Shown: positions 1 through 64,000 of the stretch, piece after piece
Position numbering within the stretch: position 1 is the first letter of the stretch
How the letters are laid out: every line of letters starts with the position of its first letter
Assembly: GCA_963674705.1 (NCBI GenBank)
Contig: OY771506.1
Span: forward strand, 4,800,001-4,864,000
Direction of reading: 5' to 3'
Origin: Phycisphaeraceae bacterium
GTDB taxonomy: Bacteria; Planctomycetota; Phycisphaerae; Phycisphaerales; Phycisphaeraceae
DNA: 64,000 nucleotides
The notes under the pieces: generated by a model
What the model was told of the DNA's origin: nothing
The model's input: the letters and a program-made list of their open reading frames with translations, nothing else
The model's database searches: none
Made by a program: the position numbers and the translations under genes

Positions 1-360
1 ATTGATATCCAGGGGCCATCAGCCACACCAAACCAAACCGTCAACAACGCGCTTTACTATGTGGATTACGTTGGCTGGAACACACAGACACTCGATCGCT
101 GGATGCGGCCCAAGCGGATCGGTGATTTCGATCGAGGTGCATCCAAGAAGATTGTCTGTGGAGATTGGAACTGGTTCCCGGATCATCACTGGTCGGAAGC
201 CAAGACGCGCTGGCATGATACGGGCGACCGTACTTTTAACATGGTGTTCGCGGATGGGCATGCAGAACGGTTCACTTTCGGCACAGATGTTGAGACTGCT
301 GCACACGGCACCAGCGCTTACTACGGCAAAGTTGATCCCGACGAGCACGGATATTGGTAA
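1..360 (+). CDS. C-terminal part of a prepilin-type / DUF1559-like protein with H-X9-DG motif (5' end outside window)
   Basis: Frame open from base 1 to TAA at 358-360; RWHDTGDRTFNMVFADGHA matches the C-terminal motif of planctomycete pilin-like proteins. Confidence 0.8.
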   Translation: MDIQGPSATPNQTVNNALYYVDYVGWNTQTLDRWMRPKRIGDFDRGASKKIVCGDWNWFPDHHWSEAKTRWHDTGDRTFNMVFADGHAERFTFGTDVETAAHGTSAYYGKVDPDEHGYW

Positions 361-427
361 ACCCATGCGCGTACATGGCGTGTAATGCGGTAAGACTTGA
401 ATAACAGTCTATTTGGAGGATTTGGAT

Positions 428-2164
428 ATGCAGTTGAAGACTCATACGACCGCCCTGATGAGCATGCTGGTATTGGGCATGACAGGTGCTAACGTATACG
501 CTGCGGTTAATGGATCAGATAATGTTGACGATCCGGCATACATCGGCGGACTCGCGGGTGGGACCAATGGCGGCTCAGGCTTCTTGCCATGGACCTTGAC
601 TCAGAATGCCACGACGAATGGTTATGCCGGGTTTTATGCCGGCAATCCCGGTGGCATCGATAATATCGCTTCGCCAAGCGGCAATGTCTGGGCATCGTAT
701 GCCAACAAGGGCGACGGCGTTGATCAGACGACCGCATACCGTGGCTTTGTTGAGTCACTCGACGGTGTTGGCGACTCATTCTCGATCTCTCTGGAGAATG
801 GCTATATCAATGGCACAGCCGGATTCTCGCTACGAAACGGAAACGTTACGACCACGGCCAGCGACTTCTCCTCCGGCGCTCGGATGGAATTACAACTCAA
901 TGGCGGTGACTCGACTTACACGCTCGTGGATGCCGATGGTGAATATGATACAGGCGTGGGCTTCAGCTTTTTCGGCATCGATGCCACTGTCTACATGACC
1001 GGCGCCGATACCTATGACATCGAGATCATTCGATACAACGAGCCGAATGATCCAAACCCGCAAATCACCATCATCTCCGGTCGAACGCTGGCCGGGAGCG
1101 GAACGATCGACTCAGTCGCCATCTACAACCAGGACACCGAAACCCAATCCGACGCTTTCTTCAACAACCTCAGTTACACCTCCGGCGTTAATTCGGGCTC
1201 GGACACCACGTTGAATCCTGATTACGACTTCGGCTGGTTCGCCGCCACCGGTGACATCGGTACGGGACTGGGTCCCTGGGAGTTTGCTTACGGCCCAAGC
1301 GCCAGCGGCTTTGCCGGCTTCTTCTTACAGGAGAACCCGGGTAACGGCATTGACAACGTCGGACAGCCTACCGTACAGGACGGCAGCGCCTGGGCCATCT
1401 ATGCCAACAAAGGCGACGACGTTGATAGTGCTACCGCTTACCGCACATTCGATGATCCGCTATCGGACAGCGGCGACAGTTTTACAGTCGCATTTGAGAA
1501 CGGGTTTATTGACACCAATGGCAAGGTCGGCTTCACACTCCGCAACGGCAACACCACTGCGCTCACCGACGACTACAACACCGATGCCCGTCTCGAATTC
1601 TTCTTCAACGGCGGAGATGGCAACTTTACGATCGTTGATGCCGACGGTGAATTCGATACCGGTGTGCCTTTCACGTTTTTCGGCGTGGAAGTGAGCGTCA
1701 CCCTGACCAGTGCGGATTCCTACGACATAGAAATCTTGCGCTTCGATGAAGCAAACGACGCCACTCCCGAGATCACAACCATCAACGGTCGTACACTGAC
1801 CGGCTCCGGCTCGATCGATTCGCTTGCGATTTTCTCACGAGATGCCGCGACACAAAGCGATTTATTCTTCAACAATCTTAGTATCATCACCGATGCAACT
1901 ATCATCCTGCCGGGCGATCTTAACGGAGACGGCTTTGTCGGCCTCGACGACCTGGACATCATCCTCATTCATTGGAACCAGAACGTCACCCCGGGTGATC
2001 TACTGCTCGGTGATGTGACCGGCGATGGGTATGTCGGTCTCAGCGATCTCGACGAGGTGCTCAACAACTGGAACACCGGCACACCACCAACCTCGGTCGT
2101 CCCCGAACCCGAGACCGTGGCGCTACTCACGTTGGGCGGGTTGGCAATGATGAAGCGTCGTTAA
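428..2164 (+). CDS. Secreted PEP-CTERM protein with two tandem ~230-aa beta-rich domains and a dockerin-like module
   Basis: GGAGG RBS before ATG 428; signal peptide; internal repeat (WASYANKGDGVD/WAIYANKGDDVD, DADGEYDTGV/DADGEFDTGV); GDLNGDGFVGLDDLD motif; VPEP-TM-KRR tail. Confidence 0.85.
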   Translation: MQLKTHTTALMSMLVLGMTGANVYAAVNGSDNVDDPAYIGGLAGGTNGGSGFLPWTLTQNATTNGYAGFYAGNPGGIDNIASPSGNVWASYANKGDGVDQTTAYRGFVESLDGVGDSFSISLENGYINGTAGFSLRNGNVTTTASDFSSGARMELQLNGGDSTYTLVDADGEYDTGVGFSFFGIDATVYMTGADTYDIEIIRYNEPNDPNPQITIISGRTLAGSGTIDSVAIYNQDTETQSDAFFNNLSYTSGVNSGSDTTLNPDYDFGWFAATGDIGTGLGPWEFAYGPSASGFAGFFLQENPGNGIDNVGQPTVQDGSAWAIYANKGDDVDSATAYRTFDDPLSDSGDSFTVAFENGFIDTNGKVGFTLRNGNTTALTDDYNTDARLEFFFNGGDGNFTIVDADGEFDTGVPFTFFGVEVSVTLTSADSYDIEILRFDEANDATPEITTINGRTLTGSGSIDSLAIFSRDAATQSDLFFNNLSIITDATIILPGDLNGDGFVGLDDLDIILIHWNQNVTPGDLLLGDVTGDGYVGLSDLDEVLNNWNTGTPPTSVVPEPETVALLTLGGLAMMKRR

Positions 2165-2272
2165 CGTGCATTCCACCGATCGTATGCAATGACCATACGC
2201 TCGGATTCTATCGTTTGCGTGAAGATGTGTAACACGCATTGAGTCTGATTCACTTTGATGGAGGAGAAAGAT

Positions 2273-3046
2273 ATGATCAACTTCGGCAAGACATGCCTCG
2301 TCGCATCGCTTGGTGTATTGCTCTCGGCGGCCACCACCCAGGCGGCGGGGATCGACAGTGACAATGCCAGCGCGGCGGTGTACGCTGACGGCTGGGATCA
2401 GTACGACGACGGATCGGTGAATCCCAACGGCTTAGGCGGTTGGGTGCTAGGTGGTAACGCCATCGATGGATCGACCATCGACATCACCAGTTCGATTAGC
2501 CTGGGCAGCGGAAGCGGCTCGATCGACAGCGCCGACGTGGCCTTCAAGATCCATGACACCACAGGCGGTTTCGTGGACCTGTTCCGCTTCTTTGATCCTG
2601 CGGGACTGGACGCCGGCGAGACTTTTTCGATCGACATGGCAGTGAACTACCGCGGTGGTTACAAAGGTATCGACCTGCGCAGCGATGTCGGTGACGCCAC
2701 GATCTTCAACTTCAACATTGGCGGTGACGATTACGCCGTCAGCCAGGCCTTAACAGGCAACGGCAGTATCGGTAACGCCTACTCAAACGACACGGTGTTC
2801 CACCTTGAGTTCACGCAAACCACGCTTGCCGGCGGCACCTGGGCGATCACCCGCTCTGGCGGTGTTTCGGACTATGATTCCGGCACCTACACCGGCCGTG
2901 CCAAGAGTTTCAAACTCTACAGCGGCAGCCAAGGAACGTTGAACGAAGATGCACTGTTCGTTAACAATCTGGCAATCATACCCGAGCCGGCCTCCCTGGC
3001 ACTACTGGGTATCGGCGGGCTGGCGATGCTCAAGCGTCGCAGTTGA
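2273..3046 (+). CDS. Secreted PEP-CTERM protein, single domain, distantly similar to the repeat of the upstream protein
   Basis: GGAGGAG RBS, signal peptide, IPEPASLALLGIGGLAMLKRRS tail; shares TFSIDM / LFVNNLAI-type segments with 428..2164. Confidence 0.85.
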   Translation: MINFGKTCLVASLGVLLSAATTQAAGIDSDNASAAVYADGWDQYDDGSVNPNGLGGWVLGGNAIDGSTIDITSSISLGSGSGSIDSADVAFKIHDTTGGFVDLFRFFDPAGLDAGETFSIDMAVNYRGGYKGIDLRSDVGDATIFNFNIGGDDYAVSQALTGNGSIGNAYSNDTVFHLEFTQTTLAGGTWAITRSGGVSDYDSGTYTGRAKSFKLYSGSQGTLNEDALFVNNLAIIPEPASLALLGIGGLAMLKRRS

Positions 3047-3163
3047 CACTGAAACTACTTCGCGCCCGGTCATATAAATATGGCCGAGCGCATTCAATTT
3101 TATGCCATGGGCATAATGACGTACTTTGCCTGAGAATACGCGTCGTAAAAGAAAGTAAGTACC

Positions 3164-5227
3164 TTGTTCCATAAAGCATACGACCCACAGCAGATGATCG
3201 GTCATCCACGCATGTTGATGGCCGCGCTGTTGGCCGGACTATTCTTGCTGTGCACACCTGCACCGCCGACGTGGGCGATCAGTATTGCACGTATCGGTAG
3301 TGATAAGGCACGCTACGATGTGACCGAACGGGTGGAACTGGATGCGCTGTTGTCAGGAACAGTGACCGGCAATCAGGAGATCCAGATCACCTACCGCCAT
3401 CTGGCGGACATTGTGTACACAGAAACCATCCCCGTGACCTCCCGCGGGCTGAGTTGGAATTGGACACCGCCTAGCATCGACTACCGAGGTTACACCGTCG
3501 AACTGGAGGTAGTCGAAAATGGCGTGACGACGCAGACCAGTTCGTTCGCGATTGATGTCTCGTCTGACTGGGCGAAGTTCCCTCGTTACGGTTTTCTCTC
3601 GGACTATCCGAACCTGACAAATATCGGGATCGAGTCGGTCATCGACGACCTTAATCGTTACCACATTAACGGACTGCAGTTTTATGATTGGGCCGACAAG
3701 CACCACGACCCGCTCGCGGATACGGATGGTACACCCGACGCCACGTGGCAGGACATAGCCAACCGCACGCAGTATCTCTCGAGTATCTCGGAATATATCC
3801 AACAGGCCCATGATAAAAACATGATGGCGATGTCGTACAACCTCGCCTACGGCACTTACGACAACGCTGCCGCCGATGGCGTGCAGTCGTCCTGGGCGCT
3901 ATACACCGATGCCTCGGGCACGCATCAGGACATGCATCAGGTGCCCGAAGGTTGGGAGAGCGACCTGTACTTGATTGATCCATCCAACACCGACTGGCGC
4001 AACTACATCGCGGGTAAGACGGCTGAGGCGTTTAGCGCTTTAGCATTTGACGGCTGGCATATCGATCAACTCGGCGACCGTGGTAACGTCTACAACAATG
4101 CGGGCTCGCAGGTGGATCTGGCCAACGCACTCGGTCCATTCGCCGACGCGATGAAGACCTCACTTAACACCCAAACTATCGTTAACGCTGTCAATCAGTT
4201 CGGCCAGTCAAGCATCGTAAACTCAAATGTCGAATTCCTATACACGGAGGTCTGGAACCCGAACAATCATTACAACGACTTGGCCACGATCATCCAGAAC
4301 AACTACGCGCTGAGCAGCGGACGGTTGAACAGCGTCCTTGCCGCTTACGTGAATTATAACCCTGACAACGAGGTGGGCACGTTCAACACCACCTCGGTCT
4401 TGCTCACCGATGCGGTTATCTTCGCCTTTGGTGGAGCTCATCTGGAGTTGGGCGAACACATGCTGGCAAATGAGTACTTCCCTGCCGACAATCAGCAGAT
4501 GACGTTGGACCTGCGTGACCGACTCACAATGTACTACGACTTCCTGGTCGGCTACGAAAACCTGCTACGCGACGGCGGGACGTTCGGATCCAACACGATG
4601 CGTTCAAGTAACACCGACGTCACCATGTGGCCGGCCCAGCAAGGTAAAGTCTCGATCGTCAACAAAACAGTTGGGGATCGTGAGGTATTCCACCTGATCA
4701 ACTTCACCGATGCGGTAAATATGGACTGGCGCGATACGGACGGTTTGCAGCCTGAGCCCTCGGTGATTCCCGACATCGTCCTGAGTTTCATCAGTGAACA
4801 GATCATCGGCAAGTTGTGGGCAACATCACCGGACAACGGAGGCTTGCCAACCGAATTAAGCTTCACACAGGATGGTTCTGGGCTGGTGAGTTTCACTTTG
4901 CCATCACTGGAATACTGGACGATGATCGTGGCTGAGCCGGTCCTTCAGCTTGAAGGTGACGTCAATGGTGATGGATACGTCGGGCTGGAAGACCTGGATG
5001 TGCTGCTTAACAACTGGAACCAGAGCGTACCGGTTGGCGACAAGAGCCAGGGCGACCTTGCGGGAATCGGCGATGGATTCGTCGGCCTTGAAGATCTGGA
5101 CATCATCCTCAACAACTGGAACGCCGGCACACCGCCAGTTGTCAGTGCCAATATCCCAGAGCCAACCGCCTGTGTGATTGTCATGGGATATCTGTCTGTA
5201 CTCAGTCTGCGAAGATGTACAGCTTGA
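3164..5227 (+). CDS. Glycoside hydrolase family 66 (dextranase / cycloisomaltooligosaccharide glucanotransferase family) with dockerin-like module and PEP-CTERM
   Basis: DVSSDWAKFPRYGF, LQFYDW, DGWHIDQLG, LYTEVW, GGAHLELGE motifs; start codon uncertain (TTG 3164 or a downstream ATG). Confidence 0.88.
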   Translation: MFHKAYDPQQMIGHPRMLMAALLAGLFLLCTPAPPTWAISIARIGSDKARYDVTERVELDALLSGTVTGNQEIQITYRHLADIVYTETIPVTSRGLSWNWTPPSIDYRGYTVELEVVENGVTTQTSSFAIDVSSDWAKFPRYGFLSDYPNLTNIGIESVIDDLNRYHINGLQFYDWADKHHDPLADTDGTPDATWQDIANRTQYLSSISEYIQQAHDKNMMAMSYNLAYGTYDNAAADGVQSSWALYTDASGTHQDMHQVPEGWESDLYLIDPSNTDWRNYIAGKTAEAFSALAFDGWHIDQLGDRGNVYNNAGSQVDLANALGPFADAMKTSLNTQTIVNAVNQFGQSSIVNSNVEFLYTEVWNPNNHYNDLATIIQNNYALSSGRLNSVLAAYVNYNPDNEVGTFNTTSVLLTDAVIFAFGGAHLELGEHMLANEYFPADNQQMTLDLRDRLTMYYDFLVGYENLLRDGGTFGSNTMRSSNTDVTMWPAQQGKVSIVNKTVGDREVFHLINFTDAVNMDWRDTDGLQPEPSVIPDIVLSFISEQIIGKLWATSPDNGGLPTELSFTQDGSGLVSFTLPSLEYWTMIVAEPVLQLEGDVNGDGYVGLEDLDVLLNNWNQSVPVGDKSQGDLAGIGDGFVGLEDLDIILNNWNAGTPPVVSANIPEPTACVIVMGYLSVLSLRRCTA

Positions 5228-5619
5228 GTCCGGCTTGACTTCTTCTGCTCGCGACTGACAACAGGTTGTTTATGTGTATTGCAGTTACCCAGCGGATTGT
5301 GTTTTGGATTATCGGCAAGTTATCGACACGTTCTTACGAGCTAGAGTCCAAAATTACACACAAGTGGGATACGACATAATTAGCGACTGCGTCTTTTCGA
5401 TAGAAGTTCGCATGAAACTATGCAATTCTGCCCAGTTGCTCCTCGGATAATTGACACTGTTGCTGTACCATGGCTGAGGACAACCGTTCAATGCACTCTG
5501 ATTAATGTAGCAGTTCAAGTTTGCCAAAGGTACGATGCTCCTCCAAAACATATTCATTTACTTCAGACCTACGTTATTAGGTCCGAATATAACGTCACTG
5601 TAGATAATACTCGGTGTTG

Positions 5620-5649
5620 TGACCTCACCCCACACAAAGGGTGAGGTCA
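5620..5649. repeat. Inverted repeat TGACCTCACCC-8nt-GGGTGAGGTCA; arms match the tRNA-Ile sequence 3' of the anticodon loop
   Basis: 11-bp perfect arms read directly; degenerate homolog at 45155-45184 at nearly the same distance from the tRNA fragment. Confidence 0.8.
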
Positions 5650-5819
5650 TAAGATAAGAGTGCAATGTGTATCACATGGACTATATATAGATTGCCCCGC
5701 CAACAGCACAACTTGAACGGATTCGCAAAACGGTAGAACGACGGTCAATACGGTCAACCATATTCACAAGTGCGCCTTCACCTATTCTGTAAAACTGAGA
5801 TCATACAAACAGATGCAAA

Positions 5820-5862
5820 TGGGCCCGGCAGGGCTTGAACCTGCGACCTCACCCTTATCAGG
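5820..5862 (-). repeat. tRNA-Ile(GAU) 3' fragment, att-like site, copy 1
   Basis: Minus strand reads CCTGATAAGGGTGAGGTCGCAGGTTCAAGCCCTGCCGGGCCCA: anticodon loop CTGATAA, T-arm GCAGG-TTCAAGC-CCTGC, 3' acceptor strand; no D-arm or 5' half. Confidence 0.9.
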
Positions 5863-5917
5863 CAAACACCCGCAAAACACGTAAGCCAATTACACACAGC
5901 ATCTTAACCCCAAATCA

Positions 5918-5973
5918 CACTTTCGCAATTCTTCGCATTCTTTCGCATTTTGTCGCGTTTTTTCGCGGTAACC
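5918..5973 (+). repeat. Five tandem 10-bp units (consensus TTCTTTCGCA) ending in GTAACC
   Basis: cactttcgca-attcttcgca-ttctttcgca-ttttgtcgcg-ttttttcgcg-gtaacc. Confidence 0.9.
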
Positions 5974-6290
5974 CCATCACTTTTTCGCTTAAGTGAAGGA
6001 GATACTTTCTGCGGTTTCATCGCAATATACCGCCATGGCATCGAGTTAAAAAGTACCACCAACTACTAACAGACGCATGAAGATATGCCCTTCCACGGCC
6101 AGCAGCACAGGTCAGGATCAGCTAAATGAACACCAACATAAAATACCCTTAATCCCAGTTTCCCTACCCATCCGGTTCGTTATCGTGCTTCGATTAGTGT
6201 GGCCTGATCAATCCACACTGCCCCCCGCCCCCCAGCCGGACGTTGGAATTGGAACGTAACCTGTGGTCTTGACCCCGTCCTTGGCCCACG

Positions 6291-7151
6291 TCAAGTGCAA
6301 CTTGTACAGTGTAACTCAGGTTGGGTTGGCGGTGGAGGCGCAGCCGGAATCGCCACCCCAACCTGAGCCACGAACTGCTCCGGGGTCTGATTCTTCAGGC
6401 TGCTGTGCGGACGCACCGCGTTGTAATCATTACGCCAAGCCTCGATCTTTTCGCAGGCGTCGTTCAGGCTCAAGAACCAATGTGTATTCAAACACTCCTG
6501 GCGGAATCGCGCGTTGAACGACTCGATCGTCGCGTTCTCAGTCGGCTTGCCGGGCCGGCTGAAGTCCAGCTTCACGTTGTTCCAATACGCCCATAGGTCC
6601 ACGTCCTTCGAGATAAACTCCGGGCCGTTATCCACCTGGATCGACGACGGGAATCCGTGCTCCGTTGCCACGCGCTCCAGCACCTCGACCACGTCGATTC
6701 CTCGGACACGTGGAGCCGCGTGTAGCGCCAACGACTCTCGGGTACAGTTGTCAACCAGCGTGAGTACCCGGAACCGCCGGCCATCGAACAGTTGATCCGA
6801 CACGAAGTCCATCGACCAACGCTGGTTCTTCTTCTCCGCCGTCGGCAGCACTTCACGTTTTACGCACGCTACACGGCGTCCGGGCACCTTCTTACGCATG
6901 ACCAGGCCCTCTTGCTTGTACAACCGGTACACCCGCTTGGCGTTCACCCGCCAGCCTTCGCGTCGAAGCAGCACATGCAACCGACGGTAGCCGTACGCCA
7001 CGCGCGTTTCGGCCAGTTCCGGCAACCGACACCGAAGCGCCTCCTGCGGCGACTTCACCGATAAGTACCGAACCGTTGATCGTCCAACCCCCAACGCATC
7101 ACATGCCCGCCTCTCGCTGACCCGGTAAGCCACTATCGTTCGGCCCACCAA
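6291..7151 (-). CDS. IS3-family transposase OrfB (DDE)
   Basis: YGYRR, WSMDF, VDNGPEF, IESFNARFRQECL, YNAVRPHSSL. Confidence 0.92.
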   Translation of the reverse strand: MVGRTIVAYRVSERRACDALGVGRSTVRYLSVKSPQEALRCRLPELAETRVAYGYRRLHVLLRREGWRVNAKRVYRLYKQEGLVMRKKVPGRRVACVKREVLPTAEKKNQRWSMDFVSDQLFDGRRFRVLTLVDNCTRESLALHAAPRVRGIDVVEVLERVATEHGFPSSIQVDNGPEFISKDVDLWAYWNNVKLDFSRPGKPTENATIESFNARFRQECLNTHWFLSLNDACEKIEAWRNDYNAVRPHSSLKNQTPEQFVAQVGVAIPAAPPPPTQPELHCTSCT

Positions 7152-7171
7152 GTTACGCCTGGAGGCGGGCT

Positions 7172-7435
7172 TCAGAGCTTTCCCTTGAGGGCATCCTGAA
7201 GGATGTGCTTGTCTAGTGACAGGTCCGCCACCAGCTGCTTGAGCTTGCGGTTCTCCTGCTCCAACTGCTTGAGTCGACGCATCTCAGACACGCCTAGCCC
7301 GTCAAACTTCTGCTTCCAGCGGTAGAACATCGCCTCGGAAATACCCATCTTCCGCACGACCTCACTGACCGCCGTGCCCGACTACGCCTGCCGTAACGCG
7401 AACGCGATCTGGGCTTCCGTGTGTCGTTTCATCAT
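7172..7435 (-). pseudogene. IS3 transposase OrfA interrupted by an in-frame TAG
   Basis: MMKRHTEAQIAFALRQA*SGTAVSEVVRKMGISEAMFYRWKQKF; TAG at 7384-7382 where GAG (Glu) would be expected. Confidence 0.85.
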
Positions 7436-7538
7436 CAGTTGCTCCTTTCTGGTGGCCTAACATCATCCAAAAAGTCGCATTCGATGTGGAGCAGATTCCC
7501 GGGTCAAGACCAAAATGGACCGTTTGACTCCTAAGGGA

Positions 7539-8447
7539 TCAATTCTTGGCAAATAGACGTCGTTGGGCAGCACGGGCGATCGAGACAACCGCAGGATGTT
7601 TCATACGTCGTTCCATGGATACAGCGTAAAATCGTTCAGTGACTTGCGGGACTTCACCGATCGGTTTCACGCCGTACTGTTTCTGAATTTCATCTACGAT
7701 AGCGGTTGGCCCCGGGAAAACGCCAGCCCCCTGATGCCCGAATACTTTCAGAAGCGCGGTATCCTCAAACTCGGCCCGGATCAATGGGCTGATGTCTTCA
7801 TTGTCGAACCAAAGATCAAGCGCCCGCCGTACGAGTGTATTGGGTGTAGGCAGAAGTACCGGCGCCCCATCCAGCGATTGTGGGAATCGGCGGCGGTAGC
7901 GAGGCGCCACATCCGGCTGAGCAAAGAAGGTAACCGTACACTCGCCCAGTGCGTGGTTATAAGCCCGGACGCCAGTGTCAGCGGTGGCTGGGCTTTCAGT
8001 AATGACCACATCCAGTTCGTGGATCGCCAACTGAGCCAGGAGTTGTGTGGGTTTGCCCTCGTAACAGATCATGCGTACCGGCTCGGGTATCTCCAAGGCG
8101 GGTGCCAGCAGCCGCTGTGCCATCATCTTGGGAACCACGTCTGCGATCCCCACCTGGAACCGTAGCGGGCTGCCCGCCGGCCGGCCCTTGAGTGTGTCCA
8201 TGAGGTCCTTGCCGATCGTAAATATCTCATCAGCGTATCGGTAGACGACCTGTCCGGTATCGGTCAGCACCAGCCGTCGGCCGGAACGCTCGAAAAGCGA
8301 GTGTCCCAGCGCCAGCTCGAGTTTGCGTAGCTGAGCGCTGACGGTGGGCTGGGTCACATTCAGCTCCTCACAGGCGGCGGCGATCGACCCGGCCCGAGCG
8401 ACTGTCCAGAAGTACAGCAGGTGGTGGTAGTTAAGCCAATCTAGCAT
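7539..8447 (-). CDS. nhaR: LysR-family transcriptional activator NhaR
   Basis: LNYHHLLYFWTVAR N-terminus, GIADVVPK, EFEDTALLKVFG, ERRMKHPAV are characteristic of NhaR. Confidence 0.88.
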   Translation of the reverse strand: MLDWLNYHHLLYFWTVARAGSIAAACEELNVTQPTVSAQLRKLELALGHSLFERSGRRLVLTDTGQVVYRYADEIFTIGKDLMDTLKGRPAGSPLRFQVGIADVVPKMMAQRLLAPALEIPEPVRMICYEGKPTQLLAQLAIHELDVVITESPATADTGVRAYNHALGECTVTFFAQPDVAPRYRRRFPQSLDGAPVLLPTPNTLVRRALDLWFDNEDISPLIRAEFEDTALLKVFGHQGAGVFPGPTAIVDEIQKQYGVKPIGEVPQVTERFYAVSMERRMKHPAVVSIARAAQRRLFAKN

Positions 8448-8578
8448 TTTCGACTCCCTGCGACCCGAATGATTGCGGCCACATATACATAGATTTTATC
8501 TATGAATTATATCATTGTTTCGTTATTGTCAATGTGGCCACCGAGGCTAATCTTCTGGTAAATGAATAGGAGTCAGGT

Positions 8579-8944
8579 ATGCGAGTCGAGATAGAGTCAC
8601 GAGAAGTCGCGGTCACAAGCCAGCAACGTCAGCGTTTCGAGCGGCAATTGACCTACTCACTGAGTCGATTCGACCGTCTCATACAACGCGTCATGGTGAG
8701 TATCGAACGACTCAGGGGCCCCACAGGCGGGCTTGATCATCGATGCCGTATACAGGCAAAACTGACAGGACGGCTGACGATAGTCGCGGATGTAAGAGAT
8801 GTGAGTCTGGAACACGTTCTGCACCGGGCATCGGCCCGGGTGGCACGAAGGTTGAGAGAAAAACTGAACAGCCAGGCCGAGAAGTACAAAGCGCATCCTG
8901 TGCCGCCCGGCTCCCCTGAGGTGATCTGGATCAGTGAATTTTAA
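8579..8944 (+). CDS. HPF/RaiA-like (S30EA fold) small protein
   Basis: LSRFDRLIQRVMV...GPTGGLDHRCRIQA pattern; AGGAG RBS; divergent from nhaR. Confidence 0.7.
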   Translation: MRVEIESREVAVTSQQRQRFERQLTYSLSRFDRLIQRVMVSIERLRGPTGGLDHRCRIQAKLTGRLTIVADVRDVSLEHVLHRASARVARRLREKLNSQAEKYKAHPVPPGSPEVIWISEF

Positions 8945-9001
8945 TGAGAATGGTTTGAGACTGTCTTACTGAACGCAAAGCAAGTGAATTGGAGATCAAC
9001 G

Positions 9002-9832
9002 ATGAAGGTCAAACGCATCCTGCTCGGACTGGGCGGCACCGACTACACCCCGGTAGCCATCCAGCATACGGTCGAACTGGCCCGGTTACACGGTGCAGAG
9101 GTTACTGCTGTAACGGTGGTGGATGAATCCCGGCTTACGAATGTGGGCCCGGTGCCGGTGGGCGGTGCGGCCTTCGTAAAAAGGATGCGTGAAAAGCGGA
9201 TAGAAGTAAGCCGTGAGCGTATCGAAGAGGCCATCGAATACTTACAGAAGAACTGTGCGGCCTATCGGGTTCCCTATGAAGTATTGCATGAGAAAGCCGA
9301 ACCGTTCACGCAACTGGCGAACCTCGCACGTTACCACGACGTGATGGTTTTTGGTCTGCGCAGCCTTTTCGACTGCGGCTTTGGGGTGGACGCTCAAGAC
9401 ACGCTGACAAAGCTGGTGCAATACGGTGTCCGTCCGATTATTGCGGTCCCCAACACGTTCAGCCCCTTGCGGCGCGTGCTGCTGACCTACAGCGGGTCGC
9501 CCGAGTCGGCGAAGGCGATCAAACGGTTCATACAGTCCGGGCTCTGGCCTGAAATCCAAATGAAGCTGTTGACATGCGGCCCGAACAAGCATGAGGCAGA
9601 AGCCTTGAACGAGCAGATGGCCCGTTACTGCCGGTCTCACGGTTTCAATCCCGAAATTGAAGTCAGTTTAGACACGCCCCGGCAACGGATTCTTGAATCG
9701 GCCAGCGAATTCGATGCGGACCTGATCGTGATGGGCAACGGGATCCGCAGTTACTGGCTCGATCGACTGTTAGGTAATACCGCATTACACGTGGTGCAAC
9801 ATTCAACCCGCGCTCTCTACATGACGCAGTAA
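9002..9832 (+). CDS. Universal stress protein (tandem Usp domains)
   Basis: KRILLGLGG N-terminus, RRVLLTYSGSPES, ADLIVMG...LLGNTALHVV. Confidence 0.88.
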   Translation: MKVKRILLGLGGTDYTPVAIQHTVELARLHGAEVTAVTVVDESRLTNVGPVPVGGAAFVKRMREKRIEVSRERIEEAIEYLQKNCAAYRVPYEVLHEKAEPFTQLANLARYHDVMVFGLRSLFDCGFGVDAQDTLTKLVQYGVRPIIAVPNTFSPLRRVLLTYSGSPESAKAIKRFIQSGLWPEIQMKLLTCGPNKHEAEALNEQMARYCRSHGFNPEIEVSLDTPRQRILESASEFDADLIVMGNGIRSYWLDRLLGNTALHVVQHSTRALYMTQ

Positions 9833-9849
9833 CCCACAAGGAGCACGCG

Positions 9850-10785
9850 ATGCCTTCCGACCTGGCATTGAAACATAGCGAGAAACTGATCTACGTCCGA
9901 GGCCGACGCGGCGGCGACCTCCCCTTTTCCAAGGGGCTGATGGCGACGAGCATCCTGGCGACCGGCATGGAAACGGGAACGGCCCACATGATCGCCGCCG
10001 GCATCGAGAAGCGTTTGCGGCAGGAGAAGCGGCGTGAGGTTGATGCCGATGAACTTGCGGCCCTGGCCGAACAGGCGATTGAAGTGCAAGCGGGTAAGGA
10101 CGCCGCCAACCGTTACCGCGCCTGGCGTCGTGTCAAGCGGGTAGGCCGACCGATTGTTGTATGTCTGGGCGGAGCGCCGGGTGTCGGAAAGTCCACGGTC
10201 GCAACGAGATTGGCGTTGCGATTGGGTATCAACCGTGTGGTGCCGTCGGATGCTGTACGTGAAGTGCTTCGAACCGTTGTCCCCCAGACGGTCTTGCCTG
10301 AATTGCACGTCTCGACCTACGAAACGGTCGAGGGCGATCCCGCGATCGGCTGCTCGCTGACAAGCTTTCTCCGGCAGTCACACGCGGTCGGATCGGCTTG
10401 TGCGGCGATAGCCAGCCGGTTGACCGCCGAACGGCGTCATGTGCTGCTGGAGGGCGCCCACGTCCTGCCGGGCAAGGTCCGCGATCACCTCGAGCAACAC
10501 GGTTCTGATGCAATCGTGGTTGAAGTACTGCTAACGATCGACCAGGAAGACACCCACCGGGAACAATTAACCACAAGGCTTAGCCGAGAACCGGACCGTG
10601 ATGGCCAACGGCACCTGAAGCACCTGCCGGTGATACGTCTGCTTCAGGAGGAACTTCGTAAACGGGCACACAAGGCGGGTGTCGCCGAGCATGATATCCG
10701 GCACCCGGAGGACCTTACACAGCGCGTCGTCGATCTGATCATTGCGCAGATCGACGCAACAAAAACCCTGCCGAAAGCGATATGA
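9850..10785 (+). CDS. 2-phosphoglycerate kinase-like P-loop protein with N-terminal ATP-cone-like region
   Basis: LPFSKGLMATS N-terminus; LGGAPGVGKSTVATRLALRLGI; DAVREVLR; LHVSTY; LLEGAH. Confidence 0.78.
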   Translation: MPSDLALKHSEKLIYVRGRRGGDLPFSKGLMATSILATGMETGTAHMIAAGIEKRLRQEKRREVDADELAALAEQAIEVQAGKDAANRYRAWRRVKRVGRPIVVCLGGAPGVGKSTVATRLALRLGINRVVPSDAVREVLRTVVPQTVLPELHVSTYETVEGDPAIGCSLTSFLRQSHAVGSACAAIASRLTAERRHVLLEGAHVLPGKVRDHLEQHGSDAIVVEVLLTIDQEDTHREQLTTRLSREPDRDGQRHLKHLPVIRLLQEELRKRAHKAGVAEHDIRHPEDLTQRVVDLIIAQIDATKTLPKAI

Positions 10786-11387
10786 GGATGGAACAAGAGA
10801 TCGAATTATTAGTACTGGACGCACACGGGATCATCCTCAACGCGTATTGGCCGATCTTCCTGCACGAAGTTGCTCTGCATACAGGCGAGACACACGAGGA
10901 AGTGAACCGGCGTTGGCACGAACAGGTACGCGATGACGCGTGGTCCGGCCGGATCGATGACCGCGAACTGTGGCAACGCTTGACGCTCTGTGGCGCAGGA
11001 ACACATGATTGGCATGGGATCCTCGAATCCGGCTATGTAATCGGACCGGCAGCGCGGTATTTGTCGGCGTGGTCCAAGGCCGTCCCGCTCTGGCTGCTAT
11101 CGAACCATCGAACGCACTGGTTGCTGCCGCGTCTTAAGCGCTTTGGCTTGATCGGCCACTTCGACCGCGTGCTGGTATCGGACAAGATAGGCGCCACTAA
11201 ACCCGACCCGAGTGCGTTCCGGGAAGCGCTCGATCGCGTTGCAGAAACCAATCGGATTCTGTTCGTCGATGATCACAAGAGCAACGTCGCAGCGGCCGGT
11301 CGGCTAGGCATTCAAACCATATATGCCGAGCTCGACACGCCTTGGGAGAACCGTGTGGATGTATTGCTCGGTCTTCAGCCGGCCTGA
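10782..11387 (+). CDS. HAD-superfamily hydrolase/phosphatase
   Basis: LVLDAHGII, LLSN, KPDP, LFVDD motifs. Confidence 0.82.
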   Translation: MRMEQEIELLVLDAHGIILNAYWPIFLHEVALHTGETHEEVNRRWHEQVRDDAWSGRIDDRELWQRLTLCGAGTHDWHGILESGYVIGPAARYLSAWSKAVPLWLLSNHRTHWLLPRLKRFGLIGHFDRVLVSDKIGATKPDPSAFREALDRVAETNRILFVDDHKSNVAAAGRLGIQTIYAELDTPWENRVDVLLGLQPA

Positions 11388-11516
11388 ACCCCGGGTTCAC
11401 ACCGAATTAGACGAGCCGGGATACGACGCGTCGGCAAGCGACGCCAGGTAACTCGCCGCGCTTACGTTGTGTCACTAAGATAAAGATGATCCCCGTTTCC
11501 AACAAAGTTTTCAGCC

Positions 11517-13850
11517 ATGCTTTGGATGATCCTGACGCCCCTAATCGCCGCCAGCCTTGTGCCGTGGCTTTGCCGTAAGCTCGGCCGAACTACGGCATGG
11601 CTTGCCGCGTTGCTGCCGGGTGGTATCGCAATGCTTACCGTATTGCGTTTACCAATGGAGCCGGGTGAAGCGTGGTCGGTGTCGCAGCCATGGGTACCCG
11701 CGCTTGGTATCGATTTAGCGTTCAGGATGGACGGGCTATCGGCGGTGTTCGTAATCCTGATCAGCGGTATCGGGGCGCTGATATTGCTATACGCCGGCAG
11801 CTATATGAAAACGGATCTCGGCAGGCTGCTGGGACTGTTGCTGCTGTTCCTCGGAGCGATGCTCGGGATCGTGCTTAGCGATGATCTATTCGTTCTGTTT
11901 ATTTTCTGGGAATTGACCAGCGTCGCATCTTTCTTATTGATCGGATTCAAGCACGATCAGGAAGGCGCCCGCGCGTCGGCCAGGCAGGCCCTGCTGGTCA
12001 CGGGCGCGGGTGGACTTGCACTGCTGGCGGGCATCGTCCTCTTGACAATCGCCGCTTTGCAGAGCGGGCTTTCTGTAGGATCGGCGTCGAAGATATCGGA
12101 ACTCATCGGCTCTGACGTCTCGACGCACAGCCTTTTTTTGCCAGCCATGATCCTCATCATGATCGGTGCTTTGTCTAAGTCGGCCCAAGTGCCCCTTCAC
12201 TTCTGGCTTCCCGACGCGATGACCGCGCCGACCCCGGTTTCCGCTTACCTGCACTCGGCGACGATGGTTAAGGCTGGTGTCTATCTGCTGGCGCGTCTGA
12301 ACCCGTTGTTTGGCCATAGTGCGACGTGGCATGCCGTTCTTGTGGCAACAGGAGCAATGACCATGCTGATCGGCGCCTTGATCGCTGCGGGTCAGACCGA
12401 CATGAAACGTATACTCGCCTACACGACCGTCAGTGTGCTGGGCACGCTCACGATGCTCATAGGTATCGGGACGGACCTGGCAATCAAAGCCGCGGTTGTC
12501 TACCTCACCGCCCACGCGTGTTACAAAGCGGCACTGTTCATGATTGCCGGCAGTATCGAGTACGTAACCGGTACACGTGACATTGAGAAACTGGGCGGTT
12601 TGTCACGCGCCATGCCGATCACAGCACTTTCCGGCGCTCTCGCCGCACTAAGCATGGCAGGGGCGCCACCGCTGTTTGGATTTATCGGCAAGGAGCTGTT
12701 GCTCAAGGCCAAACTAAATCTCGACACGCTGGGTGTTGCACTGATCTGTGCGGCTGTCGTCGCGAATATCTTTCTGATTGCCATGGCGCTGGCCGTCGCG
12801 GCGTGGCCCTTCTTCAGAGAAAGAAAACAGTCATCACGCAACGCCCGAGAAGTTCGCCTGCCCATGCTCATCGGGCCGTTTGTGTTGGCCGTGGCGGGTT
12901 TGTTCGTCGGCGTGATCCCTGATGTATTCGACCGCACACTGGGCTCGGCGATAGCGTCGTCGATTGGTGGGCGCACGATCCTCATGGACCTGGAGCTGTG
13001 GCACGGCTTCAGTCCCGTCGCGCTGACAGCGCTCGGGATCAGCTTAGTCACGTTGGGCTGCGGTTTCGCATTGTTCCTAAAGCTTCGCCACTGGTTGGGG
13101 GCGATCAAGCGCATCGTCGGTGTGGCCGCCGTGTATGGTCCCGCACGGATCTATGAAAAGCTCTATACGGGTATCCTGACGTGTGCGGCCGTGATAACCC
13201 GTAAGACACAGACAGGAAAGCTCCGCCAGGACCTTCGGGTTATTCTCGTGTTCTTCGTGACACTGAGTGTTTACCCGCTAGTCCGCACAGGTTTGCCTGA
13301 ACCAGAGGTACTGGGTGATTTACTCATCACGGAAAGCGTGCTCGGTCTGGTGCTGCTGGCTGGCGCACTGGCGGCGGTCCACAGCCGCTCTCGTCTGTCA
13401 GCCATCGCACTTCTGGGGATTACCGGCGTGCTGATTGCTGTACTGTTTGGCCTATTCAGTGCACCTGACCTCGCTATCACTCAGATTATGGTCGAGGCCT
13501 TAACGGTAGTATTACTCGTACTCACCTTCTATCGGCTTCCGAAGTTCGCAGCATTCCGTGAACGATCCGTACGTTGGCTTGATGCGATCATCGCTTTGGC
13601 GGCCGGCGCCGTGATGGCCACGATGCTCTATCAATCGTCGCTAGTTAGGCTGCCCGCTTCAGTGAGTGAAAAGATGGCCTCGCTAGCCCGCCCCGAAGCC
13701 CATGGGCGTAACGTTGTGAACGTGATCCTCGTGGACTTCCGTGCGCTGGATACACTCGGTGAAATTACCGTAGTCGCGATGGCAGGGCTGGGTGTATTCG
13801 CGTTAATCCGGACGGGACGATCCGCCCGTGCTAAAGGGGGTGAAGCGTGA
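11517..13850 (+). CDS. mrpA: Mrp/Mnh Na+/H+ antiporter subunit A
   Basis: [66 protein letters not shown]. Confidence 0.95.
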
Positions 13851-14257
13851 ACGCGATTGTGTTCCAGACGACAGTACGTTTCGTGACCCCGGTGCTGTTG
13901 CTTTTCTCGATCTTCATGCTGCTGCGCGGGCACAACGAACCGGGCGGGGGCTTTATCGGTGGGCTTCTGGCCGCCACCGCCTTCGTGCTTTATGGGCTGG
14001 CGTTCAGCATGGATCGTGTCAAGAGTCTGCTTCGTGTGTCGCCACCCACTCTCATCGGCATCGGGCTGCTGCTTGCCGTCATCAGCGGCTGTGTCGCGTT
14101 GATAGCAGGTCAGCCCTTCATGTACGGACTGTGGCTTGCGTGGGAGTTGCCCCTCGGACTTAAGGCCGGAACCGTGTTGCTATTCGACGTGGGGGTGTTT
14201 CTGGTTGTTCTGGGTGCGGTACTGTTATTCATCATCAGCTTGAGCGAAGAATCATGA
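13847..14257 (+). CDS. mrpB: Mrp antiporter subunit B
   Basis: [25 protein letters not shown]; overlapping start/stop. Confidence 0.95.
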
Positions 14258-14598
14258 TCATCATCGGATCCATCCTGGTCGGACTGTTGTACGCGTCGGC
14301 GTTATACCTGCTGATGGCGCGCAGTTCAGTAAAGCTCATCTTCGGGCTTTTGCTGATCGGTCACGCGGCCAACTTGTTGATCTTTTCGGCCGGGGGATGG
14401 ATCCGTGCCCAGCCGCCGATTGTTTCGCCCGACGCATCCGCACCGTCGCCGGGGCACGCGGACCCATTGCCTCAGGCCCTGATCCTCACAGCCATCGTGA
14501 TCAGTTTTTCGGTGCTCGCTTTCGCGAGCGTATTGGTACGCCGCGCCTGTCATGTCTTCGGGACCGATGAGATCGTGAACGAAGGAGACCAGCCATGA
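14254..14598 (+). CDS. mrpC: Mrp antiporter subunit C
   Basis: [16 protein letters not shown]. Confidence 0.95.
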
Positions 14599-16190
14599 TT
14601 GGCACGCTCCCAGTCCTTCCGATCCTGATCCCGTTACTCACCGCCTGCTGCAGCCTGCTTCTCATAAGACAGCGCAGGGCACAACGGTGTGTCGCGCTGA
14701 TCGGTGCATTGGCTCTGCTTGTGGCAAGCGTCTTTCTGGCTGCGCGTGTTTGGCACAACGGGACGCAAGTAATCCATGTCGGCGGGTGGGACGCCCCTGT
14801 TGGGATCGTCTTCGTAGCCGACCTCTTTGCTGTCGTGATGGTGGTCGTCGCCGCCGTGATTCATCTTGCCGTGAGTGTTTATACTTTGGGTCATTCCAAC
14901 CCGGCTGACGAGCGGCACGGCTACTTCGTCGCCCAGAATATCCTGCTCTTGGGCGTTTGTGGCGCATTCCTGACCGGTGACCTGTTCAACCTCTACGTGT
15001 GGTTTGAGGTGATGCTCATCGGCAGCTTTGTGCTGCTTGTGATGGGCGGTGGCCGTAAACGCATGCAAGCGGGTATCAGGTACGTGACGCTGAGCCTGCT
15101 GAGTTCAGCCATGTTCCTTGCCGGGGTGGGCCTGTTATACGGGATCGCTCACACTCTGAACATGGCAGACTTGTCCCAGCGCCTGGCTCTTGTCAATACG
15201 GAGCATCCGTGGCTGGTGACTGCTGCCTCGGGGCTGTTGTTAGTCAGCTTCGGTATCAAAGCTGCGGTCTTCCCGCTCTACTTCTGGCTACCCGCCAGCT
15301 ACCACACCGCAAGACCGGCGACCTCCGCTATCTTCGCGGGGCTGTTGACAAAAGTCGGTGTGTACGCACTGATCCGGGTATTCGCCACCGTCATACCCTA
15401 CAGCCCGTATATCTTTCACATACTCCTGTTCATCGCCGGCCTGACCATGCTGATGGGGGTTTGGGGTGCCGTGTCCCAGTCTGGCTTCAGGCGGGTGCTC
15501 GGGTTCCATATCATCAGCCAGATCGGGTACATGGTGATGGGCTTGGCACTGTTGACTTCGGATGATCCACAACTTCGTCAACTGGGGATTGTTGCGTCGA
15601 TCTTCTACATCGTGCACCACATTATCGTGAAAACTAATCTGTTCCTGATCGGTGGGATCGTCCGGCACCTCACGGGAACCGAAGACCTGTCACGCCTGGG
15701 CGGGATGCTTAAACACGCGCCATGGCTAGCGATACTCTTTGCCATCCCAGCCATGAGTCTCGCTGGTCTGCCACCTCTCTCGGGCTTCTGGGCGAAACTC
15801 ACGATGATCAAGGCAGGCTTCGCCACAGGACAATACCTGCTGACAACGATCGCAATCGTCGCAGGGTTGTTAACGCTTGTAAGCATGCTCAAGCTCTGGA
15901 ACGAGGTTTTCTGGAAACCCGCTCCTGAGAACATGGGGACCGACACGCCCGAGGGTGTCATCACACCCGCAATACAGTCACCTCGTCGATTGGCGTTGCT
16001 GGCCGCCCCTTGCGGTGTGCTGGCACTGCTGACGGTCGCCATCGGCTTACATCCACAAGCACTATTGACCATCGCCGATCAAGCTGCCGCGGGCATCCTT
16101 GATCGCTCCGCGTATGTTCAACAGGTTTTGCCCCATGTCCAGGCCGAAGTGACTCGAGGGATCACGAACGAAAGTGAGGACCTACGATGA
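14595..16190 (+). CDS. mrpD: Mrp antiporter subunit D
   Basis: GAFLTGDLFNLYVWFEVML, KAAVFPLYFWLPASY, LTKVGVYA. Confidence 0.95.
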   Translation: MIGTLPVLPILIPLLTACCSLLLIRQRRAQRCVALIGALALLVASVFLAARVWHNGTQVIHVGGWDAPVGIVFVADLFAVVMVVVAAVIHLAVSVYTLGHSNPADERHGYFVAQNILLLGVCGAFLTGDLFNLYVWFEVMLIGSFVLLVMGGGRKRMQAGIRYVTLSLLSSAMFLAGVGLLYGIAHTLNMADLSQRLALVNTEHPWLVTAASGLLLVSFGIKAAVFPLYFWLPASYHTARPATSAIFAGLLTKVGVYALIRVFATVIPYSPYIFHILLFIAGLTMLMGVWGAVSQSGFRRVLGFHIISQIGYMVMGLALLTSDDPQLRQLGIVASIFYIVHHIIVKTNLFLIGGIVRHLTGTEDLSRLGGMLKHAPWLAILFAIPAMSLAGLPPLSGFWAKLTMIKAGFATGQYLLTTIAIVAGLLTLVSMLKLWNEVFWKPAPENMGTDTPEGVITPAIQSPRRLALLAAPCGVLALLTVAIGLHPQALLTIADQAAAGILDRSAYVQQVLPHVQAEVTRGITNESEDLR

Positions 16191-16660
16191 AGGCGCTGTT
16201 GATGAACATCCTGTTGATGGCCCTATGGGTAGCCTCCACCGGTGACTTCGGCTACGGCAATATCCTTATCGGGTTCGCCCTCGGATACCTCGTGCTGTGG
16301 TGGATGTCTCCGCTGCTTGGTCGGACCTCGTACTTCAGGAAACTACCGTTGACGATTGGATTCGCTTTCGTGCTTGCATGGGAGATATTCAAAGCGAACC
16401 TCCGCGTAGCATGGGACGTTGTGACCCCCACCCGCTATCGGCGTCCGGGGATCGTGGCTGTCCCGCTCGACGCCGAAACAGACCTGGAGATCGCCGTCCT
16501 CGCCAACCTGATCACACTGACCCCGGGGAGCCTGTGCATTGATGTTGGGGAAGATCGGCGCGTGATGTACATCCATGCGATGTTTGTGGATGACCCGGAA
16601 CAGGTCCGCAAGGAAGTCAAGCAAAGATTGGAAAGCTGGGTACTCGCACTGATGCGGTGA
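16187..16660 (+). CDS. mrpE: Mrp antiporter subunit E
   Basis: PGIVAVPL, ANLITLTPGS. Confidence 0.95.
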   Translation: MKALLMNILLMALWVASTGDFGYGNILIGFALGYLVLWWMSPLLGRTSYFRKLPLTIGFAFVLAWEIFKANLRVAWDVVTPTRYRRPGIVAVPLDAETDLEIAVLANLITLTPGSLCIDVGEDRRVMYIHAMFVDDPEQVRKEVKQRLESWVLALMR

Positions 16661-16938
16661 GACGATATCTGGAGGATAACGGACTGATGATACTGGCTGT
16701 GGAGTACATGTTGATCCTGTCGATAGCGCTGGCCGCACTGCGTCTGATACGCGGGCCCGGGCTTGCCGACCGTGTCGTGGCACTCGACGTGATCGCGATC
16801 TTGTCCACCGCGCTCATGGCGCTCTACGCGGCTCAGTACAGGAACCCCGTCTTCCTCGACGTGGCCGTCATTCTCGCATTGGTCAGTTTCGTAGGGACCG
16901 TTGCATTTGCTCACTTTATCGAAAGGAAAACATCATGA
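16657..16938 (+). CDS. mrpF: Mrp antiporter subunit F
   Basis: RLIRGPGLADRVVALD, SFVGTVAFA; start could be a downstream ATG. Confidence 0.93.
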   Translation: MRRYLEDNGLMILAVEYMLILSIALAALRLIRGPGLADRVVALDVIAILSTALMALYAAQYRNPVFLDVAVILALVSFVGTVAFAHFIERKTS

Positions 16939-17285
16939 CCGAAGTCGTGTTGAACATATTGAGTACCGCCCTGCTGTTTGTCGGTGGGATATTTTGTCTC
17001 TTAGCCGCAGTGGGTATCTTGGTCATGCCAGACGTCTATACGCGGATGCAGGCCGCCAGTAAAGCCGTCACGCTCGGTACCTGCACGGTTTTACTCGCCG
17101 CCGTACTCACGATGCCAGATATCGACGTGACCGCACGCGGCCTGCTCGTGTGTGTTTTTCTGGTGGTCACGGTCCCCGCTGCAACACATCTGCTCGCAAG
17201 AGCGGCTTACCGCAGCCGAGAACCATTGGGTCAAGACACTGTGATCGATGAACTGGAACGCAAGCGGAGTTTGAAGTCAAGATGA
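16935..17285 (+). CDS. mrpG: Mrp antiporter subunit G
   Basis: PDVYTRMQAASKAVTLG, HLLARAAY. Confidence 0.95.
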   Translation: MTEVVLNILSTALLFVGGIFCLLAAVGILVMPDVYTRMQAASKAVTLGTCTVLLAAVLTMPDIDVTARGLLVCVFLVVTVPAATHLLARAAYRSREPLGQDTVIDELERKRSLKSR

Positions 17286-17440
17286 GATCTGCATAAGCCC
17301 ATGATTAAACTTGTACCAGCTCATGAATAGAATAAGGACTGATGTAAAGCAGATGACCCTCATCTAAAACGTCTCATACTGAGGGAATAGTTTAGCTTGA
17401 TCCTGCTACTATATCAGGCCAAGTAACAGACATACGAGAT

Positions 17441-18286
17441 CTACCTTTTCAAACCTGCCCACAGCATCTTGACGGGCGCGGTGATCACCCGGCCGTAGGG
17501 CACCCGCGCGGGGGTTGTGTCGCGCTTGATAAGGATCACAGTCAGGTCGTCCTGATCAAGCTGAGACATATCACTCACCAGATCGATTAACATATGAACG
17601 CTTTGCTCAGGTTCGTCAGGTGGTAAGGACCGAGCCAGTTCCAGCAACCCATCTTGGCCGAGTTGACGCCCGTTGGGTCGCGTCGCTTCGGTCAACGCGT
17701 CGCTGTAACACAGCACCATGTCATGCGGCTCAAGACTCATGGACTGCTGACTGTAGTCCGCTTCATTGAATAGGCCCAAAGGCAGATCTCTCATCGCTCC
17801 ATCGGACTGACTATCACGGCGGAGCAGACGCCAAGTCTGTCGGCGGTGGCTGTAGTGTAGCGGGGGTGGATGCCCCGCATTCGAGATGGTCAGCGATTGC
17901 CGAGGGGCGAAGAACGTCAGTACCAATGCCGTGGCAAAGGATGAGTCTGTGTCGAGTTGCTTGAACTGCTCATTGATTGATGTAAGTACACGTGTCTGAT
18001 CGATCCGGTTCACATTACGCCGCATGATTTGACGCAGGTTCGAGGACAATTCGGCCACCTTCTGGCCATGCCCACAGACGTCGGCCAACAGCAGCCGGGA
18101 GATCGATCCGGAGGCGCATGAGGTGACATAGTGAACGTCCCCCCCGGCTTCCGAAGATCGGCCATAAGGCTTACTGTATATCCATGCGTTAAGCCCGAGC
18201 ATCTTCACGCCGACATCCGCGTGGCTATTGCCACCCCAGACTTCCATGCAAGCCATCTTGTGCGTGTCGCTCTCACTAACGGGCAT
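17441..18286 (-). CDS. Stand-alone PP2C/SpoIIE-type protein phosphatase
   Basis: GGDVHY, LADVCGHG, NAGHPPP, YSDALTE, DDLTVI. Confidence 0.88.
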   Translation of the reverse strand: MPVSESDTHKMACMEVWGGNSHADVGVKMLGLNAWIYSKPYGRSSEAGGDVHYVTSCASGSISRLLLADVCGHGQKVAELSSNLRQIMRRNVNRIDQTRVLTSINEQFKQLDTDSSFATALVLTFFAPRQSLTISNAGHPPPLHYSHRRQTWRLLRRDSQSDGAMRDLPLGLFNEADYSQQSMSLEPHDMVLCYSDALTEATRPNGRQLGQDGLLELARSLPPDEPEQSVHMLIDLVSDMSQLDQDDLTVILIKRDTTPARVPYGRVITAPVKMLWAGLKR

Positions 18287-19247
18287 GTACAGTCTCCTCT
18301 TTGATCAACGCAACATCCGGCTGGATCGTCTGACACGCATTTGTGTTGCAGAGCCCGGGGTAGTCCGGACGGTCGGCGGCCGTTCTGTGACGAAATGATC
18401 TTACCAAGCGGCCACGATGTATCAGAAACGCTCCGGGCATCTGAAATCCGTCCCCGGCCAAACGACCGGGCCAATGCCCCCGTAAACCCGCGACGATGCC
18501 ACGCAACCAGACCAACGGCCCGAACAAGGCCAGGAATGAGCCACGGCCCAAACCCAATGATCGATACAGTTCGCGGTGCGGATCGCTGATCCGTGGCAGA
18601 TCCGCCAGTCCATACGCCGCAAACAAGCGTTCTGCCTGATCCTCCAACGCCATGTGCACCAGGATGATCTGCACACCCTTACTTTCGATCTTCTTACGCT
18701 GGCTTGCAATATCTTGCAGGGCTACTTTACAGAAGCTGCAACCTGCATGACGCAGGCAGAGCACAAGCGCCGGTTGACGCTGCGTCAGGTCCCACAGACT
18801 TTGACCGGTCTGTGTGAGTGCGTGACGCATGGCAACACTAGCGGGTTGTACCTGCGCAGTAGTTTCATTACCGCGTGCTGCCGACCAGAGAATCGCGGCA
18901 AAAGGCAGCCACCAGATCAGGTCATTCGTCAGGATCATGATCCCAAATTCCAGCGGGAAGTCACCGGCCAGAAAGGCATATACGAAGCCAATGGGCCCGA
19001 GCACTTTGCCGATCAGGCCGACAAGCACCAGGGGCCACCAGCGGATCGGGTCCGTCGCCGCGATAGCGTACCCGATGCCATAACACCCCACGATCATCCC
19101 GACACACTGCCATATCTGGGGGTAACGAGGCGGCTCGAGCCCGGTCAGACTGAATGCAGCAAGCGGAAACAGCACGACCCAGGCACCCCACAGAAGGTTG
19201 TAGGCCGCCGCCAGGATCAACACACATCTCATCCAAGGTTGGGTCAT
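18276..19247 (-). CDS. Membrane domain fused to AhpC/TSA-like (peroxiredoxin-like) thioredoxin-fold domain
   Basis: Four hydrophobic segments, then LRHAGCSFC (CxxC), ISDP, QMPGAFLI, ADRPDY. Confidence 0.78.
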   Translation of the reverse strand: MTQPWMRCVLILAAAYNLLWGAWVVLFPLAAFSLTGLEPPRYPQIWQCVGMIVGCYGIGYAIAATDPIRWWPLVLVGLIGKVLGPIGFVYAFLAGDFPLEFGIMILTNDLIWWLPFAAILWSAARGNETTAQVQPASVAMRHALTQTGQSLWDLTQRQPALVLCLRHAGCSFCKVALQDIASQRKKIESKGVQIILVHMALEDQAERLFAAYGLADLPRISDPHRELYRSLGLGRGSFLALFGPLVWLRGIVAGLRGHWPGRLAGDGFQMPGAFLIHRGRLVRSFRHRTAADRPDYPGLCNTNACQTIQPDVALIKEETVHAR

Positions 19248-19485
19248 TGATGAATAAATCCGCTGTTAAGCCCCTGCCGTTAAACGGCTTCTCGTTGACT
19301 ACAACCCGGCGGGCAATATCCAGATCAACTGAATCCGCTCAGTCATTTACTTCGTATACATACAGTAGCTGGATTCAACCGAGGTGAGTATCTCTAAATG
19401 TCCCTTGAGCTTCCGCTTCTCTATCCCTACCACACGGGGATATAAATACACGAATATCTGTAGTCAAGAGGGTTTGGACACAAGG

Positions 19486-20469
19486 ATGCATCGCGTTCTG
19501 AAAAAAACACGCATAGGTATACCAGGCTTTGTTACAGCAACCTGGCACTGGTTAAGCGATGACCGGCTGGCCTCGCAGGCACATGTTGAGCATCACGAGC
19601 AGATCGACTGGGTGCGTTGTATCCCCTTCGCTCTACTGCATCTGGCATGCTTGGGAGTGATATGGGTGGGCTTCAGTTGGATTGCCGTTGCGGTTGCCGT
19701 TGTGCTTTACCTGATGCGGATGTTCTTTGTCACAGCGTTCTATCACAGGTACTTTTCACACCGTACGTTTAAAACTTCCAGAACGGTGCAGTTCGTCATG
19801 GCGGCGCTGGCGTGCACTTCCGGTCAACGTGGCCCGCTGTGGTGGGCGGCTCATCACCGACAACACCACATGCACTCTGATCAAGACCCGGACCCCCACT
19901 CCCCGCGCATCATCGGCTTTCTGAAGTCGCATATGGGATGGTTCTTGACACGGAACGCGTTTGCCACGGATGAACGTCTGGTCAGGGATTGGCTTCGTTA
20001 CCCCGAACTCCGTTGGCTCAACCGTTTCGACTGGGTACCTCTACTGCTGCTCGCTATTGGTTTGTTTGTCTTAGGTGCCTTGTTACAGCGCTACGCACCC
20101 GCACTTGGCACGGACGGGTGGCAGATGCTTGTCTGGGGCTTCTTCGTATCAACGATCATGTTGTACCACTTCACCTACACGATCAACTCCCTCGCACACA
20201 CGGTCGGCAAGCAACGCTTTGCGACCGGGGACGACAGCCGCAACAACTTCTTCCTGGCACTACTCACGCTGGGAGAAGGCTGGCACAACAACCATCACCA
20301 CTACCCCGCCTCGGCTCGACAGGGCTTTTATTGGTGGGAGATCGATGTGACGTACTACGGCCTGTTATTGCTTAAGTCACTGGGTCTGATCCGTGACCTG
20401 CGCCCCGTCTCAACCGAGGCTCTGCACCGCGATCGGCTGGATATCAAGCCATCGGAGACAAGACCATGA
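19486..20469 (+). CDS. Acyl-CoA/acyl-lipid (delta-9-type) fatty acid desaturase
   Basis: Three His boxes HRYFSH, HRQHH, HNNHH; WWEIDVTY. Confidence 0.92.
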   Translation: MHRVLKKTRIGIPGFVTATWHWLSDDRLASQAHVEHHEQIDWVRCIPFALLHLACLGVIWVGFSWIAVAVAVVLYLMRMFFVTAFYHRYFSHRTFKTSRTVQFVMAALACTSGQRGPLWWAAHHRQHHMHSDQDPDPHSPRIIGFLKSHMGWFLTRNAFATDERLVRDWLRYPELRWLNRFDWVPLLLLAIGLFVLGALLQRYAPALGTDGWQMLVWGFFVSTIMLYHFTYTINSLAHTVGKQRFATGDDSRNNFFLALLTLGEGWHNNHHHYPASARQGFYWWEIDVTYYGLLLLKSLGLIRDLRPVSTEALHRDRLDIKPSETRP

Positions 20470-21752
20470 GCTTGTCCACGTCCAAACGCATAGCAGTGAT
20501 CGGTTCAGGCATCTCCGGTATGGTCGCGGCATACAAGTTGAGTATGCACTACGACGTGACTATGTTCGAGGCCGGTGACTATGTCGGGGGACATACCAAC
20601 ACGATCCGTGTCGAATGTGATGGTGAAGTGCAACACGTTGACACCGGATTTATCGTGTTCAATGAGCATAATTACCCGAACTTTGTGGCGTTGATGAACG
20701 AACTCGGTGTCGCCTCACAACCAACCTGCATGAGTTTCAGCGTCCGCTGCGAAGACTCCGGCCTGGAGTACAACGGAACCAGTCCGAACAAGCTATTTGC
20801 CCAGCGACGGAATCTGCTTAGACCAAAGTTCTGGGGCATGCTTAAGCAGGTGTTGCGCTTTAGCCGTGAATCTCTGATCTTACTCGAGCAGACGGGTCCG
20901 GGCCCCACGGTCCGTGAATATGTCGAGGCTAAGGGGTATAGCCACGAATTCGTGGAACATTACCTGGTGCCACTGGGGACATCGCTTTGGTCAACACCGG
21001 CGCAGACATTCAGAGACTTCCCGATTAAATTCGTCGTACGTTTTTTATCCAATCACAACATGCTGCAGGTTGGAGGCCGACCGACATGGCGTGTGATCCA
21101 AGGTGGCTCGTTCCGCTATGTCGAAAAACTCACGGCACGGTACGCCAGTCGAATCCGACTAAGCTGCCCGGCTCAATCCGTGCTCCGCTTCCCCGACGGG
21201 GTCTGTGTCGAATCCTCCGGCTACGGATCGGAGTGGTACGACCACGTTGTGTTCGCATGCCATGCCGATCAGGCGCTACGCCTACTTGCCGACCCATCTC
21301 CCGTAGAACGTGAACTGCTTGGGGCGTTCCCCTATCAACCGAATGAGGCGGTCTTGCACACCGATACATCCGTGCTGCCAAGAAACCGACGCGCATGGGC
21401 CAGTTGGAACGCGACCGTATCAGACCGGCAGCGCGACTCGGTAGCCGTGACCTACAACATGAATATCCTCCAATCGCTCAAGAGCAAGCACACCTTTTGT
21501 GTCACACTCAACGACCAGGGCACAATCGATCCAACCAAGGTAATCCGACGGCTTAAGTACCACCATCCGATCTACACACTAGAACAGGAACACGCGCAAA
21601 GCCGCCATCACGAAATCATAGACAAGAACCGCAGTTCATATTGCGGAGCCTACTGGGGCTTTGGGTTCCACGAGGATGGGGTGCGAAGTGCCTTAGCGGT
21701 CTGCAACGCGATCATCCATAAGGCAGTCCATCAGGAGGCAGTTCATGCGTAG
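20466..21752 (+). CDS. FAD-dependent oxidoreductase (amine oxidase-like; UfaD-like)
   Basis: [37 protein letters not shown]. Confidence 0.88.
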
Positions 21753-22521
21753 TTGCCTTTATGAAGGCTGGACGCGCCACCGTCGGTACGCGCCGCGTGA
21801 GAACCACTTCCACTACAAGATGTTCATGGTCTATATCGACCTGGACGAGTTGGCGGAAGTCTTCCAGGGCCGCTGGCTATGGTCCGCAAAACGCCCGAAC
21901 CTCGCCTGGTTTCGCCGGCGGGACCACATGGGCGACCCGCAGGTTCCGCTGATCGAATCCGTGCGCGAAATGGTACAAGCAGAAACCGGCAGGTATCCGA
22001 CCGGGCCCATTGGGCTCTTAACGCATCTGCGTTACTTCGGCTACTGCATGAACCCGGTCAGCTTCTACTACTGCTGGGACCAGCCCGGGCAACGGGTTGA
22101 GACCATCGTCGCGGAGGTGCACAACACCCCATGGGGTGAAAGACACTGTTACGTACTGGATGAGAAGCAAAACATCGCGCATGGCAAGAAGAAGCGCTAC
22201 CGTTTTAACAAAGCGTTTCACGTGTCGCCATTTATGGGGATGAATCAAGTGTACGACTGGCGATTCACCGATCCGGATCAGCGAGTAGCTGTACACATGG
22301 AGAATATTGAGCAGGCACAGAAGCTCTTTGATGCCACCATGAGTCTGCATAGGCGTCCGATCACTGCCGCAACGCTAGCCCATGTGCTGATGGCTTACCC
22401 CGCCATGACACTGAAAGTGATCGCCGCAATCTATTACCAGGCCTTCCGGCTCTGGCTTAAACGCGTCCCCTTCCACCCCCACCCCAAGCATCGAGCAACG
22501 GCAAAGGCGGAATGCCCATGA
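21745..22521 (+). CDS. DUF1365 family protein (UfaO-like)
   Basis: [38 protein letters not shown]. Confidence 0.9.
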
Positions 22522-23816
22522 GCGATACACTCATTACCAGCAATAGCGTTAGAAATAAAACCTCACGAATGAGCCCCGTTGACCGCGTCGCAAGGATACT
22601 AGTGCATAATCGCCTGGGTCGGTTGCATAAAGAACGCATTCAAATAACCGATGAACTGGGATCTAGTGAATATGGCCAACCATCAGATAACGAGTTGACG
22701 GCCTCGCTCCGGGTGCTCAGTTCGTCCTTCTACCGCGCAGTGCTTACCGGCGGCGCACTTGGATTCGCCGAGTCATACATCAACCGTCTGTGGGACACCG
22801 AGGATCTTACGACCCTGTTGCGCGTGATGGTCCGCAATATCGGGTTGGCTCATGATGCACAACGGGGCCCCGCCGCTCTCGCCCAATGGCTCGCACGTGC
22901 CTGGCACCGGATACACGACAACACGCTTGGCGGCAGCCGACGAAACATCCATGCACACTATGATCTCGGTAACGATTTGTTTGAGTTGTTCCTCGATCCA
23001 ACAATGACGTACTCGTCGGGTATCTTCGAGCATCCTCATATCTCATTGGAGGAGGCGTCCATCGCAAAGCTGGACCGTCTCTGCCGTAAACTCGATCTCG
23101 GGTCTGAAGACCACCTGCTTGAAATCGGTACAGGCTGGGGGAGTATGGCGATACATGCCGCGCAACGCTACGGCTGCCGGGTCACAACCACAACGATCTC
23201 GCGTGAACAGTTTGATCTGGCGAATCAGCGCATCACAGCAGCTGGGCTGAATAACCGTGTCGAACTGTTGCTGGCGGATTACCGTAAATTGTCCGGTCGA
23301 TATGACAAGCTCGTGTCTATTGAGATGATTGAGGCGGTCGGGCACCGACATCTTGACACCTTCTTTGCAGCATGCAGTCGATTGCTTAAGCCGGAGGGCG
23401 TGATGGCGCTTCAGGCAATCAATATGAACGATCAGCACTACCGGCGATATCTTCGATCTGTCGACTTTATCCAGCGCTATGTCTTTCCCGGAAGTTGCTG
23501 CCCTTCGTTGGGCGCCGTGGTCGGGTCGATAGGTCGCGCCACGGATATGCGTCTGTTTCATGTCGAAGAGATCGGACCGCATTACGCCGAAACACTACGG
23601 CGATGGCGCAATAACTTCGAGTCAAACACCGACCGAGTGCGCGATCTCGGTTATTCCGACGCTTTCCAGCGTCTCTGGCAGTATTACCTGTGTTACTGCG
23701 AAGCGGGATTTGAAGAAAGGTACATCGGTACGATTCAGGCCATACTGACCAAGCCGAGGTGCCGGCGTGCACCCCTGTTGTCGGAACTGAATACTGCGTA
23801 TGAGGTGCATGAATGA
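22518..23816 (+). CDS. Cyclopropane-fatty-acyl-phospholipid synthase family methyltransferase (Cfa/UfaM-like)
   Basis: [48 protein letters not shown]. Confidence 0.92.
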
Positions 23817-24601
23817 TCCTTTGGAAAGCATTACTGATCGGCTGGCTGATTATGGCTGCGCTGATGCTCGGCCTCTGGCTTATCCAGCGCCGAACACACA
23901 ACGCCGGGATCGTGGACATCGCTTGGTCATTCGGGACGGGCCTGATGGGTGTATGGTTTGCATGGTGCTCGGACGGGTACACGCCGCGCCGTTGGTTGGT
24001 GGGTGTGCTGGCGGGGCTATGGGGCATACGTTTGGGCGTGTACCTGTTGCAACGGGTGATGCGAGAAGAAGAGGACGGCCGATACACCATGCTGCGCGAA
24101 CGATGGGGCGAAAACACGCAGCGGAAGTTGTTCTTTTTCTTCCAACTCCAGGCGGCCTGGGCGGTTTTGTTCGCATTACCGATGTGGGTGGCTGCGGACA
24201 ACACCGCAACTGACTTGCGGTGGCACGACTACGCCGGCGCCTTGGTCTGGCTGATCGCTGTCGTGGGTGAGTCTATCGCGGATGCACAACTGGACACTTT
24301 CCGCAAGCAGCCGGCCAATAAGGGGAAAGTCTGTGACCGAGGGTTGTGGCGCTACTCACGCCACCCCAACTACTTCTTCGAGTGGATCGGCTGGTGGTCA
24401 TATGTCTTAATCGCCCTCGGTGGATCATACGCGTGGACCGCGTTGGGCGGGCCGTTAGTGATGTACTGGTTCATCACACGTGTGACAGGAATCCCCTTGA
24501 CCGAGAAACAGGCGATTCGCAGCCGCAGGGATGCTTATCGTCGTTACCAACAAACAACCAACGCCTTTTTCCCGGGGCCTACACGAAAGACCGAGGTGTA
24601 A
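23813..24601 (+). CDS. DUF1295 (steroid 5-alpha-reductase-like) membrane protein
   Basis: [26 protein letters not shown]. Confidence 0.88.
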
Positions 24602-24603
24602 CT

Positions 24604-25716
24604 ATGTATGAATGGATGAGCAAGCAGGCGGTTTCGTGGATCGAATCGGGACGGCTACCCGACACGATCGTGCGACTGGGTATCCGCAGACTCTGCGCCC
24701 AGCGTCTGCGGAACGAGCAATCACAAGACTGTGAGGAAGAAGCCAAACGCCTTCAGGCTTTTATTGATTCGACACGTAACGGACCGATCGCACCTGTGCC
24801 GGAGGCCGCCAACGAGCAGCATTACGAATTGCCGCCCGAGTTTTTCGGCCATGTCCTGGGCCCGCGGCGAAAATACAGCAGTTGTTACTGGCCCGATGGG
24901 GTTGGCAGCTTAGCCGAGGCGGAAAGAGCGGCATTGAAGGCGACCTGCATCCACGCCGAATTAAAGGACGGCCAAGATATCCTCGAGTTGGGTTGCGGCT
25001 GGGGCTCGCTGACACTGTGGATGGCTGAAAAGTATCCGGCAGCGCGAATCACTGCGGTATCCAACTCGGCGCCGCAACGTCAATACATCATGTCACGCGC
25101 AAGCGAACTGGGGTTGCAGAACGTAAAAGTACACACCGCGGATATGAATCAGTACCAATCCGATCGCCGATATGACCGCATCGTCTCCGTGGAGATGTTC
25201 GAACATATGCGGAATTATGAACGGCTTCTGTCACGCATTGCGGATTGGCTCAAGCCCGAAGGCAAGCTCTTCGTACACATCTTCTGTCACAGGCAATACG
25301 CCTACCCGTTCGAACCGACCGGCGCCATGTCGTGGATGGCGCGATACTTTTTCACCGGCGGGATCATGCCTTCCGACGGCCTGCTGCACCGGTTTGGGAA
25401 ACACCTGCACGTCGCAAATCAGTGGCGTTGGTCAGGGCGTCACTACGAGAATACAGCCAACGCGTGGCTGGCCAATCTCGACGCTCGGACCGAACAAGTT
25501 CTACCAATCCTCGCTGAGACGTACGGGCCCAGGAGTGCGCGTCTTTGGCTGCAACGCTGGCGCATCTTCTTCATGGCATGCGCTGAATTATTCGGCTACC
25601 AGAACGGCGGACAGTGGTGGGTCAGCCACTACCTGCTTGAACCAGTAAGCGCAATACGATCAGAACGCACTGTTCGGCACAGACATGATGAATCACCCGT
25701 AAATGCGCTTGTCTGA
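24604..25716 (+). CDS. Second SAM-dependent methyltransferase of the CFA-synthase-like family
   Basis: GAGGTG RBS before ATG 24604; [39 protein letters not shown]. Confidence 0.9.
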
Positions 25717-25748
25717 ATGACATTAAATAGACCAGGAGTTCTTTGATC

Positions 25749-26102
25749 ATGTCCAGAAGTCAAACGATCGTAGCTTATTTGCTCGCAATAATCGGAACAC
25801 TTGCGATGGTGGTTGTCATCGGACACGGATTCCTGGACGGAAACTTCCGTCAGGAAGGCAGGTGGCTGCTGGACCATCCCTGGGGCCGCGTCACCCTGGT
25901 AGACCTATACGTGGGATTCTTACTCTTCGCCGGTTGGGTATTCCAGCGTGAACGGTCTAAATTGATCGCAACAATCTGGTTGATATCGCTGTTGGTGCTG
26001 GGGCACTTGGCAGCATCTGTCTATGTCATCCGTGCATTATTACAGAGCCGGAATAATGCAGAGCACTTCTGGATAGGTAAAGATACTGAGGGCCGACAGT
26101 AA
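25749..26102 (+). CDS. Small membrane protein, DUF1475-like
   Basis: PWGRVTLVDLYVGFLLFAGWV..RE; AGGAG RBS. Confidence 0.72.
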   Translation: MSRSQTIVAYLLAIIGTLAMVVVIGHGFLDGNFRQEGRWLLDHPWGRVTLVDLYVGFLLFAGWVFQRERSKLIATIWLISLLVLGHLAASVYVIRALLQSRNNAEHFWIGKDTEGRQ

Positions 26103-26244
26103 TTATAATTAATGCGGACGTATATTTACGCTATTGTGGATCATGAAATCTGGCTCTTCGTAGACCTTATTCGTGGGGAAAGCTATCGCGGCTGACAAAA
26201 GATGTTTATTCCGTAGTTACGGAATATTGATTTTTATAAACAAC

Positions 26245-26286
26245 GGGCCCGGCAGGGCTTGAACCAGCGACCTCACCCTTATCAAG
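26245..26286 (-). repeat. tRNA-Ile(GAU) 3' fragment, att-like site, copy 2 (two substitutions)
   Basis: gggcccggcagggcttgaaccagcgacctcacccttatcaag versus copy 1. Confidence 0.88.
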
Positions 26287-26340
26287 CAAATACTATAAAA
26301 CATTTAAGCCAATTGCCGTCAGCATCTTAACTTGCAATAG

Positions 26341-26366
26341 CACTTTCGCATTGCTTCGCGGTTACC
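26341..26366 (+). repeat. Two 10-bp TCGC units ending in GTTACC
   Basis: cactttcgca-ttgcttcgcg-gttacc, preceded by the conserved taagccaat...cagcatcttaac linker. Confidence 0.8.
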
Positions 26367-26775
26367 ACATAGCCACACGCTTGCATGGCCGATCCGTTCT
26401 GGTCGAGTACCGCATCACCTTACGCGCAAATCAAAAGGCCTACCTACGTGTCAAGGCGAGCTCTCGCAACAGCTTATCCAGGTCCGCGTTGCCTGCTGAA
26501 AGACCACATGCATTGAGTTCATGTACCACTGCACCTTCAACATATTCTTTCATACTGACAGGCCAATGTGAGTCAACATCATAGTAGCACGTTAAGCTGT
26601 ACTCTTGCCGCCAGAACCATGTGACGAATACGTTGATAATGAATTGCCCGGTCCGATAGCATCATCACGGCGCACACATGTAGAAGCAAGCCAATAATAG
26701 CATGTATGAGAACAGCTAACTAAGCTACATTCTTGTGATCACAAGCCGTTGAGCCACCTTAACCAGTTCAAGTAT

Positions 26776-28350
26776 TTAGGTCCTTCGCACCCGTAGCCAT
26801 AACCAACTCATTGAACCAAACATAACATAAGTCATGGGTTCAGGGATACTGATGCTGCGTGGTGGTGTCCCCGCGTTCCAGTTGTTCAGTACGATATCCA
26901 GATCGTCCAAGCCGACGAATCCGTCCCCGCTCGGATCGGCCAGGAGATCACCCGGCGGGATCGTTTGGTTCCAGTTGGTAAGGATAATGTCAAGATCGTC
27001 CAACCCGACAAAACCGTCGCTGTTGAGATCGCCAGGGATACTCGGTACGGGAAGAGTTAACTGGATCGAGTAGGCAGTATCTCCATTATTACTGGTGTCA
27101 TGCGTATCGCGTCCAATGAAGAAAACGGTCACAAGATTGTTGGCATCACGGTCGGTCATGGCCAGGCCAAGTTGGATTTTTGTGAGTGTTTCGCCGGTAT
27201 CCACCACATTGCCGATGGTGACATATTCGACATCGTTGATAAAGATGGAATCTCCAAAGGTGTAAGCGACATCACCTTGTTCATTGATCACGACATTCTT
27301 GGCCTGACCGGTGAGGGTGGTTGTCCCGCCGGACTCGGTCGGCAGGGAATCACCTTCGCGGGCGACGATGGTACCATCGACAACGATGACGGCATCGTTG
27401 CTGACGTGGTCGGTATCCCCGGCAACAGCCCATTTGCCGTCATTATTGACCGCATAGCGTGAGTACGATCCGTCCCAGCTATCGCCTATCCCGCCGTCGG
27501 CAACGGGGATGGTTTGACCTTCAAGCAGGAAGGCATTGGGATCGCTCGCAAACGCAGCGGCACTACCATTGAGAATCATGAGGTTGGTGATCGGGAAGGG
27601 TGTAGAGGGACTCCAGACAGCAGGATTGACATCAATTTCAGTCATGAAGTTGGAGCCGTCAGGTGACATGAAAATGTTGCCGATGCTACCGAGGTCATCA
27701 TCAAGGACGTTGCCGCCGTAGCCGCCGATGGGATCGCCAGTCTTGAAGATAGGCGTGCCCGTGCCGGAGAAGAAGCCAGTCTGGTTTCCGCCAAAGCCCG
27801 CCTTGTAGTAGAGAACACCTGTGTCGCTGAAGCCGGTGAGCCCGAAGAACTCGAAGCTCTGCCCGGGGATACCGGAGATGGAATCACCTTCAAAGAGTAC
27901 TGGTGCGTTGTCAATCCAAACGGTATTGATTTGGGTTCCGCCGGGGCTGGTGGAAACATCGGCTTCGTATGCAAAATGGCCGGTGTTGTTGAAATAACCG
28001 GTGCTGCCGTAACCTTCTCTATAGTAGGTAGTGGGACCGATGGTGACATCAGTTTCTTCTTGAAGGACGCTGGATGCGGTCAGAGCGTCGGGTCTGCCAT
28101 AGAGAAAGCCGTAGCCGGTATTATTAAACGGGGGGTAAGTTCGCCCGCGGATGGCGTAAGCACCGGTGGCGTTGGTACGAATGTCACCGAGGCCTTCAAT
28201 GAAATCAGCGAAGCCGTCTGGCGTGTCGTACCAATCAAGTTCGCCGATCAGGCGGGTGGCAGTAGCAGCAGAAACATGGTTGGCTGGATATAAGATGCCT
28301 CCACAAGACAATAGGGCCACAAAAGTACAGCTATAGCAGTAATTAAGCAT
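26776..28350 (-). CDS. Secreted PEP-CTERM protein with NxxGxxAF-like repeats and dockerin-like module
   Basis: NATGAYAI, NNTGHFAY, NNDGKWAV, NEQGDVAY; GDLNSDGFVGLDDLD; IPEP tail. Confidence 0.82.
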   Translation of the reverse strand: MLNYCYSCTFVALLSCGGILYPANHVSAATATRLIGELDWYDTPDGFADFIEGLGDIRTNATGAYAIRGRTYPPFNNTGYGFLYGRPDALTASSVLQEETDVTIGPTTYYREGYGSTGYFNNTGHFAYEADVSTSPGGTQINTVWIDNAPVLFEGDSISGIPGQSFEFFGLTGFSDTGVLYYKAGFGGNQTGFFSGTGTPIFKTGDPIGGYGGNVLDDDLGSIGNIFMSPDGSNFMTEIDVNPAVWSPSTPFPITNLMILNGSAAAFASDPNAFLLEGQTIPVADGGIGDSWDGSYSRYAVNNDGKWAVAGDTDHVSNDAVIVVDGTIVAREGDSLPTESGGTTTLTGQAKNVVINEQGDVAYTFGDSIFINDVEYVTIGNVVDTGETLTKIQLGLAMTDRDANNLVTVFFIGRDTHDTSNNGDTAYSIQLTLPVPSIPGDLNSDGFVGLDDLDIILTNWNQTIPPGDLLADPSGDGFVGLDDLDIVLNNWNAGTPPRSISIPEPMTYVMFGSMSWLWLRVRRT

Positions 28351-28523
28351 CTCTTATACCTCTCCCAAAAAGGGCAAATCAGTTTGTCTAGACGTATCAT
28401 AGCCCTATGATTTCTGAGGTTCTATTGTATAATAGGCTTAGTGCCTAGTATAGTATTTTTATTGAAAACAGAGCAAAAGAATGCCTGAAGGGTCTCAGTT
28501 CTGGCCCGTGTGTGGTGAGAGCT

Positions 28524-29207
28524 ATGCAAGCATATGAAATCCGACGCGCCTTCACGTTGATCGAATTGCTGGTTGTCATTTCGATAATTGCCTTGCTGAT
28601 TGGGATCCTGCTACCCGCGTTGGGTGCCGCCCGCAAGACCGCCAACAATGCTGTGTGTATGTCCAACCTCCGGCAGTTGGGCACAGCATCCATTATGTAT
28701 GCTAATGCGCATGATGGGTATCTGCCTGACGGTAAGACACTGGGTGGCAAGTCCTTCCGCATTCAGCCTGATAGTTATGTGCCTGAATATTGGCACCCTC
28801 GGTATGTCGGGATGGGGCCTGAAACACTTGGCCTTCCGGCGCTGTTGAGCGGATTGGAATACATGGGAGGCAAGCTTGATGTCTGGGTCTGCCCTTCCAA
28901 CGAGCTGTATGAGGTGTTCGGCAATACCTACAATGTGCCAGCTCATGAAGGCCTGCCCCAGAATGATCCACAGGTTTTGTACCGCTATTTCTATGGTGGC
29001 CAAGCGAACTTCGCCACACCTTCGGAGCGTGCCTGGATATCCGATGAGATCGTGCTGGGCCCGGCACGCCCGGGCTTTACTGGGCCACATGGCACAAGTA
29101 ATCTGGCAGCAGATGCAAGGCCTATCCTGCATGGCGGCGACACACCCGAAGAATCTCGGCAGCGTTTCTTCTTAGATGGCCACGTTGCTAAAGATCCGCC
29201 AGAATAG
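28524..29207 (+). CDS. Prepilin-type N-terminal cleavage/methylation domain protein (DUF1559-like)
   Basis: [37 protein letters not shown]-terminal FFLDGHV. Confidence 0.9.
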   Translation: MQAYEIRRAFTLIELLVVISIIALLIGILLPALGAARKTANNAVCMSNLRQLGTASIMYANAHDGYLPDGKTLGGKSFRIQPDSYVPEYWHPRYVGMGPETLGLPALLSGLEYMGGKLDVWVCPSNELYEVFGNTYNVPAHEGLPQNDPQVLYRYFYGGQANFATPSERAWISDEIVLGPARPGFTGPHGTSNLAADARPILHGGDTPEESRQRFFLDGHVAKDPPE

Positions 29208-29288
29208 GCTTCACCTATCTTGCATGCAACATCGCCGCAAACACACATATCAGATCATTATTACAAACTGTCATGCATTCATGCGATG

Positions 29289-29327
29289 AAAAAGCCCACG
29301 AACGCCATATCCGTGGGCTTGTTTTTT
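29289..29327. terminator. Likely bidirectional intrinsic terminator between convergent genes
   Basis: AAGCCCACG...CGTGGGCTT stem flanked by A-run and T-run. Confidence 0.7.
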
Positions 29328-29351
29328 GTGATTATCGCAAATCGCCTAATA

Positions 29352-30383
29352 TTAGCGGCGACGCAGCATGGCCAAGCCGCCAAGACCAAGCAACGCTAGG
29401 CTGGCAGGTTCGGGCACGGCGTAGATGCCGGCCACCTGACCGCCAGAAGCGAGGGTCTGGGACCAAGCGAGTTCGCCGTTATAGCTGAAGAAGCTCGAGA
29501 CGAAGTCGCTGCCGGCAGGGCCATTGACCAACGCGTTTTCGTCTAGTACGGTCGTTAGAGTGACAAGAGCGTTACTAGGATCCAAACTCTTGATCGAGTC
29601 GAATGTGCCGCCGTCACGGAAGACCAGCAAGCCGTCGACAAAGTTAAACGCCGTGGTCGAGAAGCCTACGTCATTGCCGACTCCTACGATCTGTTCCTCA
29701 GTCAGCACGACACCACTGGAAGGGCCGGAAGGATCGTAGAAGCTGATATCTTCACCCACGGAATCCGTGCTCTGTCCGAGGTAGATCACGCCGTTGTCGC
29801 CCACAGCCACACCGCTCGGGCTGCTGTCGCCGGTGATGGCGGTCAGTTCTAGGTCGGTCAGCACAGTGGCGAGACCGTTCACTGCACCGGTAGTCTTGAG
29901 CAGTTGGTCTGAGGTGCTTTGATAGAAGACCATGTTGCCGTCGGTTGGATCAACCGCGGCGAAGGAAACACTGCCGCCAATGGTGGCATTATCGACCAAC
30001 AATGTAGCCGCTCCAGATACCTGGTCGATCTTGACAATCTGATCGGTCACCAGATCCAAGATCAACAGATCAGAACCGGAAGCATAGGGGATGCCGGCGA
30101 TACCTGTTGGGGTGGCATTGACAGTCGTGTTCCACGTAGCGGTATCGACAAGCGTGGTAACGGTGTTGGCCCCGCCGACGTCGCTGATTTTGACAACACG
30201 GTGCAGGCCGGAACCCGATAGCACTGCATAGGCGTCATTGCCGACGATGGTGGCTGAGTTCAGCAATGAAGCGTCCCCGCCATTGATCGTAGGCAGATCG
30301 ACTAACTGAAAGTAAGCCTGTGAAGATGTAGCGGTGAGCATCATTGCCGATGCCGCCGATACCATTAGATACGATAGCTTCAT
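29352..30383 (-). CDS. Secreted PEP-CTERM protein (possible beta-propeller)
   Basis: Signal peptide; VPEPASLALLGLGGLAMLRRR; GGAGAGGAG RBS. Confidence 0.85.
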   Translation of the reverse strand: MKLSYLMVSAASAMMLTATSSQAYFQLVDLPTINGGDASLLNSATIVGNDAYAVLSGSGLHRVVKISDVGGANTVTTLVDTATWNTTVNATPTGIAGIPYASGSDLLILDLVTDQIVKIDQVSGAATLLVDNATIGGSVSFAAVDPTDGNMVFYQSTSDQLLKTTGAVNGLATVLTDLELTAITGDSSPSGVAVGDNGVIYLGQSTDSVGEDISFYDPSGPSSGVVLTEEQIVGVGNDVGFSTTAFNFVDGLLVFRDGGTFDSIKSLDPSNALVTLTTVLDENALVNGPAGSDFVSSFFSYNGELAWSQTLASGGQVAGIYAVPEPASLALLGLGGLAMLRRR

Positions 30384-30694
30384 ATGTTTCTCCTCTCCTG
30401 AGTAGTACTAACTGCATTGATGCAAAAAACAATACGCGGATGCAGGCTGAGCATTCCAAAATATTGATTAATAGCAGACGAGTACAGCACTTATAAAGAC
30501 GCCCGCATAAAATTCTACTTCCTTGATTTTATTGATTTTAAGCGTGATGTCAACGAAAATACAGTGTTACTTATATATTCGCAGGGACTTCTTGTATAAG
30601 ATGGGCCCGTTCTCTAAGAATCACAAGATATTTAGCGCGTTTAATCCACAGGCATACAATAAGTTACAGATGATAGACCGTCTGATTGGATAAA

Positions 30695-32677
30695 TCAGTA
30701 TTTATGAATATTAAGTTTGAAAACGACCTTGCCCTGGATAACGGCTTCTGCGTCATAAACTTGCTTGACCAACGGTGTGTAAGGAACTGCTAACGGCCGG
30801 GTGGGACTCTGAAGGATCACCGACCGGCTTGATGGAAGCCGAGGCAATTCGTTCCGGCCCAACGCCAATCCGGCATCAGGCAGTTGGAGCGTAGCATAAA
30901 CCGCGTCTGTTCGGTAATCCAAAGATTCCTGCAGCAGTTCCACCAATTCATCCATTGAACGCGCGATCATACGATCCGGGTTCGATGCCATGACAATCTC
31001 TGCGTGCTTCTCCACGCCGCTGATAGTCAGGGGGTACTCTCCCTCGTCCAGATACTCAGGGATCTTGAATGTGATCCGACGGTTTTCCAATGGACCGGCA
31101 TAGTGCTTGAGTTGCAGGTCGATCGCAACAGTCTCACCGGGCTTGACTTCCACGTGATCCAGTTGGGCCCCCACAATATCTGCCAGACGTATGCCCTCGG
31201 TAAATTCCACATCGACAACAGCTTTCACAAGCTCGAGGTTTTCGAATGGATTTTCGGTCATTGTCGACAGTAATGGCATGAGTTCAGGGACAACGTTTCG
31301 TGCGGTACCTCCAGCGACCACAGTATCGACGTTAAAGTGACGCCCGCCTGTGAAGGACAAATCAGCTTTGAGTCGGAAAGTATTCTCAATCGGTGGCGCA
31401 TGAAGCGCCATGATGCTCATAAAAATCACATTGGCGGTTGAACGTGGTCCGTAGGCGGGGTGTGTCGCGACTTGGTAGTGGTAATCCATGGCTTCGTGCC
31501 CTGGAATGTGGACCGTTACGTCGACGGGCGCGGTGTGATAGCGTTTTTCAGCGATTCCAACCGTACCCGCATTTTCATCGCGCACGATCGTCCCTTGTGG
31601 AATCAAAGTACCTGACTTCTTGAAACTGATCGATCGGCTGGGTACGACAAAGTGCACATAACCAGTTGCCATGGGCAATGCCATTTCGCCCTCGCCGGAC
31701 ATCTGGTGCCCCAGCGCCAGTACTTCACCGGTGGGCAAAATATCAGTCACGGTGCCGGTCGCGCCCAGGTCAAGATCGCCGAAAGCCAAGGCAATAGCCA
31801 TGACGCTTCCGGGTTCCAGCATGGTGTTCTGCACATCAACATCGTGCGGGGGCTCACCGCCGATCGCGCCGGATGGACCTGCCACGGGCATCAAACCAAA
31901 AGGCTCATAAAGAGGGGCAAATACTTCTACCGCTTCCGATGATCCCATCGTGATTGGAATCATCATCGGAAGCATTCTCTTATTCAAATCTGAGCCTACG
32001 ATATATGGTCCATCGGGAGCGTCGCTCATCAGTCCACCGGTAGTACCTGTGACATGCTTCAGCCATCTTCGGATATGGCTGATCCGCAGTCTTGCCATCG
32101 CGGTCGATTGATCGTTAGGCGTCATGGCTTCAACCTGATCGAGTGTCCGACTCAATGCGATCGATGAGACCTTGCCGCGCTTAGGCCCAGACCAAGTGTC
32201 GGGTTCCTTCGAAACACGTGAGGCAGTCTCTCGCATGTAATCAATCGGCTGGACACCGATCAGGCATTGCAGCGACTCTGCGAAACCGAAAGCAAACGCA
32301 CCGATCAGTTTGCCTCCCTTACCAGGGATCCGCTCTTCACCTTCCTCCCAGAGATAGATCGGTGAACCGGACATCCCCTTAACCGGGCCGGACTCAACCA
32401 TGCGGTCGTCGTTGCTGCGGACCCAGATCACCGCATAATTGGGGCGCTTGTTTGGCTCGATACTGATGACTTCAATATTGAAAGGCTCGATCACGGTGCC
32501 GTGGAACACAGTCAGGCCGTAACCCTTCATACCGACCCGCACATCTTCCAGATCCATTGTCGGCGTGGGCTTATCAGGAACCTTGATGTTCTGAGCATGT
32601 GTTTTTGAGCCTGCACATACTAGCAGCGCAACAAGACCCAGAACCAAAATATTAATTCGGTAATTAATTTCTTGCAT
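30695..32677 (-). CDS. SpoIVB-type peptidase S55 domain protein, secreted
   Basis: VGMKGYGLTVFHG, GMSGSPIY, GKLIGAFA, ATGTVT, ALGH. Confidence 0.88.
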   Translation of the reverse strand: MQEINYRINILVLGLVALLVCAGSKTHAQNIKVPDKPTPTMDLEDVRVGMKGYGLTVFHGTVIEPFNIEVISIEPNKRPNYAVIWVRSNDDRMVESGPVKGMSGSPIYLWEEGEERIPGKGGKLIGAFAFGFAESLQCLIGVQPIDYMRETASRVSKEPDTWSGPKRGKVSSIALSRTLDQVEAMTPNDQSTAMARLRISHIRRWLKHVTGTTGGLMSDAPDGPYIVGSDLNKRMLPMMIPITMGSSEAVEVFAPLYEPFGLMPVAGPSGAIGGEPPHDVDVQNTMLEPGSVMAIALAFGDLDLGATGTVTDILPTGEVLALGHQMSGEGEMALPMATGYVHFVVPSRSISFKKSGTLIPQGTIVRDENAGTVGIAEKRYHTAPVDVTVHIPGHEAMDYHYQVATHPAYGPRSTANVIFMSIMALHAPPIENTFRLKADLSFTGGRHFNVDTVVAGGTARNVVPELMPLLSTMTENPFENLELVKAVVDVEFTEGIRLADIVGAQLDHVEVKPGETVAIDLQLKHYAGPLENRRITFKIPEYLDEGEYPLTISGVEKHAEIVMASNPDRMIARSMDELVELLQESLDYRTDAVYATLQLPDAGLALGRNELPRLPSSRSVILQSPTRPLAVPYTPLVKQVYDAEAVIQGKVVFKLNIHKY

Positions 32678-32877
32678 GGTAAATGTAAGATACCCCTGTC
32701 ACCGGCTGGTGACAAACCTATAGATGCTGTAAGTACATTTGCTTGTATTCATGCCAGGTATTTCTTTTTATCGTCATAGTCATTGCCTGATCTTGGGTCG
32801 TGTTCGCCGATCAGTCCAGTTAATGGCAAATCACGCGGTTTTGTGATGCGGTCAGGACCTCTACATCAGTTCTTTAA

Positions 32878-34542
32878 CTAATCTGTAGCCGTGCCTTCTC
32901 CGGTATCGCGCATTTGTTGAGCCTTGAGTTGCTTGCCAGTGAGGGCTCCAAGTTCAGTAAGTGCGTCCACTAATTCCTTACTTTTGAATTGGCGTGCGCG
33001 ATCCAATGGTGTCAGGCCGTGCTGGTCGGTAGGATTTAATTCTGCACCAGCGTCAACCATGAGTTGCAGCGTGGTGACTTTGGCTTCGGGGTCATCCAGC
33101 AGGACATTCACCCCTACCCAATGAAGGGGACTGGTTTTGAAGTCAATCTCCCCACTTACGGCATTGGGATCTGCGCCGTGTGCAAGCAGGAGTTTGACCG
33201 CCTCCACACGAACATTACGTACAGCGTCATGCAGGGGTGTCCAGCCGCCAAGTATGGAGAAGTTCTTCGCAGCGTCGGGGTCTTTCGCGAGAATCATCTT
33301 AATGCGCGGGATGTCGCCCGCACCAGCGGCGCTACACAGGTCGACTTCGGCACCAAGTTCAATCAGTTTCTCATACATCTCGAGGTGCGGACCCGCCTCG
33401 TCACCCTGCGCCGCGACATGTAATGGGATAAAACCAGCGATCGTTTGGTTAACATCCACACGCGGGTCGGCGATGAGCAAAGCGCTTGCCTCAATGTGAT
33501 TGTGATGGATCGCGGTAAATAGCGGTTCGAATTTGTACTCGGTCTGCTGGCGTGGGTCGGCTCCATTATCGATCAACAATGTGATGATATCCAGCAAACC
33601 ATCGGCCGCTGCGTCATACAGCGGTGTAAATCCTAGCTGCCGCTGCGCACTCACATCCGCACCATGTTCAATCAACACGCGACAGGTCTCAAAGTCGTGC
33701 GAGATCACCGCTAACGCAAGCGGTGTGTAAAGATAATCGTTCTTCGCATTGACATCGGCTCCCCGTTCTAAAAGCTCTAGAACTTTGGCCGAATCGCCCA
33801 TCATAGAAGCGCGGTGCAACGCGGTCTGACCAGCCGGATCAGTTGCGCCGATGGGTGCGTTGGCAAGGACGTCCTGACGGTAAAGGCGAACATTGCGTAT
33901 ACGAACGGTCTCGAGACCAGCCTTGCCGCGTGGGTCCAGTTTAATACCGATGCGTGTAAGGGGTGTACCATCGGGGGGGATCGAGCTGCCGGGTCGTGGA
34001 TCGCTCCTTAACTCGTTGCGTAACAGGTTGATGTTGAGCGTATGCCATTCGCCTCGCTTGATCGGTGGCAGAACCAATAATGCCCGCAGATTGTCCTCCC
34101 CATCGACCTCGTCAAGTTGCAGGACCACCAGCACGTCTTGCTGAGCATTGACATAGATTTCAAACTCGATGTATTGATCGGGGCCCTGTGCCATGCCGGC
34201 GTCGGGTGGAACGGTCAACATGGTTGCAGCGCCCCAGCCGACACCTGATCCGACTTCAGGCAGTTGCAGTTCAAGCCCTGTCGCCCCACCCACTTCTTCG
34301 TGCAATACATTTGCATTTGTTGCGGTGCTATTACCATCCGATCCAAAACGCAGTGTAACTTCGGCTTCGATCGGACCGGGCCAATCGGAAGAAACACCCT
34401 CAGGAGTTGATAGCTGCTTGGTTGTGTTTTCTTCGCCAACCTGTACCGACACATCATCGGCGAGTAAACAGTTCATTCCCCCCAAACCACCGCAGACGAT
34501 GCATGCAATAATCCAACTGTATCTAGATTCGTGCCTGAACAT
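32878..34542 (-). CDS. Ankyrin-repeat protein with N-terminal signal and jelly-roll-like domain
   Basis: Repeated GQTALH/YTPLA/FTPLY/WTPLH ankyrin motifs; ATG 34542 preceded by AGGAAG. Confidence 0.88.
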   Translation of the reverse strand: MFRHESRYSWIIACIVCGGLGGMNCLLADDVSVQVGEENTTKQLSTPEGVSSDWPGPIEAEVTLRFGSDGNSTATNANVLHEEVGGATGLELQLPEVGSGVGWGAATMLTVPPDAGMAQGPDQYIEFEIYVNAQQDVLVVLQLDEVDGEDNLRALLVLPPIKRGEWHTLNINLLRNELRSDPRPGSSIPPDGTPLTRIGIKLDPRGKAGLETVRIRNVRLYRQDVLANAPIGATDPAGQTALHRASMMGDSAKVLELLERGADVNAKNDYLYTPLALAVISHDFETCRVLIEHGADVSAQRQLGFTPLYDAAADGLLDIITLLIDNGADPRQQTEYKFEPLFTAIHHNHIEASALLIADPRVDVNQTIAGFIPLHVAAQGDEAGPHLEMYEKLIELGAEVDLCSAAGAGDIPRIKMILAKDPDAAKNFSILGGWTPLHDAVRNVRVEAVKLLLAHGADPNAVSGEIDFKTSPLHWVGVNVLLDDPEAKVTTLQLMVDAGAELNPTDQHGLTPLDRARQFKSKELVDALTELGALTGKQLKAQQMRDTGEGTATD

Positions 34543-34565
34543 TGATTTGTGCTTCCTAGTCAAGT

Positions 34566-35302
34566 GGCGGATTCAATTCCGAAGCGCAACACCGGGGCCG
34601 ATAAGTGAGGTATCGGGGCAGGCGGTAGATTGAGGTTGTTCAACGACCTTGATCCACGCCGGAGCCCGCGATGCCTCAGACACAGTTTAGCAACTACGAA
34701 CGATACGTCATCACCCACATGCACAACGCCGGGTTCAGCAACGCCCAGATCGCGCGGCAGCTGGGCCGACACCGTGCCACCATCGGTCGCGAACTGCGAC
34801 GCAACCGCGATGTGTTCAAGGTCTACCACTACATCCCGGCTCAACGCCTGGCCGAGCGACGGCGCAGCAGCGCCAGTCAGCGCTACAAGCTCGACGCTCC
34901 CACAAGCGGCCTGGGCCGATACGTCAGGCGGAAGCTGCGCGAGCATTGGTCGCCGCAGCAGATCGCCGGGCGGCTTGAGCGCGAGTCACGCCGACGCGGG
35001 GCGGACCCGGCGATGCGCATCAGCCACGAGACGATCTACCGCTTCATCTACCGACGCTATCAACAGCACGGCGAACGCTGGTACGAACGGTTGCGTCAAC
35101 GCCACAAACGAAGGCGATCGCGAAGCGTCGGCCAACGCCCTGTTCGCGGACAGATCCCCGGGCGGGTAGGCATCGAGCAACGCCCGGCTTGCACGCGTCC
35201 AGCATCTACTGAACAATCGTCCAAGAAAGTGCCTCGACTACCGCACCCCGATCGAGGTCCTCAACGCCTTACCCGGTGTTGCGCTTCGGAATTGAATCCG
35301 CC
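34566..35302 (+). mobile_element. Internally deleted IS30-family element (737 bp)
   Basis: 31-bp perfect terminal IR GGCGGATTCAATTCCGAAGCGCAACACCGGG; no target duplication. Confidence 0.92.
34671..35295 (+). pseudogene. IS30 transposase lacking the DDE core
   Basis: IARQLGRHRATIGRELRRN, WSPQQIAG, ISHETIY, IEQRP are joined out of frame to the C-terminal LNNRPRKCLDYRTP. Confidence 0.9.
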
Positions 35303-35356
35303 CTTTCGCAATCCTTCGCATTCTTTCGCATTTTGTCGCATTCCTTCGCGGTAACC
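35303..35356 (+). repeat. Five 10-bp TCGC units ending in GTAACC; junction truncated by IS30
   Basis: ctttcgca-atccttcgca-ttctttcgca-ttttgtcgca-ttccttcgcg-gtaacc directly abutting the IS30 IR. Confidence 0.9.
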
Positions 35357-35621
35357 TCAAAGCATTGCGCTAGCATGTCATTCAGTTTCGGTCGAACTCT
35401 GCATCAGCTTACGGACATATCAAACGGCATTCGTATCGCGGCAACCATACTTATCGTTGCCGTTCCGAGTTGCTGCAAGTAAGACGATATTAGAACTAGT
35501 TCAAGAATCACTGTGTGATCTCTATGCCCGTATGTAACAACAAGCCATTGCATGTCAACATCAAAGCGGCAATCTAAGCCATATTCTTGTGTTCACATAC
35601 TGTTGGATCACCAGAGTGATA

Positions 35622-38114
35622 TCAGCTTAAGCAGTCGTACTCTCTGATGTCTATAGAACGAGTCGTATTCCTCCGATGTTGCAACGCAATCGTGCCAATG
35701 ACCAGCAATGCGAGGCTGGACGGCTCCGGGATGTCTGTGTAACTACTTATCGGGATACTTGTGTTCCAGTTGTTCAGCACGATATCCAAGTCATCCAGAC
35801 CTACGAAACCGTCATCGCTTGGGTCGGCGGCTGAGTTGGCAGGCGGGATGGCTTGATTCCAGTTAGTAAGGATAATATCAAGATCGTCTAGGCCGACATA
35901 ACCATCGCCGTTCAAGTCACCGGGTAGAGATAAGACGTCAAGCACAGTGATGCGGAGCATGTTGGACAGGTACTCGACGTTCAGCAGCAAGTCCGTGCAG
36001 ATTACATTGTCAAAGTTGCCGATGAACGAGCCGGAGCTGAGCAGGACGATGAAAACCTCTCCGATCTTCGGGGCGGCACCGATCACGTCGATTACGAGGT
36101 CACCATCAAGTGCGATGTTTTCCGCGAAGATCAGATCGGCGTCGCCGCTTGTCATCTCGATGTTGAGTGTGCCGGTATCGAGTTGTTCAAAGTTGCCTTG
36201 GAGCGTCAGGGTCCCGAGGCTGTCTTTGCCAGCGACTTCCATCGACCCGGTGAGATTGACGACGTCCGCGTCGAGCGTTCCGTCGATCGAGTCGGCGAGC
36301 GGCAGATCGAGTGCGGTCGCTGTGTCGCTGATCACGATACCGGTGTGCCTTTGCTGTACACCATCGTGCGTCACCGTAACGTTATGCATGCCCTTGAAAC
36401 CACGTATTGTCCCGCTGCCGATGGCATCAGAGGTCGATTGCTCATTGGTCCACCAGGCATCGTAAACCAAGTCGAGGTACGCCTGACCGTTGGGCTTGAT
36501 GGTCCAGTCGCTGTTAAAGAGCGCCGCGTCGGATCGCCAGTGCGCATCTTCCCACAGGCCCCATTGGATAAAAGCTTCGACCGCAGGATGCGCGAAAAGT
36601 GCAGTCATGACATCGGTCATATACTGGGCCTGCAGGTCCTCGTCGGTGGTGTTGAAGTCGAACTCGGTGATGTGGATCGGCAGGCCGAAGTCGTCGAACC
36701 GGTCAAGAATGGTCCAGATCTGCTCGGGTCCGGTGATCGAACCCTCATCGAAGTGGCCCTGTATCCCGATGCCTTCAATAGCGGCGTTTTGGTCGATGAG
36801 ATACTGGATCGTGCCCTCGTACTCCTGCTGGCTGGGTGTGTTGGTGCCTCCGCCGGAAGCGATGATACCGTATTCGTTCAGGTATAACTCGGCGTTGGGG
36901 TCGGCGGCCTTGGCGACGTTGAACCATTCGACCATCGCTTCGTCACCAAGGATGTCCATGAGGTCGTGGTTGGCTCTTACCTCGTTGATGACGTCCCAGT
37001 AGTCGACCTTGCCGGCGGTCGCGGTGGCGATTTCGTTGATGTGGTCGATCACATTCTGGGCAAGCTCATTTTCCAGCTCGATCTTACGACCGGTCAAGGT
37101 GCCTATGTCGTTATATTCGTCGATCTTCGCCTTCACTGTCGAGGGCAGGTTGCTGTAGCCTGGCCAGACTTGGACGTGACCGCGTGCGGTCATACCCTGG
37201 GCCTCGATCCAACTCAGTGCCGATGCTGCTTGGCTCTGGCTGAAGTTGGATCCCCATTCGCCCTCCCAAGCCGGCCACTTCAGCGTGTTCTCGAGTGTTG
37301 CGAGGTTGAACATCTCCTCGACCTTCTGCTTGTAGATCGTGTTGTCGGAGGTAGTGCTGTTGACCCGCCATGCGGCGACGGCCGTGCCCCAGACAAACTC
37401 ATGCTCGGTCATCTGCACGTCGACCTGCGCCCCCGCGACAGGTTCGTCGCATCTGAGGACGCGGTAACTCAGGTCGCCCTTGCGATATGTATCGATGTTG
37501 CTCTCGGCGGTGGTCCGCCACGTGGCATCGGATTCGGCACCGGGATACGCCGGGGGCGCTTCCACCGTGTTGGACACAGCGATGTTGTCAAAGAACATGT
37601 CAAACGGAACCGTCCCGCCGTACTCCCCAAGCAACTGCCACTTGGTGATGTTGCTCAGGTCTAGATTCTGCCAGTCGTTGACTCCGCTGGTGGGATTCGC
37701 GAGGGTCGTCGACGAAACAAGGTTTGTAAAACCCGAGGTCGACAGGTCCGACACATTAAATGTCCACTTGCCGGTGTTGCTGTTGGCATCGATCAGTTCG
37801 AGCGTGAATGTGTCGGTCTGGTTGGTGACGCCCGGAGCCATATCGACGGTGAACCGCCCGTCGGCGTAGGTACTCAGGTCCAGCGCGGAGTTAATCCCGC
37901 CGCCGCCCCAGCTGTCTGTTGTATCCTGGATGCGGATGAAACTCGACCCGGTCGTCTGAGTAAAGCCGGAGAAGGTGTAGTCGAAGCCGGTGCCATTAAA
38001 GGCCGAGAGTGTAATCTCGGCCCAAACCCGCGACTCTGTCATCGCAGGTATTATGAGCATACCGCAAACAATCAGCTGTGTGAGACGCAACTTCTTAGTG
38101 TAGAGCCCCAACAT
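35622..38114 (-). CDS. GH10 endo-1,4-beta-xylanase with N-terminal CBM-like domain, dockerin-like module and PEP-CTERM
   Basis: ENTLKW, RGH, WDVINE, LYLNEY, GIGIQGH, ITEFD; IPEP tail. Confidence 0.92.
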   Translation of the reverse strand: MLGLYTKKLRLTQLIVCGMLIIPAMTESRVWAEITLSAFNGTGFDYTFSGFTQTTGSSFIRIQDTTDSWGGGGINSALDLSTYADGRFTVDMAPGVTNQTDTFTLELIDANSNTGKWTFNVSDLSTSGFTNLVSSTTLANPTSGVNDWQNLDLSNITKWQLLGEYGGTVPFDMFFDNIAVSNTVEAPPAYPGAESDATWRTTAESNIDTYRKGDLSYRVLRCDEPVAGAQVDVQMTEHEFVWGTAVAAWRVNSTTSDNTIYKQKVEEMFNLATLENTLKWPAWEGEWGSNFSQSQAASALSWIEAQGMTARGHVQVWPGYSNLPSTVKAKIDEYNDIGTLTGRKIELENELAQNVIDHINEIATATAGKVDYWDVINEVRANHDLMDILGDEAMVEWFNVAKAADPNAELYLNEYGIIASGGGTNTPSQQEYEGTIQYLIDQNAAIEGIGIQGHFDEGSITGPEQIWTILDRFDDFGLPIHITEFDFNTTDEDLQAQYMTDVMTALFAHPAVEAFIQWGLWEDAHWRSDAALFNSDWTIKPNGQAYLDLVYDAWWTNEQSTSDAIGSGTIRGFKGMHNVTVTHDGVQQRHTGIVISDTATALDLPLADSIDGTLDADVVNLTGSMEVAGKDSLGTLTLQGNFEQLDTGTLNIEMTSGDADLIFAENIALDGDLVIDVIGAAPKIGEVFIVLLSSGSFIGNFDNVICTDLLLNVEYLSNMLRITVLDVLSLPGDLNGDGYVGLDDLDIILTNWNQAIPPANSAADPSDDGFVGLDDLDIVLNNWNTSIPISSYTDIPEPSSLALLVIGTIALQHRRNTTRSIDIREYDCLS

Positions 38115-38171
38115 ACAACAGCTCTCAGCAAATTTGACACCCGTGACTAATTTACGACCCGCTCAGATCAC

Positions 38172-39023
38172 TCAAGGATCGACGTATACGTTTTCAGCTA
38201 CCAGGCCATGATCGGTCGGGCCGCTGTAACTCACGGAAGCAGCGTGCCCGTCAGCAAACAGGAAGTTGCCCGAGTTGTCTCCGCCGTGGCGGAAGCGGAT
38301 CTGCCCCCAGTTGGACGTAGTGTCAGTGTTGTCGCCGACATCGACCGGCTGCGTGTAATCATAGCTCGAATCGCCGAGGAGGAAGTAGGGAGATCTGGCC
38401 CAGCCACTGTTATTCAGTGCGTAAATCACGGCGTTGGTATTCCAGCCGTCGTTGGGCTTCTGGGTTCCGTCGGCGACCAGGAAGATCTCCGAGGTGTTTT
38501 TCAGGGTGTGCAGGTTGGCCGGCTGCATGTAGTCGATTGGGTTCTTGGAAAGGTCGGCCTTAGTGATGTCAGGTATCAATCGGGGGTGGCTGGAATACTG
38601 CCGGATCCGGTTGATAGTGCCCGCTGAAGTAGTCTCCTGTACGATACCCGCAGGGCAGGCGTTGAACTCGGCCAGCCCTTCTTCCTGAGTGCCGGCCTGA
38701 CCCTCCTCCGCCCAAGTCTTCTCCGCCTTGCCCATGACATTCAAGATAAGTAGTGACCAATCAGTCCACTGATTAGTATTGTACGGCGCTCCGTTATTGA
38801 CCCCATACGGTGCCGAGCCGTCGTTTTGGTCGGCGTAAACAAACATGGCGACGCCCATCTGCCTCTCTCTGGAAAGGCACTGAACGCTCTGAGCCGTGCG
38901 CCTTGCCGCTCCCAGCGCGGGCAAGAGGATGCCAACTAGCAGAGCAATGATGGAGATGACCACCAACAATTCGATGAGTGTAAACCCGTCTGGGGAAGGC
39001 TTCGTCGCGTCAAATCGCATCAT
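38172..39023 (-). CDS. Prepilin-type / DUF1559-like protein with H-X9-DG motif
   Basis: [44 protein letters not shown]. Confidence 0.92.
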   Translation of the reverse strand: MMRFDATKPSPDGFTLIELLVVISIIALLVGILLPALGAARRTAQSVQCLSRERQMGVAMFVYADQNDGSAPYGVNNGAPYNTNQWTDWSLLILNVMGKAEKTWAEEGQAGTQEEGLAEFNACPAGIVQETTSAGTINRIRQYSSHPRLIPDITKADLSKNPIDYMQPANLHTLKNTSEIFLVADGTQKPNDGWNTNAVIYALNNSGWARSPYFLLGDSSYDYTQPVDVGDNTDTTSNWGQIRFRHGGDNSGNFLFADGHAASVSYSGPTDHGLVAENVYVDP

Positions 39024-39596
39024 TTACTCTCCAAGCTATGCACCGTGGTCCAAGATTCAGACGCCGCAAACACGGCCAACGGCGGATTCAATCAGGGCAG
39101 CCCTTGCAGACACGGGCTCAAGGTTCAACACCCCTGCAGGTCACATCAGGGGCTCGAGTAAGTGCTTCGATAATATGAGACCGGTTTCATAAATACAACA
39201 CCCATTTTACGATAATCTCGCATGTCAACGACGGCATGCAATTTCAATAAATTATTAATATATATTTATCAGATGTTTAAATATAATAAAAGAAATATTT
39301 GGCTTGTGTCGGCTTGGCGTCTGTTGGACCCACTATTGCACAGGCGGGGGTATAAGCCATTAATACCTGTATTTAAATAATTTATATATCAATAAAACGC
39401 AAATGACGTGGTCAGCCATCTTTTACATGACAAATGGCAGCCAGCCAAGTCCTGTGATTCGAGACCGTGTTGCAGAAAAAGATCCCATCCACAAGCCAGA
39501 TTGTATCAACTATTAATATCTATATATAAATAAGATATGTGTTTTCTGGCCCAGGATCTGAATCCCCAGTAATCCCGGAATCTACTGAAAAAGACC

Positions 39597-39637
39597 TTGA
39601 CATTGTGTTTGAGTCAGTTAAAGTGCAAGCGATTGCA
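39597..39637 (+). promoter_or_regulatory. Sigma70-like promoter with overlapping LacI-type operator
   Basis: TTGACA (39597) -16 bp- TAAAGT (39619); near-palindrome TGCAAGCGATTGCA at 39624-39637 with central CG. Confidence 0.7.
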
Positions 39638-39699
39638 ATTAATTGCCCGGCCTGACTATCCATATCAGGCCGGGATCACTTTCACGGAACCAGGTTGGA

Positions 39700-40737
39700 A
39701 TGACAGCCAAACAGCCAAATCGAAGGACAACCATTTATCAGGTCGCCGAGCGTGCGGGGGTATCCAGTTCGACGGTATCTCGTGCGCTAAACGGGGTCAG
39801 CAAGGAAAAATCCCAAGGCTCGGCCAGCCGTGCTCAACGGATCCGCCAGATCGCCGAGCAGATGGGCTACCAGCCCAACTGGCGTGCCCGGGTGTTCGCT
39901 GAAGGCAAGACGCGCAGCGTCGGCCTGCTCCAGCCCAGCGAAGACACCATGTTCAAGGGCGTCAACACGCAGATTGCAGCCGGTTTTGTCTCGGAACTCT
40001 ACAAGCACAAATACCACGTCGTTTTGATGCCCATCGGAGAAGACCAGGAGTGGCAGCAGACGTTCGACGAACAGCGGGTAGACGGCTACGCGATTATGCA
40101 GCAGCTCGACGAGGTCGAAGATGTCTGTGAGGCGATCGTACGGCACGACAGCCCCGCGGTTCTGATCAACAACACCGAAAACAGGAACTACCTGCCGCGG
40201 GTCTTGATCGATGACTACACCGGCATGCAGCTGGCGATTAGGCACCTGACGCTGCTCGGTCATTCACAGATCGGTTTACACCTCGGAACTCACTCACTCG
40301 GTCACTACAGTGTCCAAGAGCGTTTGCGGGGTTTTCAAGAAGCGATGGGATTTAAGTCAGGCGATGACTCCATGATCTGGCGTGAAGACGACCAATCGAT
40401 CATGCGACACCTTGGCAGAGGCGGATCCAACCGGCCCACCGCGGTCATCTGCTATTCCCATCAGGAGGCGATCCCGTTGCTGTACACCCTGAGCCAATTC
40501 GGGATTAAGGTTCCGCAGGACATGAGCGTGATTTCGTTCAACGACATCGAGTTCTCCGAGTACCTCAATCCCCCACTGACCACCATGGCCTATGACGCCG
40601 ATCGTGTCGGTCGTGTCTCAGCGCAGTTACTACTACGTCAGATCAACGAGAATGTAGACGGAATGGAACGTGAAACTGTCACCCTCAAGCAACACCTGAT
40701 CGTGCGCGGCTCGACCGGACCGGTGCCTCAGTCTTAA
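39700..40737 (+). CDS. LacI-family transcriptional regulator
   Basis: TIYQVAERAGVSSSTVSRALN, MGYQPN, VPQDMSVISFND, PPLTT, LIVRGST. Confidence 0.95.
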   Translation: MTAKQPNRRTTIYQVAERAGVSSSTVSRALNGVSKEKSQGSASRAQRIRQIAEQMGYQPNWRARVFAEGKTRSVGLLQPSEDTMFKGVNTQIAAGFVSELYKHKYHVVLMPIGEDQEWQQTFDEQRVDGYAIMQQLDEVEDVCEAIVRHDSPAVLINNTENRNYLPRVLIDDYTGMQLAIRHLTLLGHSQIGLHLGTHSLGHYSVQERLRGFQEAMGFKSGDDSMIWREDDQSIMRHLGRGGSNRPTAVICYSHQEAIPLLYTLSQFGIKVPQDMSVISFNDIEFSEYLNPPLTTMAYDADRVGRVSAQLLLRQINENVDGMERETVTLKQHLIVRGSTGPVPQS

Positions 40738-40821
40738 TCGACAAATGTGGAATCCGTCACTAGGGCGAACCCTTTTCTGCTTCATTTGGCAATAAGAATC
40801 ACTTACTGGAGGAGAGTCAAC

Positions 40822-41493
40822 ATGAACTTGGTCAAGAGTCTTATCAAGGTTTCCATCCCCTGCCTGGCTGCTTGCATCGCCTTACCGACCTACGGCTCCA
40901 TCGCCACGTTCGATGAGAATGTCCTGCCCACAAATCCCGAGAACGGCGCAGGCTCGTTTACTTTCGGCGATTACTCGGTCGCCGGGGCCGTGACAGTCAC
41001 CTCGTCGGGCATCGTGCTGGATGTGGTTGACAGCGACGGCAGTAACGGTGTGTTCGGTGGCATCGGCGTCGATTACATACAGCGAGATTTTGATCCTGCC
41101 GACGTCGACATCGAGCTGCGGCTGAAGATCCTTGAGAACAACGAAGCGACCCAAATCAAGATCCTCTATCGAGACCGGGATGATCCCGGGACCGCGGATC
41201 AGTTCCAGTTCACGTTCGATATCTCTTCGCTGACAACGGCTGATGGTTTTGTAACACTGACGCAAAACCTCCTCGCTCCCGGCCCCACCTACTTCCAGGC
41301 GGCGTCCGGCTACGCTGCCGGTGACGGCATCCAGAACCCCGGCTTCGACCAGTTCCAGGTCCAAGCGGGTTACGGCTCGGTCGGTCGACTCAACGTCGAG
41401 ATCGATTATGTCAAGCTTGTCCCGGAACCCTCCTCGCTGTTGGTCGGCTCACTGGTGAGTCTGGGTGTGCTTGCCCGTAGAAAGGTGCGCTAA
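40822..41493 (+). CDS. PEP-CTERM protein, single CBM-like domain
   Basis: GGAGGAG RBS; signal peptide; VPEP tail; homologous to both repeats of the next gene. Confidence 0.85.
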   Translation: MNLVKSLIKVSIPCLAACIALPTYGSIATFDENVLPTNPENGAGSFTFGDYSVAGAVTVTSSGIVLDVVDSDGSNGVFGGIGVDYIQRDFDPADVDIELRLKILENNEATQIKILYRDRDDPGTADQFQFTFDISSLTTADGFVTLTQNLLAPGPTYFQAASGYAAGDGIQNPGFDQFQVQAGYGSVGRLNVEIDYVKLVPEPSSLLVGSLVSLGVLARRKVR

Positions 41494-41590
41494 CTTCACG
41501 AATCCTGATGGTCGGGGCAGGCGTCTGCCACCTCTTTATTAAGACCTGCGTAATCTGATCGTACTAACACTTGGTAACCAATTTTGGAGA

Positions 41591-43021
41591 ATGGATATGA
41601 TTCAGAATGTTCAAACGACTCGCTGGGGCGCCGTCTTGGGTGTGGGCGTGCTTGCGTGTACCGCCTCACTAAGCAGCGCGGCCAATCTAGCGGTGTTCGA
41701 CGTGGACCTGTTCGATGCGTCGGGTTACACCTATACAGACTTCTCCCCGGCGGGGGTGGTCGATACGTCTAGCGGTTACATCAGCATCGATCTGCAGACC
41801 GACAGCGACGGCAACAACGGCCTGTTCGGTGGACTCGGGGCTGATGTCACCGCGTGGCCTGTCGACTTCGATCCCTCCAGCGCTCAGCTTGAAGTGACTC
41901 TCCGTGTTGATGCGACGAACGTCGCCTCCGAGTTCCGTGTCGTCCTGACCGACCTCGACGGGACCCTGAACGCCGAAGACTATCAGTTCAACTTCAATAT
42001 CGCCTCGGTCACACCCGGCTCGTTCGTGACACTTACTCAGAACCTGACCTCGCCCGGCCCGGTCTACAGCCAGACCACGTTCGGCTACGGGCCCGGTGAC
42101 GGCATCCAGAATTACGGTCTGAAAACCGTGCAGGTCCAGAGTGTCTTCGCGGGGACTGATCCGCTGGTCATCGACATCGACACCATCAAGATCGTTGATC
42201 CCGACGACCCGACCATCGCCCGGCTGGATGCCGCGACGTACGACGGAGCGTTTTCGAGTTTTACATTCGGTTCAATGAGTTCTGCGGGCGCAGTGGTTAC
42301 CACCAGTGGTAACATCGTAGTGGATGCCGAGTTGCAAGCCGGCGGCGACTTCCCCGGTACGTCGTTCGGTGGATTAGGTGTCGAATATGCAAACGTTGAC
42401 TTCGAAGCGACCGAAGCCGAACTGGTCGTCAACGCCAAGCTCCTGGCGAACAACGACGCCTCAACGTTCAACGTTCTACTCAGCGATGAAGACCCCGACG
42501 GCGCCGGGGATGATTTTATCTTCAGCTTCGATACCACCGACTTCAATACGACCGACTTCACCGAGGTCGTGATCCCACTGGGCAGCGGCTCGGAGTCGGG
42601 CGTCACGACGACGTACGGGCTCAACCCCGGCGATATGCTCCAGAACTTCGGCCTGATCAAGATACAGCTGCAGACCGAGGGGGCATCAGCGACCTCACGG
42701 CTGAACATCGAGATCGAAAGCATCGAGATCCGTGAGTTGACGGTAGCGAACTTGCCCGGCGACTTGAATGGTGATGGATTCGTCGGCTTGGACGACCTGG
42801 ATATCATCCTCACCAATTGGAACCTGAACGTGCCGCCGGCTGACGCCGCCGCCGATCCAACCGGCGACGGGTTCGTGGGGCTGGCTGATCTGGACATCGT
42901 GCTGAATAATTGGAACACCGGCACCCCACCCAGCGGCAGCGCTATCCCGGAACCGGCATCGTTTGCCTTACTAAGCCTCGGTGGCTTGGTGGTGCTGTGG
43001 CGCAGAGGATCATTCTCCTGA
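41591..43021 (+). CDS. PEP-CTERM protein with two tandem CBM-like domains and dockerin-like module
   Basis: FGGLG..DF...GD..QN[YF]GL repeated twice; GDLNGDGFVGLDDLD; IPEP tail. Confidence 0.85.
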   Translation: MDMIQNVQTTRWGAVLGVGVLACTASLSSAANLAVFDVDLFDASGYTYTDFSPAGVVDTSSGYISIDLQTDSDGNNGLFGGLGADVTAWPVDFDPSSAQLEVTLRVDATNVASEFRVVLTDLDGTLNAEDYQFNFNIASVTPGSFVTLTQNLTSPGPVYSQTTFGYGPGDGIQNYGLKTVQVQSVFAGTDPLVIDIDTIKIVDPDDPTIARLDAATYDGAFSSFTFGSMSSAGAVVTTSGNIVVDAELQAGGDFPGTSFGGLGVEYANVDFEATEAELVVNAKLLANNDASTFNVLLSDEDPDGAGDDFIFSFDTTDFNTTDFTEVVIPLGSGSESGVTTTYGLNPGDMLQNFGLIKIQLQTEGASATSRLNIEIESIEIRELTVANLPGDLNGDGFVGLDDLDIILTNWNLNVPPADAAADPTGDGFVGLADLDIVLNNWNTGTPPSGSAIPEPASFALLSLGGLVVLWRRGSFS

Positions 43022-43068
43022 TGCATAAGACACCTATGCTGATGGCACGTAAGAGATGTGCGAATCAT

Positions 43069-43102
43069 GCAGGCTGGCGAGGAGATATCTTCGCCAGCCT
43101 GC
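43069..43102 (+). terminator. Strong stem-loop downstream of the PEP-CTERM operon
   Basis: GCAGGCTGGCGA / TCGCCAGCCTGC 12-bp perfect stem; weak U-tract. Confidence 0.55.
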
Positions 43103-43189
43103 TGTATATGGTCATAGCGACGCTCTGCGTCGACGTCGTAAGAGTTCAAAACTCAGCCGACAGACAGAGCCACCTTTCAGCCGGTTTCT

Positions 43190-43528
43190 TCAGTCGTAAT
43201 CGATTGGCTTCTTGCCCAGATCAAGGACGAGGTCGCAGACTTCAACCTCAAACCACTCGAGGAAGTTCTTCAACGTCCGCCGCGGCGGCCAGACCTCCGG
43301 GTCGCGCATCCAGCTGTTGAGTTCTTCTTCGAAGATGGCCGGCCAAAGGCGACGCACGACTTTCTTGATGTCATGCGTATCCGCCACTTCATCGATCAGG
43401 ATGATCTTCGCTGGATGATGATCCGGGTCGTACTTCGGGCCGCCGTCATCAAAGGCATTCGCCCAATCGATGTAAGGCTGCTTCGGCCTGACCACCAATG
43501 CCGTGCGATTCAAGAACTCCATGGTCAC
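43190..43528 (-). CDS. Conserved-looking hypothetical passenger protein
   Basis: [16 protein letters not shown]...IFEEELNSW...WP..RT...FLEWFEVE; start overlaps the transposase stop. Confidence 0.75.
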
Positions 43529-44601
43529 GCCGCTGTGCTCCTGTGGTGATAGTACTTCAACATGCCGCCCAAGCGTTCATGACATTCGATCGGGCCGGAT
43601 GATGGGTTGACCTGATCGGAATCGAGCAGCTGATTGCCCATCCCCTGGTGATTGCGTTCGCGGTGATAGTGGGCGACGTATTCATCAACAGCATGGCGTA
43701 GATGGGCTTCGCCAATTGGGATCATCTGATCCAGGCACTCTTCCTTGATGGAGCGTATGAAGCGCTCGCAATAAGCGTTCAGATTGGGGCTCCTTGGCGG
43801 GAGCCGGACAGGGTTCACACCCGACCCCTCTAATGTCTCGCGAAACTCGTGGGTGAAGACCGGGTCCCGATCATGGATCAGAAATCGCTTATGCCGGAGG
43901 AATCCGTCGATCCCATCCGTGAGGTTGCGTGCGACTTGTATCATCCATGGGCCGTCGGGTTGCGGGCAGATACCTGCCACCTCAACGTGCCGTGTGGCCA
44001 GGTCCATCACGATCAGCACGTGATAACGAACCAGGCCACCGAGTGTCCAAACTTCCACCGTGAAGAAGTCGGCTGCCGCGAGGTGTTCCCAGTGCGCCTT
44101 GAGGAAAGTCTCCCAGCTTCCGCGTTTGCTTCGCTTGGGCGCCGGCTCAATACCCTGCGCCTTGAGAATCCGACCGATCGTAGTGTCACTGACCCGATGG
44201 CCCAGGTTTGATAGTGCGCCTTCGATGCGGTCGTAGCCCCAGTCCTTGTTCTCCGTCGCCATGCGCACCACCAAGGCCCGGATCTCTTTCATCACGCCCG
44301 GGCGCCCGGGTCCGCGGTTCTTGCTGCCATCGTACTTCCTGGCGATCAACCGTCGGTGCCAACGCAGCAGCGTATCTGGCGTAACGAGCGTGCCCAGTTC
44401 TCGCAATACTTTGCGCCCCAACCTCTTAGCTTTGGCTGCAAGCCTCCGCCGCTGGTCATCGGTGAAGCGCAGACGCTTCTCACCAAGCTGCTCACGCAGT
44501 ACCCGGTTCTCTTCTTTAAGGTAGTCAATCACAGACTGCTGGTGCCGATTGACCCAGCCCGACAACGCAACCAACACGAACAGCCACGGGCAGTAACTCA
44601 T
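43525..44601 (-). CDS. Integrase-core (rve) DDE transposase
   Basis: [58 protein letters not shown]. Confidence 0.92.
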
Positions 44602-45352
44602 CCCGGCTATTCTCCCCAACCGAAGCTTTGCAGGTTCGTCCCGAAAACAACGATAGATGCATCCGTTAATCTATTGATGCCAATGCACTTCTACGTCGGC
44701 TGTGTTTTGAACCCTTACGAGGTCATGATTTTAGCCATGCGATGATCGGCCGGATCCACAGGGCGTACGGGGTTCGAACCCATACTGAAGGAAAAATAAT
44801 GCGTAATCTGAGATACCTTTCTCAAGGCAAACTGGTATCCGGTTGCGGCAGTCATCTTCCCGATAAGTACTTGGATCGCTCGCTAGTCTGGCTCATTATC
44901 ACGTTATCATTGTGATATATCTGGCCAGACAATAGTTAAAGTTGCGCCAGTACGGATATACATGAAACCATAGCTTTGTAGTATGTACTCTGTCTCATCC
45001 GAGCAACCCTCACTGAGAGTAGCCGCATGACGCACGATGATTGATATAGCAGCGCAATCCTACAAAACGCTCGGTGCCGCCTACCACCCGCAACAACTGC
45101 CGAGTGACATGATGCGTATTGAAATCTTTTTCACAGCAAATACTACTGGTTGATGTTCTCACACCCCACACCAAGGGTGAGGACACAGATTAATGAACTA
45201 TTCGTATCAATAACCCATTGAACAGGTTACTTCGTCTTTGGCACATGATGGCAGATATTACAAACAGTAGAAAACGGTCAATCTGACCGCCCAACTTCTT
45301 CTTTCAATTTGATGTTGATTTTGTAATTACTGATCAAACAGAGACATGCAAA

Positions 45353-45395
45353 TGGGCCCGGCAGGGCTTGAACCTGCGACCTCACCCTTATCAGG
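45353..45395 (-). repeat. tRNA-Ile(GAU) 3' fragment, att-like site, copy 3
   Basis: 45346-45408 is identical to 5813-5875 (63 bp). Confidence 0.9.
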
Positions 45396-45450
45396 CAAAC
45401 ACCCGCAATACAGGTAAGCCACTTTACAGCAGCATCTTAACACCAAATCA

Positions 45451-45516
45451 CACTTTCGCAATCCTTCGCATTCTTTCGCATTCTTTCGCATTTTGTCGCA
45501 TTCCATCGCGGTAACC
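45451..45516 (+). repeat. Six 10-bp TCGC units ending in GTAACC
   Basis: cactttcgca-atccttcgca-ttctttcgca-ttctttcgca-ttttgtcgca-ttccatcgcg-gtaacc. Confidence 0.9.
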
Positions 45517-45528
45517 GCTAAGCGCAAG

Positions 45529-46689
45529 CTATCGCGTGTCTTTGGTCAAGATCTGTAGGTACTTGTGATAAGCGTAGACACGATCTCGTTGCTTACCCGT
45601 GGTTTCACGAAGCACACCCGCGTCCTCAAGGGTCTTGATGGCCTTGATGGCGGTAGGCTTGGTGGTATTCAGAAGCTGGATAACACGTGGAAGTATCACA
45701 ACAGGATGCTCGGGCAGTTGATCGAACAGGCGGATGGCCGAAACCATCGCAGACTCGTAGCGGACCACAGCGGAACGATCCTTGTTGATCCGCGAGAACA
45801 GCGTCTGGGCGACAACCACTCCGTCGTTGGCAGCCTCACATACATATTGGAGGAAAAAGCTGATCCAGCCTTCCCAGTCACCATCGCTGCGAACCATCGC
45901 AAGCTTTTCGTAATATAGTCGTCGATGGCGTTTGAACGCCAAGCTCAGGTATAGAAGCGGCGCATCAAGCAGGCTCCAGTGCTCTACCAATAACGTGATC
46001 AGCAGACGACCGATCCGGCCGTTGCACTTGAGGAATGGGTGGATCGTCTCAAACTGGACATGCGCTAAGCCCGTCTTGATCAATGGGGGCAATGGATCAT
46101 CACCATGCAGCCAGTTGTCGAGCGCCGACATAGCTTCCAGCACTACATGGGGGGTGGCGGAACAAATATAGTGTTGCCCGGTTGGGTACCGCCGATCCAG
46201 TTCTGTGAGTATCGGATCTCACAAAGCTGCTTATCCTGGCCACGCACGCCTTTCATGAGGCGCTTGTGGACCTGACAGAGCAGCCGTGTACTCAGCGGCA
46301 AAGCCTTAAGTCGGTTGATCTCACGCCTGGGCAAAGGTCAAAGCATCGACGTAGTTACAGACCTCCTGCACGTCGTCGGGGCGATCCGCCTGATCTGTGG
46401 CCTCGTAATTGAGAACGTCCCGCAACGTCACTTGCGTACCTTCGAGCTGTGACGAAACAACTGCCTCCTTGCGTACGAAGCCGTAGAGGAACCAGTCGGC
46501 GCTGGGCACCATCGCACCTGCAACAGATAATCGGGCCAGGGATGCCATCGCCTGTGCCAACAGTTCACGCATCGTGTCGTCGACCACCAGAACGGGATCG
46601 GCCGGAGGAAGCGGATGCGGGATAAAAGCTCTGACCTGCTCTTCGCCGACCTTGGAGGTGTGGTAGATACCGGTTTCCCTGGATTTCAT
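45529..46689 (-). pseudogene. Fic-family protein, split by two frameshifts and with a degenerate active-site motif
   Basis: Three consecutive pieces (EAVVSSQLEGT; SQNWIGG..FVPPPP; HVQFETIHPFLKCNGRIGR); canonical DG replaced by KC. Confidence 0.88.
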
Positions 46690-47299
46690 TGGCCAAACCT
46701 CCTTTACTTAGCGGGTTCGCTAATAAAGATGTCTTATCTAGTGACAGGGGCTAGTCAAGCCCACTTTACTTGTCGCCGCGAGCGAGTTTTGCGGGCTGTA
46801 AGCCAACCAAATGATTGCCATTGCCGATATCGATCTACGCAACTATAGATCCGGGTCCGATCCATCATGTGGATTTGCCCTCTTGGAACTTCACATGAGA
46901 CTTTCAGCCCCCAGCCGCCCTCCGAATCATTGACCATATAGCTGTAACTCTAGGGCAAACCTTAATGATGACACGGTCCAGGATTGCGTCGCTTCCATCA
47001 CCTGTCCTGCAATAAGTTGCCGAGATGAACCACGCGCATAGCAAGGGTTTTGAGCACAACTTATGTAGTGAAACACATCACCGAACCAATAATCTGTTGG
47101 TCGCATGATGTAATCTTGGTCTCTTTTGTCAACTCAGAGCCTTGACGACACGTGTCGTCTGCGGATTACGCCTGTGGCTGCCAAAAGGATGCGACGGAGG
47201 ACATACAACATAAGTGCTATATTTATAATAGTCTTTTTTACAATTCATTACACCTATTCCATTGGTATAATCACCGCCTGCTTGAATCGTGCTACATAG

Positions 47300-47318
47300 T
47301 GATATATACTATATATCA
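47300..47318. promoter_or_regulatory. Palindrome TGATATATA-C-TATATATCA, candidate GntR operator
   Basis: Perfect 9-bp arms 24 bp upstream of GTG 47342; related to 60639-60660. Confidence 0.6.
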
Positions 47319-47341
47319 TAAAGTAATTCAAGGATCGTCGT

Positions 47342-48934
47342 GTGATTCGAGACCCTGTTCTCATTAGGCCCAAATACTTCCACCCCGGTCTCGTTCAAGC
47401 GTATGACGTGGAACTCACCCGTGACATATGCGTGTATGGGGGGACGGCTGCGGGTGTCGTGGCTGCTGTTACTGCTGTTTCACGGGGGATGTCAGTTGTC
47501 CTGCTTCATCCCGGCCAAGCGATAGGTGGTATGACCACCAACGGTCTTGGCTACACAGACATGGGCAACGCACACGCCATCGGAGGTAGAGCACGCCAGT
47601 TCTTTCGTGATGCTGGGCGGCACTATGGTGTACCTGAATCCTGGACCAACGAACCACACATCGCCCAGCAGGTTCTTGATGACTGGATTGAGCAGCACAA
47701 CATCCAAGTGATTCACCACTGCTACATAAATTCTGTAGAAGTGGACAAAGACCGAATCATGCGTCTGCATGTGCTTGGTGGCTTGGCCGTCAAGGCCAGT
47801 ATTTTCATCGACACAAGTTATGAGGGTGACCTACTCGCCCGGGCCGGTGTTAGTTATACGATTGGCAGGGAAGATAACGCGGCTTATGGTGAAACACATA
47901 ACGGTGTACAGGTACATACCACGCACCAGTTTGATTGCAGAGTGGATCCCTACCGTACTCAAGGTGTTCCAAGCAGTGGTTTACTTCCGTTCGTAGAGCC
48001 TGGTGCACCAGACACCATAGGACAAGGAGATCGGCGTATCCAGGCGTACTGTTTCCGGATTTGTATGACGCAAGTTACGGATAAGCAGCTACCATTCCCA
48101 AAACCAGATAAGTATATATCGGAGTGGTACGAACTTGCTGCACGCTGGTTGAGAAGTACTCATACTAATGTGTTCGAAAAGTTTGACCACATCCAAAACA
48201 ATAAGACCGATACAAACAACCATGGTGCCGTCTCGACGGACTTCATCGGTGCCAGTTATGACTGGCCAGAGGCGAGTTACGAACAACGCGAGGCAATCTT
48301 CCAGTCGCACGTACGCTATCAGCAGGGTTTACACTGGTTCATGGCGAACGACGCAAGTGTGCCGGTAAAGATCCGCGAAAGGTATGCCTCATGGGGATTG
48401 GCATTGGATGAGTTCGAGGATTCAGGCCATTGGCCATCTCAACTCTATATCCGGGAAGCCCGACGGATGGTGAGTGATGTTGTCGTAACAGAATTGCACT
48501 GCAGAAGTTTTGATATGAGCGAAGAGCCGGTCGGAATGGGTGCGTATCAAATGGATTCGCACAACTGCCGGCGTTGCATACGTGACGGTGCTGTCATCAA
48601 CGAAGGCGACGTACAGGTTCCATTGCAACGGCCATATGGAATTCCATACAAATCGATCATGCCGCGCCGTGGTGAGTGCAAGAATCTATATGTGCCGGTT
48701 TGTCTTTCGGCATCGCATATCGCATTCGGATCGATACGTATGGAGCCTGTTTTTATGGTTCTGGCAGAGTCTGCCGCAATTGCCGGGTGCCTAGCGATCA
48801 AGGAATCGTGTGCCGTGCAGGACCTGCCATACGAGAGCCTACAGCACGAATTGGTCCTCGCCGACCAGGTATTGGAATGTGACATTGTTAACGAGGGTGA
48901 TGGCAACCCACACACGTTGGTTTCGATAGATTAG
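47342..48934 (+). CDS. FAD-dependent oxidoreductase (FAD_oxidored-type)
   Basis: VYGGTAAG, GGMTTNGLG, FIDTSYEGDL, LYIREARRM, SASHIAFGSIRMEP. Confidence 0.88.
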   Translation: MIRDPVLIRPKYFHPGLVQAYDVELTRDICVYGGTAAGVVAAVTAVSRGMSVVLLHPGQAIGGMTTNGLGYTDMGNAHAIGGRARQFFRDAGRHYGVPESWTNEPHIAQQVLDDWIEQHNIQVIHHCYINSVEVDKDRIMRLHVLGGLAVKASIFIDTSYEGDLLARAGVSYTIGREDNAAYGETHNGVQVHTTHQFDCRVDPYRTQGVPSSGLLPFVEPGAPDTIGQGDRRIQAYCFRICMTQVTDKQLPFPKPDKYISEWYELAARWLRSTHTNVFEKFDHIQNNKTDTNNHGAVSTDFIGASYDWPEASYEQREAIFQSHVRYQQGLHWFMANDASVPVKIRERYASWGLALDEFEDSGHWPSQLYIREARRMVSDVVVTELHCRSFDMSEEPVGMGAYQMDSHNCRRCIRDGAVINEGDVQVPLQRPYGIPYKSIMPRRGECKNLYVPVCLSASHIAFGSIRMEPVFMVLAESAAIAGCLAIKESCAVQDLPYESLQHELVLADQVLECDIVNEGDGNPHTLVSID

Positions 48935-48953
48935 ATTCAGGAGTACAACTGCG

Positions 48954-50894
48954 ATGAGTTTGTTGGATGAATGCCTTTCCGTCGCCGATTCACTACATGA
49001 CGAATTAGCTCGGGGTTGGAATACGTGGGACACCCGTAGCGTGCTCTCACATGTCTTGCTGCCAGAAGGGCTGTGCGTCCGGCTGGGTTTTGCTGCGCCC
49101 GACCGTCTGAGTTGGTTAAGCGGTGACGTATTCCCTTGCCGACGATATGCGGGTCGTACGCCGGGGACGTTATTGACCAGTATGGATAAACAACTGCCGG
49201 CAGGTGACAGCATCAGCGTGTTGCCTGGCCTTCACGCGTACGACGGCAGCTATACCCAACTAGAAGTCAATCTGCGCGGGGCACGCTTTGAAGTGCAAAC
49301 CACCACACGTGGTGATGATTGGTGTGCACTGGTGCGACCACTGCAGGATGAGCCCTGGACGAGAGTTCTAACGATTGAAGCCGAAGTGTTGTGGAACCGG
49401 CCGGGTAGGATCGATCCGAAGGACGACCGGCAGTTGATGGCAAGCCTGGAAGACCGTGATGTACCAATCTATGTGACCGGTCCACCCCATGTGGATCCGA
49501 ATCTACCGGCACGCAGCCCATATATGGCTGTACGATTGGACCAACCGATCGTTATCAGTGCAAACAAGCGTGTTGAAGTGCAAGATGCCGAGGTGATGAT
49601 TTCCGAGGCTCGTAAACAACACTTGAGCACTTTTGATGTATCAGGTGAATTACACACCGCACATGAGGCGATGCAATCCTGTCTGGCGTGGAATGTCATA
49701 TACGAACCCCGATTCGATCGCGTGATCTGCACAGTAGCGCGCGATTGGAACTGTATACGGGGTGGCTATGCGGTGTTCTGCTGGGACGGCTTTCTCATGT
49801 CGTGGATGATCGGACGGGACGCTCCGAAGCTGGCATACGCGAATCTGCTTGAGATGTTTCGTGAGATGGTGAACGACTCATTTGTACCCAATATCGTTCA
49901 GGGAACTGGCCGGTCATCACGGGACCGATCGCAACCACCTGTTGGTGGGCTATGCCTATTAGCGCTGTACAGGGATCATCCAAACGAACGGGCTCTGCGC
50001 GCTGCCTGGGGACCAATGCTGGCTTGGAACCGATGGTGGCATGATAAACGTCGGAACAAACGAGGAACCTTGTCACCTGGCTCAGAGCCTTTTAAACCGC
50101 TTATCGGTGATCCAGCGGAGTTCGTTCAACCCGCGTCGGCGGCGGGAGCGGCGCTCGAATCCGGCCTTGATAATTCACCCGTCTATGACGGTGCGACATT
50201 CGACCCGATCACAAACCATATGCCGATCGAAGACGTGGGGCTAACATCACTTTATGTGGTGGATTGTGAGTCGCTGTCTCAGATAGCCATGACGATTGGG
50301 CACGACAAGGAAGCGGCCGAATTGCAGGCACGCGCCGAATCATATCGAGAGTCACTGCGCGGTCTATGGTACGACGAACAAGGCATCTTTATGAACCGCA
50401 GCTTAGACCGTCAGAATTGGCCTGATGCTACAACCTTAACGAGTTTCTATCCGCTGCTAGCGGGTGCGGCGACCGAAGAGCAGATTGATCGAATTGTTCA
50501 GGAACAGATGCTGAATCCGGATAGGTTTCATAGCCAGTGGATGGTGCCTGCGTCGCCGCGAAGTGAAAAATCCTTTACCGAACAGTTGTACCTACGTGGT
50601 CGGATCTGGCCCCCCTTCAATTTCCTTGTATATCTGGCCTTCAAACGATGCGGGCGTGATAAAGTCTGCAATTTGATTGCAGACAAGTCACTGGAAATGC
50701 TGATCGACAACTGGCGTAAGGAGAACGTTGTGGCCGAGAACTACTCGGCCTTAGACGGCAAAGGTGGACGAGAAGATCACTCGCATCCGTTGCACGGCTG
50801 GGGTGGCCTACTGGCGATGACGGGATTGATCGATAAAGGATACGCCCAGATGCCGTTGGAATCCCTGGACCTGCGTAAGCATGTTATGGGCTAA
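48954..50894 (+). CDS. (alpha/alpha)6 glycoside hydrolase, GH63/MGH1-like
   Basis: FCWDGF, DRSQPPVG, ESGLDNSP, FYPLLAG, RGRIWPPFNFLVY, ENYS. Confidence 0.82.
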   Translation: MSLLDECLSVADSLHDELARGWNTWDTRSVLSHVLLPEGLCVRLGFAAPDRLSWLSGDVFPCRRYAGRTPGTLLTSMDKQLPAGDSISVLPGLHAYDGSYTQLEVNLRGARFEVQTTTRGDDWCALVRPLQDEPWTRVLTIEAEVLWNRPGRIDPKDDRQLMASLEDRDVPIYVTGPPHVDPNLPARSPYMAVRLDQPIVISANKRVEVQDAEVMISEARKQHLSTFDVSGELHTAHEAMQSCLAWNVIYEPRFDRVICTVARDWNCIRGGYAVFCWDGFLMSWMIGRDAPKLAYANLLEMFREMVNDSFVPNIVQGTGRSSRDRSQPPVGGLCLLALYRDHPNERALRAAWGPMLAWNRWWHDKRRNKRGTLSPGSEPFKPLIGDPAEFVQPASAAGAALESGLDNSPVYDGATFDPITNHMPIEDVGLTSLYVVDCESLSQIAMTIGHDKEAAELQARAESYRESLRGLWYDEQGIFMNRSLDRQNWPDATTLTSFYPLLAGAATEEQIDRIVQEQMLNPDRFHSQWMVPASPRSEKSFTEQLYLRGRIWPPFNFLVYLAFKRCGRDKVCNLIADKSLEMLIDNWRKENVVAENYSALDGKGGREDHSHPLHGWGGLLAMTGLIDKGYAQMPLESLDLRKHVMG

Positions 50895-50919
50895 GCTGGC
50901 GGTTTTGATTCTGCACTTA

Positions 50920-51750
50920 TCAGCCATCATACTCGGGATGTCTAATCTTGTCTTCAAAATCAATCATAATGCGGCCGTTATCATAGATATCCAGTTTTTC
51001 CCGCTGTTGATCATCAAAGTGTTTCAGCGCGTGCTTTCGACCGCCACGAATATGCTTGCGCATCAACTTACCTGCTGCACTAACGTCACCGCTCTCGATG
51101 GCCTGTAGTATTTCGGTATGCTCGTCGATCACAACATCGATGCCCTGCAAACGCACGGCAGGTTGGCATTGATTGAAGACACGCGAGATTAGTCTTAAAC
51201 CCGTGATGGTTCGCATCGCCAGCAGGTTACCTGCACGCCTCAGTACAGCCATGTGGAATGTGGAGTCTGCTTCTGCGGTTTGTACGCCGAGTTTAGTACG
51301 GTCTTCTTCAGATGTGGTCTTATCGCCCTGCGCCTTAATCTGGCGAATCAATTCAATCGACTGCTTCATTTCGGCAAGCCCACGGTCACTGGATACCTGT
51401 GCGGCTCGTCGTGCAGCATAAGATTCAAGGACCTCTCGCAGCTCATATATATCGTCGATCTCAATCCGTGTAGGATTTACAACATACGTGCCGATACCCG
51501 GGCGGTGATCGAGCAGGCCCTCACCTACCATCTGGGTGATGGCTTCTCGCACCGGGATGGCACTCATCTTTAACTGCTTGGCAACCTTACGGTTAGAGAC
51601 ACGGGACCCGCGACCAAGTTCGCCAGTCTCAATCATTCGGCGAATGCTTGAATAAGCTCGTTCCTTTAACGTGTATGTGGATTCGCTCTGTGACAAGCTG
51701 CATATTCCTGTGGGTTGAAAGTTATCAACAACCACAGCATTATACAGCAT
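50920..51750 (-). CDS. GntR-family regulator (FCD domain)
   Basis: SAIPVREAITQMVGEGL..RPGIGTYV; ELREVLE; FH..V...AGN; EH..IL.AI; start uncertain. Confidence 0.92.
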   Translation of the reverse strand: MLYNAVVVDNFQPTGICSLSQSESTYTLKERAYSSIRRMIETGELGRGSRVSNRKVAKQLKMSAIPVREAITQMVGEGLLDHRPGIGTYVVNPTRIEIDDIYELREVLESYAARRAAQVSSDRGLAEMKQSIELIRQIKAQGDKTTSEEDRTKLGVQTAEADSTFHMAVLRRAGNLLAMRTITGLRLISRVFNQCQPAVRLQGIDVVIDEHTEILQAIESGDVSAAGKLMRKHIRGGRKHALKHFDDQQREKLDIYDNGRIMIDFEDKIRHPEYDG

Positions 51751-51782
51751 ATTGCGAGGTATAAGCGTTTACCGGTGAATAC

Positions 51783-53837
51783 CTAGCGCCTGGCTGGGGG
51801 TACGGGTAAATCCCGGCCGTTAAGCACAAAGAATTGGCCTCTTGGATGTGCATGATAGTTCAGGTGCGTGTGATCTCCCCCGATGATAATGTCCATATAG
51901 CCGTCCTTGTCCCAGTCAACAAAGGTCACCCCCCCGTTGTGGTGCGAGATGATCTTGTGCAGAGGGATCGCTTCCCGGAAGTGCATCGGCTTTGATGTGT
52001 CCGCCAGGTGCAAGCGGATCTCGCCACCCCAGACTGTTGGTCCGAAGGCATTGTAGGTGACCAGGTCGAGTCCGCCATCGAGATCCCAATCGATCATGCC
52101 CAGGCCGCGCCGTCCGCTTGTCACGCTCAAGATGGCGGGATTCAATTGAAGCGGTTTGTCATCGGGCCCATAGAAAGGCCTAGGATCGTGCAACTCGTCA
52201 TCGCTATTGCCATACCAGAGAGTAACTACATTCTGTGTATCCAGTGCGACTATATCCATGTGCCCGTCGCCATTGAAGTCGCGTACAACAGGTTGAACAC
52301 GATGAGCAACGTCAAAGGCCTCACCGTTTAACTTCATCACATGTGGCTTTTCAAAACGTCGCTCACCATCGACCATCCGCCCGGGCAACCAGACCAAGCG
52401 GGCTGCCATTGATCCGGTGACGATGTCTTCCACACCATCATTGTTCCAGTCGACCATACGCGGCAATGTGCGTTCGAGATAGAACTCGATCGGCCCCCAG
52501 ACAGAACCTCGGCCGATCTCTATGCCGTAATACTCGAGTGGTTCGCCGTCCACATTCTTAATACGTTGGGGTATTTGCCAAACAGGCTTCAGGTCGGTTC
52601 CTTCGTTGATGAGAATCATCGGGGTGCCCGGTTCAGACCCCAGCAACAGGTCACGTACACCGTCACCGTTCCAGTCGGTTACCTCCACGGTGCAAATACC
52701 CTGCGCAGATACAGGAGTATCCTTACCACCTTTCATCGGGAGCATGCCATCATATTCCCAGCCGGTTGAAAAGTTCTCACCTTCCCTAACATGATTGAAT
52801 CGTAACAATCCCATCGTGAAAGCAAAGTAACTGGTCGTGATCATCTCAGGCTTGTTGTCGTTGTCTAGATCGACAAAGTATGCTCGGACAGATAGGTCGC
52901 TGTATATGGGATCGCCCAAAGTGTCAGAGAGCATGCCCGCATAGTTGAACTTCGGCTTACCCTCGCTACCCACATTCTGATACCAACGCAGGCCTGGACG
53001 CTCTTCTCCAACCACCAGATCAAACAATCCGTCGCCATCGATATCCTGTGCCTGCGGGTAGACGAAGCCGTAGGTTACAATATCTTTGCCATCCGCTTGC
53101 ACCAAAGCCGGCTTTTCGAACATAAAGTGCTTGCCATCAGATACGTTGCGCATGACGTAGACGCGTCCGGCCATCGGATTCCAACTATCTGCAGGATGTT
53201 TGTATCCGGCTGTGTATTTGCCGTTCGGCTGTGCGATACTGGGGTGCCAGCCGCCGATTAGTAGGTCTTCCCTGCCGTCTGCGTCCCAATCGACAACCGA
53301 GATGTTTGGGCACATCCACGAGTCGGCAAGCGTTTCGAGTATTGATCCGTCAGGCCAACGGGCCTCAATTACTTCCCACCGTATCTCGTTACCATCGCGC
53401 TTAGGAATGAACAAATTCAAAGGAAGGTCTTTGACACTGATTTCTTTGATGCCAGCGTGTTTCTCGAAGCATACAATGGCCGGCAAGTTACCGCCTGTCT
53501 GTTTCAGTCCGGACTTTTCCATCAGTGCAAAGAATCTACCGATTCGCTGATCCTCGATGGCCAAATGGTTCTTTTCGTAGACGTTTTCGTAGCGTGGTGT
53601 TGTAGGTGTGCCGATATTCAGACGCAGCAAGAGCCTGCCACCGTTTGGGCTCATCAACACGTCCTTTAATCCGTCACCGTTCCAATCCACAAACGCCAGG
53701 TCTGAACCACCAACCATGTAAGGCAATGGCACATCGCGGTTGTGACCATATGTCAATACCTCAGGATTGGATTGATCTGCGACGGCTATCGAGACGGAGA
53801 CCGCCAGGTATGCGAGGGCGAACAGGCGCTTATTCAT
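51783..53837 (-). CDS. Secreted FG-GAP/VCBS repeat protein
   Basis: Signal peptide; many D[WF]NGDGxxD repeats. Confidence 0.88.
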   Translation of the reverse strand: MNKRLFALAYLAVSVSIAVADQSNPEVLTYGHNRDVPLPYMVGGSDLAFVDWNGDGLKDVLMSPNGGRLLLRLNIGTPTTPRYENVYEKNHLAIEDQRIGRFFALMEKSGLKQTGGNLPAIVCFEKHAGIKEISVKDLPLNLFIPKRDGNEIRWEVIEARWPDGSILETLADSWMCPNISVVDWDADGREDLLIGGWHPSIAQPNGKYTAGYKHPADSWNPMAGRVYVMRNVSDGKHFMFEKPALVQADGKDIVTYGFVYPQAQDIDGDGLFDLVVGEERPGLRWYQNVGSEGKPKFNYAGMLSDTLGDPIYSDLSVRAYFVDLDNDNKPEMITTSYFAFTMGLLRFNHVREGENFSTGWEYDGMLPMKGGKDTPVSAQGICTVEVTDWNGDGVRDLLLGSEPGTPMILINEGTDLKPVWQIPQRIKNVDGEPLEYYGIEIGRGSVWGPIEFYLERTLPRMVDWNNDGVEDIVTGSMAARLVWLPGRMVDGERRFEKPHVMKLNGEAFDVAHRVQPVVRDFNGDGHMDIVALDTQNVVTLWYGNSDDELHDPRPFYGPDDKPLQLNPAILSVTSGRRGLGMIDWDLDGGLDLVTYNAFGPTVWGGEIRLHLADTSKPMHFREAIPLHKIISHHNGGVTFVDWDKDGYMDIIIGGDHTHLNYHAHPRGQFFVLNGRDLPVPPARR

Positions 53838-53867
53838 TCTTAATTCCTCTATCGTCTGAGTCGATGT

Positions 53868-56339
53868 TCATAGATCTTGTTCAGCGTACATGGTGTACGA
53901 ATAATTAATCCTTCGCCGCCGGGGGATATAACTCATCACCAACGCGACGGTGACACAGATAACGATGCTGACCACGGGGTAGAGAAAGAAGCTGATTCGC
54001 GTGTATTGGCTTACATAGAATGTTCCCGCGGCGCCAGTTACCGCGCCGCCCAAGACATCCCATCCATCTGTGCGTTTTGTGAAAATGCCAAGCATAAACA
54101 GACCCGCCAGCACACCAACAAACAATCCCACGATCCAGATAAATGTGTCCCAGATCGATTTTATCCCGCTCTGTGCCAGGTATATCGCCATCAATGTTCC
54201 GAACACTCCAAGCACAAATACGATCAGTTTTGCCATCCATACCCGTGATCGCTCGGTACTACCCGGGATGAATCGGATGTAAATGTCACTCACCAGTACG
54301 GTCGCAGTCGAGTGCATAGACGAATCCAAGCTTGACATCGCAGCGGCAAAGATGGCGGCAATCAGCAGTCCGGTCAGCCCGGGAGGAAACGTTTGTGCAA
54401 TAAATAAAGGCACCACGCCATTAATATCTACAGCCGGATGCAGCATGGCGGGGTGTGTCTTATAAAACACGTAAAGTGCTGTCCCCAGGAGAAACACTAA
54501 ACACGCCCACGGGACTGATGCAAACACATCCAGCCAGAGTGCCCTGCCGGCAGACTTTGTGTCAGGCGTCGTGAGGTAGCGTTGGATCACTGTCTGATCT
54601 GATGTCAGGCCTGACAGCCGCGAGAATATGTTGCCGACCAATACCACCCAGATAGCGGCGGCGCCGATGTCCATCGTCGGCAGCATGATCCGCATCTTAT
54701 GATCCTCAGCAACAACACCCATGAACTGCGAGACGCCGTCGTCCAGGCTGAAGAAGACGACAACCACCGCCACTAACGCCCCACTCATCAGCAGGCAAGC
54801 TTGCACAACATCGGTCCATACCACCGCTGCCATACCACCGGTCACGGTGTAGAGCGTGGCGATCACCCCCATCAGGACAATGCACACGGACAGGCTCAGG
54901 TCAGTGATGGTCGCTAATGCTAGCGCGGGCAGCAGCAGGACGACTGCCAGCCTGCCAATCTGCATCAGGCTGAATGACAATGCCGCGAATAGTCTGGTCG
55001 TCGTATTAAAGCGCAGTTCCAGATAGCTGTACGCGCTGGCGACCTTAAATTTTCTAAAGTGTGGGATATAAAATCGTGTGACTACGGGCACGACGATAAA
55101 CCATGTCAGCACACCGGTAAAGTAAGCCCAGTTGGTTGCGAACGTTTTGGCAGGCACAGCCATAAATCCGATTGAGCTAACCTGCGTTGCCAGCAGGCTT
55201 ATGCCCGCAGCCCACCACGGGATACGGTTACCCGCGAGGAAGTAATCATTCGTAGTCTGTCCGCGTTTAGAAAAGTATAATCCGACTCCAACGATGACCA
55301 TTAGGTATGCAGTTAGTGTGACATAATCGAAAGCTTTGAAGTGTGAGGCCGCTGACTGGACATCCCCCACACTGACGCGATATCCGGCATCCTCCCTGTG
55401 TACCAGCAGGATACTATCCGACAGTTCAACCGCTGCAACGGGACCCTTGATCTCAGTACCGTGAGAGATCTCAGCCCAAGTATTAGTGATAGTGTGGTAA
55501 GCATAAGCAACCGTATGGCTATCTTCCTGACTACTTCCAAATAAAAGGATGTGCGCCGCTCCCACTGGTACAGCAGTAGCTGCCGTGAACCCTACTGGTG
55601 GCGGTGACAATGTCGACCATTGTTTCACGCCCGGATCGTATCGGTATGCGGTGCTTTTATGCGAGGTGTCAAACAGGAATAGAGCGTCTCGTTCAGCCGC
55701 GCCTTGTGCAACTAGAATTGGGTGATGCAATACTGACACGGGACCGGTATCAACTTCTTGCCATGTGGCACTAGATATTGTTTGTTCGTTCCCTGTAATT
55801 CTGAGCGACAGAAATCGTGGCGACATGTCTAGTTCGTTTTTACTGCCGATCAGATAAACAGAACCTCTATGAGCCACGGCCGAGGCGCGTGACACAGTGG
55901 TTGGCAATTGAGGCCAATCCGTGTCTACTTCCACGGTACGATAATCAGCGTTCCATCCGATCCGGGCTACTTGTGCAACGGCACCGTCTGGTCCGCTTCC
56001 TCCCATGAACAGGATTCCACCGTCTACCGCAACAACAGCTCCGTAGGCTGTAGGCAAATGGAGTTTTCCAGCCTGACGCCATAATGAACCGCCGTTATCA
56101 TTCAACGGCAAGGCATAGACCTCGTCTGAGAATGAGTCTTTCCTACCCGACTTATCCAAGCCGCCAGCAACAATCAGTACCCCCTGGTCCACACCGATCA
56201 TGGCGCCGGAACGCATCGTCAGTGGTTCGGCAATCTCACGCCAATTAATCCACTCAGGCAATGGCTGCGCTGCTTTGACCGGGTAGCACAGAATCAGTGT
56301 TAACACACATCCAATGTATAGAAGAAGTATACGCGGCAT
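53868..56339 (-). CDS. Sodium:solute symporter fused to an N-terminal Kelch (NanM-mutarotase-like) propeller
   Basis: LIVAGG/LFMGG Kelch motifs, YHTITNTW; DYFLAG.RIPWWAAGIS, SAYSYLELRF, DQTVIQRYL, AIFAAAMSSLDS. Confidence 0.88.
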   Translation of the reverse strand: MPRILLLYIGCVLTLILCYPVKAAQPLPEWINWREIAEPLTMRSGAMIGVDQGVLIVAGGLDKSGRKDSFSDEVYALPLNDNGGSLWRQAGKLHLPTAYGAVVAVDGGILFMGGSGPDGAVAQVARIGWNADYRTVEVDTDWPQLPTTVSRASAVAHRGSVYLIGSKNELDMSPRFLSLRITGNEQTISSATWQEVDTGPVSVLHHPILVAQGAAERDALFLFDTSHKSTAYRYDPGVKQWSTLSPPPVGFTAATAVPVGAAHILLFGSSQEDSHTVAYAYHTITNTWAEISHGTEIKGPVAAVELSDSILLVHREDAGYRVSVGDVQSAASHFKAFDYVTLTAYLMVIVGVGLYFSKRGQTTNDYFLAGNRIPWWAAGISLLATQVSSIGFMAVPAKTFATNWAYFTGVLTWFIVVPVVTRFYIPHFRKFKVASAYSYLELRFNTTTRLFAALSFSLMQIGRLAVVLLLPALALATITDLSLSVCIVLMGVIATLYTVTGGMAAVVWTDVVQACLLMSGALVAVVVVFFSLDDGVSQFMGVVAEDHKMRIMLPTMDIGAAAIWVVLVGNIFSRLSGLTSDQTVIQRYLTTPDTKSAGRALWLDVFASVPWACLVFLLGTALYVFYKTHPAMLHPAVDINGVVPLFIAQTFPPGLTGLLIAAIFAAAMSSLDSSMHSTATVLVSDIYIRFIPGSTERSRVWMAKLIVFVLGVFGTLMAIYLAQSGIKSIWDTFIWIVGLFVGVLAGLFMLGIFTKRTDGWDVLGGAVTGAAGTFYVSQYTRISFFLYPVVSIVICVTVALVMSYIPRRRRINYSYTMYAEQDL

Positions 56340-56449
56340 GGCGCCTTGGACATCCTGGTGTATTTGAATCGAGCGTCTCAATTCCAGTCTTATGAATGGT
56401 ATCACACACTTATCTCGCTGTAGATCTGGGCGCAATCATGTACTTGCTG

Positions 56450-56731
56450 ATATTCACTGTTCAGCTTCTGCTTGTTGCCAGATCACGGCATCGACCATGC
56501 CTTCGGCTTGCAGTTCCAGTTGACAACGCATCCACCATAAGGACGGATCGAGCCAATTGGCAACTTCTTATACGGGCTAGGAGCCGGCGGCGCCTTGTTG
56601 TTGACATAGTAATCGTTGCCACCTGTACCCGGCGGTGCGTCCACGACAGATATGTCCGCCGTAACCGAACCCGCGATCGCCAGCACGCATACCTCATACC
56701 AGTACCGGCACCTCGACACCCTGTCATACAT
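56450..56731 (-). pseudogene. Truncated, frameshifted N-terminus of a GH127/GH146-like glycoside hydrolase
   Basis: YYVNNKAP..PSPYKKLPIGSIRP continues in another frame as WMRCQLELQAEGM, then stops. Confidence 0.6.
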
Positions 56732-56746
56732 GGTAAACGGATTCCT

Positions 56747-57481
56747 TCAGGGCGTGACCGTCTCGCGGTCCTTTCCGCGCTGAATCGGCTGCCAGAACTG
56801 CAGGCTATATTCCCAGTACGGCTCCATGTCCGCATAGTCCACCCACGCGGCGGAGCCATCACCATACACCGCGGTCGTCCCTGTCACTGCCTTACCTCCG
56901 TCCACCAATTCGTATCCCACAAAATCATTCGTTGAAAGAGACTTCCATGTCACAGCGGACCAGACAGCACTGCTGTTGAAACGCCGGTCAGCATCCGCAC
57001 GGCTGAAGTCTACCCGATCAATCAACCAGTTCCCGGTGTTACGATCAAAGAAGTGATACTGCATGGTTGTGTAGCCTGGGTCGTCGTCTTTCCGATAGCC
57101 GGGAAATTCAGTCGTGCGGTATTCGCCTATGAACGGCCCCTTAGAGAAAAATATCTCTTCGCGTAGTTCCTCGCCGATATAAGGATTGGCGAGAGACTCA
57201 TATAAATCATACTGGAACCGTGCGGGTCGACCTGCTACCTGACGCATAACGTGTGGCCAGAGCGATGTCCGTACCCGTGCGGGCAACTCATCCTGGTTAT
57301 CACTACAGTAGGCAAACGTAGCAATACCCAATTGTTTGAGTTTGTTGATCTCGCGGATACGTGCCGCGGACTTCTTTGCCGCGCCAAGCGCCGGCAGCAG
57401 GATACCTACAAGCAGAGCGATGATCGAGATAACAACCAGGAGTTCGATCAGCGTAAAGGCTTGACTTCTACCGCGAATCAT
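56747..57481 (-). CDS. Prepilin-type N-terminal cleavage/methylation domain protein (DUF1559-like)
   Basis: [30 protein letters not shown]-terminal VYGDGSAAW. Confidence 0.9.
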
Positions 57482-57595
57482 GTGTGTTCTCCAGAATATA
57501 CGGTGCGCGGTTCTTGTATTCGGACGCGTTACCGGGCCTAGGACCGCGGTTGGATAATTGGGTGGGTCGCCGTCAAGCGGCCCACCACGGGAGGA

Positions 57596-58687
57596 TTAGG
57601 CGTTACGTCGGCGGAGTGAGACCGCGACACATACGCCAAACAGTCCTAACGTTGCCGGTTCAGGCACGTTTGAGACCGGAGGGGTGCCAGCGTTCCAGTT
57701 GTTCAGAACAATATCCAAATCATCCAGGCCAACAAAACCATCGCCTGATGGGTCAGCTGCTGGATCGGCAGGCGGGACACTCTGGTTCCAAACACCGAGG
57801 ATAATGTCCAAGTCATCCAGCCCCACAAAGCCGTCCCCGTTCAGGTCACCTTCCAGTGCAAACCCAGCAAGCGAAGCGATATCAGTGGCGGTAAGCGCAC
57901 TATTCCAGATCGCGAAATCATCCACACTACCACCTTCATTCAACTGGGAGTCATATCGTCCGCTTAAGTTGAATGGCGAATCGCTGGAAAGGTCGATGTC
58001 ATCCACACCAGCAAGCCCTGTGCTTACCGCAGTCATCGTTACCAGCTCACCATCGAGGTATAGCCTTATCCCTCGCGTATCGTCAGTCTCGTCATAACTG
58101 AATGTGAGCGCTACATGGTGCCAATCGGTGTCGGTGATAGTGGTCACACTATCGGCAATGATACGAGCCTCACTACTCGTCCCCGAGACAGGTGTATGAT
58201 CGTATCGGAACAGGCCGGTTAGTTTGCCGCCACTACCGATATCAAATGACCACCCGCGCAGTTCCAGCCCGTCACCGTCTCCGATGTCTTCGCGGATCAT
58301 TTTCGACGCCAGGAAGAATCGGTCGCCCACGTTCTCAAGCTTGACCCAGGACGCGACGGTGATTGGTGTATCGCGTGTCACGTTCAAGATTGAATCGTCA
58401 CTGGTGGTACCGGTCGTAGTCAAGATGACGGGATCGGGCAGAAGCAGGCCGTTTCCATTGACACCGGTGACCAAATTTGCTGGTGTCTCGAAGCCCTGTG
58501 CATCTACTGCGAGCAGGTCGACGCTGTTCGGTCCCGAGTCCGTTACTTCACCACCGGCACCTAGCGTCTCGAACTCGTAGTACACCAGAGCGCTATCGTA
58601 TAACGAACTGGCGGATGCCGAGGCCAACGGCATTACAGCAATACCCACAGCCGCGAGCCCCTTGATGTAGTTTTGTTGATACTTCAT
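57596..58687 (-). CDS. LamG/concanavalin-like PEP-CTERM protein with dockerin-like module
   Basis: TVASWVK, WHHVALTF, LYLDG, VDDFAIWNSALT; VPEP tail. Confidence 0.88.
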   Translation of the reverse strand: MKYQQNYIKGLAAVGIAVMPLASASASSLYDSALVYYEFETLGAGGEVTDSGPNSVDLLAVDAQGFETPANLVTGVNGNGLLLPDPVILTTTGTTSDDSILNVTRDTPITVASWVKLENVGDRFFLASKMIREDIGDGDGLELRGWSFDIGSGGKLTGLFRYDHTPVSGTSSEARIIADSVTTITDTDWHHVALTFSYDETDDTRGIRLYLDGELVTMTAVSTGLAGVDDIDLSSDSPFNLSGRYDSQLNEGGSVDDFAIWNSALTATDIASLAGFALEGDLNGDGFVGLDDLDIILGVWNQSVPPADPAADPSGDGFVGLDDLDIVLNNWNAGTPPVSNVPEPATLGLFGVCVAVSLRRRNA

Positions 58688-58768
58688 AGTGTCCTCCTTT
58701 GTGTATTCAGATAAGGAATGCTTTCATCCGAGGTTGATAATCTCACCGACTAAGAACGATCCACCAAT

Positions 58769-59653
58769 TCAGTTGGATTTACGTCTTACTGATGCGCGCC
58801 CCACATACAACAAACTGCCTAATAACAGTGAGAAAGTAGCCGGTTCAGGTGCTAGCGCAGCAATATCTGATGGGCTGAGCACGGAGTTCCAGACCGCAAA
58901 ATCATCGACGGCCCCTCCCTCGTTAAGTTGTGAGTCGTAACGACCACTGAAGTTAAACGGAGAATCATGCGACAGGTCGTAATCAGCGATACCCGCCAGC
59001 CCTGTACTGCTTGCTGTCATAGGCTGTAGTGTGCCGTCAAGATAGATCCGCATGCCACGCGTTGCATCAGCCTCATCGTAGCTGAAGGTCAGGGCGACAT
59101 GATGCCAAGCGGTATCCGTGATCGTTGTATCGCTATTGACTATGATCCTTGCATCGGCAGATGTGCCTGATGTGGGTGTGTGATCGTAACGCCAGATAGC
59201 CGCCAGTTTCCCGCCGGCATCTACCGTAAACGACCATCCCTGCAGTTCCAAGCCGGTATCGGAATCATTCGGGTCCTCGCGGAGGACTTTGGATGCCAGG
59301 AAGAACCGATCTGTGGCGTTTTCAAGCTTGATCCATGCCGCAAGCGAGAAGGATGTGTCACGTGTAACGTTGAGAATCGAATCATCACTACCGGTCCCTG
59401 TAGTTGTGAGCACGACACCATCCGGTAAACGTATCGCATTCCCGGTAATGCCGTTGATAAGGCTCGCTGTGCCGCCAGAGGCAATGAGGTCAACGTTATT
59501 GGGGCTTGAATCTGCAACCTCGCCACCCGCGCCCAAGGACTCGAACTCGTAATGAACCAGTGCGCTATCGTATAACGAGGCTGACGAAGCAGTAAACGAA
59601 AGTGCAATAATTGAAGTCGATACGAACGTTTGCATGGATCTAGCAGTTCTCAT
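58769..59653 (-). CDS. LamG/concanavalin-like PEP-CTERM protein without dockerin-like module (paralog of adjacent gene)
   Basis: SLYDSALV, DDSILNVTRDT, WHHVALTFSYDE, SGRYDSQLNEGG shared with 57596..58687; APEP tail. Confidence 0.88.
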   Translation of the reverse strand: MRTARSMQTFVSTSIIALSFTASSASLYDSALVHYEFESLGAGGEVADSSPNNVDLIASGGTASLINGITGNAIRLPDGVVLTTTGTGSDDSILNVTRDTSFSLAAWIKLENATDRFFLASKVLREDPNDSDTGLELQGWSFTVDAGGKLAAIWRYDHTPTSGTSADARIIVNSDTTITDTAWHHVALTFSYDEADATRGMRIYLDGTLQPMTASSTGLAGIADYDLSHDSPFNFSGRYDSQLNEGGAVDDFAVWNSVLSPSDIAALAPEPATFSLLLGSLLYVGRASVRRKSN

Positions 59654-59739
59654 TCTCTTCCCTCCTAAGCTAGCAGTAACAGGTGAATTGACCGGGTGCC
59701 GCCATACATTTAACGCAACCCCGTCAAACTAAAGTGTGG

Positions 59740-60567
59740 TCAGATTCCGCAATCCTCTATCTGTGTGATCTCACGAGACAGCCCGTCAAGTTCGTCATAA
59801 ATACCCTTTGCGTCTATTGATTCTGTTCGTAGATGCTCATCGTCTCGGGCCATTGCAATCGCCAAGCCGCGACGGATGTGGCTACGCATCAGACGCGAAG
59901 CCTGCTTGGGATCGGCCTGCTCGATGGCGTTCAATATCTCGGTATGTTCGCATAGCGAGCCTTCAAGGTTTCGCATGCGCAGGTCAGAAAGCCGATGCCC
60001 GAACACCCTGGTCATTAGCCGAAGGCCGGCCACCATTTTGACGGCCATCTGGTTGCCAGCACGGTGCAATACCGCAAGGTGGAATGTTGCGTCCGCGATC
60101 CCCCATTGCTTGTGCAGTAGTACGTTCTCCGTAGCATGCCGATGGTCCCAGGAATGTCGGCTCAGTTGTCGCATCAACTCGATCGAACGTCTCATCTGCT
60201 CATAACCGTGCGTTCCAGTTGCCATCGCAGCTTTTCTTGCTGCATGCGATTCCAAGACCATGCGAAGTTCGTAGATGTCCTTTACCTCCAATCGCGTTGG
60301 GTTCATGACGAACGTCCCTACACCCGGCCGGTGCTCCAGCAATCCCTCACCGACGAGTTGTGTGATGGCTTCACGGACGGGAATCGTACTGACGCCTAAG
60401 TCACGCGCCAGCCCGCGCGTGGATACTTTGGTCCCACCAGGCAGCTCCATCGCCTCGATCTGCCTCCGGATCTGGTTGTACGCACGCTCTTTCTGGGTCG
60501 CGGTTGTGCTTTGAAAGCTATTCGCGAAAGGAGGTTTTTCACGGGAAGTATTAAGTGGCGACAACAT
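59740..60567 (-). CDS. GntR-family regulator (FCD domain), paralog of 50920..51750
   Basis: KERAY, IPVREAITQLVGEGLLEHRPGVGTFVMNPTR, DIYELR. Confidence 0.92.
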   Translation of the reverse strand: MLSPLNTSREKPPFANSFQSTTATQKERAYNQIRRQIEAMELPGGTKVSTRGLARDLGVSTIPVREAITQLVGEGLLEHRPGVGTFVMNPTRLEVKDIYELRMVLESHAARKAAMATGTHGYEQMRRSIELMRQLSRHSWDHRHATENVLLHKQWGIADATFHLAVLHRAGNQMAVKMVAGLRLMTRVFGHRLSDLRMRNLEGSLCEHTEILNAIEQADPKQASRLMRSHIRRGLAIAMARDDEHLRTESIDAKGIYDELDGLSREITQIEDCGI

Positions 60568-60638
60568 TACAACAACGATTCCTCAAAGGCGAGTCAACCG
60601 GTACATAGCGGATTACCCAAACGGGCCATGATTGTACG

Positions 60639-60660
60639 GATATATGATATATCACATATC
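60639..60660. promoter_or_regulatory. Near-palindrome GATATATGATATATCACATATC, candidate GntR operator
   Basis: Lies in the divergent gntR / lyase intergenic region; core TGATATATCA. Confidence 0.6.
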
Positions 60661-60863
60661 ACGTCTGTCAATAAGGGAAGCCCTTAAATATTTTAAGTAT
60701 TCATAAATATAAATTATTACATTATTTATAATTTCTTCGCCCAGCCTGTGTACTATGTGGGCAGATTGACAGGTGGGCAATATGTGGTACATTGGATACA
60801 TTAACAATATGCCATGTATATCATTTATGGCGTTTTAATTCTTACAGACACGAGGTGTTGAGT

Positions 60864-61865
60864 ATGAGCTTTTGGGACCGGTTGCTGGTCGCCCCGTTGG
60901 CGCCGATGAACAACGACGGTGAATTGAATCTGAAGTTGGTCGAACGTTATGCCGCGGTTTTGATCTCACGTGGAGCGGAAGGTTTCTATTTGTGTGGTAG
61001 TACCGGCGAAGGCGTGCTCTTGACCGTACAAGAACGCATGTCACTTGTTCAACGCTGGGTTGATGTAATCGGTAACCAAGTGCCTGTTGTTGTCCACGTG
61101 GGCGATACCAGCATCCGCAATGCCTGCGACCTTGCTGAGCATGCGGGGACTTTAAAGGTTACTGCGATTTCTTCGATGGGCCCGTTGTATCCGGGCGTAC
61201 CTCTCAGAAGTATGGATGACCTGGTGCGCTGGTCCGCAACAATCGCAGCTTCGGTGCCACAATTGCCCTTCTTCCATTACCACATGGGTGCCCTGGCCGG
61301 AATGCCACGTGTGCGAATGTCAGAGTATGTGAAACTGGCAGTCGAACGGATCCCGAATTTTACCGGCGTAAAATTCACTCATGAAGACCTCATGGACTTC
61401 AGTCATTGCCTGCGGTTTTTCGATGGCAGGTATGCCTTGCTTTACGGTAAGGATGAGATGCTCTTACCAGCAATGGCGTGTGGGGCAAAGGGCTTTGTCG
61501 GCGGTAGCTACAACCTGACGTCGCCTCTAGCCGTAAAGATTATTCAAGCTCATCAGGCGAATAGCCTCGACAAGGCAAGGTCATATCAATCTCAACTGCA
61601 AGATGTCATAGCCCTAGTACAACGCCATGGCGGCATGCCCGCATTGAAAGCCGCAATGGGAGCGATCGGACTTGACCTAGGTGGCATACGCCAGCCCTGG
61701 CGTGGTCTAGATCATGAAAGCATCGACTGCCTGATTCAAGAACTGGAACAAATCTGGCCGGATGTTGGCAATGACTCGCATCATCATGCCAGCGAACCTT
61801 CAAAGGAACCATTAACTACGCCGACTATCACTGCACATGTCAGAGATGCCGCGAAACAGGTATAA
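60864..61865 (+). CDS. DHDPS-family aldolase, N-acetylneuraminate-lyase-like
   Basis: CGSTGEG, VVVHVG, GVKFT Schiff-base lysine, GKDEMLL, GGSYN. Confidence 0.85.
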   Translation: MSFWDRLLVAPLAPMNNDGELNLKLVERYAAVLISRGAEGFYLCGSTGEGVLLTVQERMSLVQRWVDVIGNQVPVVVHVGDTSIRNACDLAEHAGTLKVTAISSMGPLYPGVPLRSMDDLVRWSATIAASVPQLPFFHYHMGALAGMPRVRMSEYVKLAVERIPNFTGVKFTHEDLMDFSHCLRFFDGRYALLYGKDEMLLPAMACGAKGFVGGSYNLTSPLAVKIIQAHQANSLDKARSYQSQLQDVIALVQRHGGMPALKAAMGAIGLDLGGIRQPWRGLDHESIDCLIQELEQIWPDVGNDSHHHASEPSKEPLTTPTITAHVRDAAKQV

Positions 61866-61958
61866 GAGATTGTTCATCAATAATCATGAAGACATACTTA
61901 AGAGCTGGTCCCCAAATCTTGGACAGCCGGTTGGCCTGAATAAGGTGGGCCAACGGGT

Positions 61959-62840
61959 TTATGCCGCGGCCAGCGGCGGTCCGGTTATAGGTTTTCCATC
62001 ATACGCTTCGTCCGGCGTCCGTCCAGCGAGTGTCGAGTGCGGACGCTCGGTGTTGTAGAACCGCAGCCATTCATTGATCCCGGCGCGAGCTTCGCTGCCT
62101 CTGTCCCACGCGTGCAGGTACACGCATTCGTACTTCAGGCTCCGCCACAGACGTTCGATGAACACGTTGTCCATCCATCGGCCTTTGCCGTCCATCGATA
62201 CCTTCGCGCCCGCGCTCTTCACTGTTTCGGTCCATTCCAGGCCGGTGAACTGGCTGCCCTGATCGGTGTTGATGATCTGCGGCGGGCCGTGCTTGCTCAG
62301 CGCTTCTTCCAACGCCTCGACGCAGAATGACGCTTCCATCGTGTTGCTCAATCGCCAGGCCAGCACCTTCCTGCTGTGCCAGTCCATGACCGCAACGAGG
62401 TACAAAAAGCCGCGTCGCATCGGGATGTATGTGATGTCGGCGCACCACACATGACCCGGCTGATCAATCTTCAGATTCCGCAGCAGGTACGGATACACCT
62501 TGTTTTCAAGGCATTTGACGCTGGTCTTCGGGGCCTGGTAGATCGGCGTCAAACCCATCTGGCGCATCAATCGACGCACACGCTTGCGGCCGACGTTGTA
62601 GCCAAGCCGACGCAACCAACGCATCATCTGCCGGCTGCCGTAGAACGGCGTGCACAGGAACTGTCGGTCGATCAGACGCATCAGCTTCAGGTTCAACGGG
62701 CTCTCGCCTTTGCCTGAAAAGTAAAACGACGATCGGCTGATCGACACCAGCCCACACTGACGCACGATGCTCAGCTCGGGGTGCTTGGGTTCGACCATGT
62801 CGCAGCGGCGGCCGTGGCTCAAAGCCCCAACCCTTTTTTT
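61959..62840 (-). CDS. IS3 transposase OrfB (reached by -1 frameshift)
   Basis: FYGSR, WCADITY, NTDQGSQF, IERLWRSLKYE. Confidence 0.9.
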   Translation of the reverse strand, partial: KKRVGALSHGRRCDMVEPKHPELSIVRQCGLVSISRSSFYFSGKGESPLNLKLMRLIDRQFLCTPFYGSRQMMRWLRRLGYNVGRKRVRRLMRQMGLTPIYQAPKTSVKCLENKVYPYLLRNLKIDQPGHVWCADITYIPMRRGFLYLVAVMDWHSRKVLAWRLSNTMEASFCVEALEEALSKHGPPQIINTDQGSQFTGLEWTETVKSAGAKVSMDGKGRWMDNVFIERLWRSLKYECVYLHAWDRGSEARAGINEWLRFYNTERPHSTLAGRTPDEAYDGKPITGPPLAAA

Positions 62841-63103
62841 AAAAAGTCCTTCTCGATGGTCAGCTCGCCGATCTTCGCGTGCAGCTCTTTGATCTGCTCG
62901 TCGGATGCCTGCGGGTCCTTGCCGCCGCCACGGGCAAAAAGCTGGGCCGCCTCCTGTGCCAGCAGCTTCTTCCACCCGCCGATCATGTTCGGATGCACGT
63001 CGTACTTCTTGGCGATCTCCGCCACCGTCAACTCGCCACGCAGCGCCTCCAGCGCCACCTTCGCCTTGAATTCAGCCGTAAATCGTCGTCGCTTGCTCAT
63101 CAA
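62819..63103 (-). CDS. IS3 transposase OrfA
   Basis: RRRFTAEFKAKVALEALRG HTH; LHAKIGELTIEKDFLKK. Confidence 0.92.
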   Translation of the reverse strand: MMSKRRRFTAEFKAKVALEALRGELTVAEIAKKYDVHPNMIGGWKKLLAQEAAQLFARGGGKDPQASDEQIKELHAKIGELTIEKDFLKKGLGL

Positions 63104-63248
63104 GTAAGTCCTTTCAAATCTGCAGACCAGCCCACTTTAACCGGCTGTCCAAGATTTGGGGACCAGCTCTATCCTTCCGCGGCTATCGATGAAGTTATTT
63201 TAGGCGCACATGTGTTTCTGTCTCAGTGTATTTGCTCAGGAGTTTGCC

Positions 63249-64000
63249 ATGCCTGCTTCCCGCCAACGTGTTCTAGATGCCATTTCGCACAAAAATCCGG
63301 ATCGTGTCCCGCTCGATTTTGGAAGCAGTCCTATAACCGGAATGCACTGTTCGATCGTTGAAGCATTGCGCGAGCACTACGGGCTTGAAAAACGGCCAGT
63401 CAAAGTCCATGAACCGTATCAGATGCTTGGTTATGTGGATGAAGATTTGAAAGAAGTAATTGGCGTGGACGTCGTGGGTGTACTTCCCTTAAGCACAATC
63501 TTCGGATATCCGATCGAGGGCTGGAAACCTTGGAGGACACCTTGGGGCCAGGAGGTATTGGTGCCGGGGCGATTCGTGACCACCACGTGTGAAAATGGCG
63601 ATGTATACACGTACCCTTGCGGAGACCTAAATGCACCGGCGAGTGGGCACATGCCACAGAGCGGTTACTTCTTCGACACAATCATCCGCCAAGATCCGAT
63701 TGACGAAGAGCACCTTAATGTCGAAGACAACTTGGAAGAGTTTGAACACTTGTCTACGAAACATCTGAATAGGCTGGCCGAGGGCGTGCGTGATGCCGCC
63801 AAGACTAATCGGGCGATATTGGTCTGCCTGCCCGGAACAGCTCTAGGCGACATCGCATTGGTGCCAGCCCCTTTCCTTCGGCATCCCAAAGGGATCCGTG
63901 ATATCAGCGAGTGGTACATGTCACTAGCCATGCGAAAGGACTACATCCACCAAATCTTCAAGAGGCAGGTAGAGATCGCGATAAACAACCTGGCCAGAAT
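63249..64000 (+). CDS. Uroporphyrinogen-decarboxylase-family (URO-D/methyltransferase-like) protein, runs off the window
   Basis: Not in the ORF track (no stop); AGGAG RBS then MPASRQRVLDAISHKNPDRVPLDFGS...PKGIRDISEWYMS. Confidence 0.8.
   Translation, partial: MPASRQRVLDAISHKNPDRVPLDFGSSPITGMHCSIVEALREHYGLEKRPVKVHEPYQMLGYVDEDLKEVIGVDVVGVLPLSTIFGYPIEGWKPWRTPWGQEVLVPGRFVTTTCENGDVYTYPCGDLNAPASGHMPQSGYFFDTIIRQDPIDEEHLNVEDNLEEFEHLSTKHLNRLAEGVRDAAKTNRAILVCLPGTALGDIALVPAPFLRHPKGIRDISEWYMSLAMRKDYIHQIFKRQVEIAINNLAR

Follow-up and report, generated by a model that had tools for sequence, protein, structure and literature searches.

A tRNA-Ile gene and repeated copies of its 3' half

The window, the whole 64,000-nucleotide stretch analyzed here, is divided by four junctions, named J1 (5818), J2 (26242), J3 (35303) and J4 (45351), whose features are collected in Table 1. 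The tRNA-Ile(GAU) gene behind which they lie is intact and, as the original prediction had it, at higher coordinates (window-equivalent 66107-66179, minus strand, 2.1 kb beyond the window). Fragments of its 3' end had been proposed at three sites in one orientation, and all three were recovered on the minus strand, the orientation of the intact gene; the J1 and J4 copies match its region throughout (E 3e-16) and that at J2 (26242-26284) at 41 of 43 positions (E 2e-12). Homology, which was expected to begin at the anticodon loop CTGATAA, starts one base ahead of the loop at J1 and J4 and within it at J2. The array is thereby confirmed to have a whole target gene with displaced copies of its 3' end behind it, all facing the same way. 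Every junction match in the genome lies co-oriented within 151 kb of this one tRNA and none elsewhere, with no sign of scattered, randomly oriented copies. Two older scars farther out than J1 are the most decayed, the farthest being common to the sister genome G004.

Each tRNA half is followed by a linker of ~58 bp and then by TCGC units with a 10-bp period. Of this arrangement, predicted for every fragment, J1 and J4 retain the whole, and J2 has two units only. The units of the J1 right arm are putative binding sites for a recombinase or accessory protein. Right arms at J1, J2 and J4 share 65-89% pairwise identity (89% for J1 and J4) versus a shuffled baseline of 54%, and a genome-wide scan for arrays of at least four units at 10-bp spacing returned three, each at a junction (5923, 35306 and 45456). 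The fourth remnant, J3, proved to be such an array alone, directly adjoining an IS30-like remnant at its 31-bp terminal repeat. Junction-to-junction distances are 20,424, 9,059 and 10,050 bp; the first and third agree with the segment sizes first given (~20.4 and ~10 kb), and the ~8.3 kb of the second stops at the IS.

The non-coding flanks past the J1 and J4 fragments are homologous over ~225 bp (local score 87 versus a shuffled maximum of 28), and the inverted repeat in the former has a degenerate copy near 45160 in the latter. Used as a query, the J4 flank copy had no match in 143 family genomes. Of the att ends, right arms are present at J1, J2 and J4, the core is lost at J3, and the left arms are putative.

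Table 1. Coordinates of junctions, insertion sequences and cargo, in window positions
Feature	Position	Strand	Remark
Non-coding flank past J1 fragment; probably an older island's orphan left arm	5595..5817	-	Homologous to flank past J4
Perfect 11-8-11 inverted repeat	5620..5649		Half-site matches the tRNA immediately 3' to its anticodon loop
J1 displaced tRNA-Ile 3' half	5818..5862	-	45/45 versus intact gene region
J1 right arm: linker and five TCGC units, 10-bp spacing	5863..5972		
IS3-type element between J1 arm and cargo	6264..7513	-	
LysR, HPF, Usp, kinase, HAD, Mrp Na+/H+ antiporter module	7515..17310	+	
SpoIIE, AhpC-like, fatty-acid desaturase, cyclopropane-synthase module	17441..26102	+	
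J2: tRNA-Ile 3' half with 2 mismatches, linker, two TCGC units	26242..26362	-	
Repeat-bearing secreted, prepilin-type N-terminus, PEP-CTERM, peptidase-like and ankyrin proteins	26776..34563	-	
IS30-like element, internally deleted, 31-bp perfect terminal repeats	34566..35302	+	Occupies expected place of J3 tRNA half and linker
J3: TCGC array alone, tRNA half and linker absent	35303..35359		
GH10 glycoside hydrolase	35622..38114	-	
Prepilin-type, LacI, PEP-CTERM block	38128..43136		98.3% identical to G004:4838104-4843110
IS (43137-44723) and older IS remnant	43137..44930	-	End ~420 bp from J4
Non-coding flank past J4 fragment	45130..45350	-	Homologous to 5595-5817
J4: tRNA-Ile 3' half (45/45), linker, six TCGC units	45351..45515	-	3' half itself 45351-45395
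tRNA-proximal segment	45529..64000 and past window		20,754 bp in all

Cargo and the search for an integrase

The segments had been credited with coherent cargo, a claim that did not hold: they are multi-gene mosaics of 9-47 kb, several with DDE transposases. The tRNA-proximal segment carries a Fic gene (in two frames), an FAD oxidoreductase, an MGH1-like hydrolase, two GntR genes, a solute symporter, LamG proteins, a DHDPS-like gene and an IS3 copy (61901-63170). A Pfam scan of the 52 window proteins found no conjugation or relaxase genes and no integrase of the segments' own, as an ICE or IME would have, nor any replication or packaging hallmark genes.

The prediction that no segment encodes an integrase was upheld, PF00589 and serine-recombinase searches finding neither type in the array region. 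Genome-wide there are nine PF00589 matches, the nearest 0.38 Mb past the tRNA, and one serine recombinase match, at 2.13 Mb; no integrase was found adjoining any tRNA-Ile in the source genome, so that the proposed search for the tRNA and an integrase beside it yielded the tRNA alone. Remnants were sought in the array by tblastn with the nine resident recombinases, with the G004 integrase fragment as query, and with three home-made integrase profiles over 182,969 frame fragments (single match E 0.29), and none was found. The best tblastn match (E 0.002, window-equivalent -81830) was set aside, being stop-interrupted and not recovered by the profiles. Where an integrase would be expected, IS ends or remnants lie instead at the tRNA, J4 and J3; no IS was seen at the left ends past J2 and J1.

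At the end of the tRNA-proximal segment, beyond the window, an IS remnant runs to 66005 and is followed by an orphan left arm (66006-66105) and the intact tRNA. This arm is 96% identical over 97 bp to the one that precedes a truncated integrase gene in G004, and the IS right end falls one base from the start of that match, ~20 bp ahead of the G004 ATG. The G004 gene, a 151-aa ORF ~100 bp after tRNA-Ile, matches one family of tyrosine integrases over its N-terminal third (own profile E 3e-56; full-length family member PF00589 E 5e-18). Two of the ten other tRNA-Ile flanks scanned also hold remnants: that of G018 (E 4e-21) and that of G009, where a 0.6-kb island consists of the tRNA, an arm, an integrase remnant (E 1e-16), a TCGC-type right arm and a decayed 3' half. 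Decayed integrase genes, which would point to ordinary degenerate islands, are present at the orthologous position in relatives (G004, G009 and G018) and absent from the segments themselves. Behind tRNA-Ile, full-length members of the family are found in G146, G145, G126 and G101; in G145 the displaced tRNA fragment is itself followed by another integrase gene, an ordinary tandem.

Whether the G004 integrase and the TCGC arm belong together was addressed by comparing arms. The left arm at the tRNA and the TCGC right arm gave a repeat score of 7 (non-cognate mean 8.1, maximum 11), and control islands scored 12-17.5 in four of seven cases; no common left/right repeat was found for G000, G004 or G009, in a test that three of the seven positive controls also failed. 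A score of 14.5 for the G009 left and G004 right arms is one of 156 comparisons and a hint only. Because left arm and TCGC arm lack a common repeat, the G004 integrase is no more than a candidate builder of these junctions. A right-arm model matched 14 of 144 genomes, four at E <1e-4; of the weaker matches, L113 and L122 were covered by a profile scan. No intact integrase with a TCGC arm turned up in the 144-genome search, integrases being sought mainly near the G000, G004, G009 and G008:C34 matches; mobilization in trans is conceivable for that reason. Among metagenome matches to the junction pattern, five of seven were chance matches without an arm, and viral contigs gave no match for the pattern or for the hairpin. 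Of 26 joints, the 15 that were listed include no J2-to-J4 excision joint, although in assembled contigs, the material used, rare forms drop out and excision could go unseen; runs X1 and X6 were left out, and absent cover in X4 and X5 was disregarded, these two not counting as independent because they may be G004-like organisms.

Origin of the array

We consider it likely that the junctions are scars of tandem accretion of tRNA-targeting islands that have decayed into CIME-like segments. Islands, each probably with a tyrosine integrase, would have inserted one by one at the tRNA-Ile anticodon loop, each insertion restoring the tRNA, displacing the old 3' half and pushing older islands outward. 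The integrase would then have been lost, often by IS-linked deletion, and the cargo remodeled inside the segments through IS activity and homologous recombination, with the TCGC units possibly serving as arm-type or accessory-protein sites. The segments may now be fixed, or mobile only when a related integrase arrives. The tRNA 3' half with its right arm at three junctions, and their co-orientation behind the intact gene, are direct observations, and serial site-specific integration with crossover at the anticodon loop is supported as originally proposed. Derivation by integrase decay is indicated at the tRNA-proximal end, by comparison with G004, and in G009; the decay step is visible in an integrase truncated in G004 and replaced by an IS end in the source genome. 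Against accretion, no source-genome segment, the inner ones included, has an integrase remnant, and J1 is undecayed despite being fourth in line. The left arm looks inherited from an ancestor common with G004, yet it is separated from the common Mrp module by three additional junctions, an order that strict push-down at the tRNA leaves unexplained.

The original prediction favored an integron-like platform on which a recombinase acting in trans stacks non-autonomous cassettes. In this form the segments never had an integrase, shared a lineage-specific right arm and were inserted and excised by one acting in trans, or in cis from a visiting element, which we regard as unlikely. Consistent with it are the absence of remnants from every segment, the intact J1 and J4 cores with their shared right arm and integrase-free left flank, and the Mrp module, which in both genomes stops close to a TCGC arm, though the ranks differ (the G004 copy, 87% identical, belongs to the first island and lies 90 bp from an arm remnant). 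One metagenome also has the arm, at two junctions, and in G008 it lies on a 9-kb tRNA-Gly island in which no integrase turned up. The idea nevertheless finds little support: the source genome has no helper integrase at tRNA-Ile, the remnants in G004, G009 and G018 indicate that islands here once had integrases, and cargo breaks fall inside the mosaic segments. Blocks common to G004 stop within segments (17310; 38128 and 43136) or at IS ends, and no whole segment is common to any of ten genus genomes, several of them incomplete, the tRNA-proximal segment being queried to 64000 only; the SpoIIE/desaturase/cyclopropane-synthase module was not found in any of the ten. It would be a long shot that a Phycisphaerae lineage pool of integrase-free cassettes with one TCGC right arm is loaded at tRNA genes by visiting integrases, repeated loading at tRNA-Ile having built a half-megabase sugar-use region, ~9% of the chromosome.

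It is distinctly improbable that only some junctions record integrations in this lineage and that most of the array came in, or was reassembled, as blocks through homologous recombination with relatives and IS transposition, with old junctions carried along. The left arm differs from that of G004 about as much as the flanking core does (96% versus 95-97% identity) while cargo differs, and the 5-kb block at 98.3% lies elsewhere in G004, in an IS-rich locus that has no tRNA or arm and adjoins an IS remnant. Between the two genomes, blocks within the region have changed place or orientation, bearing out the expectation that content and order would differ in a relative. Against this reading, the co-orientation of all junctions within 151 kb of one tRNA, with none scattered, needs a site-specific origin, and block import modifies accretion more than it replaces it. 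That the repeats are chance or an assembly artifact is scarcely credible, for although the sequence is known from one single-contig assembly, the copies vary in sequence and each has flanks of its own, J2 is spanned without differences by a contig of run X2 (which may be the source sample), and the junction type was also seen in G004, in G009 and on two metagenome contigs.

Relation to known tandem islands

CIMEs and tandem accretion are treated in PMC5704250, which cites Pavlovic 2004. As described there, tandem elements share one target gene, decayed members lose integration genes and keep att ends, and internal att sites are chimeric. The present array is alike in its tandem elements at one target, in its integrase-less members with right-hand att ends and probably in its chimeric internal att sites. 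It differs in that no functional ICE or IME adjoins, so that any mobilization in cis would be without a resident driver, and in IS-remodeled segments whose cargo is sugar-use and stress genes.

Similar in layout are the Dehalococcoides islands at ssrA, which by the account in PMC3146451 lie in tandem within ~100 kb of one RNA gene with 3' direct repeats and a further conserved motif; 15 of them have no integration module, and farther out comes a syntenic region with abundant cargo and no island signatures. Tandem arrangement by an RNA gene, 3' repeats with a motif, missing modules and a distal region of that kind are common to both. There, however, the target is ssrA, the enzyme a serine recombinase, and many islands keep the module (PMC3146451), whereas the present array has the anticodon loop of tRNA-Ile as its target, remnants in relatives are tyrosine-type and the whole region is ~480 kb. 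Prochlorococcus islands built by tycheposons, most of them described as lacking a complete element, similarly have new elements pushing older ones inward, with partial tRNAs and fragmented integrases (10.1101/2020.12.28.424599); they differ from ours in cargo and host, and in the hallmark genes missing among the window proteins. In Alteromonas, additive flexible genomic islands likewise use a conserved tRNA as target for a variable number of cassettes, and their length therefore varies between strains, a pattern that the available text gives without arm anatomy (PMC4119200). A literature search on tRNA in Phycisphaerae or Planctomycetes and in tandem islands, its scope excluding most subscription papers and supplements, listed no description of this hotspot.

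The notable aspect here is the size of the region. Some 480 kb (8.6% of the chromosome) separate tRNA-Ile from the gene that neighbors it in four relatives, where the distance is <1 kb; in G004 it is ~527 kb. The accessory region, with the array at its front, is rich in sugar-use genes. These distances suggest that a sizable part of the clade's larger genome and glycan-use gene set may stem from a single tRNA hotspot. With integrons the array shares cargo stacked serially behind one fixed site, but it has no integrase beside the primary site (no PF00589 within 0.37 Mb of the tRNA), its units are large mosaics bounded by tRNA-derived att junctions, and the units show no movement as wholes, both G004-common blocks ending inside segments. 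If loading in trans were true, the array would be a multi-gene counterpart of the integron. Tandem accretion with decay is a known process, of which this is a well-mapped case in a little-studied group.

The junction array and its tRNA gene

The array of junctions behind tRNA-Ile(GAU) is a real feature of this genome, analysed as a single 5.54-Mb contig of which the window is bases 4,800,001-4,864,000. The original prediction placed the same tRNA-Ile 3' fragment at three positions, and all three halves indeed start at the anticodon loop and carry the linker and TCGC units, here called the right arm; the fourth remnant was likewise borne out. TCGC arrays (at least 4 units, 10-bp spacing) number three genome-wide, every one at a junction. 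ARAGORN detects no tRNA gene inside the window and places the intact gene at higher coordinates outside it, as had been anticipated. A profile search added two decayed scars (E 2e-10 and 3e-7 with the first profile, which was not trained on them; a later profile was). Counted outward from tRNA-Ile, junction spacings are 20.8, 10.1, 9.1, 20.4, 44.4 and 46.6 kb.

J1 and J4 also have in common a 225-bp flank that lacks an integrase. Near J1 an inverted repeat resembles a recombinase core site; it is absent from the viral contigs searched, and the J4 flank containing it has no match among 143 family genomes. Elsewhere in the genome is a tRNA gene cluster of a kind described for Planctomycetes (PMC4807772).

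Coordinates of features in and around the array (window coordinates unless a genome or locus is named; G000:C1 is the contig of this genome)
Feature	Position	Detail
J1, tRNA-Ile 3' half	5818	45/45 identity
J2, tRNA-Ile 3' half	26242	41/43 identity
J3	35303	TCGC array only, abutting IS30-like end
J4, tRNA-Ile 3' half	45351	45/45 identity
Intact tRNA-Ile(GAU)	66107-66179 (window-equivalent)	minus strand; 2.1 kb past window end
Decayed scars	genome 4,761,428 and 4,714,848	strand as array
IS right end	66005 (window-equivalent)	match to G004 arm begins 66006
Mrp module (Mrp Na+/H+ antiporter and others)	7515-17310	
Block shared with G004	38128-43136	
11-8-11 inverted repeat	5620-5649, 45160-45189	~170 bp from J1; half-site is tRNA-Ile sequence beside anticodon loop
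Fic-family gene	45529-46689	broken into two ORFs; adjoins J4 arm; 83% identical stretch in G006
IS3-type element	61901-63170	32-bp terminal repeats
C-terminal coding motif of secreted proteins	1913-2086, 4955-5134, 26861-27033, 35749-35918, 42758-42928, 57678-57847	
tRNA-Gly(GCC) island	L127 (G008:C34) 2797-11846	9 kb; TCGC-type right arm
Second repeat array in G004	L034 8600-8730	different unit; ~400 bp past G004 junction
tRNA gene cluster	G000:C1:622407-634804	30 genes on one strand, including second tRNA-Ile(GAU) and tRNA-Ile(UAU)
tRNA-Sec genes (two, ARAGORN)	G000:C1:708446-708537 and 1821572-1821664	
Accessory interval	G000:C1:4387000-4866107	~480 kb, rich in sugar-use genes; between tRNA-Ile and next gene of four genus relatives

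Integrases and arms in this genome and its relatives

The whole genome contains nine PF00589 matches, seven of them within ~2 kb of other tRNAs (judged by coordinates), and one serine recombinase. None is close to the array, where profiles made from related integrases also detect no remnant; the segments lack integrases, as predicted. Pfam matches among 52 window proteins include the Mrp antiporter, fatty-acid modification, glycoside hydrolases, regulators, PEP-CTERM proteins and DDE transposases, with no relaxase or conjugation genes. The IS3-type element has nine further genome copies at 99.6-100% identity and therefore appears to have expanded recently, and the secreted-protein motif, which we take to be dockerin-like, has ~300 genome-wide matches and no Pfam match seen.

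In the closed genome G004, which belongs to the same genus and whose core adjoining the tRNA is 95-97% identical to this one, a single 23.6-kb island runs from tRNA-Ile to a junction of the same type, and an integrase N-terminus (151 aa) begins ~100 bp after the tRNA. The arm between them is kept here at 96%, and because an IS right end (defined from two other copies of its family) directly adjoins this retained arm, we infer that the integrase was lost here through IS-adjacent deletion. The second repeat array in G004 may be an arm left by a further decayed island. Among other relatives, G009 retains a 0.6-kb version with an integrase remnant and TCGC-type arm, G018 an integrase remnant, and full-length members of the G004-type family follow tRNA-Ile in G146, G145, G126 and G101, G145 being a tandem with a second integrase behind a displaced tRNA fragment. 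A tRNA gene lies in the fetched flank at 24 of 30 loci of this family (the G004 locus included).

For lambda-family integrases, arm-type sites consist of short direct repeats close to the core, and the TCGC units, ~60-115 bp from the core, are by this distance putative binding sites. A short repeat common to both ends scored over the non-cognate maximum in four of seven control islands; the same test failed between the tRNA-side left arm and the TCGC arm, so no integrase can be assigned as cognate to the latter. The right arm has a narrow distribution, matching strongly in this genome, G004 and G009 and more weakly in G008 at a tRNA-Gly half, and also occurring on two metagenome contigs. No integrase was found in the G008 island there, and its genes match this genome at 1.632-1.639 Mb.

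The accessory interval beyond tRNA-Ile

The gene right after tRNA-Ile in four of eight genus loci maps here to 4.384-4.387 Mb and that of G009 to 4.532 Mb, while three of the eight have no match within 1.5 kb. The interval so delimited is 479 kb here (8.6% of the chromosome); the corresponding intervals of G004, G009 and G003 measure ~527, 51 and 12 kb. G004 has collinear counterparts of four sampled 20-kb pieces, mostly at 84-97% identity; the three wholly within the interval are mostly without match in G003, G008 and G009, one having partial 67-74% matches in G007. The core side is matched in 10/10 genomes. Interval GC is 54.6% (vs 56.8%), and 21 of 84 prepilin-type N-termini fall within it, where 7.3 would be expected. 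Pfam matches, obtained for 26 of 37 sampled proteins, are mostly sugar enzymes, regulators and transporters, with no ribosomal or replication genes among them. No att-type scar was found beyond 151 kb from tRNA-Ile, and the evidence therefore ties no more than the proximal third to tRNA integration.

Origin of the array and comparable systems

Decay after tandem accretion is the probable origin of the array. The tRNA-proximal arm looks vertically inherited, and three extra junctions stand between it and the Mrp module, which together would argue against a simple push-down model. The integron-like platform originally proposed found little support: the integron tests applied to the array were negative, and none of the 10 compared genomes of the genus, of which several are incomplete, had a whole segment. 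Whole-segment movement was not seen in the data examined, and that these integrase-less segments are cassettes loaded in trans seems unlikely. Parts of segments are shared with G004: the Mrp module occurs in the first G004 island at 87% identity, the match stopping mid-segment, and the block between J3 and J4 has a 98.3% identical counterpart in G004, at a locus 2.7 Mb from tRNA-Ile that has IS remnants and neither tRNA nor arm. The same block is on contigs from two other studies with a different left neighbour, although their source organisms may be G004-like. Import and remodelling of such blocks as the main route is slightly less likely still, and an artefact is scarcely credible.

Read as decay after tandem accretion, the array would work like several known systems described with the same layout: tandem accretion with integrase-less CIMEs, decayed elements that keep att ends (PMC5704250), Dehalococcoides ssrA islands (PMC3146451), tycheposon islands (10.1101/2020.12.28.424599) and additive islands (PMC4119200).
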